Source: Heterodontus francisci (taxonomy: Eukaryota). From it: 64,000 nucleotides of DNA. The stretch covers positions 43,533,544 through 43,597,543 of the forward strand of contig NC_090404.1 in the NCBI RefSeq assembly GCF_036365525.1. The letters are read 5' to 3'. How positions within the stretch are numbered: the first letter of the stretch is position 1; each line of letters opens with the position of its first letter. Positions 1 through 64,000 of the stretch are shown here, piece after piece. Position numbers and translations under genes: made by a program. Under the pieces are notes generated by a model that had not been told where the DNA came from, ran no database searches, and worked only from the letters and a program-made list of their open reading frames with translations.

Positions 1-430
1 TCCTAAAATCACTCTGCCATTCCACAACACCAAGCTTACTTCAATTCAGAAGATAATTACCGTTTTATTTTACAAAAATGCATCAAATCATATTTACTGA
101 TATTGACTTCAATTTGCCGATTCACCATTTTATCACTATCCCTTTGTTCTTCTAAATAATTATTTTGGCATTATATTTAAATTTCTTAACACTCTCTTTC
201 GGCCTTGATCTAAATCATTGATGTAAGTGTTCCAAGAACATGAATCCTGTGGGATACCACTGCCCACTTCCCACCACTGTTAACATAATGAGTTCTCTGT
301 TTTCACTCTTCTAGTCAATTTCAATCCAGTTTACTCTCCTCTCAATTCTAAACTTCTTAATCTTTACGTAATGTCAGCTGCAGTAACTTTTCAAAGACTT
401 TCTTAAAATCTACATACATTGCAAACTATG
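1..430 (-). mobile_element. Degenerate CR1 LINE RT fragment
   Basis: Reverse complement retains RT motif remnants (VYVDFKKVF, SGIPQ, YINDLD-like); boundaries approximate. Confidence 0.6.
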
Positions 431-854
431 TTATGAAATGTCGAGAGATGACAACACAAATCAAAGCTGCTGGTATGTTTCTATTAATGCAGCGGAAGCC
501 AAACTTGGGGCTCATGGTTACCACGGGGTCGCGGCTCCATTTGCCACAGCAAAGGAATTAGAGTTTTCAGTCGTAATTATTTGAAAGAGCGGTTTTTACT
601 GCATTCGCTGTGTCAAGCTGATATACATGCATGGATGCTGTTACTATTATAGTATTAACATATCACCATTTCTTTAAACTGAGTAAGGATGGAAATGCGA
701 TCAGCTTGAATGCAAACAAACCCAACACAGCTAACGTGAAGTCTGTTCTGTATAACTCTACTGAACTGTTCATGTTAATTGGATGCAGATTTTCCAGTGT
801 GACTACGGATGTGGGAAACAAAATGCAACAGCCCATGGTGAGTTATACTCACTG

Positions 855-910
855 CTCATGGTCTCTCAAGCCGCCCTATGCAAATCAGCCGAGTCTCCAC
901 AGGTTTATAA
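855..910 (+). promoter_or_regulatory. Ig heavy-chain-type promoter: heptamer-like CTCATGG (855-861), octamer ATGCAAAT (878-885), TATA (TTTATAA 904-910)
   Basis: Perfect octamer about 20 bp upstream of a TATA box and about 125 bp upstream of the leader ATG at 1005. Confidence 0.85.
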
Positions 911-1004
911 GGTCGGTGTTCAGACACACACCGTTACACAGAACAGTCAGTGCTGAGGTCTGGAGCTCACTTTGTTTAAATTGTTCCCTGCTGGTGAACA
1001 AACC

Positions 1005-1047
1005 ATGAATATTGTTTGGGTTTCGGTCCTTTTAACCTGGTTACCAA
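1005..1047 (+). CDS. IgNAR: IgNAR leader exon (MNIVWVSVLLTWLP-N)
   Basis: ACCATG start, hydrophobic signal peptide, phase-1 donor A|GTAAGT at 1048, joins the V exon in frame. Confidence 0.93.
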
Positions 1048-1187
1048 GTAAGTGCTGTTTATTAAAGAGATTAAATGTTAATTGCATAAAACTGCGTGGC
1101 TGTGTGACATTGTGGAAATTGTCTTACCTTTAAACTCTTGTATTGTTTCAGACAAGCGATGTACTAAATATATTTTTCTCCATTCAG

Positions 1188-1475
1188 ATGCCTTCACTAC
1201 AAGAGTGGACCAAACACCAAGAACGGCAACGAGAGAGACAGGCGAATCCCTGAGCATTAACTGCGTCCTCACTGATACTAGCCATATTTTGTTCGGCACA
1301 AAATGGTTCTGGAATAATCCGGGTTCAACAGATTGGGAAAGCATAACGATTGGCGGACGATATGTTGAATCAGTCAACAACCAAGCAAAGTCATTTTCTC
1401 TGCAAATCAAGGACCTGACAGTTGAAGACAGTGGCACCTATTACTGCAAAGCGCAAACCATAGGAAGACGCAAAC
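1188..1475 (+). CDS. IgNAR: IgNAR variable segment (VNAR), germline, only canonical Cys (type IV/IIb-like)
   Basis: Acceptor cattcag at 1187. Reads [25 protein letters not shown]...W...[12 protein letters not shown] with C22/W36/C83; only about 60 aa between the Cys (CDR2 deleted). Followed by an RSS. Confidence 0.97.
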
Positions 1476-1513
1476 CACAGTTATGTGTCTGAGCTTTCAC
1501 CAATACAAAAACA
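1476..1513 (+). other. V 3' recombination signal sequence (22-bp spacer)
   Basis: CACAGTT (1476-1482), 22 nt, ACAAAAACA (1505-1513). Confidence 0.93.
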
Positions 1514-1702
1514 TTTTCCAATCTCCAAGGGAAGAAAATACGAATTGTTTCGCTCTTTTCACTGAAACTTAATTTGCAGCATTGATTCTGAGACTGGAGA
1601 TGATTTGCAAATAGCTGGTGACAGACCGCGCAGCAAAGACCCCCAAACGGGACAGTTGGATATGCAGAGCCGCTGTTGAACTTACATTTATGCAAGTAAA
1701 CC

Positions 1703-1785
1703 TGTTTTTGCACTGAGCTGTACCACTGTGTCGATACTTCAGTAACCACAGCAATCGAAGAGCTGGTTCCTGTCATACACAAACT
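1703..1785 (+). other. D1 segment (TCGATACTTCAGTAAC, 1731-1746) with 12/23 RSS
   Basis: TGTTTTTGC-12-CACTGTG | D | CACAGCA-23-ACACAAACT. Confidence 0.92.
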
Positions 1786-1974
1786 ATGAAAACACTATTT
1801 TCATTGGAACAAGGGCAATATTTCTCTGATGCTGAAGTATGAAGAGTAGATACTCAGTATTTTGGAGGGATAACACTCTTCATTCTCAGAAAACCTTGGC
1901 AAAATGTATTATTTCGGGAATCCGGATTGCAGCATGCATCTCGACCTGAGTCACTTGTATTGATGTACATGAGA

Positions 1975-2055
1975 CCTTTTTGCACTGATCTCTGTGACAG
2001 TGTGACTTGGTGAACACCACAGTAATGAATCTTGAATTCCCGCAATACATAAACT
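1975..2055 (+). other. D2 segment (ACTTGGTGAACAC, 2005-2017; possibly from 2003) with 12(14)/22 RSS
   Basis: CCTTTTTGC-14-CAGTGTG (or -12-GACAGTG) | D | CACAGTA-22-ACATAAACT. Confidence 0.85.
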
Positions 2056-2381
2056 GTCCCCACTCTTCTTATTAAGAAGGAAATGCAAATTACCCTCTGA
2101 ATGGCCAAGAAACCTCACGGTTAAATATTCCTTGTCTCTGTCAGACACTGGCTTGTATATTAAAGCCTTTTCTTTATTCATTGAGGTGATTATTTTATAA
2201 TTGTTATCATATATTGATAATAGAGCATTGATGTTTCTCCAGGATTTGTATGAGTGGCTGAGAGTTATAAACGTCTAATGGGATTCCAATATAGAGGCAA
2301 TGATTTAAATCATATTTACTGCATCTTTCAACCAGTACCTTGGAATATCTGAAGGATTTTCTGTGATGTTTGCAACATTGG

Positions 2382-2449
2382 ATTTCTTGTGCTGGTGTGA
2401 AATGATGTGTAGCTGCGATGACACAGTGATTCAGGCAACAGCACAAACC
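2382..2449 (+). other. D3 segment (TAGCTGCGATGA, 2410-2421) with 12/12 RSS
   Basis: ATTTCTTGT-12-TGATGTG | D | CACAGTG-12-GCACAAACC. Confidence 0.88.
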
Positions 2450-2762
2450 TCTCAGACAGTTATTTCCTTGACTATTAGTGAATGTGGCTGCATAATGCGA
2501 TTTCTTCCTCATCGTTGCTACTACACAGAGTTTGAAATCAATTTTAGGTCGACCTTTGTTTGAAATCTATCCTCATTCTCCGATGTTAAATCAGCGGATT
2601 GTTTTTTTCAGAGCTACAGGAGTTTGCATTGCACATAGAAAATAGCTGGATGGATAGCAACTGACAGGAAAATGAAGATTTATTGATCACTAATATATTC
2701 GAATGATCCTTTTGATCGGTGTTACTTTGTTATATTTATTAACGGACATTTGGTTCATTGAC

Positions 2763-2801
2763 CCTTTTTGAACAGGGCTGACTGGGAGCTGACTGACTGT
2801 G
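2763..2801 (-). other. J 5' RSS (23-bp spacer)
   Basis: CCTTTTTGA-23-GACTGTG immediately before J. Confidence 0.9.
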
Positions 2802-2851
2802 TAGCTCCAGTGACTACGACGGAGCTGGCACCGTGCTGACTGTGAACTCTG
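2802..2851 (+). CDS. IgNAR: IgNAR J segment (SSSDYDGAGTVLTVNS)
   Basis: GxGTxLTV motif with D in place of the W/F of WGxG; phase-1 donor G|GTAAGT at 2852. Confidence 0.96.
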
Positions 2852-3974
2852 GTAAGTCACCTCTCTTGCTACTTTATCACTAAAATCTTTTCGATAGAGG
2901 ATTAGAAAATTCAGTGCTCTCGTTCAAAATCGCCTGAACATGAAACGCAATAGCTATAGTTTTTCAACTGACTCGGTTAGGTTAGCTCTCAGTTAATTTG
3001 GCTTAAAATTATAATATATTTTTCAAAAGCGATTTTACCCAAGAATAAATTGAACATGGATTTAATTCTGTAATTTACCTCTCATGTATGACTTTAGGTA
3101 CTGATTTGAATAGATGATGTTAGTTTTAACAGATAAAGCTGACCGAGTCTTCTGAAGTTACTTCCTTACAGAGCTGTCCCTGTATATCCTTAATGTAAAC
3201 TATTTCTGATTCATAAATTAATGCAATTCTGGGGCGAGAGAAATTTTCTCCAAGCAAGGAGTGGATGAAATTGTATAAACTGCTGTTTACGAATTCCGTG
3301 CCGCTTCTAAAAACCTTTTTGTATAAAAGAGTATCTGTTCAGTTAATATCGGCACACAACCTGCAAGTACGAATTCTGACATTTGTGACTCTGGATTAAA
3401 GGCGCACATGTCAGCGACCTAGAAAGTGACCCATTGTCGGGACGAAATTGATCTCATCCTGTCGCGCAAAACGGGGGATAGTGAATGGACAGCCTGTTAA
3501 ACAAGGCGGCAGCTATTTTCACTCATTGACTTGGAAAACGTTGCCAAGGTTTTAATTTCAAACTAAGAAAAGTATCAACGAAACTATCGAGCTTCCAAAA
3601 GAGCTTGAACTGTGAACCACAGTGGAAAGTCTGAGACCTGGTGAAAAACCAACTGCCGATTCACGATGAGCCGCTGTTGCGCTACTGATGTAGACAATTT
3701 CACCCCCGAGACTGTTATTCTGTTGGAATCCTGTGTACATGGAAACCACTTCCCTGGACACCCATGTTTCAGCTAATAGGAGGGCTCTGTGTATAAGACT
3801 ACAGTAGGTTACTGTGTAAAAAGTAGGTTCTCTTTTAAAATATGTGTTTGGAAATGAAATAAGTGGTCTCTTTATTTACTGCTTTAAGGAGAATAGTGAC
3901 GTCTTGATTTACTTACTTATTTTAAATTTGAGGAAGCAGTCTATTTATTTGGAATCTGAGTGCTCCATATTCAT

Positions 3975-4145
3975 GTTGGGCGGTGATGTAAAACGAGTGG
4001 GATCGGATCGGCCGCCCGTTCTATGCAGCGCTTGATATTAAATTCCATTGTCAACAATGGAACTGAATATCAGGCGCCGCCTTTAACAGGCGCCTGATCC
4101 GATAAAGCCTGTTCTGCGCCATCACCTGAGAAGAATTTCTAGCCC
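3975..4145. repeat. Foldback/MITE-like palindromic element in the J-C intron
   Basis: Nested inverted arms: TTCCATTG..CAATGGAA at the centre, GCGCTTGATATT/AATATCAGGCGC, ATCGGATC/GATCCGAT, GGTGATG/CATCACC. Confidence 0.65.
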
Positions 4146-6399
4146 ATTGTATTTGAAGGTGAACAGTGAGATACAGATTAGACTAGAAACATTGCTAAGG
4201 TGCAGCTTTTATCGCAGAGTTAGAACATGTCACTTATCAAAAGGAAAATCTCTCTAAGAAGGCAGGAGAGTGGATGGTGAGAAAAGCCGATTGGGTCCAT
4301 TTCACGCCTCGATACATGATGTTCCACAATGGAATTACCTCCCAAAACAACCGATACCTCCCAGTTTAAATAAAAAGCAAAAAACTGTCAGCTTTCCGAT
4401 GTGATATTCCAGGACCAACCACCTAATTCTGTCCGCTACATTAATTCAGAGGTTAATCTGTTTATTTAAAAGTGGTTGCAGAATACTGAACTTAGGAAAA
4501 TCAAGCGTTAAGCGTGGTTCCCTGAGATGAACAATGGTGATATTTCGAACTAATTTCATTCTTTGCCTCCTCGGCCTGAATACAACAAGTAAAGCAATGG
4601 TATTAATATCTGTCAATGGTATTCACATTCACACTATCATAGGCAAATCATTTTATGTGATCTTCCAACTTGCCCAATGATTAAGAATTTACTACTTGCG
4701 TTGTTGGTGTTGGTCATTTTCCAGCTAATTAATTTGTTTATTTCCACTTTGTCATTTTATTACTTGCTCTTTGATTGTTTTAAAAAGATGTATATATTTT
4801 TCAACCAGTCTTTTGTAAAAGAAAATCACATATGATTGGAGATTTATCGATTTTTCCGTGATTTTATTTTTCGCTGCCAATATTTTCTAGACTCCTGAAC
4901 GAGCCCCGCCCAACTCTGCCTATGTTGTGTGCCTTGAATATTTAAATTATATCTGCTTGTTTGTATATTTCACCCTAACACAGCAGAGCACAAAATCTCT
5001 CTGGCTCACAGCACATATTGTAAATTCCATTGGGTGCTTCGGAATGTTTTGAACATATTTGTTTTACCGATTGCCAAATCCTCGAATTCTGCCGTGATTT
5101 TACTGAACTAGTCCCAGCCTTCCACTGTCCCACAGACCAGTTTGCTCTGTGTCTCACTTTTCTTCATTCAAATGAACGGGAACATCGCACTCCCAGTACC
5201 CGCTTTTCAGTCCATTGAAACTTATGGCGTTGGGATTGTGCAAATTCCAGATCTGTGCTAGAAGTGCATAATCGTAAATCATGCCCCATAGTTAATTTCT
5301 TGGCCACCTGTAACAGACTGATGCAGAATCCATCTTTTCCCATTGATCCAGTTCTGAGGAAAGTTTCACAATTTATTTTCACTTCAACACTTCCTATAGT
5401 TCCAAAATAAGTTTTATTCACAATTTCTTGAAACCCACATTGTTAGAATTCTCAACTATAACAATATTTATTCAGCAATAGTCAAATTATAAACAGATCC
5501 CTCAAATCAGCAATAAGGGCTTTAATTTATGTCGTGACTTTAATTTAATTCGAGACACAGGGTTCAGTACTGAGGGAGGATTTAGAAGTAGGAAAAAGCG
5601 AGATGAAGACAAGTAGAAAAATTTTAAATTGGAAACATAGGGAAGTAATGAATATCAGCGAGGACAGGACTGATGGTTGATTGGAACTTGGTGCAGCTGG
5701 TGACTGTTGGGTAAACTGATGTTTCTGCATTGCAGGAAATAAAGCTGATAAAGGCATGCAGGAAGGGATCAGTTGCAAATTGTCTGTGGTAGTATTGCGG
5801 GCAGGTGATGATAGAGACTGAAGTGGGCGTTCATTGTGTTGAGAGAATAGGGGGTGAAAGGATATGAGGTTCTGGTATGAAGAGGATGTAGAGACTGTGA
5901 ACAGTCTGCTTGTGCCGAAGACAGTGGTCAGGTAGGCCGATAGAACCAGTGGTTAGGTAACAGAGTTAACGACAGGGCCAATTAACAGAGCTAAATCTAA
6001 CCTAAACAGTTTGTTTAATAGTGTGTCACATTTATATTGAGAAGAAACAATCCCAAACTAGCGTAATAAAGAGATTATCAGTTCCAACCTTGCTTTTACA
6101 TTATTCCTAGTATATTCACTGAAACGGTCAGAAGTGACATCAAATTAACACTTTGTAATTTTATAATGTTTTCCTCATTTGACAGAAGATTCTGATTTAC
6201 TGCTGATGAATGAATTAACAATTCATAAATGGCCACTCTTCTCGGTCACGTTTCTCCATATTGGTTCGTTCTGAACCATCCTGTTGTACTATGTATACCT
6301 TGCATCATTGTCTTTGTCGATAACCTGCAAGCTTGCAATGACTGAATGTTAGATGTGAGGATTCCGAAAATCTAACGATTAGTATTGGAGATTAGTTTG

Positions 6400-8430
6400 A
6401 ACAGAAGTAGATATTGGATTGTAATCAAAAATTGGTCGGTAAAACAGTAAGCATAACAGGAAGTCTTCAAAGATGGGATGTTTCGGCAATAGGGTTGGTG
6501 CATTTCCAAGAGAGGCAAGGGAAGAGCATCCAAAGATAGAGCTCCATGAAAGAGTAAAGCTGCAGTGTTAAAATGATACTAAACCGGAAGCTTATGATAA
6601 TTCAGTAGAGAAGCAAGCTGAGTATAGGAAGTGCAGGGAGAACTGAAAAAGGGAATGGAGGTGAAAAGAAAGAGTATAAGATTAACAGCTAAAATAAAAG
6701 GGAACTCAAAAGTCTTTTATAAACTTATGAATAGTAAAATGATTGTCAAATGAAGGGTGGAACTGATTAGGGACCAAAACATATATTTTTGTGGAGTTAG
6801 AGGGCTTGGCTGAGGTACTAAATAAATAATTGCCATTTATCTTTACTAAAAATGAGGATGCTGCCAATGTCATAGCAAATGAGGAGGTAGTAGGGAAAAT
6901 AGGTTAAAATAGATAAAGATGTGATAATTAAAATGTTGGCAAAGCTTCAAGTAAAAAGTCACCTGGACGGAATCCAATGCATCCTAACTTGTTACGGGAA
7001 ATAAGGGTGAGCATAGCCGAGGTTCTGGCCGCAATATTCCATTCCTCCTCAGATATTGGAATGGTCCCATAGGACTGGAGAACATAAAATGTTAGACCTT
7101 TGTCCGAAATGTGAAGAGTTATAAACCCGACGACTGCAGCCAGTCAGCCTAATGTAGGTGATTGAGAAATTTTTAGAGGCAATAATGTGAGGCAAAATAA
7201 ATTGACACTTGGGAAAATAAGGGTTAATAATTGATAGCATCTCAGATTTGTTAAAGACAAATCGTGCTTAACTAATTTGGTTCAGTTCATTGATGGTGTA
7301 TTGGAAAATGTTGATGAGGGTAGTGTGAATGATGTTGATGTAAATTGAAATTCAAAAGTTGTTTTGATAAAGTACCACATAATAGACTTGTTAACAAATT
7401 TTAAGTCCATGGGATTTTGGGGGCAGTGACTGCGTTGGTACGAGATTAGCCAAGAAACACAAAGCGGGGAGTAGTTGTATACAATTATCTTTCGAACTGA
7501 AAACTAGCATACAGTGGTGCCACCCAGCATTATTAATACTACTGCTCTTTTGGATATAAATTAATGACCTGGACTAGAGGATACAGGGCTAATTTCAAAG
7601 TTTGGAGATGACTTGAAACTTGCTATTGTAGAAAACAGTGACGAAAATATAGACTGATTGATCAAAAAGGCAGACACATGGCAGGTACAATTGAATGAAG
7701 AGACGTGTTAAGTGCTGCATTTTGGTAGAAAGAATGAGGAGAGACAATATAAACTAAATGATACAATTTTTAGGGGGTGCAGGAACGGAGAGACCTGGGT
7801 CTGCATGTACACAAATAGTTGAAGGTGGCATTTATCATCAGAGATATAGATTACAAATGCATGGAAGCTATGCTGGATCTTAAAAGTTAATGGTTAGGCC
7901 CCAACTGGAATTATGTGACCATTTTATGAACCGCACTTAAGGAAGGATATTAAACCCTTAGGAAGGGTGCAAAGGAAATTTACAACAATGGAACCAGTGA
8001 TGTTAGTTATGAGGAAGCTTTATTGAAACTGGGATTGTTCCTCTTGGAGCAGGGCATGTTAAGGCAAGATGTAATGGAGATGCTAAAATCCCGAAGTGTT
8101 TTGATAGAATAGTTCCGGACAAACTGTTTTCAGTGGCAGAGACGTCAGGAACACGTGGACACAGAGTGAAGAAAAGGAACTGGAGGAGAGATAGAGAGCT
8201 TTTTATGCATTGAGTTGTTACGATCTGAAATGCACTGCCTGAAAGCCTAGTGGAAGCTGATTCAATTGCAACTTCCAAAGGTAAATTGGATAAAAACGTA
8301 AAGGGAGAAAATTGCAGAGCTGTGGAGGAAAAGCAGGGAGGACTAATTGGACAGTTCCTTCAAAGAGCCAGGCACAGGCACTATCATGGAATAATCTCCT
8401 TCTGTGTTGTATCATTTGGTGTCTCTATGA
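6400..8430 (+). mobile_element. Old degenerate CR1 LINE (ORF2 3' part and tail)
   Basis: Frameshifted RT motifs (KSPG..., FVKDKSCLTNL, INDLD, SKFGDDLK) and a CR1-type 3' end; boundaries approximate. Confidence 0.75.
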
Positions 8431-8459
8431 TTACAGATGCTCTAAGTTTTATAATGTTG

Positions 8460-8950
8460 CTTCTTATCTGGCTGCCAATGGTGGGACGATGGAAATCAGA
8501 GATGGGCAAGAGACCAGGATTGTAGAAGGACAGAGATCGCGGAGGGTTTTAATGTTGGAGAAGGTTTCAGAGACGGTCATGAGAATTTGACCACAAGGAT
8601 GATAATTTTAAATTCGAAGTGTTGTACAACTGGAAGCAAATGTATGTCACTAAGCACAGGAGTGATGCATGAACAGGACTTGGTGCGAGTTAGTATCCAG
8701 GCAACAGAACTTTGGATCAGCTCAATTTTATGGAGGATGAAAGGTGGGGGGCCGGCTTGGAGAGATTGGAATAGGCGAGGCTGCAGATAGGCGGAGGCAG
8801 GGGCGGAGGCAGGAAATCTTACAGATGTGGACGTAAACGGCGTTTGCAGTGATGAGGATATGGGATCAGAAGTTTATCTCAGGGTCAAATCTGACATCCA
8901 GGTTAAGAACAGACTGGTTCCACCTCAGACAGTGACGGCAAAAGACTGAA
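8460..8950 (-). mobile_element. L2-like LINE fragment
   Basis: Similar to the 9395-10400 element (shared gaacaggacttggtg...agagttttggat block). Confidence 0.55.
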
Positions 8951-9020
8951 GTCAGTTCGGGAGCAAGTGAAATTTGGGAACTTTTCATGAGAACAAACTA
9001 TAACAGACATACAAATTATG

Positions 9021-9154
9021 AGAGCAAAATACTGTGGATGCTGGAAATCTGAAATAAAAACAAGAAATGCTGGAAACACTCAGCAGGTCTGGCAGCATCT
9101 GTGGAGACAGAAGCTGAGTTAACGTTTCAGGTCAGTGACTCTTCTTCGGAACCC
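9021..9154 (-). mobile_element. Penelope-like terminal repeat fragment with minimal hammerhead remnant
   Basis: Same repeat as 25673 and 28126. Minus strand reads GGTT-CCGAAGA-AGAGTCACTGACCT-GAAAC-GTT-AACT. Confidence 0.6.
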
Positions 9155-9311
9155 AGTCTTTGGCTGTTGGAGGAAACTGGAACACCCAACTGAAACCCAC
9201 ACGGTCACAGGGAGAACTTGTAAACTCCACCCAGGCAGTACCCAGAACTAAACCCAGGTCGCTGGAGCTGTGAGGCTGCGATGCTAACCATTGCGCTGCT
9301 GCGCCACCCGC
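9155..9311 (-). mobile_element. tRNA-derived SINE (HE1/V-SINE-like), partial
   Basis: Reverse complement matches the 5' part of the SINE at 61326 (tggttagca..gcagcctcacagctccag..ggtactgcctg). Confidence 0.75.
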
Positions 9312-9391
9312 TCTGTTTCAAAAACAATTCCCTGTAAAGTTAAGAAATCAAATTGCTCCATAAGCACACAAATCAAAACAGATGATTGGTA

Positions 9392-10400
9392 ACAAACAAC
9401 AACAACAACAACTTGCATTTATATAGCTCTTTTTAATGTAACAGAATGTACAAGGCACCTCACAAAAACGTTATAAACCAAAATTTGACAACGACCCACA
9501 TAAGGTGATATTACAGTGCATGGCCAAAAGCTTGGTCAAGGAGAAAGGTTTTAAGGAGTATCTGAAAGAAATAAAGAGAGGTAAAGAGGCAGAGAAAATT
9601 AGGAGGGAATTCAGAAAGGCAGCTGAAGGCATGGACACCAACTGTGGAACAATTAAGATCGGCGCTGCTCAAGAGGCCAGAATTAGATGAACGCAGATAC
9701 CTCAGAGTGTTATGGAAATGGAGGAGATTAGAGAGGTAAGGATGGGCGAGGCCATGAGGGACTTGAAGGCAGTGATGAGAATTTTCAAATCAAAGCGTTG
9801 GTTGATCGAGGCACAATGTAGGTCAGCCAGCACAATGATGGTGTGTGAACAGGACTTGGTGTGATTAAGAAACGGTCAGCAGAGTTTTGGATGACCTTAC
9901 TTTTAGGGAGAATGGGCAGGAGTGCATTTCAACGGTCGAGACTATAAGGTAACATAGGCATGAAGGACGTTTTCAGCAGCAGAAGAGCTGAGGCAGGGGC
10001 GAAGTCATGTCACGTTATGGAGGTGGAAATAGGCGGTTTTAGTGATGGAGAGTACAGATATGTGGTCAGAAGCTGATCTACCAGTCAAATATAACAACAA
10101 AGTGGCAAACAGCTTGGTTTACCTTCAGACGGTTGCAAGGGAGAGAAATGAAGTCAGCAGCGAGGGAATGGACTTTACAGCAGGAACTGAAGACAATGGC
10201 TTTTGTCTTCCCAATATTTAGTTGGAGTAAATTTCTGCTTATTTACTATTGGATGTTGAACTAACAGTCTGACAACTTAGAGACAGTGAAGGAGTCAAGA
10301 GAAGTGGTGGTGAGGGGGAGCTGGGTATCGTTAGCACACATGTAAAAACTATTGTGTCGCTGAAGGGCTGCATGTAGATAAGAAATACGAGGAGGAATGG
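9392..10400 (-). mobile_element. L2-like LINE 3' fragment
   Basis: Tail (ACA)n-CTTGCATTTATATAGC, the reverse complement of an L2-type GCTATATAAATGCAAG(TTG)n end, followed by degenerate ORF2. Confidence 0.65.
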
Positions 10401-10606
10401 GGGAAATAATAAAGGATATACATTCAATATCTGACCATCACTGCACCCACATCAAGGGTGAGGATAATTTTGCCCCAGCGCATTGATCATTCTTTATTCA
10501 GAAATTAACAACTTATAAAAATAAATGAACGTTCATTCAATATCTAAACTCCTTTCTCCCAACACGTCCACTGTGATATCCCTACATTTCTTCCCAATTT
10601 CAATAG

Positions 10607-10657
10607 CCACAGCCACACCAACAGAAAATTGCAATGTGATAAACACAGAGGCATTGG
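10607..10657 (+). pseudogene. Candidate hinge mini-exon (ATATPTENCNVINTEAL) with mutated splice donor
   Basis: Polypyrimidine tract plus AG at 10606; 51 nt, phase 1-1, open in the J/C1 frame; followed by ATAAGT instead of GTAAGT. Confidence 0.5.
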
Positions 10658-11034
10658 ATAAGTCGCAATGGCCCCTGGAAACCTCCTTTATCAGACTGGG
10701 GCCTTGGACTTGTCCTATCCCATAATATGTTTTCACGAACAAGCAATCCCTGTATAACACAACTCATAGAACAGCAATATATTGTGATCTTGAATGTAAA
10801 TGGATCAGTGACATTTCAGAAGCAGTATTTTTTTTTTTTAAAGTAATCTCTTATATGCCATCTATTTGTATTAAACTTTGCTCAGGCAGTGCTTGCGAAC
10901 CAATCATATTATCTTAAGAATCAATAGCTGGCCTCTAATTTTGAAAATATTTCACAGCAATACTAAGGAAAATAAAACAAATGACAATTAACCAGAGACC
11001 GTGATTTCAATAAATAAATGAAGATTTGAATTTC

Positions 11035-11205
11035 TATCGGGTCTTTCACGTGCTCAGTACGTCCAAAGGCTTTTTGAAGAGTAGTCACTATTGGAATGTA
11101 TGAAACGTGCACAGCAAGATCCCACAAATAGCAATGTGATAATGACGAGATCATTAGTTTTAGGTGTTGGGTGAAGGATAAATGATGGCCGGGACATGAG
11201 GGAAA
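11035..11205 (-). mobile_element. Deu-domain SINE remnant (AmnSINE1/SacSINE1-like)
   Basis: ttttgaag..tagtcact..gcacagcaagatcccacaaa.agcaatgtgataatgac block recognised from memory of this family. Confidence 0.55.
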
Positions 11206-11254
11206 TGGTCTTTTCATATTTATAGAAGGGAGTAAAATATCCTTGTAATTCTAG

Positions 11255-11569
11255 GACCTGCTCCACCAACCATCAGTCTCCTCTACTCTGCAAGTGACGA
11301 ACAGAGAATAAAGGGGTTGGTACAACTGTTTTGCCTCATCAGTGAATACAAACCAGAAAGCATTACAGTGAGCTGGGAGAAGAATGGAAACTCCATACAG
11401 TCTGGCTTTACCACCACATCCCCAACTAAAACATCGAATGGAGATTTTAGCTCCACAAGCATCCTTAAAGTGCCCCTGCAGGAATGGAGTAGCGGTTCTG
11501 TGTACAGCTGCCAAGTATCCCATTCTGCAACCAACAGTGTACAGCGGAAAGACATTAGATCAAAATCAG
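11255..11569 (+). CDS. IgNAR: IgNAR constant exon C1
   Basis: ctag| acceptor; GPAPPTISLL..LFCLISEYKPESITVSW..YSCQVSHSAT..RSKS (C1-set Ig domain); donor G|GTGAG; 315 nt. Confidence 0.95.
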
Positions 11570-12434
11570 GTGAGGAAATGAAACCAATTCAGAAGCTTGC
11601 ACGAATGAAGTATTCCCACTTTCTTTATCAATATTGGATTAGTTGGGATGTTTTTGTGACAATTTATCGATGAGGATTAAACATTCCTGAACTGGTCCAG
11701 TGAATGACATCTGCACCAGTTCATGGTGTACTGGAATTCTAAAAATTGTTGGGAATGTTTCAGCAGCAACGTCCGAGCGACCTGAAGCTGCTCTTTCAAA
11801 GAGCCAGCACAGGCACGATGGACCGAATGGCCTCCTTCTGTGTTATATCATTCCCTATTTGAGCGGCAATGACTGAGGTACTGGATGGTGCTCACTGTGA
11901 GGCTAGTATTGCAAAAGGCACTAAGATGTCTTGACATGAATATGAAGATGTGGCCAATGTAATGCATCGAACATAATCTTTTATGATATTAGGAATAATT
12001 TATAAAGATCGTCTCACATCCCATTTAATTAGTTCACCAAATCAATCCAGGTGAAACAGGACAGAAATACAGATCAAAAGTGTATCTTCAGAAAATAATG
12101 GATCAAATTTCACAGTACGGTTCAGTTACTCGTTACATTTCTGAGGATTTATTATATCTGCTGCTGCATTCGGTACAAAATTGTGTAAATAAAATGAAAT
12201 AGGTGAGAGTGGGACAGAGAAAGTAAGAACAGTGAGTGAGAGAGGGATAGTCATTGAGAGAGAACTGCTACTAAATTAAAGAGACAGATATGATCAGAAA
12301 ACCGAAATAAAACAACAAACGGTTCTTTCTTTTAAATATTTTATTTAAAACGACATGGGTAAGAGCCATGGAAATACGACTATTTGGACAACAATTCTAG
12401 GGAGTCATCAAACACGATCGGCCCAATTTATTTG

Positions 12435-12835
12435 TCTATTTCTCTCTTTCTTTCCCTCTCCATCTCCCTCAGCTTTTCTCTCTGTGTCTGTCACTCTCCC
12501 ACTTTAGAACCCACTGTCTCTCTCGCACACTCCGTTTCCATGTCGCTGCATGTTTTTTAAAAAATCTCTGTTGGTGTCTGGCTCTTGGACTCCCTTTATC
12601 TCTTTCTCTCCCCTCTCTCTTTATCTCTCTGCCTCTCACTCTTTCTCTGACGGTCTCTCCATCCCACTCTTTCTGCTGTTATCTCTCTCTCTGCTGCTCT
12701 GTCCCTGCCTGTCTCTCCCTATCGATTTATCTCTCTCTTGTCCTGTTCCTGATGCTCATTATCTCTGTGTTGTTCTCTGTTTTTTCTGTTTGTCTCTTTG
12801 TATCCAGTTCTCTTTTTGTCTCTCTCCCTGTCATT
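12435..12835. repeat. Degenerate (CT)n low-complexity tract
   Basis: Long pyrimidine-rich TCTCTC run; a GA-rich stretch lies just upstream (~12200-12290). Confidence 0.8.
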
Positions 12836-12993
12836 CAGTATAAATTATTTTTTCAAATTAGTGATTCACTCAAACTGCACGAAAACAACAGAATGATATT
12901 TTAAATTCAATAATAATCAGTAAAAATATGTTCATCAACTATCAGTTGTCACTGAAATTAAATGCTTCCTAAACAAAGAGATTGGTCAACATA

Positions 12994-13890
12994 AAATTTG
13001 CAGATGACACTAAGGTCGGTGGAGTTGTAGATAGTGCCGAAGGATGTTGGAGGGCACAGAGGGAAATAGATAGGCTGCAGAGCTGGGCTGAGAGATGGCA
13101 AATGGAGTTTAATGCGGAAAAGTGTGAGGTGATTTACTTTGGAAGGAGTAACAGGAATGCAGAGTACTGGGCTAATGGGAAGATTCTTGGTAGTGTAGAT
13201 GAACAGAGAGATCTTGGTGTCCAGGTGCATAAATCCCTGAAGGTTGCTAACCAGGTTAATAGGGCTGTTAAGAAGGCATATGGTGTGTTAGCTTTTATTA
13301 GTAGGGGGGTCGAGTTTCGGAGCCACGAGGTCATGCTGCAGCTGTACAAAACTCTGGTGAGACCGCACCTGGAGTATTGCGTGCAGTTCTGGTCACTGCA
13401 TTATCGGAAGGATGTGGAAGCTATGGAAAGGGTGCAGAGGAGATTTACTAGGATGTTGCCTGGTATGGAGGGAAGGTCTTACGAGGAAAGGCTGAGGGAC
13501 TTGAGGTTGTTTTCGTTGGAGAGAAGGAGGAGGAGAGGTGACTTAATAGAGACATATAAGATAATCAGAGGGTTAGATAGGGTGGATAGTGAGCGTCTTT
13601 TTCCTCGGATGGTGATGGCAAACACGAGGGGACATAGCTTCAAGTTGAGGGGTGATAGATATAGGACAGATGTGAGAGGTAGTTTCTTTACTCAGAGAGT
13701 AGTAAGGGCGTGGAACGCCCTGCCTGCAGCAGTAGTAGATTCGCCAACTTTAAGGGCATTTAAGTGGCCATTGGATAGGCATATGGATGAAAATGGAATA
13801 GTGTAGGTCAGATGGTTTCACAGGTCGGCGCAACATCGAGGGCCGAAGGGCCTGTACTGCGCTGTAATGTTCTAAATTCTAAATTCTAAA
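12994..13890 (+). mobile_element. Young 5'-truncated CR1 LINE in the C1-C2 intron
   Basis: Open RT C-terminal ORF (KFADDTK...), (TTCTAAA)3 tail; nearly identical to 35789-36688. Confidence 0.95.
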
Positions 13891-13925
13891 CGCATTGTCC
13901 TGTTTCTGTATCTCTGGTTTCTCAG

Positions 13926-14234
13926 TGACAGAAATCACAGTATTTCTCAGAGATCCCTCCATTGAAGACATCTGGATCAATAAGACTGCCACCCTGGTGT
14001 GTGAAGTGGTCTCTACAGATCCCACTGAGATTGCGATCTCTTGGACAGTTGATGGTAAGATGAGGATTGAAGGAGTTCAAATCGAAGCAATTACAAAGGA
14101 TGGAAACCAGTACCTGACAATCAGCCGCTTGACAAGCAGCGTGGAAGAATGGGATAGCGGGGTTGAATACTCATGCTTAGCACATGGGGACCAATCATCA
14201 AATCCGGTAACAAAACAAACAAGAAGGACAAAAG
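13926..14234 (+). CDS. IgNAR: IgNAR constant exon C2 (alternative in-frame start at 13932)
   Basis: (VT)EITVFLRDPSIEDIWINKTATLVC..SW..EYSC..RRTK; donor G|GTGGGT. Confidence 0.93.
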
Positions 14235-14309
14235 GTGGGTAAAAATATATCGCCCTGTTTTTAAATGACTGTGGAAGGAAGACTAACCCTGGTTGAAATT
14301 CTGTTACAG

Positions 14310-14627
14310 TCGAGCCAATACAGCCAAAGGTCCGCCTCCTGCCTCCATCACCAGAGGAGATTCAAAATACCAGCACCGCCATTCTCACATGCTTGATAAG
14401 AGGATTCTATCCTGATAAAATCACCGTTTCCTGGGAGAAGGACGGAGTTGCTTTAAACTCGAACGTCACCAGTTTCCCCACTGCTCTTGAACAGGACCAG
14501 AGCTTCAGCACAAGCAGCCTTCTCATTTTACCTGCAGCTGAATGGAAAAAGGGAGAAACATACACCTGTTCCGCCTTACATTCACCTTCAGACTCGACCG
14601 TGAAGAGGGCCATCAGCAAACCGAAAG
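14310..14627 (+). CDS. IgNAR: IgNAR constant exon C3
   Basis: Preceded by a 75-nt intron with branch point GACTAAC (14281). Reads VEPIQPKVRLLPPSPEEI..LTCLIRGFYPDKITVSW..YTC..SKPK; donor G|GTAAGG. Confidence 0.95.
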
Positions 14628-15276
14628 GTAAGGGTAGTTACACAATATATACTCACACAATCAGTGCTTTGCACTTCATCTAAAGGCAACATCAAACAAC
14701 AGGGGCACTAGTGATCAGATACCTCTAGTTGGAGGAACAGCAAAATGTGTGGATAACAATTAATGCAGCCTTAACTCACAGGCCGCACGGAGACAATAAA
14801 CTGATCAGCACTCAGTGTGTGCGCCGCCAGAAACATGTGAGGACCCAATGGTAAGAATGAAGGAGGAGAAGAATTTCTCCAACTTCACTGTACGGTTCAC
14901 TGGTGATTGTGGGCGATCATTAAACAGCAATAAACAGTAGATAAACATGCATAGAGTTCCATAATGTGGGGAGAAGACTTTGGGTGCTGTTTACTTCGTT
15001 CTGTACTGCTGGATTTAAGTCCGATACAACACTGAGTGCCGGCAGTCAGTTAAAAGCCAAAAACAGCCAGTTATCAGGCGACACAGCCAATTTAGTCAGT
15101 AGCTTTTTGCATTTCAATTACTCATATCTTCTGCACCGCCAGGGTTAGAGGTCATAAAAGGAGTCTAATAACGTCATCATGAACAGAATCCAATGCTGTG
15201 ACCTTTTGTTTTGATGAGTGTAAACTAAACTGTTTTCATTTCTGATTGTTTTTATTCCAATCAAATTACAAATAGT

Positions 15277-15443
15277 GAGGTATATTGGAACCCACTACAT
15301 TCTGGCTACGGGACTGCAACTGACCTGCAGCACCAGTCAGTCTGATGCGTGAACGTCTGCAGCATGAGAACGGGAACAATTTGTCCCAATTAAATTCCAG
15401 TCAGAGGAATTCCTGATCTGTGGAATAAATTATTGTAAATATT
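15277..15443 (+). repeat. ~170-bp repeat, copy 1 (copy 2 at 18378-18549)
   Basis: Shared blocks such as gcagcatgaga, gtcccaattaaat.ccagtcagaggaattcc.gatctgtggaataaat. Confidence 0.85.
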
Positions 15444-16044
15444 ATTAGCACAATAATAGTCCCACCACCTTCGTGTGAAGGATGAAGAAGCAATAAACTT
15501 CCCTGGATCTGGGGTTGGATACCCGTTTCTTGCTGAGTTCGTTGATTTCACCTGATGGTGCTCGGGGCCTGAAATGGGTCTTAGTGTCCCTAGATTCACG
15601 AAACAGCAATAGTGCGTGGTTCCACTCCTGACCGATGGTAAGTGCATGTGTGCTATTTCTGGGAAGAAGAAGAGAGGACATTGGCTGCAATGTCCTCACG
15701 GTACAACAACCTGCTGATATTTACTGTGTTTCGGGTCTCATGAACAATAGATCATTGGCTCAGGTACCAGAGGGTGGCCAATAGATCTCGTACAGCAGTG
15801 AGTACAGGAGAGGATAGAATCAGGCAAATATTGTTATCAGACGCAGTCATAAACACTAACAAACAAGTTTCTGGCATTGGTGAGGACCCCTACACTGTAA
15901 TAGTCAGCTATGCAGACCAAACACGCCCTATGTCCTGCCACCAGACCTCGCTGAGTTGACGAATCTCAACTGCTGGCTTTTTGGCAGACGCAATAGCCTA
16001 GATACATCCGGGTTAGTGAGGCGAACACCATTGTTTCCTCTTAC

Positions 16045-16970
16045 ATAGGGTTATATAGAATATACAGCACAGAAACAGTCCATTAGGCCCAATAAGTCCA
16101 GGCAAGCGTTTATGCTTCACTCAAGTCTTCCTTCAGTATTTCCCTATCTAACTCTTTGAACATAATGCTCCATTGCTATCTCCTTCATATGCTTGGCTAG
16201 ACTCCAGTTAAATACAATTATACTGTTCACTTCAACCACTCCTTGTTGTCAGGAGTTCCCTATTTTCACCTTTCTCGAGATAAAGAAGCTTGTTCCGAAT
16301 GCCCTATTGAATTTCTTGGTGACTACCTTATGATAATGGCCACTAGCTTTGCTCTTTCCCAAGTGAAAAACTTCACTGTGTCTACTCGACCAAACCTTTC
16401 ATAATGAAAAAAAAACTCTATTGGAGAACCCCTCAGCCTTCTCTTTTCAGCAGAAAAGACACCTAGCCTGTTCAATCTCTCCTGAAATGTATTCCCCCGT
16501 ATTGATGTTGTCATCCTTGTAAATAATGTTTGCGCCCTCTCTAATGCCTCTGCATTATTTTTTCAATATATGACAAGCATACTGTGCGCAGTAATCCAGG
16601 TGTAGTCAAATCAAGGTTCGATGCAGTTTTAGTGTAACTTTCAATTCTAGTTTTTTTTATGACCTTGTTAATCTGCGTTTCTAGTTGTAATGATTTATGT
16701 ATCTGTAATCCCAGATCCATTTTCTCCTCTTCCACATTTATATTCTTATTTTCTAAGTAATATGCCACCTCTTTAACTTTCTTGGTGAAATGCAATACTC
16801 TGCATTTATTTATGTTAAATTCATTTGCCAATTATTTCTCCATACTGCAAGTATCTTCATATCTTCTTGCAATTTGTTGCAGTCCTCCTCAACATTGGCT
16901 ATTCGCCTGAATTTGGTGTAATCCACAAATTTAGAAATTGGATTTCTCATTTTACCATCCCAAACATTAA
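16045..16970 (-). mobile_element. Degenerate CR1 LINE 3' fragment
   Basis: Minus-strand ORFs (FNINKCRVLHF; QERLNRLGVFS.EKRRLRG). Confidence 0.8.
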
Positions 16971-18377
16971 TGGTCCTCCGATCTGAGGAGGTCAGGTGGA
17001 GTTCGATGTGTTTGCACCTCTGGCGAGTGCAGGACTGGACGGGGCTCTGATGTTGCTGCTGTAGGATAGGCTGTTGGCATTCACATTTTCTGCTGATCTA
17101 CTCAGAGTGTCCAATCGGTAGAGGTACTCAAGGCAAGCGATTCAGTGGAGCCTGTACTGGAGTAACAATGACAGCAGGCATTTATATAGCACTTTTAAAC
17201 GCCTCGTGCCTCTTCACAGAAATCGATAGGAAGTGAATCTAAATATGCACGCTGTCTTTGTTTTAGAATGCTGAGGTGATGATTTGAGTGTTGAAATCAG
17301 CCCAAGTCCCACACATGACATTTCTGCTTGTCGTTGCCTCAACATATCTCAGGGTTGAAACTCAGTTTGCTGTTTAAACCAATGGAGATGATTCATTTTA
17401 TTGCAATCAGTCATCTGACATTCTCACTTTTTTGTGCCTTCCTTTTTCCTTTTTCTGCCAAAAATAGCAACTTTTTGAAATGAAAGTAAGATCAAATCCC
17501 TTCAGATAAATGGGTTCTTGTAACATACACCATGAAATATTCTTCTTTCATTTTATGAAGGGATGTTAACTTAATGGGATGAAATCAGGGATCCCAGTGA
17601 GTAGACAAATACATGTTTACATCTGCCAATCTGGAAGGAGAGCCAATGGGAATGATGAGAATCAAGAAACAGTTTGCACAGCACTCCCTTCTGAAACATC
17701 ATTGAGAGAAATTCACCAATTTTAGTGTAGATTAGAAAAAAAAAGTAACAATGTTGGACATGCGCAATAAATATGTAACTTTAGTCCCTTGTAGAGATCT
17801 TGAGAATTTCAGAGATGACATCCTCGCCAAATATAATGACGGTGGTTTCGATAATGTTCAGAGAAACAAATTTAACTTTTAGTGAAAACAAAGGAGAATG
17901 CTTATTCTTTTAGATTTCATGCCATGTATAAAGAAAGTAATGATTCTTACGGGCAGAGTGACCATTTTACTTTAAAAACTGAAGACATGTTTTCCAAAAT
18001 CTTTAGCATTTATCTTAATTTTGTAAAGGTCGGATACTAGAGAAAACCTTTCCACCGTCACTGATGTCAATATCGTGTACCTCTGGGCCAGGTATATCAT
18101 CGTAAAATTATAGACTTCCTCACTTTACACACTTAAATAATGGTGTCTTTAATCTCAACCTTCCAGCAATGCTTCTTCCTAGATCAGAGTGGTAGTTTTT
18201 ACGTTTTCCTAAATACATTGTAGCTTTTAAGTGACCAGCGAAATCGGTGTCAAATTATGTAGAACATCTGCTTGTTGGTTTTGAGGCCACGCTTCCATTC
18301 ATTGCTCAGGCAGAGACAAGTTCATTTCAACCCAAATGCTTGGACTGAAAAAGAGGAGAATTTTAGTCACTTTATAG

Positions 18378-18549
18378 GAGGTATATTTGAACCCACCACA
18401 TTCAGGACACAGGGCTGCAATTGACCTCTAGCATCAGTCAGTCAGTCTGATGGGTGAACGTTTGCAGCATGAGAGCGGGGACTATTAGTCCCAATTAAAT
18501 CCCAGTCAGAGGAATTCCCGATCTGTGGAATAAATAATCAGAAATATTT
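18378..18549 (+). repeat. ~170-bp repeat, copy 2
   Basis: Direct repeat of 15277-15443. Confidence 0.85.
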
Positions 18550-18755
18550 TTGCGGACATCATCCAGGGAAGCCAGGAGATGAAAGCAACAAGACCAGAAG
18601 GGCGCTGCATCTTATTAGCTAAACAGAAACAATCTGAGAAAATTCCTAACCTACTCCAGTAAGTAGAATTATTTTACATCTCTTGGAGTATGTTGTTGTT
18701 GTTACCCTTGAATTCAACATGACAGCTTGAAATAACCATTCCCTCTTCTTTCAAG

Positions 18756-19076
18756 ATGATTGTCATGAGGCAGACATTTCTGTCAATATATTGAACCCCC
18801 GCTTTGAAGAGATTTGGACTCAACGAACGGCGACCATTGTTTGTGAAATCCTTTACAGCGACTTAGAAAGCGTCATCGTGTCCTGGCAAGTGGATGGGAG
18901 TGGGAAAACGGAAGGAGTCGAGACTCAGAGTCCCGAGTGGAATGGAAGCAAATTCGCCATCGTTAGTAAACTGAAAGTCACTGCGGCAGAGTGGGACAGT
19001 GGGGTGGAATACGTCTGCTTCATAGAGGACAGCGAATTACCAACACCAGTGAAAACTTCCACCAGGAAAGTAAAGG
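18756..19076 (+). CDS. IgNAR: IgNAR constant exon C4 (extra N-terminal Cys, DDCHE)
   Basis: tcaag| acceptor; DDCHEADISVNILNPRFEEIW..IVC..SW..EYVC..RKVK; donor G|GTAAGC. Confidence 0.95.
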
Positions 19077-19474
19077 GTAAGCACAGATAATACTCAGTCA
19101 GATGATAAATTATGTTAACAAATCACCCAGTTTCTTCATTAAATGTTCCTATGTCATCTGGGACCTGGGAAGTCACCAGACGGGTAAAAAATAGTATGAA
19201 AAAATAGAAGCGGTTTGACACTGTTGCATCCTAAGAGCGTCAGTGCTTTTTGATTGTCTCCAACTCTTTGCAATCTAACGTCAGACCACATTGAAAAACC
19301 ACCAAAATAAAGAAAATTAATGGCACCCATGAACAAGAAGAGAAATATGTAAACTCTCACAGTTCGGAAACTATTCCAAATGCCCGAATGCACATTATTT
19401 CTAGAAAAGGGGAACATAAAGTGAAGACTGGAGAAGAAACAAACTCAGTTTAACCAATATTTCTCTCTTTACAG

Positions 19475-19857
19475 TTGGTGAAATGCATCCTCCTAAAGTC
19501 TACGTTCTACTTCCATCAGCGGAAGAGATAGACACTGAGCAGACGGCTACTCTGGTGTGTCTGGTCACTGGATTTTATCCTGCTGAGATTTACATCGCTT
19601 GGATGGCCAATGACACCCTTTTGGATTCAGGTTCTCCTAGCCAAGCAGAGATCGAGAAGAGAAATGATTCCAGCTCCATTGCCAGCAGATTGAAACTCAC
19701 TGCGGTGGAGTGGAACAGCGGCACCACTTACACCTGTTTAGTGGGACACCCGTCCCTCCAAAGGGATTTACGCAGAAGCATAAATAAATCTTATGGTAAA
19801 CCTACTTCAGTTAATGTTTCACTTGTCCTATCTGACAGTGTTAAATCATGTACATAA
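19475..19857 (+). CDS. IgNAR: IgNAR constant exon C5 plus secretory tail (internal donor after 19795 for the TM form)
   Basis: VGEMHPPKVYVLLPS..LVC..YTCLVGHPSL..NKSY|GKPTSVNVSLVLSDSVKSCT*. IgM-like tailpiece with NVS sequon and penultimate Cys; G|GTAAAC internal donor. Confidence 0.96.
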
Positions 19858-20173
19858 CCCAGTGTGGGTGACTATCTGTTTCCCATAGATGTGTTACTGT
19901 TGTGATGTTCATAACTGTTTGAGTATCTGAGTCAGCGAATCTCCTGTTTATCAAATGTCACTGTCACCCTCTATGTCTACGAATAATTGTTGAGATATTT
20001 CACGAATATATGGAACCATATCAGTCAATGAAGGATAGTTATGGTTAGAATCCGATAACCCTGGATAACCTTAACACAGCTGAAATCGTTTTGAAGATCC
20101 CTTGAAGGGTTCAGTGATGTTATTGGATGAATAGGAAATTGTGCTTTCGTCTGTATGTGGGTCTGCTAATTGC

Positions 20174-20229
20174 AATAAATGTAGAATGAAAACCTGCTGG
20201 CTCCCCTATTTGTCGTTTGTGTGCGTGTT
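20174..20229 (+). terminator. Secretory-form polyadenylation signal
   Basis: AATAAA (20174-20179) followed by GU-rich ttgtcgtttgtgtgcgtgtt. Confidence 0.75.
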
Positions 20230-20519
20230 ACTTTCACGATCTTCATTTTAAACTTGATCCAAATATGTATGATATACATTGTCTAATCTTCCAGCTGTGC
20301 AACACGTTTCCATTCCCCCATTTTTAGAGATACAAAGGGTGCTTTCAAACAGATTACACTACTCCTTACCGTGTTTGCAGCTTCAAGAGCTCTTGTGGTT
20401 TACATTTGGCCAATGATGTATCTAGTTGTAAATCGGTATGAGTAAAAGTAGAACAACATCCAGTCACTATTTAGTACGACAATAATTTACCAAAACTAGT
20501 GATTGCCTGTATTCACTCT

Positions 20520-21375
20520 TACTTATCTAGTCATAGCTAGATCTTCAGTGAGATCTCCACCAGCTCCCGCACCAGTATATCTGGAGTTCCATAAGGATCT
20601 ATCCCTGGTCCTCTCCTATTGCTCACATACATGCTGTCTCTGGGTGACATCATCCAAAATCAGAGCCCACATGTACGCTGCTGACACCCAGCTCTATCTC
20701 ACCATCACCTCTTCCGATCAATCCGCTGACTCTGATTAGTTTTTATTATTTGATGGGACATGAGCGTCAATGTGAAGACCAGCATTAGTTGACTTTGAGT
20801 TGGTGTTGATGAGCTGCCTTCATGAGCCACTGCAGTCCATCTGCTGTAGATACACCCACAATGCTGTTAGGAAGGGAGTTCCAGGATTTTGACCCAGTGA
20901 CAGTGAAGGAACAGCGTTATAGTTCCAGGTCAAGATGGTGTGTGGCTTGGTGGGGAACTTGCAACAGGTGGTGTTCCCATGCATCTGCTGCCTTTGTCCT
21001 TTTAGGTGATAGAGGCTGTTGGTTTGGAAAGCTATTGTTTGAGGAGCTTTGGTGAGCGGCTGCAGTGCACCTTGTGTATTATACACGCTGCTGTCACTCT
21101 GTGTCAGTGGTGGAGGGAGTGAATGTTTGTGTTTTGGGTACCAAGCAAGGGGACAGCTTTATCCTGGATGCTGTCGAGCTTTTTGCATGTTGTTGAAGGT
21201 GCACCCATCCAGGCAAGTGGAGACTATTCCACCACACTCCTGTAGACAGACATTCGGGAGGCAGAAGTTGTTACTCACTGCAGAGTTCCCAGCATCTGAC
21301 CTGTTCCTGGAGCCATAGTATTTATGTGACCGCTCCAGTTCATTTTCTGGTCAATGGTAACCCCCAAGATGTTGA
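20520..21375. mobile_element. Non-LTR retrotransposon fragments (L2-like RT on +, ~20520-20735; LINE 3' end on -, ~20740-21375)
   Basis: YAADTQLY RT motif on +; ILGVTIDQK.NW..HINT on -; a related tail also occurs at 38080-38240. Confidence 0.6.
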
Positions 21376-22184
21376 TGGCAATGCTATTGTTGTATTGAAC
21401 TATTAATCTGTGCAGTTTCAAAAGTTTTTGTTTCCAAGGTATGACTTGACATTGGAATATCCTCAGCACTTTAGTGTCATTTGAGCTCATTGTCAGCTGG
21501 TGGGCTTCTGAATCACAATATTGTGGGTAGAAATTCGCCTCAAGTGACGGCGCCACCGCCTGAGAGGGATTTCAACTCCAGTGGGTTCAAGCTCCTCTGC
21601 CTGACTTCGGTTTCTAATCCAGGCTGACAATTCCACGCAACAGCGGGTGCGGTTTTCCAGATAAGATGCTGCTCCGTGGCCTCGTCTGGTTGTTCGGGTA
21701 GATGTTAAAGATACCCTGGGTGTATTGAAGGATTAGCGAGCTCTGCTGGCGGCTCCCAGAGCAACACTTATTAGACTAACTTCCCATTGACCACATTGCT
21801 GCTTTTTGGGCGTGGTTCTGGGTTAATTGACTGTGATGTAGTTTATCAAACATTAAAAAAGTAATTATTTGGCCGTACAGCTTTGTGACCTCTGGAAGCC
21901 GTGAAAGGCTATGTATGAAGTGGAATCTACTTTTCTTCTCATAATGGTCAGTTGAAGTGCAGCACAGGATCCGACAGTTTATCGAATGGGAAGCTAACCT
22001 GTATTCACAGCGAATTGCAGCCTGCAGTGAGACAGCTGATCCGATCATTGTTGGTGTTGCATTTTCTTCTCAAGGGGAAATCAGACCGTTCTTTAACGTA
22101 AAGCACTTTGCCTAATTACTGTGACTAGCCAGCCGAGTCAGAAGCTGCAACAGCTGTTTCATACGATCCATACAGGATTGTATC

Positions 22185-23410
22185 TGTATGAGTGGCGGAA
22201 CCACTGTTCAGATGTGTAGTATCGGTCTAAGAAGGAGGCTGTCTCGCTGATTTGGGAACCGCTGTTCTATGGGTTGTGGTTAAGTCGCCATGTTGGAGGC
22301 TGCCTGATTGAGTGGAAGAACCGCTGTTCTTTGAGGTCCAGCGTCTCTCCACTCTGGAGAATGTCTCGGTGAAGGGGGGGCCGGCGGTAGGGTGGGGGGA
22401 GCGCTGTTCTATGAGATGTGGTAACTATCCATGCAGGCGTGTGCCTCAGTGAGTGAGGCAACCGTTGTTCGATGAGATGTGGTATCTCTCCTTCCTGGAG
22501 TGTGTCTTAGTGAGTGGGGGAACGTCTGTTCAATGGAATGTGGTAACTATCCATGCTGGAGGGTGTCACGGTGAGTGAGGGATCACTTGTTCCTTGGCGT
22601 GTGGTATTTCTCCCTGCTGTAGGATATTTTGACGACTGGGGGAACTACTGTTCTATGAGGTTTGTTATGTATCCATGCTGGAGTATGTCTCAGTGAGTGA
22701 AGCAACTGATGTTTGATGGGGGATGGTATCCATCTATGCTAAAGAATGATTCAGTGAGTGGGGAAACCACTGTCCTATAGGGTGCGGTGTCTCTCTCTCT
22801 CTCTCTGTTGAAGGGTGTCTCAGTGAGTGGGATAATCCATGTTCTATACCTATTCATGCTGGAGGGTGTGGTGGTGAGTGGGATAATCCATGCTATATGG
22901 GATGCGATATCTATCCATGTTGGAGGATGGCCCTTTGAGTGGGGGAGTCTCTGTACAGTGGGGGGCGATATCTATCTGTGCAGGAAGACGTCTCGATGAG
23001 TAGGGGAGCCGATATTCTATGGGCTGAATTTCTGTCCATGTTAGAGTGTGTCTTAGTGAGTGGGAGACCTCTGGTCTCTGGGATGCGGTATCTATCCGTG
23101 CTGAAGATGTCTTGGTGAATAGGGAAACATCTGGAATGTGTCTCAGTGCGTGGATTCGCCGCTTTTCTACGGGGTCTGGTATCTATCCAACTGGAGGATG
23201 CTTCTGTGAGTAGAGGAATCTATGTGCTATGGGTTGTGGTATCTATCCTTGAAGGAAAATGTCTCGTTGAGTGGAGGAACAGCTGTTCAATGGGGAGTTA
23301 TGTCTCGCCACGCTGGAGGGTGTCTCAGTGAGTGGAGGATGCGCTGTTCTATGGGGTGAAGTATCTACCACGCTGGAGGTTGCCTCGGTGAGGTGGTGAG
23401 CAGTGTATCT
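22185..23410 (+). repeat. Degenerate 61-bp G/T-rich tandem repeat (~20 copies)
   Basis: Unit approx. AGTGAGTGGGGGAACCGCTGTTCTATGGGGTGTGGTATCTATCCATGCTGGAGGGTGTCTC; unit starts at 22509, 22570, 22692, 22753. Confidence 0.85.
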
Positions 23411-24099
23411 TACTCTGCCATCGATGCATGATGGATGCTGTTCATTCAGCTTGTGGTCAGATGCACTAATTTAGTCAGCAAATTGGTATCTGTGTTTCTC
23501 ATGATGCCAATTTGTGAGTGGACCCCGCTTCATTCATCAGAGTTGGTTCACGTCCGGTTGTACAGTGTTAACAGGCTGTGTTTCACTTTGTTATCAAGCT
23601 ATCTCTGGGTCACCTAATCCCACAATATCTCATCAGCTAAGGAAGTGCATATGGACACGTATAACCAACCCATGTTCAGCTCTCGCTTTCACATTGTAAA
23701 ATTAGGAGGAATTTGCTTAGGGTGTTGAATTTATCCCCTAGTCAGCTGTTGTTAAGAAGATATGACCTGTCTGTTCAATCTAGAATAAAACTTCAGACTG
23801 TAACCCAGGATTTGAGATCTTTGAATTTATAAAATGACAACATTTACTCTATGTCAGGTCAGTGATTCCTGTGGTTATGATAATTTTGGACTCAGGCTCC
23901 AACTGTCTGAACGTAATGCAAATATAAAGGTCCCCCTCTAATCACTACAAATATCCCCCCCTCCCCACTAACTCCCCCCACAGCCACACACCCCTCACCC
24001 CCCACCCACCACACACACAAAGAAGCCTCGGCTAGGATTACCATAACCTCTTACTACATAAGCCAAGACTTGACTTGAAATACACTGCTGTTCAATAAA

Positions 24100-25330
24100 T
24101 GATATTAGATAAGTCCAGCAACAACAGGCTAGTCATTTTAACTGTAATGGTGGGAATGCTTTTTAGAAACGCTGATCCAGGACAGAATTAACAGTCACTT
24201 GGACAAATGTGGAATATTTAAGGAAAGACAGCAAGGATTTGTTAAGGGGAAATCGTGTTTGACTAACTTGATTGAGTTTTTGATGAGGTAGCAGAGAGGG
24301 TTGATGAAGGTAATGCATCTGATGTGATGTATATAGAATTCCAAAAGGCGTTTCTTAAAATGCTACATTAGATGCTTTTCCACAAAGTTGAAACCCATGG
24401 AATAATAGGGATAGTGGTAGCATGGATACAAAGTTGGCTGAATTATAGGAATCAGAGAATAGTGGTGAATGGTTCGTTTTCAGATTGTAAGAGCATATAA
24501 AGTGAAGTTCTCCAGGGGGTCAGTACTAGGACCACTGCTTTACTTGATAGATATTAATGACCATGACTATGGTATGCCGGACACAATCTTAAAATTTGCG
24601 AATGAGACAAAACTGGGCAATATTGTGAATTGTAAGAAAGATGGTGATAGACTTCAACAGCGAATAGACAGCCTATTGTAATGGGCGGAGAAGTGGCAGA
24701 TTAAACATAATTCAGAGATGTGAAGTGATAAATTTTGCTTGGAAAAACGAGGAAAGCCAATGGAAACTAAAGGGTAAAATTCTAAAGGGGATGCAGGATG
24801 AGAGAGACCTGGGGGTATACGTGCACAATTCGTTGAAGGTGGCAGAGCAGGTTGAGAAAGTGCATAAAGAAAGGCAGACGGGATCCTCGGCCTTATAAAT
24901 AAAGGCACAGAGTATGAAAGAAAGGAAGTTATGGTGAACCTTTATAAAACACTGTTTCGATCTCAATTGGAGTATTGCGCCAAATTCTGGGCACCACAGT
25001 TTAGGAAGGAAGTGAAGACATTAGAAAAGATGTGGAAAACATTTATGAGAATGGTTCCAGAGAGGCAAAACCTTTTTTATGCAGCGAGTGGTTATGATCT
25101 GGTATGTATTCCCTGAGAGTGTGGTGGAAACACATTCAATCCAAAAGGATTCAAAACTGTCCTCACAATTGGATAAGCACCGGAAGAGAAAAAGGAAATG
25201 CAGTGCTATAGGAACAAGCAGGGGAGTGGGACTAGGTGAGTTGCTCTGGCAGCGATCCAGCATGGATACTGCAGTCTGAATGATCTCCTTCAGTGCTGCA
25301 AGGATTCTATGATTTGATGGTTCTATGATT
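24100..25330 (+). mobile_element. Degenerate CR1 LINE 3' fragment
   Basis: GSVLGPLL, INDHD, KFANETK, LEYCAKFWAP motifs and a TTCTATGA-type tail. Confidence 0.85.
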
Positions 25331-25672
25331 GTCAGTAGTAGGGAATTGTTAACTTCAGTTTTATCGCTGAATCCAAGACAGAAAGCATAAAGTAAGCAGA
25401 CATTTTGTGTTTCTGTTCCAGAATATTGGAGACATCTTATAGGAATATACGATATGATGTGCTATTGATTCCACAATACAATACCAGCCGAGTAAATAGA
25501 TAATTGTAACAGTAATATATCAAATCTTGAGTATGAAACCTAAGAGTATGGCAGCACCAGCCTGGTAAATAACAACTAAATCTATTAACAGTGAGGTGGG
25601 TCTAACCTTATTGTGCAGATGGTAATGTAAAATAATGAATTGAAATCCGAAAACAGAACTTGTCTTTATCTA

Positions 25673-26035
25673 AAATAAAAGCATAATATTGTAGATGCTG
25701 GAAATCTGAAATAAAAACAGAAAGTGCTGGAAATACTCAACAGGTTAGACAGTATCTGTGGAGACAGAAGCAGAGTTAAAGTTTCAGGTCAGTGACCTTT
25801 CATCAAAACTGGCAAAGGTTAGAAAAGAATTATGTTTTAACTGAGTGAAGGAGGGGGTGGGGAGGGTATGGTGGTGGGGTAGTGGGGAAGAGAACAAAAG
25901 GAAAGGTCTGTGAAAGGGCAGAGGGCAGGAGAGGTTAAATAACAAAGCTGTCCTGGGATATAGGCAGAGTGTGTTAATGCTTGTAATTAAAGACGAAGCA
26001 TCAGTGTGGAGAGAGTGTGAACGGCAGAAAAAATG
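25673..26035 (-). mobile_element. Penelope-like fragment with minimal hammerhead remnant (25774-25810)
   Basis: Minus strand AGTT-TTGATGA-AAGGTCACTGACCT-GAAAC-TTT-AACT; same repeat as 9021. Confidence 0.6.
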
Positions 26036-26643
26036 AAGCTTGTCTGTATCTACTTTGCTGCAAAATGTTGATAGATTTCAGCTTTCGAGCATAAACTGCG
26101 CTGATCAGGCAAAGATGCATCTTAAGCCAAAATATCAGCCCGCTTCAGTTTTCCTGCTGATTTTGGAACTGAATTTCGCATGTGAACTGCAAGGGATTTA
26201 ATTCTATAATCAGGACACACTTCTGTTCAAAAGTTGCCGAGTTTATTTCTTTTAAGTAGATTTTCATTAATTATTGTCATTATCAGCTGCCAAAAGACAA
26301 ATTAATTTTAATCACACGCTCTTATCAGTGTCATAAAGCATTTTTTCCCTACTGGAACATGAAAAGCATGGATATATAACGTCTTTAATCAATCCTCTCT
26401 CCTGTATACTCTGCCTGACCTCTACTATCACCACACAATACATGCCTTTCTCCATTGTTCAGAAATTCACTTTAACGGGCATCGGGCTGGTTGACATTTG
26501 AGCTACTTTCTCATATACAGTCATTCAGCTTCTGATGCATTATTTACCTCGTGGTTACCGGTTTTCAGGTTAGTTCAGTTCTTTGTATGTATTCTGTTTT
26601 CACCATGAACACATTTATACCAATATCCATCTATTTATTCTAG

Positions 26644-26801
26644 AAACTCCTCAAATAATGGAAAATCCAGAAGACCTCGAGGTAGAGGAAGAAAGATTAG
26701 AAAATTTCGATGAGGATGCAAACTCTGCTGCAACAGTGATCGCTTTTGTCATCCTGTTTATCCTCAGTGTATTGTACAGCACATTTGCAACCGTCCTTAA
26801 G
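26644..26801 (+). CDS. IgNAR: IgNAR transmembrane exon TM1
   Basis: ctag| acceptor in phase 1; acidic spacer ETPQIMENPEDLEVEEERLENFDEDANS then TM ATVIAFVILFILSVLYSTFATVLK with the conserved YS motif; phase-0 donor AAG|GTAATA. Confidence 0.93.
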
Positions 26802-27714
26802 GTAATAACAAATTTCAATAGCACTGTGACATTGTGCAAATTGACTAGGAAGTTGGGTTTATACCTTGGATGTAGCTAAGGTGAAAATAATGAACTAAAT
26901 ATTCCAAAAGAATAATAATTCCTCCTGTCCCACAGTATAAGATTGGACTTCATCAGTCCTTTCCATGTGATTAACTGGCACATTTACTAAACTTCCTGAA
27001 TAAGATGACTTGGCCGAGGAATACATGCAGACGAGAATTAATATAACATATAGGAAGCAGCAGACATCAATAATGGAAAGAATTACTTTACAAGTAGATT
27101 GTCGGTCATTAGAAGCAAAACAACAGGAAAAATATTTACTAAATGTTTATGAGTAACAAGCCAGAAATAGTTAGCGAACCATCCCGAGAATAATGAACAT
27201 AATAGTTTTGAGACAGAGAGAGAGAAAGGATGACCACAAGCAAAGGTTTGCAAGTAAAGCTGGATCACCATGAAGAGAGGTGGAAAGCATTGATTTCAGA
27301 ATGATGGGATGTTGATAACTGTGAAGTGATGAAGAAAGCATTGACCATGGAAGGCAGGAGAAAATTGCAGTTGTTAAATCGATGAAAAAACGGTGCAATT
27401 TATTCAAGAAGTTGATCAGCGAACACAAAATACTCAATCACAGAAAGAGAAATTCTGAATGGGGGATCACATTACCTTGAAAGACAACAATTCGTGCCAG
27501 TATCAAACCAAAATATGGAAGGTTAAGGCATAAAGATTGTCAGGTTTGACAGCCGGCAGCATTATAAAACCAGCAAAAAAAAGATATAATGAAATTATAA
27601 AATGCAATGTGTGGTAGGAAACAATTGCTGGGGATGTGAAGGATGATATCAAATGTTTTATAGTTACATAAAGAAAAATGAGTAAGTTAAAAGTGCATGT
27701 GAGGTTGTTACACA

Positions 27715-29290
27715 GGAACATGGGAAACATTGGCCATGGAAGGATAGGAGAAAATTGCAGCAGTTAAATCGACGAACCTGCTCCGCAACTGAGTTAGATA
27801 ATGGCTGGTCCGTATCTTAACTAGATACATACAACTTCGTTGCATGTCTTTTAATAATCTTACCTAACATAAAGGTATCAACCTTGGGTTTTGAATTTTT
27901 TTAAATTGGCTCCCAACCTCAACAGCTTTTAGGGAAAATAATTCCAGATTTCCACTACCATTTGTTTGAAGAAATATTTCCTGGCATTATCCCCGAACGG
28001 TCTCACGCTAATTTTAATATTATTCCTGCCTTGTTCTGGACTCCCTCATCAGAGGATAGAATTTCTCTCTATGTAGTATGTAGCCGAATAAATTCTTCAG
28101 TCATACTCAACAGCTCAATGAGATGAAAGCAAAATACTGCAGATGCTGGAAATCTGAAATAAAAACAAGAAATGCTGGTAATACTCCGCAGGTCTGGCAG
28201 CTTCTGTGGAGAGAGCAGCAGAGAGAAGCTTCTCTCTCTACAGATGCTGCCAGACCCGCTGAGTATTTCTAGCATTCCTTGTTCTTAGCTCAAATAGATG
28301 ACCACTTAATCTTTTCTATTTCAGAAAACACAATCCGAATCTATGCAACCTGTCCTCATAATTGCAATGCTTTCAGCCCCAGTACGGACAATCAATGCTG
28401 CACCCTCTTCAAAACCAATATATCTCTCCTGAGGGTCTGTGCCCATAACTGAGTGTAATAATTATAGAGTTATAGAGTCATTTACAGCAGAGAAGGAGAC
28501 CATTCAGCCTATTGAGCCAATGCCGGTTCTCCATGGATCTATGTGTCCCACTTCCCAGCTCAATCCCCATAGCCCTGTAAGACTATTTCTCTCAGGTGGC
28601 CATCTAACTTCTTCTTGAAGTCATGGATCATCTCCCCTTTCACCACCCTCTGAGCAGCAAGTTCTACTTCATTACCACCCGCTGCGTTAAAAATTATATA
28701 TTCCCCTGCATCGTTTGCCAAAAACTGTCTCCCCATCTGTGTCAGAGCTTTATACAAATACAGAAGAACTTCCACCCCTTTGAATTCCAGCCCCCTTGAG
28801 ATAGAAGCCAACACTCTATTACCTTTTTAATCATTGTTCATACCTGTCCGCAAGTATGTCGTGATTTCTACAATTGGATGCCTACATTTCTCTGCTCCTC
28901 CACAATTCCCAGATTCTCATCATGTTTGAAAAATCTGGTCTGTCTTCCTCAACTCCAAACTAAATGCCTCACACTTCCCCACACGGAATTTCATTTACCA
29001 CTGTTTTGGCTAATCATTTAATCCACTGAAGTCCCTTTGCAATGTCCTGTTCCCATCTACACTATTTACCGCTCTACTTAGTGTCGTTAGTAAACTTGGA
29101 TCTCCTGCTCTCTTTTCATCTACATCGTTGATAAATATACTGAAAAACTGATCGACCCGTACAGATCCCCTAGGAACTTCACTTGTCACATTCTTCAAAT
29201 GGAACATATTCCTGTTATCAACTACTCTTTGTCTCTGACATCGTCACCAATTCCCTACCTAAATCAATAGGTTACATTCAATTCTATGCG
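27715..29290 (-). mobile_element. Degenerate CR1 fragments (interrupted by the Penelope-like foldback)
   Basis: Minus-strand CR1 motifs (SEVPRGSV..FINDVDE; RGLEFK..LYKAL; LQGYGD). Confidence 0.65.
28126..28287. mobile_element. Penelope-like repeat in inverted (foldback) configuration
   Basis: Arms aacaagaaatgctgg..ggtctggcagc.tctgtggagagag and ctctctacagatgctgccagacc..agcattccttgtt. Confidence 0.7.
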
Positions 29291-30640
29291 GCCTCAATTG
29301 CATTTAAAATAGAGTGTGGGTCCACATCAGTGGAGGATAAGGACAATGATAAACAACAACAAAAGTAACATTTTGCTACTGCCTTCAAAAACAAATGGAC
29401 CATATGTTATCTAAACTGCTTGGAGCATTATAGTGTAGGATTTATAGCATTCTAGGAGATTGCTTTTCATGGAAAAAGAACATGATCAAAGTCAAACTAT
29501 TAGAATTGGAACCAGTCAGAACCTCCTGATGAAGACAGGATTCATACTAGCTCATTGCCCAATTAATCCTGCCCTCTTAAATTGAGGCTTAACTCGTAGA
29601 TTACATTTGGGTTTAACTCTGTGGAAAGCCATTGCAGTGACACTACTTTTGACAGAGAGTCAGAAAATGCACCTAAAACTAAACAAGCTGCAATTCATCA
29701 AAATGTAAACAATTAAAGTAAAATGTGAATGATAGCGTGTCTTTTCTTTCTTTTTCTGTCTCCCTCTCTCTATACATGCATCTACCTAACTCTATTTCTT
29801 ACATACGCAAACGTATAGAATTCCCATGGCATTACAGAAGGAAAATCGAGAGTAAGTGTTGTCTTCATGGGTAGAGAGTTGGAGATAATTAGACAAGGGT
29901 GCGAGACTGTAATTCAGTTCCTCTTCCAATGTCAGTCATTCTGCCCTTAATTTCCTACTGTCATCATCAATTCTTCATTCCTTATTTCAAATATAGAGTG
30001 TAAATCTGCATTATCACGCTGTCTTTACACATATCAGCCATTAATAATACTACAATGCCTTTGAGCATCTCTCCAGTCCTTTGATCGCACTACAGGGAAC
30101 GTTCTTTACTTCAACCAACTGCACTTTTCTACTCCCGCAATTCCGGCATGTTTTACAATTTAGCTGTCATATCGCTCATTTTAATTCAAAGTATTATCTA
30201 AAACATAGGACATGGTACATAACATTAAGTCGGAAATGCATACACTTACTCACCACGTGAGAACAATACCTCTAAACACTTCACCGGAAGGCTTGGAAAC
30301 TTAGAGACGATACTAGATTCGTTCTGAGTTCCGCAACAATTCACATGAACAGCTGTATTTTACTGGAAGTTGTATCTATGTATGACAGGTAACAAATGAT
30401 TCCCTTGTAATTTAAACACTCACGGAGATACACGACTAGTGAGGTTTTCAGGACTCAGGGCTTGTGGTCAATCATTTTTAGAGGGTAGCTGTGAAAGTTC
30501 AGAAATATCCTCCCATTTCACAACAGTAGCCAATCATTTTGCTTTCGGTTGCATGCTTTTGACTATTCAGTGTAATTACACCTTAGCTGTCTCACTCTGG
30601 TACTCACTGGTTTAACATTCTGTTTTTTTTTTCACTGCAG

Positions 30641-30649
30641 GTGCACTAG
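30641..30649 (+). CDS. IgNAR: IgNAR TM2 exon coding part (V-H-stop; cytoplasmic tail KVH)
   Basis: Strong T-rich acceptor ttttttttttcactgcag|GTG CAC TAG, phase 0, the usual Ig TM2 layout. Confidence 0.8.
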   Translation: MH

Positions 30650-32223
30650 CGGCTGCTTTGCCAGAAGGCACTTCCGGTTTGTATTCAAGGCTTGTGTGGG
30701 AACTTTCATCAGATGCTGAGGACAGACAGGACTGAATTGCTTCACTTTCTCACTGTTATTGTCTGCTCCACTGCACCACTTCATCTTATATTGTCTCAGC
30801 CAAACCATGAAAACTGTTTGCTTCATTTTCTACCAATACCTCATGCCTTAACTCTTGCTTCATTATGCAGTAGTGTTAAATAGAATTCCTCATAACTGCA
30901 ACAAACCAGTGAACTGGGAAAATCCCGCAGATTCAATTAAACTAAACTGAGGAGAAATTATTATTATGTGTTAGCAGCATCTTGAAATAGTGGGAGTGTT
31001 TCCTCTGTCTGTTATTAGCTAAATATGTGATCACGATGTCACTGGGAATAGTAAACAGATAAACGTTCCTACCACGTTTGTGAGCTTGTAGACACACTGC
31101 CATGGGTGCAGATCTTCCCCGTTAATCTTGGATTGCACTGTACAGAGGGTCCAGGGATTCCCTATGGGCAAGAACAAAAAACGCATTGAAATAATCCGAA
31201 AATCACGTGGTTGTACAGATTGCAAACAAAATCTGTAGAAAGAGTAAGAATTGCTCTGGTCGCTGTTTGCATTGATAACCCAGCTGTATTTGTGAAAATT
31301 TCCTCTGCTCAGCATTTCTTGCGGAATCAGGAAGCGATCGTAGCTGAATGTGGTAATGATTTTGTTACTGATCCATAACAGAGGAAATCTCCAAGAGTAT
31401 CTTTACGTTCTCTCTACATATGGCGCACAGAGGAGCACAGTGGTACATCGTCCTTTACCAATGTAAAACAAGGAAGATCTGCATTGATTTCTGACATAGT
31501 CTCAGAGCCTTATATCCATGTAGAACCCCAATGGAAACTAAAGAACACCGTGACTGCCCTTTAACACATGTCAGGAAAAGTGTTGTAAATCTGATGCCTT
31601 TTTTCAACCCATGGTTAAGAATTCCTCAGGAGGTTTGTTCCCGCGAGATCATATCTGCCTGCAAATCAATGTCTCTGAGGCCCTATTTCTGACATTTTAA
31701 GAAATGGTCCATTCACGATCTGCCAAGACATACTAAGCAGGGACAACCAACATCAGAGCCTGTACAACGTCACTACCCAGAGCTAAAAGATGGAGTCTCC
31801 CTTCTATAATAATTCAGATAAAAATCCTGGATTACCTTGATTATCTCCAGAATTGCTACATAAATTGAATGAAAATGCGATTTTAGAATCCATTTTGTTT
31901 TTAATGTAATATAGGGACATAAGGAACAGGAATAGGCCATTCAGTAACTTGCGCCTGCTCAGCCATCCAATTAGATCATGGCTGATCTGTCCCCGAACTC
32001 CATTGCCTTGCCTTGGTTTAAGATCCTTTGGTACCTTTCCTGACAGTATTTGCACCGGTTTGCTGAATTGAATTTTAAGAAATAATGGGGACTTGTGTCT
32101 AATTCCTAATTTTTTGGAAATTGAATGGTCTTATGCTAATTTTATGCTCATATTTGAATGTTACTACTGTGTTATCGTTCATTCATTACTTTTCGACTCT
32201 GTAAATGCAAAGCTTTAGAATAT

Positions 32224-32269
32224 AATAAAATACATTGCTGCATTCTGTTATTCAATTTTTTTAAATAAA
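32224..32269 (+). terminator. Probable membrane-form poly(A) signals
   Basis: AATAAA at 32224 and 32264, about 1.6 kb after the TM2 stop; an ATTAAA at 30935 is an alternative. Confidence 0.5.
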
Positions 32270-34234
32270 TGCCCTCAGTTTAAAACTAGCACTTTTTATA
32301 CCCTTTATTCACCTTTTAGTTTGATGATTAAGTTAGTGAAACTCATCTATAAGTATCATAAACGCTACACCTGAAAATAGAGCCACCTGGGTATTAAAAT
32401 TAATCGAATAGCCAGCTTACCGAATCCCAGTTATTTACTGCTGATATTATGACCAGACAATCCGGAGGATTGAGTGTGTTACTGGAGCGTGAGAAATAAT
32501 CAGGACAATTAACCCAATCTCACTATTAACGGAATAAGAATTAATACAACAAGATCCATGTATCTAAGACATTGAGTATTCAGTCTTAGCATCAGTTTCT
32601 GGTGATTATTATGATGAATTGATTCATTCATTAACAACACAGAAATCTAATTAACAATTCACCGAAATGACTCTTTCAATACAACACAGCTGCTGAACTA
32701 ACAACTGGAAATTGCTGCTTGTGATGTTCCCCTACACGGATTAGTGCCTCTCTGTGGCTCTCCCTTATTACATTATTTGAAATTTGAAGCCATTTAATGA
32801 AAAACTGTCGTGTCTCCATTGATACAATATTCAAAGGCTATTGCACCAAGGTATTGCTGCACTAATATCACAATCAGCAACTTCCAGTGGCACAGCATTA
32901 AAATGATCAGAAAGATTAAGCACGTAAACTTTTCTTGGTATTATTTCATTGTTTCATACCTTCTCATGGTGCCCCATTATCCCTGTTTTATGGCAAGAGT
33001 TGACATGTTTATTTGAAATGTTTTCCCTAATTTACAACAGCACCTTTCATTTATATAGCCCTGCTACGTTGTAAAATGTCCCAAGTCGCTTCATAGGAGC
33101 GTGATGAAACAGATATTGACACCAAGCCACATAAGGGGATTTTAAGGTATAAAATAAAGTAAATACTCGCTAATAGTTCATTAAACAGCTGATCAAAGTT
33201 GCACCCTGCTTGGACCTTCTACAACTTTGCAGGGGAATCTTTGATGGAACCTCCAAAGTTATGGCGACGGAGCCAGGCGATCCTGTAATGAAATTCCCTG
33301 CAGACAGAGTCTTCACCATTTTGCAGGAATTTTATTTGAGTGTTACACGGGCGGAAGCACAGTCCTGCTGAAAATAAATAGGTTCACATGCGTTCTAAAA
33401 CTGGAATTTTCCACACGCTGAGAAATCACCGGGAAGTTACTATCCCTCAGTGCATCAAAAAGCAGAGGAAAGCAAGCAAAAGCGTGACATTAAGTCCGAT
33501 AGCCTGAAGGCATGTAAGTGAAGTCTAGGAGCAGGGGGATGGGATCCAATAAAAATTGTTGCCAATTGCTGTTATTGTCAGAACACATTAACCTGCAGCA
33601 GGCTTCACCAACCTGCTTCTTCCCATTCATATAATCTGAAACAACGCCAGCGAATTCACCCTGAGTAATATCTGCGCTAGTTTGGGCAGGTGTCAAGTAT
33701 CTGTTTCAAATGGAAGGGTTAACAGAACAACAACATACTACTGAAAAGGAACTCATGAGAACTTCCTGAACAATTCCGTAACACAATTTTAACCCTTGAC
33801 CTTTAAAAAAACCAGAAACTAAAGCCAATTTACCAGCTGACAGAATGATTTGTCACAATGTCACCAGAGCTCAGTTTGTGATCTCCCTTAATGGTGTATT
33901 TGTGCCAAGAACCTTCATTTTCTCTGACTGTATAAAGCTCCATCTAGTGACCAATTGCTGCTATTGGAGTAAGATCAGAGCAGAGGAACATCCAGGTCCA
34001 ATGCAGGCAGTTCCTCCATTCAATTAGATCATGACTAATCTCTGTCCCGCCTGCATTTATCCACCTTAGATCTATATCTCTTGATACCCTCACCTGCCAA
34101 ATACCTATCGAACTCAGTCTTGAAAATTTTAATTTTCAGGATCCATTAACTTTTGATGGTGGGCTCCAGATTTCCAGGACCTTATGCAGAAGAAACCACT
34201 TCCTAATTTCACTCCTGAATGATCTACTCTCGAC

Positions 34235-36688
34235 ATGGGCGAGAGTAACAGGGTAGTTGTTACGGGGGACTTTAACTTCCCAAATATTGACTGGAAATAC
34301 AATAGTTCGAGTACTTCAGATGGGACAGTTTTTGTCCAGTGTGTGCAGGAGGGTTTTCTGACACAGTATGTAGACAGGTCAATCAGAGGCGATGCCACAT
34401 TGGATTTGGTACTGGGTAATGAACCCGGCCAGGTGTTAGATTTAAATGTAGGTGAGCACTTTGGTGATAGTGATCACAATTCGGTTAGGTTTACCTTAGC
34501 GATGGGCAGGGACAGGTATATACCGCAGGGCAAGAATTATAGCTGGGGGAAAGGAAATTATGATGCGATTAGGCAAGATTTAGGATGCGTAGGATGGGGA
34601 AGGAAACTGCAGGGGATGGGAACAATCGAAATGTGGAGCTTATTCAAGGAGCAGCTACTGCGTGTCCTTGATAAGTATATACCTGTGAGGCAGGGAGGAA
34701 GTTGTTGAGCGAGGGAGCCGTGGTTTACTAAAGAAGTTGAAGCGCTTGTCAAGAGGAAGAAGGCTGCTTATGTTAGGATGAGACGTGAAGGCTCAGTTAG
34801 GGCGCTTGAGAGTTACAAGCTAGCCAGGAAGGATCTAAAGGGAGAGCTAAGAAGAGCAAGGAGAGGACACGAGAAGTCATTGGCGGATAGGATCAGGGAA
34901 AACCCTAAGGCTTTCTATAGGTATATCAGGAATAAAAGAATGACTAGAGTTAGATTAGGGCCAATCAAGGATAGTAGTGGGAAGTTGTGTGTGGAATCAG
35001 AGGAGATAAGGGAAGCGTTAAATGAATATTTTGCGTCAGTATTTACAGTAGAGAAAGAAAATGTCGAGGAGAATACTGAGATTCAGACTACTAGGCTAGA
35101 TGGGATTGAGGTTCACAAGGAGGAGGTGTTATCAATTTTGGAAAGTGTGAAAATATATAAGTCCCCTGGGCCAGATGGGATTTATCCTAGGATTCTCTGG
35201 GAAGCTAGGGAGGAGATTGCAGAGCCTTTGTCCTTGATCTTTATGTCGTCATTGTCGACAGGAATAGTGCCAGAAGACTGGAGGATAGCAAATGTTGTCC
35301 TCTTGTTCAAGAAGGGGAGTAGAGACAGCCCTGGTAATTATAGACCTGTGGGTAAAATGTTGGAAAAGGTTATAAGAGACAGGATTTATAATCATCTTGA
35401 AAAGAATAAGTTCATTAGCGATAGTCAGCACGGTTTTGTGACGGGTAGGTCGTGCCTCATAAACCTTATTGAGTTTATCGAGAAGGTGACCAAACAGGTG
35501 GATGAGGGTAAAGCAGTGGATGTGGTGTATATGGATTTCAGTAAGGCGTTTGATAAGGTTCCCCACGGTAGGCTATTGCAGAAAATACGGAAGTATGGGG
35601 TTGAAGGTGATTTAGAGCTTTGGATCAGAAATTGTCTAGCTGAAAGAAGACAGAGGGTGGTGGTTGATGGCAAATGTTCATCTTGGAGTTTAGTTACTCG
35701 TGGTGTACCGCAAGGCTCTGTTTTGGGGCCACTGCTGTTTGTCATTTGTATAAATGACCTGGAAGAGGGTGTAGAAGGGTGGGTTAGTAAATTTGCGGAT
35801 GACACTAAGGTCGGTGGAGTTGTGGATAGTGCCGAAGGATGTTGTAGGGTACAGAGGGACATAGATAGGCTGCAGAGCTGGGCTGAGAGATGGCAAATGG
35901 AGTTTAATGCGGAAAAGTGTGAGGTGATTCACTTTGGCAGGATTAACAGGAATGCAGAGTACTGGGCTAATGGGAAGATTCTTGGTAGTGTAGATGAACA
36001 GAGAGATCTTGGTGTCCAGGTGCATAAATCCCTGAAGGTTGCTACCCAGGTTAATAGGGCTGTTAAGAAGGCATATGGTGTGTTAGCTTTTATTAGTAGG
36101 GGGATCGTGTTTCGGAGCCACGAGGTCATGCTGCAGCTGTACTAAACTCTGGTGAGACCGCACCTGGAGTATTGCGTGCAGTTCTGGTCATCACATTATA
36201 GGAAGGATGTGGAAGCTATGGAAAAGGTGCAGAGGAGATTTACTAGGATGTTGCCTGGTATGGAGGGAAGTTCTTACGAGAAAGGCTGAGGGACTTGAGG
36301 TTGCTTTCGTTGGAGAGAAGGAGGAGGAGAGGTGACTTAATAGAGACATATAAGATAATCAGAGGGTTAGATAGGGTGGATAGTGAGAGTCTTTTTCCTC
36401 GGATGGTGATGGCAAACACGAGGGGACATAGCTTTAAGTTGAGGGGTGATAGATATAGGACAGATGTCAGAGGTAGTTTCTTTACTCAGAGAGCAGTAGG
36501 GGCGTGGAACGCCCAGCATGCAGCAGTATTAGACTCGCCAACTTTAAGGGCATTTAACTGGTCATTGGAGATACATATGAATGAAAATGGAATAGTGTAG
36601 GTCAGATGGTTTCACAGGTCGGCGCAACATCGAGGGCCGAAAGGCCTGTACTGCACTGTAATGTTCTAATTCTAATTCTAATTCTAAT
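34235..36688 (+). mobile_element. 5'-truncated CR1 LINE (endonuclease end plus RT), few lesions, inserted in an older minus-strand CR1 (~33970-34230 and 36690-37130)
   Basis: GDFNFPNIDW, LDLVL, SDHN, QHGF, YMDFSKAFD, PQGSVLGP, FADDTK; (TTCTAA)n tail. Confidence 0.95.
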
Positions 36689-37142
36689 TGTATGTTTGTG
36701 TCTCTTTGTTCGAGAATATTCCAAGCAAACTAAATAGTTTCTCCATCTCTAGCCTGTTTTATCATTTTAATCACTTCCATTAGATCACTGCTCTTCCTTC
36801 TAAACTTAAAGGAATACAACCGAAGCTTGAGCAATCTGCTCTTGCAACTTAATTCTTTAAACATTTTGTTAAATCTTCACAATACACACCCAAGGTCAAT
36901 GGAGGTATGGTGCTCAGAAATGAACACAGTATTTCACATGGGGTCTGAGCAAGACCCGATACAACTGAAACAGAACTTCCTCTCCTTTTTATTTCAGCTT
37001 CATTCATCTAAAGGCCAACAATCATTTTAGTTTATTGTATACTTATTGTGTTTGCCCACTAATCTTTATAGAGTTGTGCACATGGTCACCTCAAATTCTT
37101 TGCTCAGGTTCAGTTCCTCACCTGTCACTTTTGGCTTTCTCA

Positions 37143-37942
37143 AAGAACAAAGAACAAAGAACAGTACAGCACAGGAACAGGCCATTCGGCCCTCCAAGCC
37201 TGCGCCGATCTTGATGCCTGCAGAAACTAAAACCTTCTGCACTTCCGGGGTACGTATCCCGCTATTCCTATCCTATTCATCTATTTGACAAGGTGCCTCT
37301 TAAACGTCTCTATGGTACCTACTTCCACCACCTCCCCTGGCAACAAGTTCCAGGCACTCACCACCCTCTGTGTAAAGAACTTGCCTCGCACATCCGCTCT
37401 AAACTTTGCCCCTCTCACCTTAAATCAATGTCCCCTAGTAACTGACTCTTCCACTAAGGGAAAAATCTTCTGACTATCCACTCTGTCCATGCCGCTTATA
37501 ACTTTGTAAACCTCTATCATGTCGCCCCTCCACCTCCGTCGTTCCAGTGAAAACAATCCGAGTTTATCCAACCTCTCCTCATAGCTAATGCCCTCCAGAC
37601 CAGGCAACATCCTGGCAAACCTCTTCTGTACCCTCTCCAAAGCCTCCACGTCCTTCTGGTAGTGTGGCGACCAGAATTGCACGCAATATTCTAAGTGTGG
37701 CCAAACTAAAGTTCTGTACAGCTGCAGCATGACTTGCCTATTTTTATACTCTATGCCCCTACCGATGAAGGCAAGCATGCCATATGCCTTCTTGACTACC
37801 TTATCCACCTGCGTTGCCACTTTCAGTGACCTGTGGACCTATATGCCCAGATCTCTCTGCCTGTCAATACTCCTCAGGGTTCTGCCATTTACTGTATACT
37901 TCCCACCTGCATTAGACCTTCCAAAATGCATTACCTCCCATT
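37143..37942 (-). mobile_element. 5'-truncated CR1 LINE
   Basis: RT C-terminal ORF; (AAGAACA)n tail; same subfamily as 49121. Confidence 0.92.
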
Positions 37943-38879
37943 CTCAAATCTGTTTTTATTCAGCAAGGAAATTATATTAGGTGTGACAGTTCTCACAGCA
38001 GCAAGAAGGTTTCATTTCTTGACTGGGATCCAAACCTGGACCACAGCACTGAGAGAGCTGAGTCCTAATCACTAGACCGCCGGGGAATCTCGCTTCCTCA
38101 CAACACTGTGGGTGTACAGACACTAGATGGTCCACAGTGGTTCAAGCAGGTGGCTCACCACTACTTTGTAACGGGCAATTATGGATGGTCAATAAATAGT
38201 GGCCTTACCAGTGACACCCACATCCCATCAAAGAATTAAAAAATTCCACCGTGGACGCTTCCTCATATTGAGTTTCATTTGCCACAGTTTTGTCCACTGT
38301 CTCGGACTGTCTCTGCCCCTTTATAGCCTCCTGCTTCCATCTGTCAAACATACTGAGCCTTCTAACTCACGCATGAATTAGTAAACAAAATAATGATGTT
38401 AAAACATATTTTATTTCACACGGGTCTGACAATGTAATGGCGCGCCAGAGCTTTGCAGCAACCACACGGTGGCACTTAATCCCCGCATGTGCATCTCCCT
38501 CTTTCAATAATAATAATAATAATAGAAAAATCTTACCTTGAACTTTCCACGATATTCTATATTTTGGTGATTTCGGGTCTTCTCACAAGTCCTGTCTCTG
38601 TGTTTCTCTTGCAGTCTATTATTCCTGCTCTCACTTTGATTGCACCTTTACTTCTTCGTTCTTCAGTTCATGGGGATCATGAAAATGATTGATCAGTATG
38701 TTTAATTAGTACCTATAAAATGGAACCGAATATCACAGTTACTTCTGGCTCCCTGAATATGGTCCCACTTGCCGTGAATGTAACTGCTTCAATCTGCTGA
38801 CAACACAAGGCACTGAATTCTTTATATACTCCCAGGAAAGACCCAAGAATTATTCTGTGAAGTCAACTTCAAGAAATGG

Positions 38880-39575
38880 CATAACCACAGAATCACAGAA
38901 TAGTTACAGCTCAGAGGGAGGCCATTCAGCCCATTGTGTCTGCACCAGCTCTCCGTAAGAACAATTCAGTTAGTGCCATTCCCCCACCGTCTCCCTGTAA
39001 TCCTTTACATTCTTCCTTTTCATATAACAGTCTAATTCCCCTTTAAATGCTTCAATTAAACCTGCCTCCACCACACTGTCAACCGGCACTTGCCAGAACT
39101 TAACCACTCGCTGCTTGACAAAGTTTTTCCTCATGTCACTTTCGTTTCTCTTACCAAATACTTGAACTCTGTGCCCTTTCGTTCTCGATCTTTTAACGAG
39201 TGGGAACAGTTTCTCTCCATCTAAAATGTCCAAATCCTTCATAATTTTGAATACCTCTATCAAATCACCTCTCAACCTTCTCTCCTCAAAGGAAAACAGT
39301 CCTAATCTCTCTGATCTATCTTCATAACTGAACTTCTTCATCCCTGGAACCATTCTCGTGAATCTTTTCTCTACTCTCTTCAATGCCCTCACGTCTCTTT
39401 TAAAGTAAGACTCCCAGAATTGGACACAATCCAGCAGAGGCCGAACTAGTGTCTTTTATAAGTTCAACATAATTTCCTTGCTCTGGTACTCTATGTCCCT
39501 ATAAATAAAGCCCAGGATACGGAATCATCTATCAACCGCTCTCTCAACCTGTACTGCCACCTTCAATGACTTTTG
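38880..39575 (-). mobile_element. CR1 LINE 3' fragment
   Basis: ORF 38970-39392 (RFTRMVPG..ERRLRGDLIEVFK); CACAGAAT tail repeats. Confidence 0.88.
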
Positions 39576-41070
39576 CACATTGCAAGTAACATTGATAAAC
39601 TGCCAAGCAACACCCGCTCGATCCAAGTAAAATGCAACAACAAAATAAATTACATAATATTCCAGCTTCGAGCTCCCCACCTGAACTTTTCATCGAAGGA
39701 TTTTCCTCACCAGACCACAGAGCAAGCTACAGTCAGTTCAATAAGGGAACGGATGTCGTGTGTGCAAGTTAATGTTGCTTATGCTTGTATCCGTTTCCTG
39801 ATTGGTTCTCTTGGCTAAACAAACAGATCACCATGGAGATATTTCTCCAGCTGTGGCTCTTTCCTGCCCTGTTCCTGTGGATTTACATAAGAAATCAGGG
39901 GCAATTAAAGGCCACGTGGTCCTTTGCAGATCATCACTTCTGTGCTCAAGTCATCCAGTCCTGGCTACATTTTAAATGCTTTCAGTTTCTTTCACTCCAC
40001 TGTCTTGCGGACAGAATGTTATACATTAAATCAAATGAGGTTGATTTTTTTTCTGTACCTCGTGAGTGTAAAGCATCCCCTGGCCTTCCATTACTGTTTT
40101 CACCCAATTTTGAAATCATTTGAATTAATGGACCAAAAATCAGGCCAGCCTTGCTTTTTAACCTCCTTGCCTGACTTTCCTTCATACCGACGTTAGACAG
40201 ACGAAAAACTCTCCAAGCTACTTCCATTGGCCTCGCAATTGCACAGTGGAATAATTGCAGTCAAGGTCTAAAATGCCCGTGTGAAATTCCTTCAGACACT
40301 AACACAGAGGAGACAATCCTCATTTACTCAAATAACTGAAATGATTGTATGTGATACCGGCAGAGGAATTATAATTGCATTCCCATGCGTTGCTGTTGCT
40401 CCCACCTTCAACTGAAACTATAAACCATTTCCTTTAATTATGCAATGTCTCCTTCAACATATTGGAGAGAGGAACATCTTTCATCCACCATCACTATGAT
40501 CTGTAATCAATTAATTGTTTTTAAATTATATTAGAGGCAGCGATTTTGTATGAATTTTGTTCCACATCGAAATGCAATTGTTTCACAAGGTAATTGCAAA
40601 ACCCCACTGCATGTCTTAGATTTAATTAGCCAGAAATTACATTCATCATCTTCAACGTGGGTCTGTACTTACCTTGGAGTCATTTGCTGAGCTCAGCTTG
40701 TTCTGTAATATTTAATATTACACATGATTGAATAAGATGCTTGTTAACATTTTCCCCCTGGACATGTAAGCCTGAACGTTTAACTATCTCAACTCCTTTA
40801 AATTTCTCATCATGCAGATCCTTCCTTAAGCTCAGTGATCAAAACTGCATCCAAAACTTCCTGGATCTGAGGAATTCATTCAACAATCTCAGCAGACCCT
40901 TATTTACATCCACTGCTCTTGCGATGTGTCCTAACATTTTATTTGCCTTTATTAATTCATCACATAACAATCTCAAAATTAGCAGTGATGCTTCTATCCT
41001 TATTCCGAGTTCTCATTCCAAGGGGCAATTTTCAAGCCTCTTCATTGTGCTTTGGTGTCCTTCACTTTCG

Positions 41071-44000
41071 AACATAGAACATAGAACAGTACAGCACAGA
41101 ACAGGCCCTTCGGCCCACGATGTTGTGCCGACCCTTTAACCTACTCTAAGATCAAACAACTTACATACCTTTCATTCTACTATCATCCATGTACCTATCC
41201 AAGAGTCGCTTAATTGTCCCTAATGTATCTGCTTCTACTACAACCGCTGGCAGTGCATTCCACACACTCACCACTTTCTGTATAAAGAACCTACCTCTGA
41301 CATCTCCCCTAAACCTTCCTCCAATCACCTTAAAATTATGGCCCCTGGTGATAGCCCTTTCCGCCCTGGGAAAAAGTCTCTGGCTATCCACTCTATCTAT
41401 GCCTCTCATCGTCTTATACACCTCTATCAAGTCACCTCTCATCCTTCTTCGCTCCAATGAGAAAAGCCCTAGATCCCTCAACCTTTCTTCATAAGACATG
41501 CCCTCCAGTCCAGGCAGCATCCTGGTAAATCTCCTCTGCACCCTCTCTAAAGCTTCCACATCCTTCCTATAATGAGGCGACCAGAACTGAACACAATATT
41601 CCAAGTGTGGTCTAACCAGGGCTTTATAGAGCTGAATCATAACCTCATGGCTCTTAAACTCAATCCCCCTGTTAATGAAAGCCAACACACCATACGCCTT
41701 CTTAACAACCCTATCAACCTGGGTGGCAACTTTGAGTGATCTATGGACGTGGACTCCAAGATCCCTCTGTTCCTCCACACTGCCAAGAATCCTGTCTTTA
41801 AGCCTGTATTCTGCATTTAAATTCGACATTCCAAAATGAATCACTTCACATTTTTACAGGTTGAACTGCATCTGCCACATCTCAGCCCAGCTCTGCATCC
41901 TGTCAATGTCCCGTTGCAACCTACAACAGCCCTCCACACTATCCACAACTCCAGCAACCTTTGTGTCATCGGCAAACTTACGAACCCAGCCTTCCACTTC
42001 CTCATCCAAGTCATTTATAAAAATCACAAAGAGCAGAGGTCCTAGAGAAGATCCCTGTGGAGCACTACTTGTCACCGAGCTCCAGGTTGAATACTTTCCA
42101 TCTACTACCACCCTCCGTCTTCTATGGGCCAGCCAATTCTGTATCCAGACAGCCAAATTTCCCTGTATCCCATGCCTCCTTACTTTCTGAATAAGCCTAC
42201 CATGGGGAACCTTATCAAACGCCGTGCTAAAATCCATATACACCACATCCACTGCTCTTCCTTCATCAATGTGTTTTGTCACATCCTCAATGAATTCAAT
42301 AAGGCTTTTGAGACATGACCTGCCCCTCACAAAGCCATGCTGAATGTCTCTAATCAAACTATGCTTTTCCAAATAATCATAAATCCTGTCTCTCAAAATC
42401 CTCTCCAATAACTTGCCCACCACCGACGTAAGACTACTGGTCTGTAATTCCCAGGGTTATCCCTATTCCTTTCTTGAACAAGGGAATAACATTTGCCTCC
42501 CTCCAATCACCTGGTACCACTCCAGTGGACAGTGAGGACGCAAAGATCATCGCCAAACGCGCGGCAATCTCTTCCCTCACTTCCCGTTATAACCTAGGGT
42601 ATATCCCATCTGGTCCCAGGGACTTATCTATCCTCATGTCTTTCAAAATTTCTAGCACACCCTCCTTCTTAACATCAACCTGTTCGAACATATCAGCCTG
42701 TTTCACGCTGTCCTCACAAACGACCAGGTCCCTCTCACTAGTGAATACTGAAGCAAAGTATTCATTAAGTACTTCCCCTCCCTCCTCCGACTCCAGGCAC
42801 AAGTTCCCTCCACTATCCCTGATCGGCCCTACCCTCACACTGGCCATCCTCTTGTTCCTCACATAAATGCAGAACGCCTTGGGATTTTCCTTAATCCTAC
42901 CCGCCAAGACTTTTTCATGTCCCCTTCTAGATCTCCTAAGTCCATTCTTCAGTTCCTTCCTGGTTACCTTGTAACCCTCTGGAGCCCTGTCTGATCCTTG
43001 CTTCCTCAACCTTAAGTAAGCTTCCTTCTTCCTCTTGACTAGCTGTTCCACATCTCTTGTCATCCAAGGTTCCTTCATCCTAACATCCCTTCATTGCCTC
43101 ATCAGGACAAACCTATCCATCAGTCGCAGCAAGTGCTCCCTAAAAAACCTCCACATTTCTGTCGTGCATTTCCCTGAGAACATCTGTTCCCAATTTAAGC
43201 TCCCCAGTTCCTGCCTAATAGCATTGTAATTCCCCCTCTCTCAATTAAATATTTTCCCATCCCGTCTGCTCCTCTCCCTCTCCATGACTATAGTAAAGGT
43301 CAGGGAGTTGTGATCACTATCACTGAAATGCTCTCCCACTGAGAGATCTGCCACCTGGCCTGGTTTGTTGCTGAGCACCAAGTCCAACATAGCCTCCCCT
43401 CTAGTCGGCCTATCTACATATTGATTCAGGAAACCTTCCTGGACACACCTGACAATATCTGCTCCATCCAAACTATTTTCACTAAGGAGGTTCCAAGCAA
43501 TATTAGGGAAGTTGAAGTCACCCATGACAACAATCCTGTTACTTCTGCACCTTTCCAAAATCTGCCTCCAAATCTGTTCCTCCGTGTCTCTGTTGCTATT
43601 GGGGGGTCTAAAGAAAATTCCCAATAAAGCGACTGCTCCTTTCCTTTTCTGACTTCCACCCATACTGACTCAGTAGATAAACCCTCCTCGACGACCTCCC
43701 TTTCTGCAGCTGTGATACTATCCCTGATTAGCAATGCCACTCCCCCACCTCTTTTGCCTCCCTCCCTATTCCCTTTGAAACATCTAAACCCCGGAACATC
43801 CAACATCCATACCTGCCCCTGTGATATCCAAGTCTCCATAATGGCCGCATCATCGTAGTTCCAAGTACTGATCCATGCTCTAAGTTCATCACCCTTATTC
43901 CTGACACTTCTTGCGTTAAAATAGACACACTTCAACCCATCATACTGGCTGCAACTTTGCCCTGTCAACTGTCAAATCTTCCTCACAGACTCTCTGCACT

Positions 44001-45275
44001 CTGTATCTGTCAGTTCAACAGCTACCCCATCCACTGTTCCGTCGCTCCATGTCCCATCCCCCTGCCAAAATAGTTTAAACCCTCCCCAAGAGCTCCAGCA
44101 AACCTCCCACCCAGGATATTGGTGCCCCTCCAGTTCAGATGCAACCCGTCCTTCTTGTACAGGTCCCACCTTCCCCAGAAGGTATCCCAATGATCCACAT
44201 AGCTGAATCCCTCCCTCCTACACCAGCTCTGTAGCCAAGTGTTCAGCTGCACTCGCTCTCTTTTTCTAGCCTCACTAGCTCGTGGCACCGGTATCAATCC
44301 TGAGAATACTACTCTGCCCGTCCTGCTTTATAGCTTCCAACTTAACTCCCTATATTCGCTTTTCAGGTCCTCATCCCTTTTCCTAGCTATGCCATTGGTA
44401 CCGATGTGTACCATGACTTCTGGCTGCTCGCCCTTCCCCTTAAGAATCCTGTAGACTCGATCCGAGACATCCCTGGCCCTGGCACCCGGGAGGCAACATA
44501 CCATCCGGGAGTCTCATTCGTGACCACAGAATCTCCTGTCTGTTCTTCTAACCATTGAATCTCCTATCACTATCGCTCCCCTATTCTCCCCCCTTCCCTT
44601 CTGAGCCACAGAGCCAGGTTCAGTGCCAGAGACCTGACCGCTGTGGCTTTCCCCTGGTTGGTCCCGCCCCCAACAGTATCCAAAATGGTATACTTATTAT
44701 TGAGTGGAATGGCCACAGGGGCTCCCTGCACTGTGCGCCTATTCCCTTTCCCTCCCCTGACGGTCACCCAGCTACCTTTATCCTGCAACCTAGGTGTCAC
44801 TACTTCCCTATAACTGTTCTCTCTCACCCCCTCAGCCTCCTGAATGATCCGAAGTTCATCCAGCTCCAGCTCCAGTTCCCTAACGCGGTCTGTGAGGAAC
44901 TGGAGTTGGGTGCACTTCTCGCAGGTGAAGTCAGCAGGGATACAAGTGATGACCCTTACCTCCCACATCCTGCAAGTGGAGCATGCAACTGCCCTCGCTT
45001 CCATCCTCTCTGCTGTAAATTGACAACGGAGATTTTTTTAAAAATGAAGGAAAACCTTACCTTACCAAACCCTCCACACAAGAGTCCTTTTTTTTTTGGT
45101 TAGAGGAGGATGGGTGGGAGACACTACACGTGCAGTGTTTCGGGTTTAGCCACTGCCCGAATATATAAGCTCACTTACCCAGCAGTCCCCATGTCCGCGT
45201 CCGCCCAATCACGAGGTAACTACTTTATAGCTCAACTTACCTTCCCGGCTGCCCCCTGGCTCGTGCTCTCACCAC
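41071..45275 (-). mobile_element. Near full-length CR1 LINE (ORF1 zinc-finger/leucine-zipper plus esterase; ORF2 APE endonuclease plus RT), frameshifted
   Basis: ORF1 CSTC..CEKC..LELELDEL and DGLHLN; ORF2 YFNARS, ETW, GDFN, SDHN, FADDTK; (AACATAG)n tail; 5' UTR. Confidence 0.95.
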
Positions 45276-45379
45276 TCCCACTGCACAAATACCACAAAAT
45301 GAAATACTTCACATTTGTTCTGGTAAATATACCACAGTCTAAGAAGCAATAATAAATTTCACCAAGGTAATGATTACTT

Positions 45380-45790
45380 CATGGTTAAAGTACCGTGTGC
45401 AGTTTTAGGCACTTCTATAGATACGATATTACAGAGATAGACAGCAGGCAAAGTAGATACATTAGATCAGTCCCTGGAATGGGAACTAATTCTTTATCAA
45501 GGAGGTTTTTTTTTCCAGTGGAGCAGAAAAGTCTAAGAGGAGATTTACAGAACATTTTACAATCATGAACGATTTTGTTAGCGTCAAGGGCGCAATCTAT
45601 GTCCTATGCTTTGGGATTCAATAACAAGGGATCATCAATTTAAGATCATTATTACGTGAGACAGGAGAGAGGTTAGGAGAAATTTTGTGCAGATGGTTGT
45701 TGGAACACGCTTTTTACAGGAGATTTTATTGTGTCAGAGACCAGTCCATGCTTTATGGGGAAACATGACTCCTATTAGACAGAGTGGAAG
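45380..45790 (+). mobile_element. Old CR1 3' fragment running directly into the 49-bp array
   Basis: Degenerate tttccagtggagcagaaaagtctaagaggagattta..aaggggatcatcaatttaag. Confidence 0.55.
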
Positions 45791-46691
45791 GAACAGGCTA
45801 CGGGGAAGAGCTGGATTGGCTTGTGATTAATATGCAGTTTGAGGAAGACAGTAGGCCGGTGGATATGTTTTGAGTTAATACAGGACTATGGAGAGAGAGG
45901 GTACTTGCACTCGTTTGGAATTGATACAGGTCTGGTGGAGAAAACGCGAAAGTATAGTTAGTTTTGGACTGCTAACGAACTATGAGGCGTGAGCAGGGAA
46001 ATGGGATCAATTTGTAATTCATAGTTCCGTACGGGGAGAGTGTGAGATAGAGGGATTAGTTTGGGATTGTGATATAGCTATGGGGAAGAGAGCTGGCCAG
46101 TGGGATTAGTTTTGGATTGATACACGGTAATGCGAACAGCGCGGCACAGTGGAATGAGTTTTGCATTGATACAGAGCTATGTGAAAGAGAGCAAGCAGTC
46201 AAATTAATTTTGGATTGCATGACTGTGGAGAAAACGGTGTATTGGTGTTAATTTGAGATTTAGGAAAAGCAATGAGGAAATAAATTGTATGTGGGATTAG
46301 TTTGCAATTGATGCCAATCTATGGAGAGAGAATGAGGCAGTAGGATTTTATGATTAATAATGGACTACGGGGGGAGCTAGAAATGATGTAGGTTTAGTTT
46401 GGATTTATTCAGAAATACTTGACGAGAGCAGGTCAGTGGGATTAGTATGCAATTGATGTAGAGCCATGCGGAGAGCGCTGTGCTGTGAGATTAGTATCAG
46501 ATTGATATCAAACTATGGTGTAAAGGTGTGACTGTGGGACTCGTTTGTTATTAATACGTAGCTACAGGAGGGTGCAGAGCATGTGAATATATTTAGTTTT
46601 GGATTGATACAGGACAACGGAGAGAACAAGTCAGTGCGATGAGTACAGGATTGATAGAGGGCTGTGGGGTTAATTTTGGTCTGGATTGTTG
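45790..46691 (+). repeat. Degenerate ~49-bp G-rich tandem array 1
   Basis: Unit approx. GATACAGGGCTATGGGGAGAGAGCGGGGCAGTGGGATTAGTTTGGGATT. Confidence 0.85.
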
Positions 46692-48400
46692 CATAAGGAC
46701 ATAGGAGCAGAAGTAAGCTATTCAGCCCATCAAGCCTGTGCTGCTATTTACTGAGATCATGGATGATTTGCATCTTAATTCCATCCATCCACTTTGGCTC
46801 AATTTGTTTTGCAAAGTTTTGCATAAATGAATATATCTACCGATTTCAGATTTCAAATTATTAATTGAGTGAGCATCTTTTTTTTTGTGGGAGAGAATTC
46901 TACACTTCTAACACGCTTTGTGTGAAGTGTTTTCTCACCTCTCTTCTGAATGACCTGTCTCTGAATTTTAAGATCCTGTCCCGTGTCGGAGACGTTCCTT
47001 CTGATGGAAATAGTTTTCTTCTACAACACTACCACTTCCTTTCAAAATACCAAAAAAAATCGCCACGTAAACTTTTATATTCAAGAGATTAAACACCTGA
47101 TTTATTTAATTTCTTCATATAATGTAATCCTTGGAGCGTTGGTAAACGTTCTTGTGAATTTGTGCTTTACATCTTCAAAGGTCAGTATATTCTTTCTAAG
47201 TTGTGGTGCCAACGTCTGTACGCAGTGTTCCAGATGTATTGTAAACAGGGATTTATAACGCTGTAACAAAAAGTCCTATCCTTTATTTTCTAGCCCTCTA
47301 GTTAAAATATATATCATCCCATTAGCTTTTATGATTATTTTTGTACGTGACTACTATATGTAAGTGGACTGTGCATGCAAACCTTTAAAACTCAATAGAC
47401 CTGCAATATTCCGAGATAAATAGGACTCAAATCTATCCGTCTTTGTTTGGAAATGAATGAACTCCCAGGTGCCTGTGTTGAACCCCATCTGCCACAGTTT
47501 CACTCTCTCACTGAACTTATCAATGTCTATATGTAACTGTATGCTCCTGTCTACACCACGTACTATATCACCAAACTTGGTGTCATCGTAAAACTTCCAT
47601 ATATGACTCTCACTTGTTTTATCCACATCATTAATAAATATAATGAACAGTTGAGGCCCCAGACAGAGACTTGTGGGATCTCATTGTCAGTTCTTTCCAA
47701 TGAGAGGTGATACCCAGTGTCCCTACTTTCTGTGCTCCGCTTCCTAACTAACCTCCTAACCACATCGCCTTCCATTCCCTGTGCTTTATTTTGTATCCAA
47801 CAGTCTCTTATGTGCAAGCTTATCAAATGTCTTATGGAAGTTGATAGTAACTACAATCCATAGCTGTTCTCCTGTTAATACTTTAGTTCTTATAATTAGG
47901 TTCGTTATATATCGCCTACCTTTCACAGGCTTTTTTCTAATCAGCTCAAATTTCTCTATGACCTCAATCACTCTCCGAAATTATAGATGCGAATACCTTC
48001 CCACAATAGGTCTCTTTCTCTCACCTTTCAAAAATAATGGACATTATTTGCAATTTTCCAATTTAAATGGACAATTCCTGAATCAAGAGAGTTTTGGAAG
48101 GTTATAGTTGAAGCACCTATAATAATTTAAAACCATGGGATTAAAAACCATTCGGTCCTTGGGGATTTGTCAGTCTTTAACACTTTTTTGGGGAAACACT
48201 TTCAACTTGCTTACGTTAAATTTCATGAGTCCCATTCCCTTATTTATTATTAATGTCCCTGGAATGTCAGTTATATTATCCTTTTCCTGTTCTGTGAGGC
48301 TGTAAAAAGCAATTATTCAACAGGTATGCACTACCCTTATTTTCAGTTGCAATATTTATCCTGTTTTTTGAAACGCCCACATTTTTCACTGAAGAAATGT
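46692..48400 (-). mobile_element. Old degenerate CR1 LINE
   Basis: KFYDDTK, NFHKTFDK, WQMGFN motifs on the minus strand. Confidence 0.75.
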
Positions 48401-49120
48401 ATGCAGTGTGGCTTTCAGGATTGCTACTATGACAATTGTTTTTCTTGTTTGTTGATAGCTCATAAGTCCTAAGTTAGGTACGAGCCAAAACAAAGCAAGG
48501 ACACTAAAACCGAAACGATTCTCTAACAATGTAGAAAAAAAACATTTTCCAGGTCCCTTGGAAAAAATATGGATGTGTGCTTAAGGTTTATAATGTACTG
48601 AAGTTACTCAAAATTAGACAAGAGATTACTGGAAAAGGAACAGGTGCAGTTTGATAAGCACAATGAATTCAATAGCCACCTTTCCTTTGTATGACAGACA
48701 AAAGCAATGCATGCTTACATTCAAGTGAATCCTACCTGTTAACAACACTTTGCTTGGAAATTGCTTTCATGCTGAAATTTTTTTTAAAAAGCAATTGAAT
48801 CATCGACTGACTTCCACTACTCAATTGAACAATAAGAAGATTGATTATAGTAACATTGTGATATATAAGAGATCGAGACTTGATTATTGGGGGTCTAATT
48901 TGGAAACTTGACGACTAGGTGAAACTTGACAACATGGTAAATAGTGAGCATGGTGGTAGCAGACTTGAGTAGTGCCGAGACAGATTGGTGAAAGGAGCAG
49001 GTGCATGGGAGATGCAGTTTAATGCAGATAAATGTGAAGTTCTACAGTTTCGGAGTAGCCACATGGAGAGGCAGTAGAATCTGAATTTTGCTATTTTGAG
49101 AGGGGTGCAGGATCAGATGT

Positions 49121-52100
49121 ACAAAGAACAAAGAACAGTACAGCACAGGAACAGGCCATTCGGCCCTCCAAGCCTGCGCTGATCTTGATGCCTGCCTAAA
49201 CTAAAACCTTCTGCACTTCCAGGGCCCATATCCCTCGTTTCCCTTCCTATTCATATATTTGTCAAGATGTCTCTTAAACATCGCTATCGTATCTGTTTCC
49301 ACCACCTCCCCTGGCAGCAAGTTCCAGGCACTCACCACCCTCTGTGGAAAGAGCTTGCCTCGCACATCCTGTCTAAACTTTGCCCCTCTCACCTTAAACC
49401 TATGTCCCCTAGTAACTGACTCTTCCACCCTGGGAAAAAGCTTCTGAATATCCACTCTGTCCATGCCGCTCATAACTTTGTAAACCTCTATCATGTTGCC
49501 CCTCCACCTCCGTCGTTCCAGTGAAAACAATCCGGGTTTCTCCAACCTCTCCTCATAGCTAATGCCATCCAGACCAGGCACCATCCTGGTAAACCTCCTC
49601 TGTACCGTCTCCAAAGCCTCCACGTCCTTCTGGTAGTGTGGCGATCAGAATTGCACGCAATATTCTAAGTGTGGCCTAACTAAGGTTCTGCACAGCTGCA
49701 ACATGACTTGCCTATTTTTATACTCTATGCCCCGACCGATTAAGGCAAGCATGCCGTATGCCTTCTTGACTACCTTATCCACCTGCGTTGCCACTTTCAG
49801 TGACCTGTGGACCTGTACGCCCAGATCTCTCTGTCTGTCAATACTCCTAAGGGTTCTGCCATTTACTGTATACCTCCCACCTGCATTAGACCTTCCAAAA
49901 TGCATTACCTCACATTTGTCTGGATTAAACTCCATCTGCCATTTCTCTACCCTAGTCGCCAACCGATCTATATTCTGCTGTATCCTCTGACAATCCTCAT
50001 CATTATCCGCAACTCCACCAACCTTTGTGTCATCCGCAAACTTACTAATCAGACCAGCTACATTTTCCTCCAAATCATTTATATATACTACAAACAGCAA
50101 AGGTCCCAGCACTGATCCCTGCGGAATACCACTAGTCACATCCCTCCATTCAGAAAAACACCAAGCCACTGTTACCCTCTGTCTTCTATGAACGAGCCAG
50201 TTCTGTTACCATCTCGTCAGCTCATCTCTGATCCCGTGTGACTTCACCTTTTGCACCAGTCTGCCATGCGGGACCTTGTCAAAGGCTTTACTAAAGTCCA
50301 TATAGATGACATCCACTGCCCATCCTTCATCAATCATCTTCGTCACTTCCTCAAAAAACTCAATCAAATTAGTAAGACACGACCTCCCCTTCACAAAACC
50401 ATTCTGTGTCTCGGTAATAAGCTCTTTAGTTTCCAAATGGGAGTAAATCCTGTCCCGAATAATCCTCTCTAATAGTTTCCCTACCACTGACGAAAGGCTC
50501 ACCGGCCTATAATTTCCTGGATTATCCTTGCCACCCTTCTTAAACAAAGGCACAACATTGGCTATTCTCCAGTCTTCTGGAACCTCACCTGTAGCCAATA
50601 GGGATGCAAAGATTTCTGTCAAGGCCCCAGCAATTTCTTCCCTTGCCTCCCTCAGTATTCTAGGGTAGATCCCATCAGGCCCTGGGGACTTATCTAGCTT
50701 AATGCTTTGCAAGACACCCAACACCTCTTCCTTTTTGATAATGATATGACTGAGACTCTCTGCACTCCCTTCCCTGGGCTCATCATCCACCAAGTCCTTC
50801 TCTTTGGTGAATACTGATGCAAAGTACTCATTTAGCACCTCGCCCATTTTCTTTGGCTCCATGCATAGATTCCCATCTCTGTCCTTGAGCGGATTACCCT
50901 CTTGCTCTTTATATATGTATAAAAAGCCTTCGGATTTTCCTTAATCCTGTTTACCAATGACTTTTCATGACCCCTTTTCGCCCTCCTAACTCCTTGCTTA
51001 AGTTCCTTCCTACTTTCTTTATATTCCTCAAGTGCTTCATCTGTTCCTAGCCTTCCAGCCCTTACAAATGTTTCCTTTTTCTTTTTGACTAGGCTCACAA
51101 TATCCCGTGTTATCCAAGCTTCCCAAAACTTGCCAAACTTGTCTTTCTTCCTCACAGCAACACGCGTGTCCTGGATTCTAATCAGCTGACGTTTGAAAGA
51201 CTCCCACATGTCAGATGTTGATTTACCCTCACACAGCCGCTCCCAATCGAAATTCTTCAGTTCCTGCCTAATATTGTTATAATTAGCCTTCCCCCAATTT
51301 AGCCCCTTCACCCGAGGACTACTCTTATCCTTATCCACTAGCACCTTAAAACTTGTGGAATTATGGTCACTGCTCCAGAAATGCTCCCCCACTGAAACTT
51401 TGACCACCTGGCCGGGCTCATTCCCCAATACCAGATCCAGAATGGCCCCATCCCTCGTTGGACTGTGCATATAGTGTTTCAAGAAGCCCTCCTGGATGCT
51501 CCTCACAAATTCTGCCCCATCCAAGCCCCTAGCACTAAGTGAGTCCAGTCAATATTGGCGAAGTTAAAATCACCCACCACCACAACTCTGTTCCCTTTAC
51601 ATCTTTCCAAAATCTGTCTACATATCTGCTCCTCTACCTCCTGCTGGCTGTTGGGAGGCCTGTAGTAAACCCCCAACATCGTGACTGCACCCTGCATATT
51701 GCTGAGCTCCACCCATATTGCCTCGCTGCATGACCCCTCTGAGGTGTCCTCCCGCAGTACAGCTGTGATATTCTCCTTAACCAGTCATGCAACTCCCCCA
51801 CCCCTTTTACATCCCTCTCTATCCCGCCTGAAACTTCTAAAGCCTGGAACATCTAGATGCCAATCCTGCCCTTCCCTCAACCAGGTCTCTGTAATAGCAA
51901 CATCATATTTCCAAGTACTAATCCAAGCTGTAAGTTCATCTGCCTTACCCGTTATTCTTCTCGCATTGAAACAAATGCACTTCAGACCACCAGTCCCGCT
52001 GTGCTCAGCAACATCTCCCTGCCTGCTCTTCCTCTTAGTCCGACTGGCCTTATTTACTATGTCCTCCTCATTTACTTCACTCGCTGTCCTACTGCTCTGG

Positions 52101-53262
52101 TTCCCACCCCCCTGCCACACTAGTTTAAACCCTCCCGAATGACGCTAGCAAACCTTGCAGCCAGGATATTAGTGCCCCTCCAGTTTAGATGCAACCCGTC
52201 CTTCTTGTACAGGTCCCATCTATCCCTGAAGAGAGCCCAATGGTCCAGATATCTGAAACCCTCCCTTCTGCACCAGCTGCTCAGCCACGTGTTTAGCTAC
52301 ACTATCTTCCTATTTCTAGCCTCACTGGCACGTGGCACAGGGAGTAATCCAGAGATCTCAACCCTAGAGGTTCTGTTTTTAAACTTACTACCTAACTCCC
52401 TAAACTCCCCCTGCAGGACCTCATCACTCTTCCTGCCTATGTCATTGGTACCGATGTGTACCACAACCTCTGGCTGTTCACCCTCCCCCTTCAGAATGCC
52501 CCCTTTCCGTTCAGAGGCATCCTTGACCCTGGCACCAGGGAGGCAACATACCGTCCTGGTGTCTCTTTCACGTCCACAGAAGCGCCTAAGTGTGCCCCTG
52601 ACTATAGAGTCCGCTTTTACTATTGCTCTTCTGCGCTTTGTCCCTCCCTGCTGAACAACAGTGCCAGCCGTGGTGCCACTGCTCTGGCTGCTGCTGTTTT
52701 CCCCTGATAGGCCATCCCCCCAACAGTATCCAAAACGGTATACTTGTTAGACAGGGGGATAGCCAGAGGGGATACCTGCACTGACTGCCTGCCCCTTCCA
52801 GCGGTCACCCATCTATCTGCCTGCACTTTGGGTGTAACCACTTCTCTAAAACTCCTGTTTATGACGCTTTCCACCACCTGCATGCTCCTAAGTGCATCCA
52901 GTTGCCGCTCCAACCGATCCATGCGGTCTGTGCGGAGCTGCAACTGAGTACACTTCCTGCAGATGTGGTCGCCCAGAACGCTGGAATCGTCACGGACTTC
53001 CCACATCTCACAGGTGAAGCATTTCACCCCTCTAACTGGCATTTCTAACCCTAATTAGTTAATTAATAAAAAATAAATAAATATTTATTAAATCCTTACT
53101 AAATTATGATACACTTAACTATATGGTCCCTAGTGCTAGATTTCTACAATGAATACAAAATGCAAACTAAATACAGTGATCTCCTCCCTCTGGTGTCGTT
53201 ACTCTACTTATTAATTAGTTAATTAGTGTTTAAATCAATTTTTATCAGTTTTATTTTCAAAT
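49121..53262 (-). mobile_element. Near full-length CR1 LINE (ORF1 plus ORF2, frameshifted), nested in an older + strand CR1 (48885-49120, 53382-53810, 54340-54600)
   Basis: ORF1 CFTC..CRKC..LERQL; ORF2 FNARR, AITETW, YYRPP, SDHN, NYRPVSL, FADDTK; (AAGAACA)n tail. Confidence 0.95.
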
Positions 53263-53811
53263 TCTATCCTATCTATGCCTCTCATGATTTTATATACCTC
53301 TATCACGTCCCCTCTCAGCCTTCTTCGCTCCAGGGAAAACAGACCCAGCCTATCTAATCTCTCTTTATAACTCAAGCCCTCGGTATACACATTTACAAAT
53401 CTTTGTAGGCGGCAGGCAATGTTGGCAAAGTGGTTAAGAAAGTGAATAGGATACTTGGCATTGTTAATATAGATATTGAAATCAGAAACAAGGCAATCAT
53501 ATTACACGTTTCTAAATATTTAGTTAGGCCTCAGCTGGCGTATTGAGTACAATTCTCCGCATGGCACTGTTGGTAGGATGTCAAGGCCTTGGAGAGAGTA
53601 GAGAGGAGGTTTACCAGGATGATGCCAGGGATGAGGGAGTTTAGTTATGTGGGGAAATTGTAAAAGCTGTGATTGTTCACCGAGAGAGGAGAAGATTAAG
53701 GGGAGATGTAATATAGATATCCAAAATTATGAAGGTTTTGATCGAGCACATAGCGAAAAACTCCTTTCACCATCAAGAGGTTCAGTAATCAAAAGTCATA
53801 ACATCAATGTT

Positions 53812-54338
53812 AAAGGAGTACAGAAAAGATGTGATTAAGCTGGAGAGGGTGCAAAAAAGATTCACAAGGATGTTGCCTGGTTTGGAGGGCTTGCGTTATA
53901 AAGAGAGATTAGATAGGCTGGGTCTGTTTTCCCTGGAGCGAAGAAGGCTGAGAGGGGACGTGATAGAGGTATATAAAATCATGAGAGGCATAGATAGGGT
54001 AGATAGCCAGAGTCTGTTTCCCATGGTAGGGGTGACTAAAACTGGAGGGCATAGATTTAAGGTGAGAGGGAGGAGGGTTAAAGGGGATCAAAGGAGTAGA
54101 TTTTTCACACAAAGAATAGTGGGTATCTGGAATGAGCTGCCTGAGGAGGTGGTGGAGGCAGGAACAGTAGCAACATTTAAGAGGCATCTGGACAGGTACT
54201 TGAATGAGCAAGGCACAGAGGGATATGGAATTAATGCAGGCAGGTGAGATTAGTATAGACCGGCATTATGGTCTGCATGGACGCGTTGAGCTGAAGGGCC
54301 TGTTTCTGTGCTGTACGACTCTTTGACTCAATGACTCT
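53812..54338 (+). mobile_element. Young CR1 3' fragment
   Basis: Open ORF 53807-54247; (GACTCT..)n tail. Confidence 0.9.
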
Positions 54339-54779
54339 AAAAGGGGGACTGAGAAGAAATTTCTTCGTACTGAGGGTTAAGGTCTGGAATGCCCGACCTG
54401 AAAGAGTAGTGGAAGCAAATTCCACAAGAAAGTTAAAAGGCAATTGGGCATGTACTTGAAGATGACTAATTTTTAGGGTTAGGGAGACAAAGCTGGAATG
54501 TGGGATTCCACCGGACGACTGTTTCTAATCTGGTATAGGCATGAAGGGCCGAAAGGCCGAAACTGTGCTGTAATTTCTATTATTCGAGGATTCTATTCTA
54601 CCGTTGACTACTCCTCTTCTTCTGATATAATTGTTAAACCTTTCTGTGTGCATATCTGTAACCCTCACAACTTTCTTTTGTATTCCCTTCCTGTTGTTCT
54701 GTTTTTTTACTTCCTTTTCAGTTCTTTATATCTCGCCCAGTCCCCTTGAATTTTATTGTTCTTTTCATCTTGCAGGCTC

Positions 54780-56305
54780 TTTATCGGATTGATATAGGGC
54801 ATTGATGGAAGATTGGTCAGCAGGAGAAGTTTTGGATTGATACAGGGATATGGGGTGAAAGTGAGGAGTTCAGTTACAGTTGGATTGCTACAGGGCAACG
54901 AGAAAGTAACCGGTCATTGGGAGAAGATTGGTATTGATGCAGGGCTCTGGGGAAAGCATAATTCAGTGGGATTAGTTTGGGATTGATGTGGGAATTTGGG
55001 GTGAATGTGGCACAGTGTGGCTCATGCCAAATTGATACAGGGCTGTTAGAAAATCGCGCGACCGTGGGAGAAGTTTGAGATTGATATAGGGCTTGGGGAG
55101 AGAGTGAGGCAATGAGAGTGATTTGGAGTATGGAGGGGACGGAAAGTGGCTTTATTTTGGGATTGTTATTGGGCTATAGGGGTTGCGGTGCCATAGGATT
55201 TGTTTATAAATGGCGACGAGCTCTTAGGAAGATCGTGGTTAGTAAGAATTGTTCTAGATTGACACAGGACTATGGAGTGAGAGCATAGAAGTGATATTGG
55301 TATGGGATCGATACAGAGCCACAGTGGCAACGCATCCAGTTTTGGATATACAGAGGGCTAAAGGGATGCAGCGTGCCTCTGTTATTTGTTTAGGATTGAC
55401 ACAGAAATATGGCAAGATGGTGACAGCAAATTTAGTTTAACTTTGATAGAGGACTATGAGGCGACAGAAGGTCAGTGGAATTGGCTTAGGATTGATTCCA
55501 GGCTTTGAGGAGAATGTAGGCAGTGTGATACATACTGGATTGTGGACAGTAAGCAGTGCAGTGGGGTTAGGTTAGGCCTCCCATTGGGCTATGGAAAGAG
55601 AGAGAGAGAGAGTGGTTATAAGATTAGTTTTTGGTTGAAACATGGCAATGGGAGAGATCTTGGTAATCTGTTTAGTTTGGTTCAGAACGGGACTATGGGT
55701 TTCTGTGTTGTTGATGCTGGACCATGAAGAAAGAATAGATCGTGGGATAGGATTGTGATTAATGCAGGATAATAGGGAGAGAGCGAGGCAGTGGCAATAG
55801 TTTGGGGAATGATACAGGACTATGCTAAATACTGGGACAGTGGGAACAGTAACAGGATGGTACAGGGCTATACAGTAAGTGCAGGGCACTTAGTATAATT
55901 TTGGATTCATGCAACGTTATGGGGAGAGGGTGGGGTAGGGGGATTGGTTTGGATTAATACAGATCTATAGTTATAACGGGGGGGCAGTGAATGTAGTTGA
56001 AGATAGGTGCAGGGCTATAATATAGTAAGAGTGGGGCACTGAGTCTGGTTCTAGATTCATACAGGACTATGGGGAAAGTTTGGGGCAGTGGGATTAATTT
56101 GGACTGATACAGGCCTATCGGGTAAGACCGGGGCAGTGGATTTAGTTTAGAATTGGTACGAGTCTATTGGGAGAGTGCATGTCAGTGGAATAGAATGGGA
56201 TTTGGTACCGAACTATGGAGTAAAACTGCGGCAGGGTGATTAGTTTCGGATTGTTGCAGAGCTGTGGAAGAGAGATAGCCTGCAGGATTAGTTTTGAGTT
56301 GATAC
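54780..56305 (+). repeat. Degenerate ~49-bp G-rich tandem array 2
   Basis: Same unit as array 1. Confidence 0.85.
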
Positions 56306-57104
56306 ATAGGGACATTGGAACAAGAGTCATTCAGCCTCTCGATCCCTTTCCACACTTCAATGAGATACTGGCTGATATATAACTAAACTCTGCACACCTG
56401 CCTTGGTTACATATCCTTTTATAACATCGCTAGAAAAAAAAATCAATCGGTTTCTGTATAAAATTATTAATTGAGCGAGCATGCGTTGTTGCTTGTGCGA
56501 GGGAGTTCCACACTTCTACTATATCTTGCATAAAGAAGTGTTTCCTAACTGCTCCTCTGAACAGATAGTGAATAGAGGAGGCTCCACCACAAATAACTGT
56601 GCAGAACCACTATCACTTCCCTACGTTGCATGTGCAGACATGTTATCTCTACTTTCTGTCTTCTACAACCTAACTAAGCTCCGAAACAGGTCAATAATTT
56701 CCCTTCAATTCCATGCACATTAACTTTAGCTCACAGTCGTTCTTGAGGAACTTATCAAATACATTGTGGAAGTCCATATAAGTAACATTCATAGACACGC
56801 CCTTACCCAATCCTTTAGTTGTTTCTTCAAATTTCAATTAGGCTCGTTAAACATGACTTATCTTTTGCAAATCCGTATTAGCTCCTTAGAATCAGTTTAA
56901 CCTCCTTTGAGTTCTCAGTCACTCTTTCCTTCATTATAGAATACAGTAACTTCCCCACAGTAGATATTAAATGCAAAGATCTATAATTTACTGGTTTATC
57001 GCTCGCTCATATTCTGAAATAATAATTAAGCTTCAATTGCCCTACCTAAGGGAACAATTCTTCAATCGAGATAGCTTTGGAATTTTATGACCAACGAATT
57101 TTCA
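56305..57104 (-). mobile_element. Old CR1 (3' part; resumes at ~61835-61973)
   Basis: Collinear with the 46692-48400 family, e.g. the shared ttattaatg..cctggaatgtca block at 48248 and 61951. Confidence 0.65.
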
Positions 57105-58757
57105 ATTGTACCATCTTGACCTCCGGGTCTTGGAACTTGAGCAGCAGCTAGCGACACTGCGGTGCATTTGCAAGGATGAGAGCTACCTGTATAGCACGTT
57201 GATAGATCTTGTCACCCCGCAGCTTAAGAATATGCAGGAAGACAGTGAATGGGTGATCACCAGGCAGTCAAAAATAAGGAGGCAAGTGGTACAGGCGTCC
57301 CCTTACTGCATCTCACTCTCCAACAGCTATTCCGTTCTTAATACTGAGGAAAGTGATGCTTCACCTGGGGACTGCAGCCAGAGCCAGGTCCATGGCACCT
57401 CGGGTAGCTCAGCTGCACCGGGGTGGGGTGGTGGGGGTTACAGGAAAGACTGGAAGAGCTACAGTGATAGGTGCTGCAATAGCCAGAGGATCAAGCAGAC
57501 GTTTCTGTGGACGCAGACATGAATGCAGGATGGTGTGCTGCCTCCCTGGTGCCAGGGTCAAGGATGCCACTGAGCAGCTGCATAGCATCGTGAAGGAGAA
57601 GGGTGAACAGCCAGCAGTCGTGGTCCATATCGGAACCAACGACATAGGTAGAAAGAGGGATGTGGTCCTGCAGTCAGAATTTAGGGAGCTAGGTAAGAAA
57701 TTAGCAAGCAGGACCTCAAAAGTGGTATGCTCCAGATTACTCCCAGTGCCACACGCAAGTGAGTATAGAAATAGAAGGGTAAGACAAATTAATGCGTGAC
57801 TGGAAAGATGGTGCATGAGGGAGGGCTTCAGATTCCTGGGATATTGGGACCGGCTCTAGGGGAGATGTACAGGCTGGATGGACTGCACCTGAACAGAGCC
57901 TGGACTGAGTTCCTTGTGGGACGATTTGCTAGTGCTGTTGGGGAGGGATTAAACTAGTTTGGCAGAGAGAAGGGGACATGAGGGTAGACTCAGTTTTGAC
58001 CAAATCGGAAATGAAAATGGAAAGCAGAAAATAAATGGATGAGTCGGGAAGACAGTGGAAGCAAAGGTTAGAAAATAAGAATAAAGAGTTTGGCAGTGCT
58101 CAAGGGTATCCATTTCAATGCAAGGAGTATAGCAAATAAATCAGATAAACTGAGGGCAAATATAAACACGTGGCTACAGAAACGTGGCTTAAGGAGAGAC
58201 AGGAATGGCAGCTCAATGTTCCTGGTTACAGGGTTTTCAGACGCAACAGGGAGGGAGATAAGAAAGGAGAGGGAGGGTCAATTTTGGAAAAATAATCTAT
58301 TACAGCTGTGAGAAGGGATGATGTGTTGGAAGATTCATCAGATGAGGCCATATGGATTGAACTAAGGAACGAAACTGGGCAATCACACTGCTGGGACTGT
58401 ATTAAAGACCTCTAAACATTCAAAGGGAGATAGAAGAGCAGATATGTAGGCAAACCTCTGATACACGAACAATAGAGCAGTAATAGTTGTGGATTTTAAC
58501 AACCCCAATATTAACTGCGATAGTTTTAATGTGAAAGGAATTGAGGGAGCAGAATTCTTGATGTGATTCAGGAGAATCTTTTTGCCCAGTATGTAGCAAG
58601 TCCAACAAGAGAGAGTGCAGTTTTAGATTTAGTTTTAGGAAATGAAGATGGGCAAGTGGAAGGAGTGACAGTGGGAGAGCATTTTGGTGGTAGTGATCAT
58701 AATTCAGTCAATTTTAACATTATTAGGGAAAAGGATAGGGATAGAACAGGAGTTAGA

Positions 58758-59038
58758 CTTCTCAAAGTGAGAGGGGAAAAGTTTAGGGGGGTTATGCGTG
58801 GAAAGTTCTTTACACAGAGGGTGGTGGGTGCCTGGAATGCGTTGCCAGCAGAGGTGGTAGACGCGGGCATGATAGCGTCTTTTAAGATGTATCTGGACAG
58901 ATACATGAATGGGCAGGAAACAAGGAGATACAGACCCTTAGAAAATAGGTGACATGTTTAGATAGAGGATCTGGATCGGCGCAGGCTTGGAGGGCCGAAG
59001 GGCCTGTTCCTGTGCTGTAATTTTCTTTGTTCTTTGTT
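58758..59038 (+). mobile_element. Nested CR1 3' fragment
   Basis: Interrupts the host VRLL|NWGKAN; (TTCTTTG)n tail. Confidence 0.8.
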
Positions 59039-59652
59039 CAATTGGGGCAAAGCCAATTTTACGAAACTGAGGAGTGATTTAGAGAAAATCGACTGGAAAA
59101 ACCTACTTGGAACTAAATCAGTGTCAGATCAGTGCAAAGCATTCAAAGAGGAAATTCAAGGGGTTCAGAGTAAACATGTTCCCACAAAGAAAAAGGGTAA
59201 GGCGGCCAAACCTAGAGCCCCATGGATATCAAGGGTCCTACAGGGTTAAGGCAAAAAAGGAAAACTTAAGTCCGAAACTGAGAACGCAATACGAAGGAAG
59301 CCGAGAGGAGTATAGAAAGTGGGGAGGTGAAATCAAAAAGGAAATTAGGAAAGCAAAGAAAGGGCATGAAATAATATTGGCAAGCAAAATCAAGGTGCAC
59401 CCAAAGATGTTTTATCAATACATTAAGAGGAAGAGGATAACTAAGGAGAGAGTGGGGCCCATTAAAGACCAACATGGCAACCTATGTATAAGGGTGGAAG
59501 ATGTTGGTATTCTTATTAATGAATACTTTGCGTCTGTCTTCACAAAAGAGGGGATAATGCAGATATTGTAGTTAAGGAAGAGGGATGTGAAGTATTGGAT
59601 GTGATAAAAGTAGGGAAAGAGGAAGTATTCATGGGATTAGCATCCTTGAAAG

Positions 59653-60322
59653 TGTAGACCCAGTAAAAACACTATAGCAAAAACACATAAGAACTTCGTT
59701 AAAAACAAAAGGGCTAGTCACACAACAATGAACAGTGTGTTGAAGCACAGGGAGGATGAGTAGAAAGGGGCACATCACACAGATAGCTGAGGAATCGTAG
59801 ATAGCATAGAAAAGGTATTGAGGAGGATCCCAGAAACCGTCCTTGAACGTAGCAGACATAGGGAGTCATCGTGGACACCAGATATGATTAAACTCACAAC
59901 AGACAATGGGAAACTGAAGTTTTGAACAGGTTCTCACTGAGCCAAATAAGGAATTATCATTATGTCATTATACCAGACCGCAATGAGTAAGTTAGAGGGG
60001 CCGGTCTTAGAAACAAGATTTAATCCCTGTCTGAAACTGAGGAAGGTACGAGAACCCCCGGGGAAGAACACTCGAGAAGATATCCTGAGCCAGGGGCTGA
60101 GAGAACAGAAGAGCAGCTACAAGTCCGAGACTGTTCATCCTGTGTCTTGACGGGTAGTATACTGTGCAAGTAGTGAGAGCTTGTACTTTGATGAGTTTTG
60201 ATACTGTACAAGTAGTGAAAGCTTGTACTTGATGATTTAGTGTGTGAATAAAATATCGATATACCTTTCACCAATCGGATTCCGCAGATTCTTTAAAGGT
60301 AGAGTGCGTGTTAGGCACAACA
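59653..60322 (+). mobile_element. Solo LTR (670 bp)
   Basis: TGT...ACA termini, 4-bp TSD AAAG (59649-59652 and 60323-60326), AATAAA at 60247; the host CR1 rejoins across it. Confidence 0.8.
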
Positions 60323-61326
60323 AAAGTTGAAAAATCACTGGGGCCGGATATAATGCACCCAAAGCTGTTAAAGAAGCAAGAGAGGTTTGGCAGACGGTCT
60401 GACCATCATTTTCCAATCCTCACTGGATACAATGGGATACCAGATAATTGGAGAACTGCTAAGGTTGTATCTCTGTTTAAAAATGGAGTGAGGGATAGAC
60501 TGAATAATTACAGGCCAGTTAGTCTAACCTCAGTAGTGAACAATTTTTTGGATAACCTGTCACTTAGAAAGGCATAGGATAATCAAGGATAGTCAGCATG
60601 GAGTTGTTAAGGGAAGATATTGTCTTTTTTGATCGAATTTTTTCAAGACATAACAAGGAAGAATGATAAGCGTAGTACAGTTGATGTGGTCTAACATGGA
60701 TTTTAGCAAGGCGTTTGACAAGGTCCCACATGGCAGATTGGTTATAAAAAACATGGGATCCAGGGAAATGCAGCAAGGTGGATGCAAAATTGGCTCAGTG
60801 GCAGGAACCAAAGGGTAATATTTGACGGGTGTTTTAGCGCCTGGTGGGCTGTTTCCAGTGGCGTTCCGCAGTGTTCAGTATTGGATCCCCTGCTTTTTGT
60901 GGTATGCAGTAACTATTTGGACGTAAATATAGGGGTCATGATCACGAAGTTTGGAGATGAAACAAAGATTGGCCGATAGATAGATAGCGAGGAAGCTGTT
61001 GGCTGCAGGAAGATATTGACGGTCTGGTCAGATGGGCAGAAAAGTGGCAAATGGAAATCAAACTGGAGAAGTGTGAGGTGATGCATTTGGGCAGGTCAAC
61101 CAAGGCAAAGGAACACACGATTAATGGGAAAATACTGAGAAGTGTAGTGGAAGTGGGAACTTAACGTGACTGTCCACAGATCCCTGAAGGTAGCAAGACT
61201 GGTCGATAGGGTGGTTAAGAAGGCATATGGAATCCTTTCCTTTTTTTAGCCGAGGTATAGAATATAAGATCAGGGAGGTTATGCTGGAACTGTATAACTC
61301 ATTGATTAGGCCACAACTTGAGCACA

Positions 61327-61695
61327 GGGGCGGCACAGTGGCGCAGTGGTTAGCACCGCAGCCTCACAGCTCCAGGGACACGGGTTCAATTCCAGGTACT
61401 GCCTGTGAGGAGTTTGCAAGTTCTCCCTGTGTCTGCGTGGGTTTCCTCCGGGTGCTCCGGTTTCCTCCCACATGCCAAAGACTTGCAGGTTGATAGGTTA
61501 ATTGGCCATTATAAATTGCCCCTTGTATAGGTAGGTGGTAGGGAAATATATAGGGACAGGTGGGGATGTGGTAGGAATATGGGCTTAGTGTAGGATTAGT
61601 ATAAATGGGTGGTTGATGGTCGGCACTGACTCGGTGGGCCGAAGGGCCTGTTTCAGTGCTGTATCTCTAAAACTAAAAATAAACTAAAAAAACTC
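61327..61695 (+). mobile_element. Full tRNA-derived SINE (HE1/V-SINE-like) with CR1-derived tail
   Basis: A box tggcgcagtgg, B box ggttcaattcc, V-domain GGTTTCCTCCGGGTGCTCCGGTTTCCTCCCAC, tail gggccgaagggcctgtttcagtgctgta plus (A/CT)-rich repeat. Confidence 0.9.
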
Positions 61696-61972
61696 AAGTG
61701 CCGTAATCGGCAGGGCTTCAGATCAAATGCTGGAAGGTGGGTTTAATATGGGTGGATCGTTCTTCGGCCAGCACAGACACGATGGGCCAAGTGGCCTCTT
61801 TCTGTGCCTTAAACTTTCTATGATTCTACGATTCTCTTCTGCCTTTTAAGAATCATGTGTTGGAAACAATCAGGTCTTTCGAGCCATATTGTTTTTCAAA
61901 TACTGTTTGCTTGCTTACATTAACTTTAGTGACTTCTAGCCCATGATTCATTATTAATGCTCCTGGAATGTC

Positions 61973-63385
61973 AAGACTGCGAGAAAGATTGGAACGGTGG
62001 ATCAGTTTGTGATTTATACAGGACTATGGGGAGAGAGTAGGGCAGCACGATTAGTGATGGATACAAACATACGAATTAGGAGCAGGAGTAGGCCACTCGA
62101 CCCCTCGAGCCTGCTTTGCCATTCGATAGGTTCATGGCTGAACTGATTGCTCCACATTTCCACCTTCCCCCGATAACCATCCACCCCCTTGCTTATCAAG
62201 AATCTTACAAATATTCAAAGACTTTGCTTCCAGTACCTTTTGCGGAAGATAATTCCAAAGACTCACGACCCTCTGATTGAGCGTGGCAGTCAGATTAGTA
62301 TGGGGTTGATACCAAACTATGGGAAAAGAACATGACAGTGGGATTAGCTTGTCATTGTTGCAGATCTAAGGGGTAGAGTGTGGTCATATTTTTCGTTTTA
62401 GATTCATTCATGGCTATGGGGCGAGAGATGGGCAGTGGATTACTTTGGGATTATTACAGAGCTGCAGGTAGAGAACTGGGGGTGGGATTTGTTTTTGATA
62501 GATGCTGCAATGGGAATTGCGTGGATTAGTGGGATTATTTTAGGAATGAGAACAAGCGGCATTCAGTTTGGAGTTGATACAAGACTACGAGGAGAGTCAG
62601 GGCCTGTGGGAGTACCTTTGGATTGATAAAGCACAATGGAAAGAGAATGGACCAATAGCGTTAGTTCTGGGTTTAAACACGACTATGGGGATTACGTAAA
62701 ACAGTGAGATTCGTTGTAGATTCAAACAGCACAAGGGAAGAGAGTGGAAAGGTGCAATTAGATTGTATTTGGTGCAGGGTTATAGATAAGGATCGGGGAG
62801 ATATAACATTTTGGGATTGTTATATGTCTCTGGAGAAAGTGGAGTAGTGGGATTATTTTAGGAATTTAACAGGGCTATGGGGATAGATTGGGGCTGTAGC
62901 TTTAGCTTTGAATTTACATAGGTCGATGGAGAGCGGCTGGAGCAGTGCAAATAGTTTGGTATTAACATCAGGCCATGAGATGAGAGCCGGATGGTGGGTT
63001 TAGCATTTAATATATGGCCATGGTAAGACAGCGGGTAATGGGGGTAATTTTCAGTTGAAACAGGGCTATGGGAGAGTATGAGGCCGTGCTTTTTTACATT
63101 GATATCGAGCTGCAGGCATGGAGTAATGCAGTGGGATTGGTGGGTTTCGATTAGTATTGATTCAGGGCTGGGAGAGAGTGAGGCAGTGGGATTAATTTGT
63201 GATTGTTGCCGGAATATGGAGAGGGAGTGAGGCCTTGGGTTTAGGTTGGGGTTGTTACAGGGCTAAAGGGAGACAGCAGACCAGTGGGATTGTATTGGAA
63301 TTGTCACAGGCTATGGGAGAGAGCGGGGCAGTGGGACATATTTGGGATTAATGCAGGGCTATGGGGAGGGAGCAGGGCAGAGTGT
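61973..63385 (+). repeat. Degenerate ~49-bp G-rich tandem array 3 (interrupted by a CR1 tail on - at ~62064-62275)
   Basis: CAGTGGGA-type anchors at 63184, 63233, 63282, 63329 give a 47-49 bp period. Confidence 0.85.
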
Positions 63386-64000
63386 AATGCACAAATATTT
63401 TTCGTTGTAGAGAATAACAGAAATAACACTTCTGGGCACCGTTGTGTTTCAGTGCTGGTTAGTGCTAATTAATGACTTCTCAGTCAGTTTCCTGTGAGTA
63501 GCCATGGAAACCGTTCACCGCCGCTATCAGCAGCAGACAGATTTCCTGGGCTTTCGACGGCTTTCTCAAAATCTCAGTATCAAAAAGGAAACGATAAAAC
63601 ATTCTCGGCAATTCCTTGGCATTTAACGGTCACAATGAGAACAACAACAGCGGGTCAATAAAAGGTTTCATAAAATCTGTCCTGAGGAATGTGGATGATG
63701 TGAACATAACTATGTATTATTACAAGATAGGTGGACTATATTCATTCCGATTGCGCTGTGCTATCCCCAATACAGTCTGATGCTGCATCTGGTACAGTCT
63801 GACTTTCCCTTTCCTAACTCATTGCTCCCTGGTCTAGTTGACTATCTTTACTCAGCATGGATTGTACTCTACACTGGGGAGAACAAAGGCACATCAGGCC
63901 ACTGCTCGGCCCAACACATTCCTTCTGTCTGAAAATGTCACCCTGACTAACTGACTGTACCCTATATTAGTGGAGTCACAAAGACAGGCGTGTTCAAGAT

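Follow-up and report, generated by a model that had tools for sequence, protein, structure and literature searches.

A window of 64,000 nt was analysed, and positions 878-30649 of its plus strand very probably hold a complete, unrearranged germline heavy-chain cluster of elasmobranch IgNAR, which is intact, transcribed, and a minor contributor beside paralogous clusters. An octamer/TATA promoter and a leader exon are followed by one V, three D and one J segment, five C1-set exons, a secretory tail and a first membrane exon, TM1 (Table 1). All elements listed in the initial annotation were found on the plus strand, with the qualifications that the 5' RSS of D3 is degenerate and that the second membrane exon, TM2, is a candidate. 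The exons had been described as in frame with canonical splice sites, and as read from the sequence each has phase 1, lies between an AG and a GT, and contains 0 stops. The layout is also the published one for IgNAR clusters, V-3D-J-5C-Sec-Tm (PMC8692893, PMC5192425).

Similarity searches were run exon by exon, with no spliced protein, and returned VNARs for V rather than VH, VL or TCR V; C1 to C4 each matched their own nurse-shark IgNAR domain, so that the proposed identity was upheld. A Pfam scan placed V-set on V and C1-set on all five C exons. No further Ig segments had been seen in the 32 kb beyond the cluster, and when each exon was searched across the window by tblastn, nothing outside the cluster came up at E below 0.1. 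The 32-64 kb part of the window held only LINE debris (reverse-transcriptase and endonuclease fragments), and no Rfam family was matched in the window. IgNAR is a well-known light-chain-free shark antibody, and what the cluster contributes is annotation within an ordinary system rather than a new one; its longer germline V end is its one possibly new feature.

Table 1. Features of the IgNAR cluster, in window coordinates.
Feature	Position	Strand	Basis
Ig octamer of V promoter, ATGCAAAT	878-885	+	Exact match
TATA-like box, TTTATAAG	904-911	+	Read directly from sequence
Leader exon (MNIVWVSVLLTWLP, phase 1 donor)	1005-1047	+	Splice 1047>1188 (GT..AG) in all four RNA runs
V exon, VNAR type	1188-1475	+	Pfam V-set 6.9e-11; VNAR structure matches
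Cluster-specific V tail, 11 nt (ATAGGAAGACG) between two CAAACC copies	1454-1476	+	Sequence and RNA contigs
V RSS (23-type): CACAGTT, 22-nt spacer, ACAAAAACA	1476-1513	+	Score 14/16
D1 5' RSS: nonamer TGTTTTTGC, 12-nt spacer, heptamer CACTGTG	1703-1730	+	RSS reading
D1, TCGATACTTCAGTAAC	1731-1746	+	RSS on both sides; 8-nt match in one expressed CDR3 insert
D1 3' RSS: CACAGCA, 23-nt spacer, ACACAAACT	1747-1785	+	RSS reading
D2 5' RSS: CCTTTTTGC, 12-nt spacer, GACAGTG	1975-2002	+	RSS reading
D2, TGACTTGGTGAACAC	2003-2017	+	RSS on both sides
D2 3' RSS: CACAGTA, 22-nt spacer, ACATAAACT	2018-2055	+	RSS reading
D3 core, TAGCTGCGATGA (one frame SCD)	2410-2421	+	10- and 13-nt matches in expressed CDR3 inserts
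D3 3' RSS, strong: CACAGTG, 12-nt spacer, GCACAAACC	2422-2449	+	Score 14/16
J 5' RSS: CCTTTTTGA, 23-nt spacer, GACTGTG	2763-2801	+	RSS reading
J segment (SSSDYDGAGTVLTVNS), phase 1 donor G/gtaagt	2802-2851	+	Sequence; RNA letters after 2852 match C1 start
C1 exon	11255-11569	+	C1-set 2.4e-21; 4q97 (nurse-shark IgNAR C1), 147 bits, residues 1-104
C2 exon	13926-14234	+	C1-set; 4q9b (Novel antigen receptor), 138 bits
C3 exon	14310-14627	+	C1-set 1e-23; 4q9c, 155 bits
C4 exon	18756-19076	+	C1-set; 2mkl, 159 bits, 72/101 residues identical
C5 exon and secretory tail (GKPTSVNVSLVLSDSVKSCT, stop)	19475-19857	+	C1-set 5.1e-22
AATAAA, likely polyadenylation signal of secretory mRNA	20174-20179	+	317 nt past stop codon
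TM1 exon (acidic spacer, then SAATVIAFVILFILSVLYSTFATVLK)	26644-26801	+	AG/GT borders and frame
Candidate TM2 exon (GTG CAC TAG; VH, stop)	30641-30649	+	Polypyrimidine tract, AG, short V-initial ORF

The V exon and the D and J segments

The V exon encodes only the canonical cysteine pair, Cys25 and Cys86 of the exon translation. About 60 residues had been estimated between them, with CDR2 missing; the count is exactly 60, and V aligned to VNAR structures over its full length without a gap. Among solved structures the best 30 matches were all shark VNARs (3e-37 to 4e-24, with 4hgk at the top), followed by 8y0y, a VNAR-containing construct, at 1e-14 and by conventional V domains at about 6e-11 or weaker. 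In the sequence databases 16 of 16 matches were VNAR or unnamed, the best identities being 76% and 71% (Squalus acanthias, BLASTP). The framework departs from the other eight aligned VNARs at sites where they all agree, and S22, S51, N64-Q65 and the TIGRRK tail are diagnostic of this cluster.

J reads YDGAGTVLTVNS, of the form (Y/D)G(A/G)GT..TVN; the VH-type interface Trp of WGxG is absent, and the earlier reading of YDGAG in its place was correct. Judged from the sequence, a V domain without C'-C'' strands (CDR2), a J with YDGAG where VH has WGxG, and a C1 domain without extra cysteines would each be compatible with a chain that has no light-chain partner.

With 22-nt spacers counted as 23-type, the spacer order of the RSSs is V-23, 12-D1-23, 12-D2-23, 12-D3-12, 23-J. 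In developing B cells, RAG would join V, D1, D2, D3 and J within the cluster, each neighbouring pair being able to join by the 12/23 rule and a direct V-to-J join being forbidden; given this order, up to four junctions would thus concentrate diversity in CDR3. The 5' RSS of D3 is degenerate, with two weak candidates (heptamer 4/7, nonamer 6/9), and the 5' border of D3 is therefore ambiguous, at 2410 or 2392.

The germline end of the V exon encodes a 10-residue tail that includes TIGRRK, and a paralogous transcript lacks exactly 17 nt there (left out at 1453). A template or second copy of the 11-nt insert was sought across the window and none was found. RAG acts in germ cells in the shark lineage, and the insert could be a trace left by some germline event where V meets its RSS. 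There is perhaps a small chance that the cluster defines a distinct VNAR germline subtype, with a V 3' end that is longer by 17 nt, has an 11-nt insert between two CAAACC copies, and directly adjoins the RSS heptamer. If true, a basic CDR3 stem (TIGRRK) would be hard-wired into every antibody from the cluster.

Constant domains, secretory tail and membrane exons

The structure matches cover C1 to C4, there being no solved IgNAR counterpart of C5 for comparison. C1 has its intradomain cysteine pair and no other, C4 has an extra Cys at its N-terminus (DDCHE), and the secretory tail has an NVS site and a Cys two residues from its end. Within the cluster C2 is nearest to C4 and C3 to C5, above the other domains, a likeness that fits the two-exon duplication in the literature (PMC12227049). 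A second secretory-tail exon was sought between C3 and C4, and nothing tail-like was found. For a candidate hinge mini-exon at 10585-10663, the RNA contigs listed splice J straight to C1 and give no sign of its use.

TM1 matches no Pfam model and contains the pattern LFxLSxxYST, typical of Ig membrane exons. Between TM1 and position 33500, the best polypyrimidine tract and AG with a short V-initial ORF is that at 30641, and it was preferred as candidate TM2 over 28596 (VAI, stop), where the acceptor is weaker and adjoins LINE-derived sequence. An internal TM donor, G/GTAAAC, lies in C5 after 19795, and the phase 1 donor of C3 is also frame-compatible with TM1.

By this arrangement the VDJ exon would be spliced to C1 through C5, and polyadenylation at a predicted site after the C5 tail would yield a secreted chain with a Cys near the tail end. 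Splicing of the internal C5 donor, or of the C3 donor, to TM1 and TM2 would give the receptor form. The tail, the internal donor and TM1 are intact, and from these signals secreted and B-cell-receptor forms may both be made.

Transcripts and alternative readings

The RNA data were four runs (X1 to X4) from one sample, stored as contigs, from which levels are not measurable. Contig depth is zero at 600-796 and begins in the 797-993 bin. The leader-V splice was present in all four runs, and contig letters past the J donor find their only match from 11256 on, at the start of C1. The distinct V-to-J joints numbered more than 15 and had diverse inserts of 18-40 nt, some of them holding D1 and D3 letters. 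Contigs at least 99% identical to the cluster cover its V-D and J-C non-coding parts. The leader-V and J-C1 joins and the V-to-J junctions are documented in RNA, and the claim that the cluster is functional gained support at that level, from spliced, rearranged transcripts of which some carry the cluster's own V tail, with most expression paralogous.

Letters other than the cluster's own make up at least 92% of contig depth (100% in X3 and X4) at V positions 1254, 1340 and 1381-1383, which are diagnostic, and most expression therefore comes from paralogs; the majority transcripts are dogfish-like at the three V sites decoded (T22, R51, K64-G65). The cluster might be effectively an intact bystander, whose germline form is transcribed and which seldom, if ever, gives productive receptors, with the tail-bearing transcripts supplied by a near-identical allele or duplicate elsewhere. 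Such a role is quite improbable, although several observations lean towards it: its own letters account for little of the depth at each diagnostic V position, and for none in X3 and X4; unrearranged transcripts span 1432-1982 and 2119-2717; all runs have another letter at 1716, 1938, 2332-2338, 2455, 2467 and 2685 in the V-D-J interval; the D3 5' RSS is weak; and the V replacements fall where the eight other VNARs are constant. However, the cluster has no stop, frameshift or broken splice site, and absence from X3 and X4 proves nothing, because contigs drop rare variants. Joints from 1468, 1474 and 1475 (X1, X2, X3) keep the cluster's own V tail and reach its own J letters at 2805/2806, whereas paralog joints land at 2813-2815, and the CDR3 inserts hold the cluster's D1 and D3 letters. 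The tail-bearing joints could stem from a near-identical allele or duplicate, but since the cluster's own V tail occurs in rearranged joints in three runs, the cluster is probably a minor but used contributor of rearranged transcripts.

It is extremely improbable that the cluster belongs to another class with related exons, either IgW, which has homologous C-terminal domains, or NAR-TCR, which has a NAR-type V. IgNAR C domains are known relatives of those of IgW (PMC5192425, PMC12227049), but V here is of VNAR type, with 60 residues separating its cysteines, rather than a VH with CDR2, and the scores of C1 to C4 against their own nurse-shark domains are 138-159 bits. Downstream of J lie five C1-set exons, then a secretory tail and an Ig-type TM1; the window has no sixth C exon and, by Pfam and tblastn, no TCR delta V or C, and in RNA the J segment is joined straight to C1. 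Assignment to another class is refuted as far as sequence can do so.

Comparison with known systems and significance

IgNAR of the nurse shark (Ginglymostoma cirratum) was reportedly described by Greenberg et al. in 1995. Besides the domain-by-domain match of C1 to C4 (4q97, 4q9b, 4q9c, 2mkl), the cluster shares with it the J motif DGAGTVLTVN and a Cys near the end of the secretory tail; it differs in V, which is only 55-60% identical, has a longer germline end and lacks non-canonical cysteines in CDR1 or the frameworks. VNAR types I and II are definitions made in the nurse shark, and V here is neither, because those cysteines are absent.

Spiny dogfish (Squalus acanthias) VNARs, such as E06 in 4hgk, are the closest named V sequences (3e-37, 71% identity by BLASTP); they have an 18-letter start in common with V here, and some members likewise have the two canonical cysteines only. 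The dogfish forms SLTINC, W(Y/F)RKNPG, (DWER/NKEQ) and VNKG(A/T)K stand against SLSINC, WFWNNPG, DWES and VNNQAK in this cluster.

White-spotted bamboo shark IgNAR has the same V, three D, J, five C, Sec and Tm, RSS spacers of 12, 22 and 23 nt, a conserved Cys in the secretory tail, and several clusters per genome that are unequally expressed (PMC8692893). Three clusters there have pre-joined D segments, whereas all three D are separate here, and a short Tm form (V-C1-C2-C3-Tm) was found there by RACE (PMC8692893), for which the cluster here is frame-compatible only. Shark IgW/IgD is likewise organised in clusters, and resembles this one in its C1-set exons, in the homology of its C-terminal domains and in a C2/C3 exon-pair duplication. 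In IgW, however, V is a conventional VH paired with light chains, and the long form has six C domains; neither is seen here. Camelid VHH is also a single V domain that binds antigen without a light chain, but is of independent origin, being a modified VH with CDR2 in a translocon locus, with CH1 lost by splicing.

This cluster leaves knowledge of IgNAR unchanged; it provides a base-accurate annotation of one IgNAR cluster, with its promoter, RSSs, D segments, splice borders and tail. The diagnostic V letters separate it from its paralogs, which is useful for repertoire analysis and for VNAR libraries from the species, and with the longer germline V end the base of CDR3 would be fixed in advance.

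Class, exons and surroundings

The germline IgNAR cluster (window 878-30649, + strand) is a textbook IgNAR cluster and intact. It carries on the + strand the complete V-D-D-D-J-C1 to C5 set with secretory tail of the initial annotation, in exons that are open and bordered by AG and GT, those after V in phase 1. In homology searches run one exon at a time, the V exon matched 30 solved structures of VNAR (the IgNAR V domain) at 3e-37 to 4e-24, followed by a VNAR-containing construct (8y0y, 1e-14), with conventional V domains matching from about 6e-11. All named V matches in a large protein collection were VNARs, the top two being an unnamed entry (76% identity) and spiny dogfish E06 (71%). C1 to C4 matched the corresponding nurse-shark IgNAR domains: C1 with 4q97 (147 bits, full length), C2 with 4q9b (138 bits), C3 with 4q9c (155 bits) and C4 with 2mkl (159 bits, 72 of 101 residues identical). 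Multi-domain human antibodies sometimes outrank IgNAR in match tables because several of their domains sum. Exon by exon, the best V matches were thus to VNARs, which supports the IgNAR identity first read from the sequence. Together with a layout the same as that of published IgNAR clusters (PMC8692893, PMC5192425), these V and C1-C4 matches exclude IgW and NAR-TCR. Inside the cluster, C2 is closest to C4 and C3 to C5, a likeness that appears to be the known two-exon duplication common to IgNAR and IgW (PMC12227049).

Positions of features in the window
Feature	Position	Strand	Details
Octamer ATGCAAAT	878-885	+	exact match; upstream of leader exon
TATA-like TTTATAAG	904-911	+	upstream of leader exon
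Leader exon	1005-1047	+	codes MNIVWVSVLLTWLP; followed by 140-nt intron
V exon	1188-1475	+	Pfam V-set
V RSS			CACAGTT, 22-nt spacer, ACAAAAACA
D1	1731-1746	+	5' RSS 12-spacer, 3' RSS 22/23-spacer
D2	2003-2017	+	5' RSS 12-spacer, 3' RSS 22/23-spacer
D3	3' end 2421	+	strong CACAGTG-12-GCACAAACC
J	2802-2851	+	reads SSSDYDGAGTVLTVNS; 23-spacer RSS
C1 exon	11255-11569	+	Pfam C1-set
C2 exon	13926-14234	+	Pfam C1-set
C3 exon	14310-14627	+	Pfam C1-set
C4 exon	18756-19076	+	Pfam C1-set
C5 exon and tail	19475-19857	+	Pfam C1-set (C5)
C5 internal donor	after 19795	+	classic, G/GTAAAC
TM1 exon	26644-26801	+
TM2 exon (candidate)	30641-30649	+	VH then stop; best candidate, preceded by long polypyrimidine tract
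GDSL/OSK-like esterase ORF	57353-57799		within LINE pile

The membrane exons of the initial annotation held up in part: TM1 is present, AG/GT-bordered and in phase 1, and TM2 is a candidate. TM1 codes for an acidic spacer and then a hydrophobic stretch with LFxLSxxYST, a pattern typical of Ig membrane exons. Since the internal donor of C5 and the donor of C3 are both frame-compatible with TM1, the membrane form may be either long or short, a short one having been shown for bamboo shark IgNAR (PMC8692893). The tail, GKPTSVNVSLVLSDSVKSCT, can be N-glycosylated at one site and has a Cys placed two residues before its end, as has been reported for the tails of other shark Igs (PMC8692893). The C4 N-terminus (18756-18764) reads DDCHE, its Cys lying outside the intradomain pair. 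This Cys and that of the tail are likely to form inter-chain bonds, as they are the only extra cysteines in the constant region.

No further Ig exon was found outside the cluster in the window, which reaches only about 850 nt upstream of the promoter, nor any Rfam family. The 32-64 kb half, also read initially as free of Ig segments, holds, on both strands, fragments of LINE ORFs of reverse-transcriptase, endonuclease and esterase-like type. Between 34235 and 59600, LINE fragments (RVT_1, endonuclease) are dense on both strands and no cellular gene was recognised. The C1-C2 intron carries a LINE 3' end (12982-13806) in which a reverse-transcriptase ORF is represented by its C-terminal part. 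A fuller copy at 35789-36600, 22.8 kb downstream, shares 95-97% identity with it, so the family is young. In the C5-TM1 intron, tandem repeats of a 61/122-nt unit, matching one another at 69-78%, occupy 22395-22730 and 23260-23392.

Gene segments and recombination signals

Exactly 60 residues separate the two cysteines of the V domain, in line with the first estimate, and there is no third cysteine; J has the expected YDGAG in place of WGxG. RSS spacers run V-23, 12-D1-23, 12-D2-23, 12-D3-12, 23-J. Given this order, the established 12/23 rule would allow neighbouring segments to be joined and forbid direct V-to-J joining. The weak point is the 5' RSS of D3, with two candidates, each matching the heptamer at 4/7 and the nonamer at 6/9, which give a D3 of either 12 nt (2410-2421) or 30 nt (2392-2421). 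The short version is favoured, because expressed CDR3 inserts match D3 at most over GTAGCTGCGATGA.

Transcripts of the cluster and its paralogs

Four runs from one sample (X1-X4; run type recorded as 'RNA?'), kept as contigs, covered the V-D-J stretch. Contig depth is zero at 600-796 and enormous across V and J, dropping 100- to 1000-fold in the J-C intron, and the leader-V intron is removed in all four runs, so these behave as RNA. In the contigs shown, J (2851) is spliced straight to C1 (11255), and sequence after the J donor matches only 11256 onward, the start of C1; two of the predicted exon joins, leader-V and J-C1, are thus seen in RNA. Because of the direct J-C1 splice, these contigs show no use of a proposed silenced, Cys-containing hinge mini-exon at 10585-10663. 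More than 15 distinct V-end-to-J joints enclose 18-40 nt of diverse sequence and look like rearranged CDR3s. Contigs at least 99% identical to the unrearranged intervals 1432-1982 (V-D1-D2) and 2119-2717 (D2-D3-J) are also present, and a spliced leader-V contig from a paralog reads on through that paralog's RSS and into the spacer between V and D1. In this sample, the V promoter therefore drives transcription of IgNAR clusters that have not been rearranged.

At the V positions that tell the cluster from paralogous clusters of the same genome (1254, 1340, 1381-1383), at least 92% of contig depth carries other letters, giving S22->T, S51->R and N64-Q65->K-G. Dogfish VNARs have T22, R51 and K64-G65 like these majority transcripts, whereas the cluster has S22, S51 and N64-Q65, with G at 1254, A at 1340 and CCA at 1381-1383. 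In most joints the V part ends at 1454-1459 and the J part begins at 2813-2815, the point from which the letters are those of a paralog. It follows that paralogous clusters dominate, providing most IgNAR expression in the sample. Some J-bearing contigs have an extra ACT after 2812, which corresponds to a paralog J one codon longer (SSSDYYDGAG-like) and provides a further marker separating the clusters.

The cluster's own contribution to rearranged RNA is visible. Joints leaving V at 1468, 1474 and 1475 (X1, X2, X3) retain its longer tail at 1460-1475 and enter J at 2805-2806, with its own J letters, and its V-D interval and J-C intron are covered by contigs at least 99% identical. These tail-bearing joints may instead come from a near-identical allele or duplicate. 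On the reading that they are the cluster's own, it is probably used at a low level, the contigs themselves giving no expression levels. The original view of the cluster as functional thus gains rearranged joints with its own V tail, most expression being paralogous.

The longer germline V end

Before the heptamer, V ends in TGC AAA GCG CAA ACC ATA GGA AGA CGC AAA C, in which 11 nt stand between two copies of CAAACC, one at 1454 and the other at 1471. A paralogous transcript, seen as a spliced, unrearranged contig that differs from the cluster at 24 sites, lacks exactly 17 nt at this V end. Either the cluster gained a small duplication-type insertion or the paralog lost the stretch by microhomology deletion. 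A template for the 11-nt insert was sought in the window and none was found. IgNAR is a known system and the interest of this cluster is low, except for the longer germline V end, its one distinctive feature.

Follow-up and report, generated by a model that had tools for sequence, protein, structure and literature searches.

The IgNAR cluster and the exon-like element in its J-C1 intron

We analysed a window of 64,000 nt on the forward strand of Heterodontus francisci and found that it contains one complete IgNAR cluster, with one V, D segments, one J with RSS, five C exons, secretory and transmembrane ends and a C1 of the IgNAR type, all on the + strand. The leader exon (1005-1047) is followed by a V segment without the CDR1 Cys (1188-1475, RSS at 1476), three D segments with RSS-like flanks (1731-2421; D1 near 1731, D2 near 2003, D3 ending at 2421) and a J segment (2802-2851) with a phase-1 donor (TCTG/GTAAGT at 2851). 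The constant part consists of C1 (11255-11569, phase-1 start), C2 (13932-14234), C3 (14310-14627), C4 (18756-19076), C5 with the secretory tail (19475-19857) and a first transmembrane exon, TM1 (26644-26801). This layout corresponds to that of the textbook shark IgNAR cluster (L-V-D-D-D-J-C1 to C5-Sec/TM), including the C3-C4 linker Cys, which is intact in the first residues of C4 (D-C-H). C1 shares 96% identity with the H. francisci IgNAR UTD43068.1, in which J joins C1 directly (TVNS-GPAPP), as in the window cluster. The C4 acceptor (18753-18755) reads AAG here and CAG in another cluster of the same genome (L006); the C3-C4 joint was found in transcript contigs of all four runs described below, which pool clusters. 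Beyond 27 kb the window contains long ORFs that we take to be fragments of reverse-transcriptase retrotransposons.

The J-C1 intron of this cluster spans 8,403 nt and contains an exon-like element of 51 nt (10607-10657, + strand), located 597 nt upstream of C1. It is preceded by an acceptor-like site (10585-10606) composed of a pyrimidine tract and an AG at 10605-10606, and followed by a dead donor, ATAAGT (10658-10663). The tract has 14 pyrimidines in 18 positions, compared with 10-15 of 18 for the six real acceptors of the cluster. Since J ends and C1 starts in phase 1, the 51 stop-free nt would insert ATATPTENCNVINTEAL in frame. A short open phase 1-1 frame between domain exons is what a hinge exon should have, and this anatomy was found exactly as originally predicted. 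The element lies in non-repetitive intron DNA (10410-11000) that is present only in the seven IgNAR clusters of the genome, and a dispersed repeat copy, presumably a SINE, occupies 11002-11205 (+ strand) between the element and C1.

Two further features of this intron were observed. A CACTGTG heptamer at 10569-10575 lies directly 5' of the acceptor-like site and is kept in clusters L003-L006, and not in L007; no nonamer is present at RSS spacing, and the heptamer is probably there by chance. A second in-frame exon look-alike of 36 nt, with a live donor (GTAAAT), is located at 4984-5019; it has no match among the joints listed in the transcript contigs (15 of 194).

Comparison of the seven IgNAR clusters

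Searches with DNA, with C1 protein and with the element's peptide each found seven IgNAR clusters, all on one contig, and only seven IgNAR C1 loci in the genome. V, J and C1 are intact in six clusters, which were separately assembled and are spread over ~10 Mb. The seventh, L007, near 45.68 Mb, is a pseudo-cluster with a truncated V, a C1 frameshifted by a 4-nt deletion and a truncated C4; the 20 kb retrieved on its upstream side contained nothing matching J, and the 20 kb on its downstream side nothing matching C2, C3 or C5. The window cluster and a near-identical twin near 40.06 Mb (L038) have a V that lacks the CDR1 Cys (HILFGTKWF), and the V of the four other intact clusters has this Cys. 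By V type, the intact clusters of the genome thus divide into 2 + 4, and the pseudo-cluster makes the seventh. The same contig also carries, at 3.6-13.8 Mb, approximately 48 further Ig C-type exons with 43-49% identity to IgNAR C1, in accord with reports that elasmobranch IgH isotypes are linked.

None of the seven clusters has a GT donor at the element. The A at 10658 is present in six of them, namely all the intact ones, and therefore predates their expansion (~5% intronic divergence). The donor position reads ATAAGT in L001-L005, ATAATT in L006 and GAAAGT in L007. A single donor mutation, as had been proposed, would describe five of the seven copies; the other two carry further disabling changes. 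L006, an intact cluster, has a 2-nt insertion within the 51-mer, and L007 has a 2-nt insertion, TG in place of the acceptor AG, and GAC at the Cys codon. The element's frame is thus open in five clusters and broken in L006 and L007.

Sequence divergence between L001 and L007 gave no signal of constraint on the element. Differences amounted to 9-10 of 51 positions in the element (depending on gap placement), 93 of 678 in the flanking intron and 21 of 311 in C1. C1 is constrained relative to the intron (P 0.001) and the element is more diverged than C1 (P 0.006-0.02), whereas the element and its flanking intron did not differ (P 0.29-0.41). Its changes comprise two synonymous ones at ~9 sites and seven non-synonymous ones at ~33 sites, i.e., dN is approximately equal to dS. 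The 51 nt are identical among L001 and L003-L005; at 4.5% flanking divergence this has P ~0.10, and it is therefore no evidence of constraint. Purifying selection and conservation of frame, expected of a functional hinge exon, were thus not observed among the paralogues.

It had also been suggested that the Cys of the element could provide an inter-chain disulfide. This found no support: the codon is GAC in L007, and 41 of 80 peptides from chance look-alikes (see below) contain a Cys. A second disulfide before C1 is unsupported because the oldest copy (L007) lacks the Cys. The inter-chain disulfide of IgNAR described in the accessible text of two papers is that of the C3-C4 linker (PMC4622739, PMC8151367).

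Transcripts, proteins and chance expectation

Transcripts were represented by four runs (X1-X4) of the same organism, from one sample, available as assembled contigs whose RNA type was guessed. The J-C1 joint (2850 to 11254) occurred in 8, 6, 0 and 1 contigs of X1, X2, X3 and X4, respectively, among the joints listed (15 of 194), and was accompanied by other expected IgNAR joints; direct splicing of J to C1, part of the original prediction, is thereby seen in RNA-type contigs. Over 10470-10830, covered by four contigs each in X1 and X2, neither a joint nor a loose end was present at either border of the element. One contig in each of these two runs passes unspliced from 10594 to ~10825 with no difference at 10658; it carries variants of the L003-L005 type and comes from sister clusters, not from the window cluster. 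Since contigs can lose rare isoforms, these data exclude a major element-bearing isoform, but not a trace one. Two runs from a second organism (X5, X7) had no contig on 10470-10830, a result that speaks neither for nor against the element there.

Proteins gave the same picture. J and C1 are directly joined, with no insert, in all ten retrieved IgNAR proteins that contain both; they represent five species, namely H. francisci (one), Triakis scyllium (four) and the skate Okamejei kenojei (three), together with one gene model each from Cetorhinus maximus and Chiloscyllium punctatum, in a set without full-length nurse shark or dogfish IgNAR. Among seven IgW-type proteins, six show the direct join and in the seventh, nurse shark AAT02199.1, 6 residues of the J end are repeated ahead of C1, a repeat unlike the element. 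Within a larger set of 155 Ig-like proteins, 29 of 33 J motifs are located 24-30 residues from the first C1 Cys (four were not scored), and the best match of ATATPTENCNVINTEAL had an E value of 0.82. Thus, inclusion in mRNA or protein was observed neither in the joints of X1, X2 and X4 nor in any of the ten IgNAR proteins. The original prediction was to be given up if there was neither a homologous peptide in IgNAR or IgW transcripts nor conservation of the 51 nt with their splice sites in paralogous J-C introns. No element-like peptide occurs in the 10 IgNAR and 7 IgW proteins retrieved, yet the paralogues do have the 51 nt, conserved no better than neutral intron.

Homology searches outside these clusters were negative. 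DNA and peptide searches of the genome with the element returned matches only in the seven IgNAR clusters; comparison with 22 other Ig C-exon loci and the rest of the window gave a best E value of 0.027 and matches of no more than 27 nt. There was no translated match among stored proteins, and a metagenome scan found no relative. A repeat origin, suggested by a local match of 27 of 36 positions to the repeat near 11110, was rejected: when 23 genomic copies of the repeat were combined in a profile, the element scored E 0.12 and 0 bits, whereas the true copy scored E 1e-43 or better. The open literature, searched for peptide fragments and for IgNAR hinge and extra-exon topics, contained no description of the element, most subscription papers being outside this scope. 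Nothing on an exon between J and C1 was present in the accessible parts of PMC8692893, PMC5743654, PMC5192425 and PMC12907318, and no dead exon-like unit in the J-C1 intron is mentioned in the portions of the shark IgNAR literature available to us.

How often such a pattern arises by chance was estimated in two ways. We counted in-frame mini-exons of 24-90 nt with a dead donor in 150 dinucleotide-shuffled versions of the 8,403-nt intron. When a G at -1 was required, the probability of at least one hit was 0.007, 0.027 and 0.12 at pyrimidine cut-offs of 14, 12 and 10, respectively; without this requirement, the values were 0.033, 0.15 and 0.44. All thresholds were set after the site was known, and those giving 0.007 are tailored to the element. 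Other DNA of the same genome, 390,850 strand-bases in all, yielded 80 distinct look-alikes, 25 of which had a dead donor; per 8.4 kb, dead-donor hits numbered 0.02-0.13 if G was required at -1 and 0.09-0.54 if it was not. At each threshold applied, the J-C1 intron itself gave the element as its sole in-frame hit with a dead donor. Its pattern is uncommon, not extraordinary, and exceeds chance modestly.

The peptide was compared with those of the 80 background look-alikes, using linker and position scores that were picked after the fact. Its share of small and polar linker residues was reached by five of them, and only two were both as rich in linker residues and as poor in F, W, Y and L. A share of S, T and P at the element's level (at least 5 of 16) was found in 24. 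The composition is linker-like, but with a single Pro and with a Cys that is missing in L007 and common by chance.

Origin and meaning of the element

Given that it has no GT donor, is skipped in the contigs and proteins examined and diverges like intron, the element is non-functional today. The reading that we prefer, to which we would assign an even chance, is that it is the relic, decaying neutrally, of an old linker exon that could optionally be spliced in between J and C1. An ancestral cluster would have possessed an AG, the 51 nt and GTAAGT, and would have spliced in a short spacer rich in Thr and Pro. The lineage of the six intact clusters would then have lost the donor by a G to A change at +1 before it multiplied, and pseudo-cluster L007 would have lost +2, the acceptor and the frame separately. 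U1 cannot define an exon without GT at +1/+2, so that the upstream AG would be bypassed, the C1 acceptor used and the element left without function.

Several observations favour such a relic. L007 keeps a G at +1, and only 33 of 477 intronic positions with A in L001 (6.9%) have G in L007. The pyrimidine content of the acceptor is on a par with that of the best real acceptors in the cluster, the peptide has a linker-like composition (reached by 5 of 80 in the background), and the site lies near C1 in cluster-specific, non-repeat DNA. In addition, the exon numbering of nurse shark GcIgNAR1 in the available text of PMC11641339 implies an exon between V and C1. Against these stand the small number of donor states, only AT and GA with no outgroup, for which ancestors GT, AT, GA and AA each require two changes; thus the G of L007 keeps the proposed ancestral GTAAGT possible, but other ancestors need as many changes. 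Adjacent-pair changes also occur elsewhere within the L007 element, there is no signal of past constraint, proteins of five species including a skate are insert-free, and the background rises to 0.54 per 8.4 kb.

The same observations can be read as those of a chance pseudo-exon, i.e., old intron DNA with a fortuitous AG, an open 51-nt frame and a near-donor that never was an exon, a serious possibility that we place somewhat below an even chance. It accounts for the intron-level divergence with dN close to dS, a frame broken in two of seven copies (one in an intact cluster), the insert-free IgNAR proteins (10 of 10), the lack of a similar peptide in the seven IgW proteins and a best peptide match of only E 0.82 among the 155 Ig-like proteins. 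It also agrees with the 0.09-0.54 dead-donor hits per 8.4 kb, with chance peptides that often contain Cys (41 of 80) or as much S, T and P (24 of 80), and with another in-frame look-alike, having a live GT, at 4984 in the same intron. However, it requires several coincidences to occur jointly: the G at +1 in L007 (~0.07), the linker-like composition (5 of 80), nearness to C1 and, with P 0.007-0.03 in the shuffles, the combination of a strong acceptor and a G at -1. Low-level use of the element in a minor linker-bearing IgNAR, via a non-canonical or a downstream cryptic donor, seems improbable. Six clusters retain an intact acceptor, a GT (GTCCTA) that is in frame, albeit poor, occurs 105 nt past the acceptor, and rare variants can drop out of assembled contigs; but in X1 and X2 no contig is joined or breaks off at 10607 or 10657, each of these runs has one contig that reads through the two borders unspliced, and a TAG interrupts the 105-nt frame in L003-L005. 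To our knowledge, an AT donor with an AG acceptor is not a recognised splice pair. The original prediction itself favoured a working hinge exon switched off in this cluster or allele, with a base-call error at 10658 as the alternative. In the window cluster the element is indeed intact except at +1, yet the same A stands in all six intact, separately assembled clusters over ~10 Mb, contigs of two runs cross 10658 with no difference listed, and no cluster among the seven IgNAR C1 loci has a GT donor. Both versions are refuted for this assembly, and we give them almost no credence.

A more specific form of the relic reading, which we consider doubtful but worth stating, is that a once-optional J-C1 linker exon of IgNAR is still spliced in GcIgNAR1 as exon 3 and was lost twice in the horn shark lineage, by GT to AT in the six intact clusters and GT to GA in the pseudo-cluster. 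In the part of Tang et al. available to us (PMC11641339), the V of GcIgNAR1 is assigned to exon 2 and C1-C5 to exons 4-8, which implies a transcribed exon 3 between V and C1, and GcIgNAR2 has no intervening exon. That text implies exon 3 by its numbering, without discussion. Like the element, this exon lies between V and C1, and it occurs in one IgNAR cluster and not in another. In contrast to the horn shark element, exon 3 was observed in RNA-seq (PMC11641339, as available); the two resemble each other in position and may be unrelated. An offset of 35 or 16 residues, derived from the Cys numbering in the same text (246 versus 211; 475 versus 459), was set aside because these figures conflict with a fixed spacing from C1 to the linker (247 in UTD43068.1) and because V-region frames differ.

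Mammalian IgG and IgD have separately encoded hinge exons. In the accessible text of the respective papers, IgNAR is described as lacking a canonical hinge (PMC4622739, PMC8151367) and its V/C1 region as flexible and protease-sensitive (PMC4279169); separate hinge exons are described for Xenopus IgF (PMC4279169) and batoid UrIg2, sharks being without the latter (PMC12227049). The IgF and UrIg2 hinges resemble the element in being short phase 1-1 exons for a flexible spacer, placed between Ig-domain exons, but, in the same available texts, they are spliced and described as proline-rich or as lying between C domains, whereas the element encodes one Pro, lies between J and C1 and has neither a donor nor constraint. 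Pseudoexons and camelid CH1, which is skipped through a donor mutation (PMC8151367, as far as its text is available), provide a different parallel: each is an exon-like intronic unit skipped in the absence of a donor, as is the element. However, camelid CH1 encodes an entire Ig domain for which spliced homologues are evident; our searches found none for the element.

The element can at best be called a fossil exon, one that is fixed in every cluster, with no working donor, no inclusion in the transcripts and proteins retrieved and no signal of constraint. If it is a chance pseudo-exon, it matters little, and with either origin the horn shark IgNAR protein is unchanged. If it is a fossil linker exon, a spacer exon was both gained and lost in the heavy-chain-only antibodies of elasmobranchs, in parallel with batoid UrIg2 and camelid antibodies, each in its own way. 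Homology to GcIgNAR1 exon 3, if true, would make the case for a fossil exon strongest, and if the exon was lost twice, at least some sharks would have come to their hinge-less IgNAR secondarily. A relic, if that is what the element is, would also hint at a natural spacer between VNAR and C1 in other sharks.
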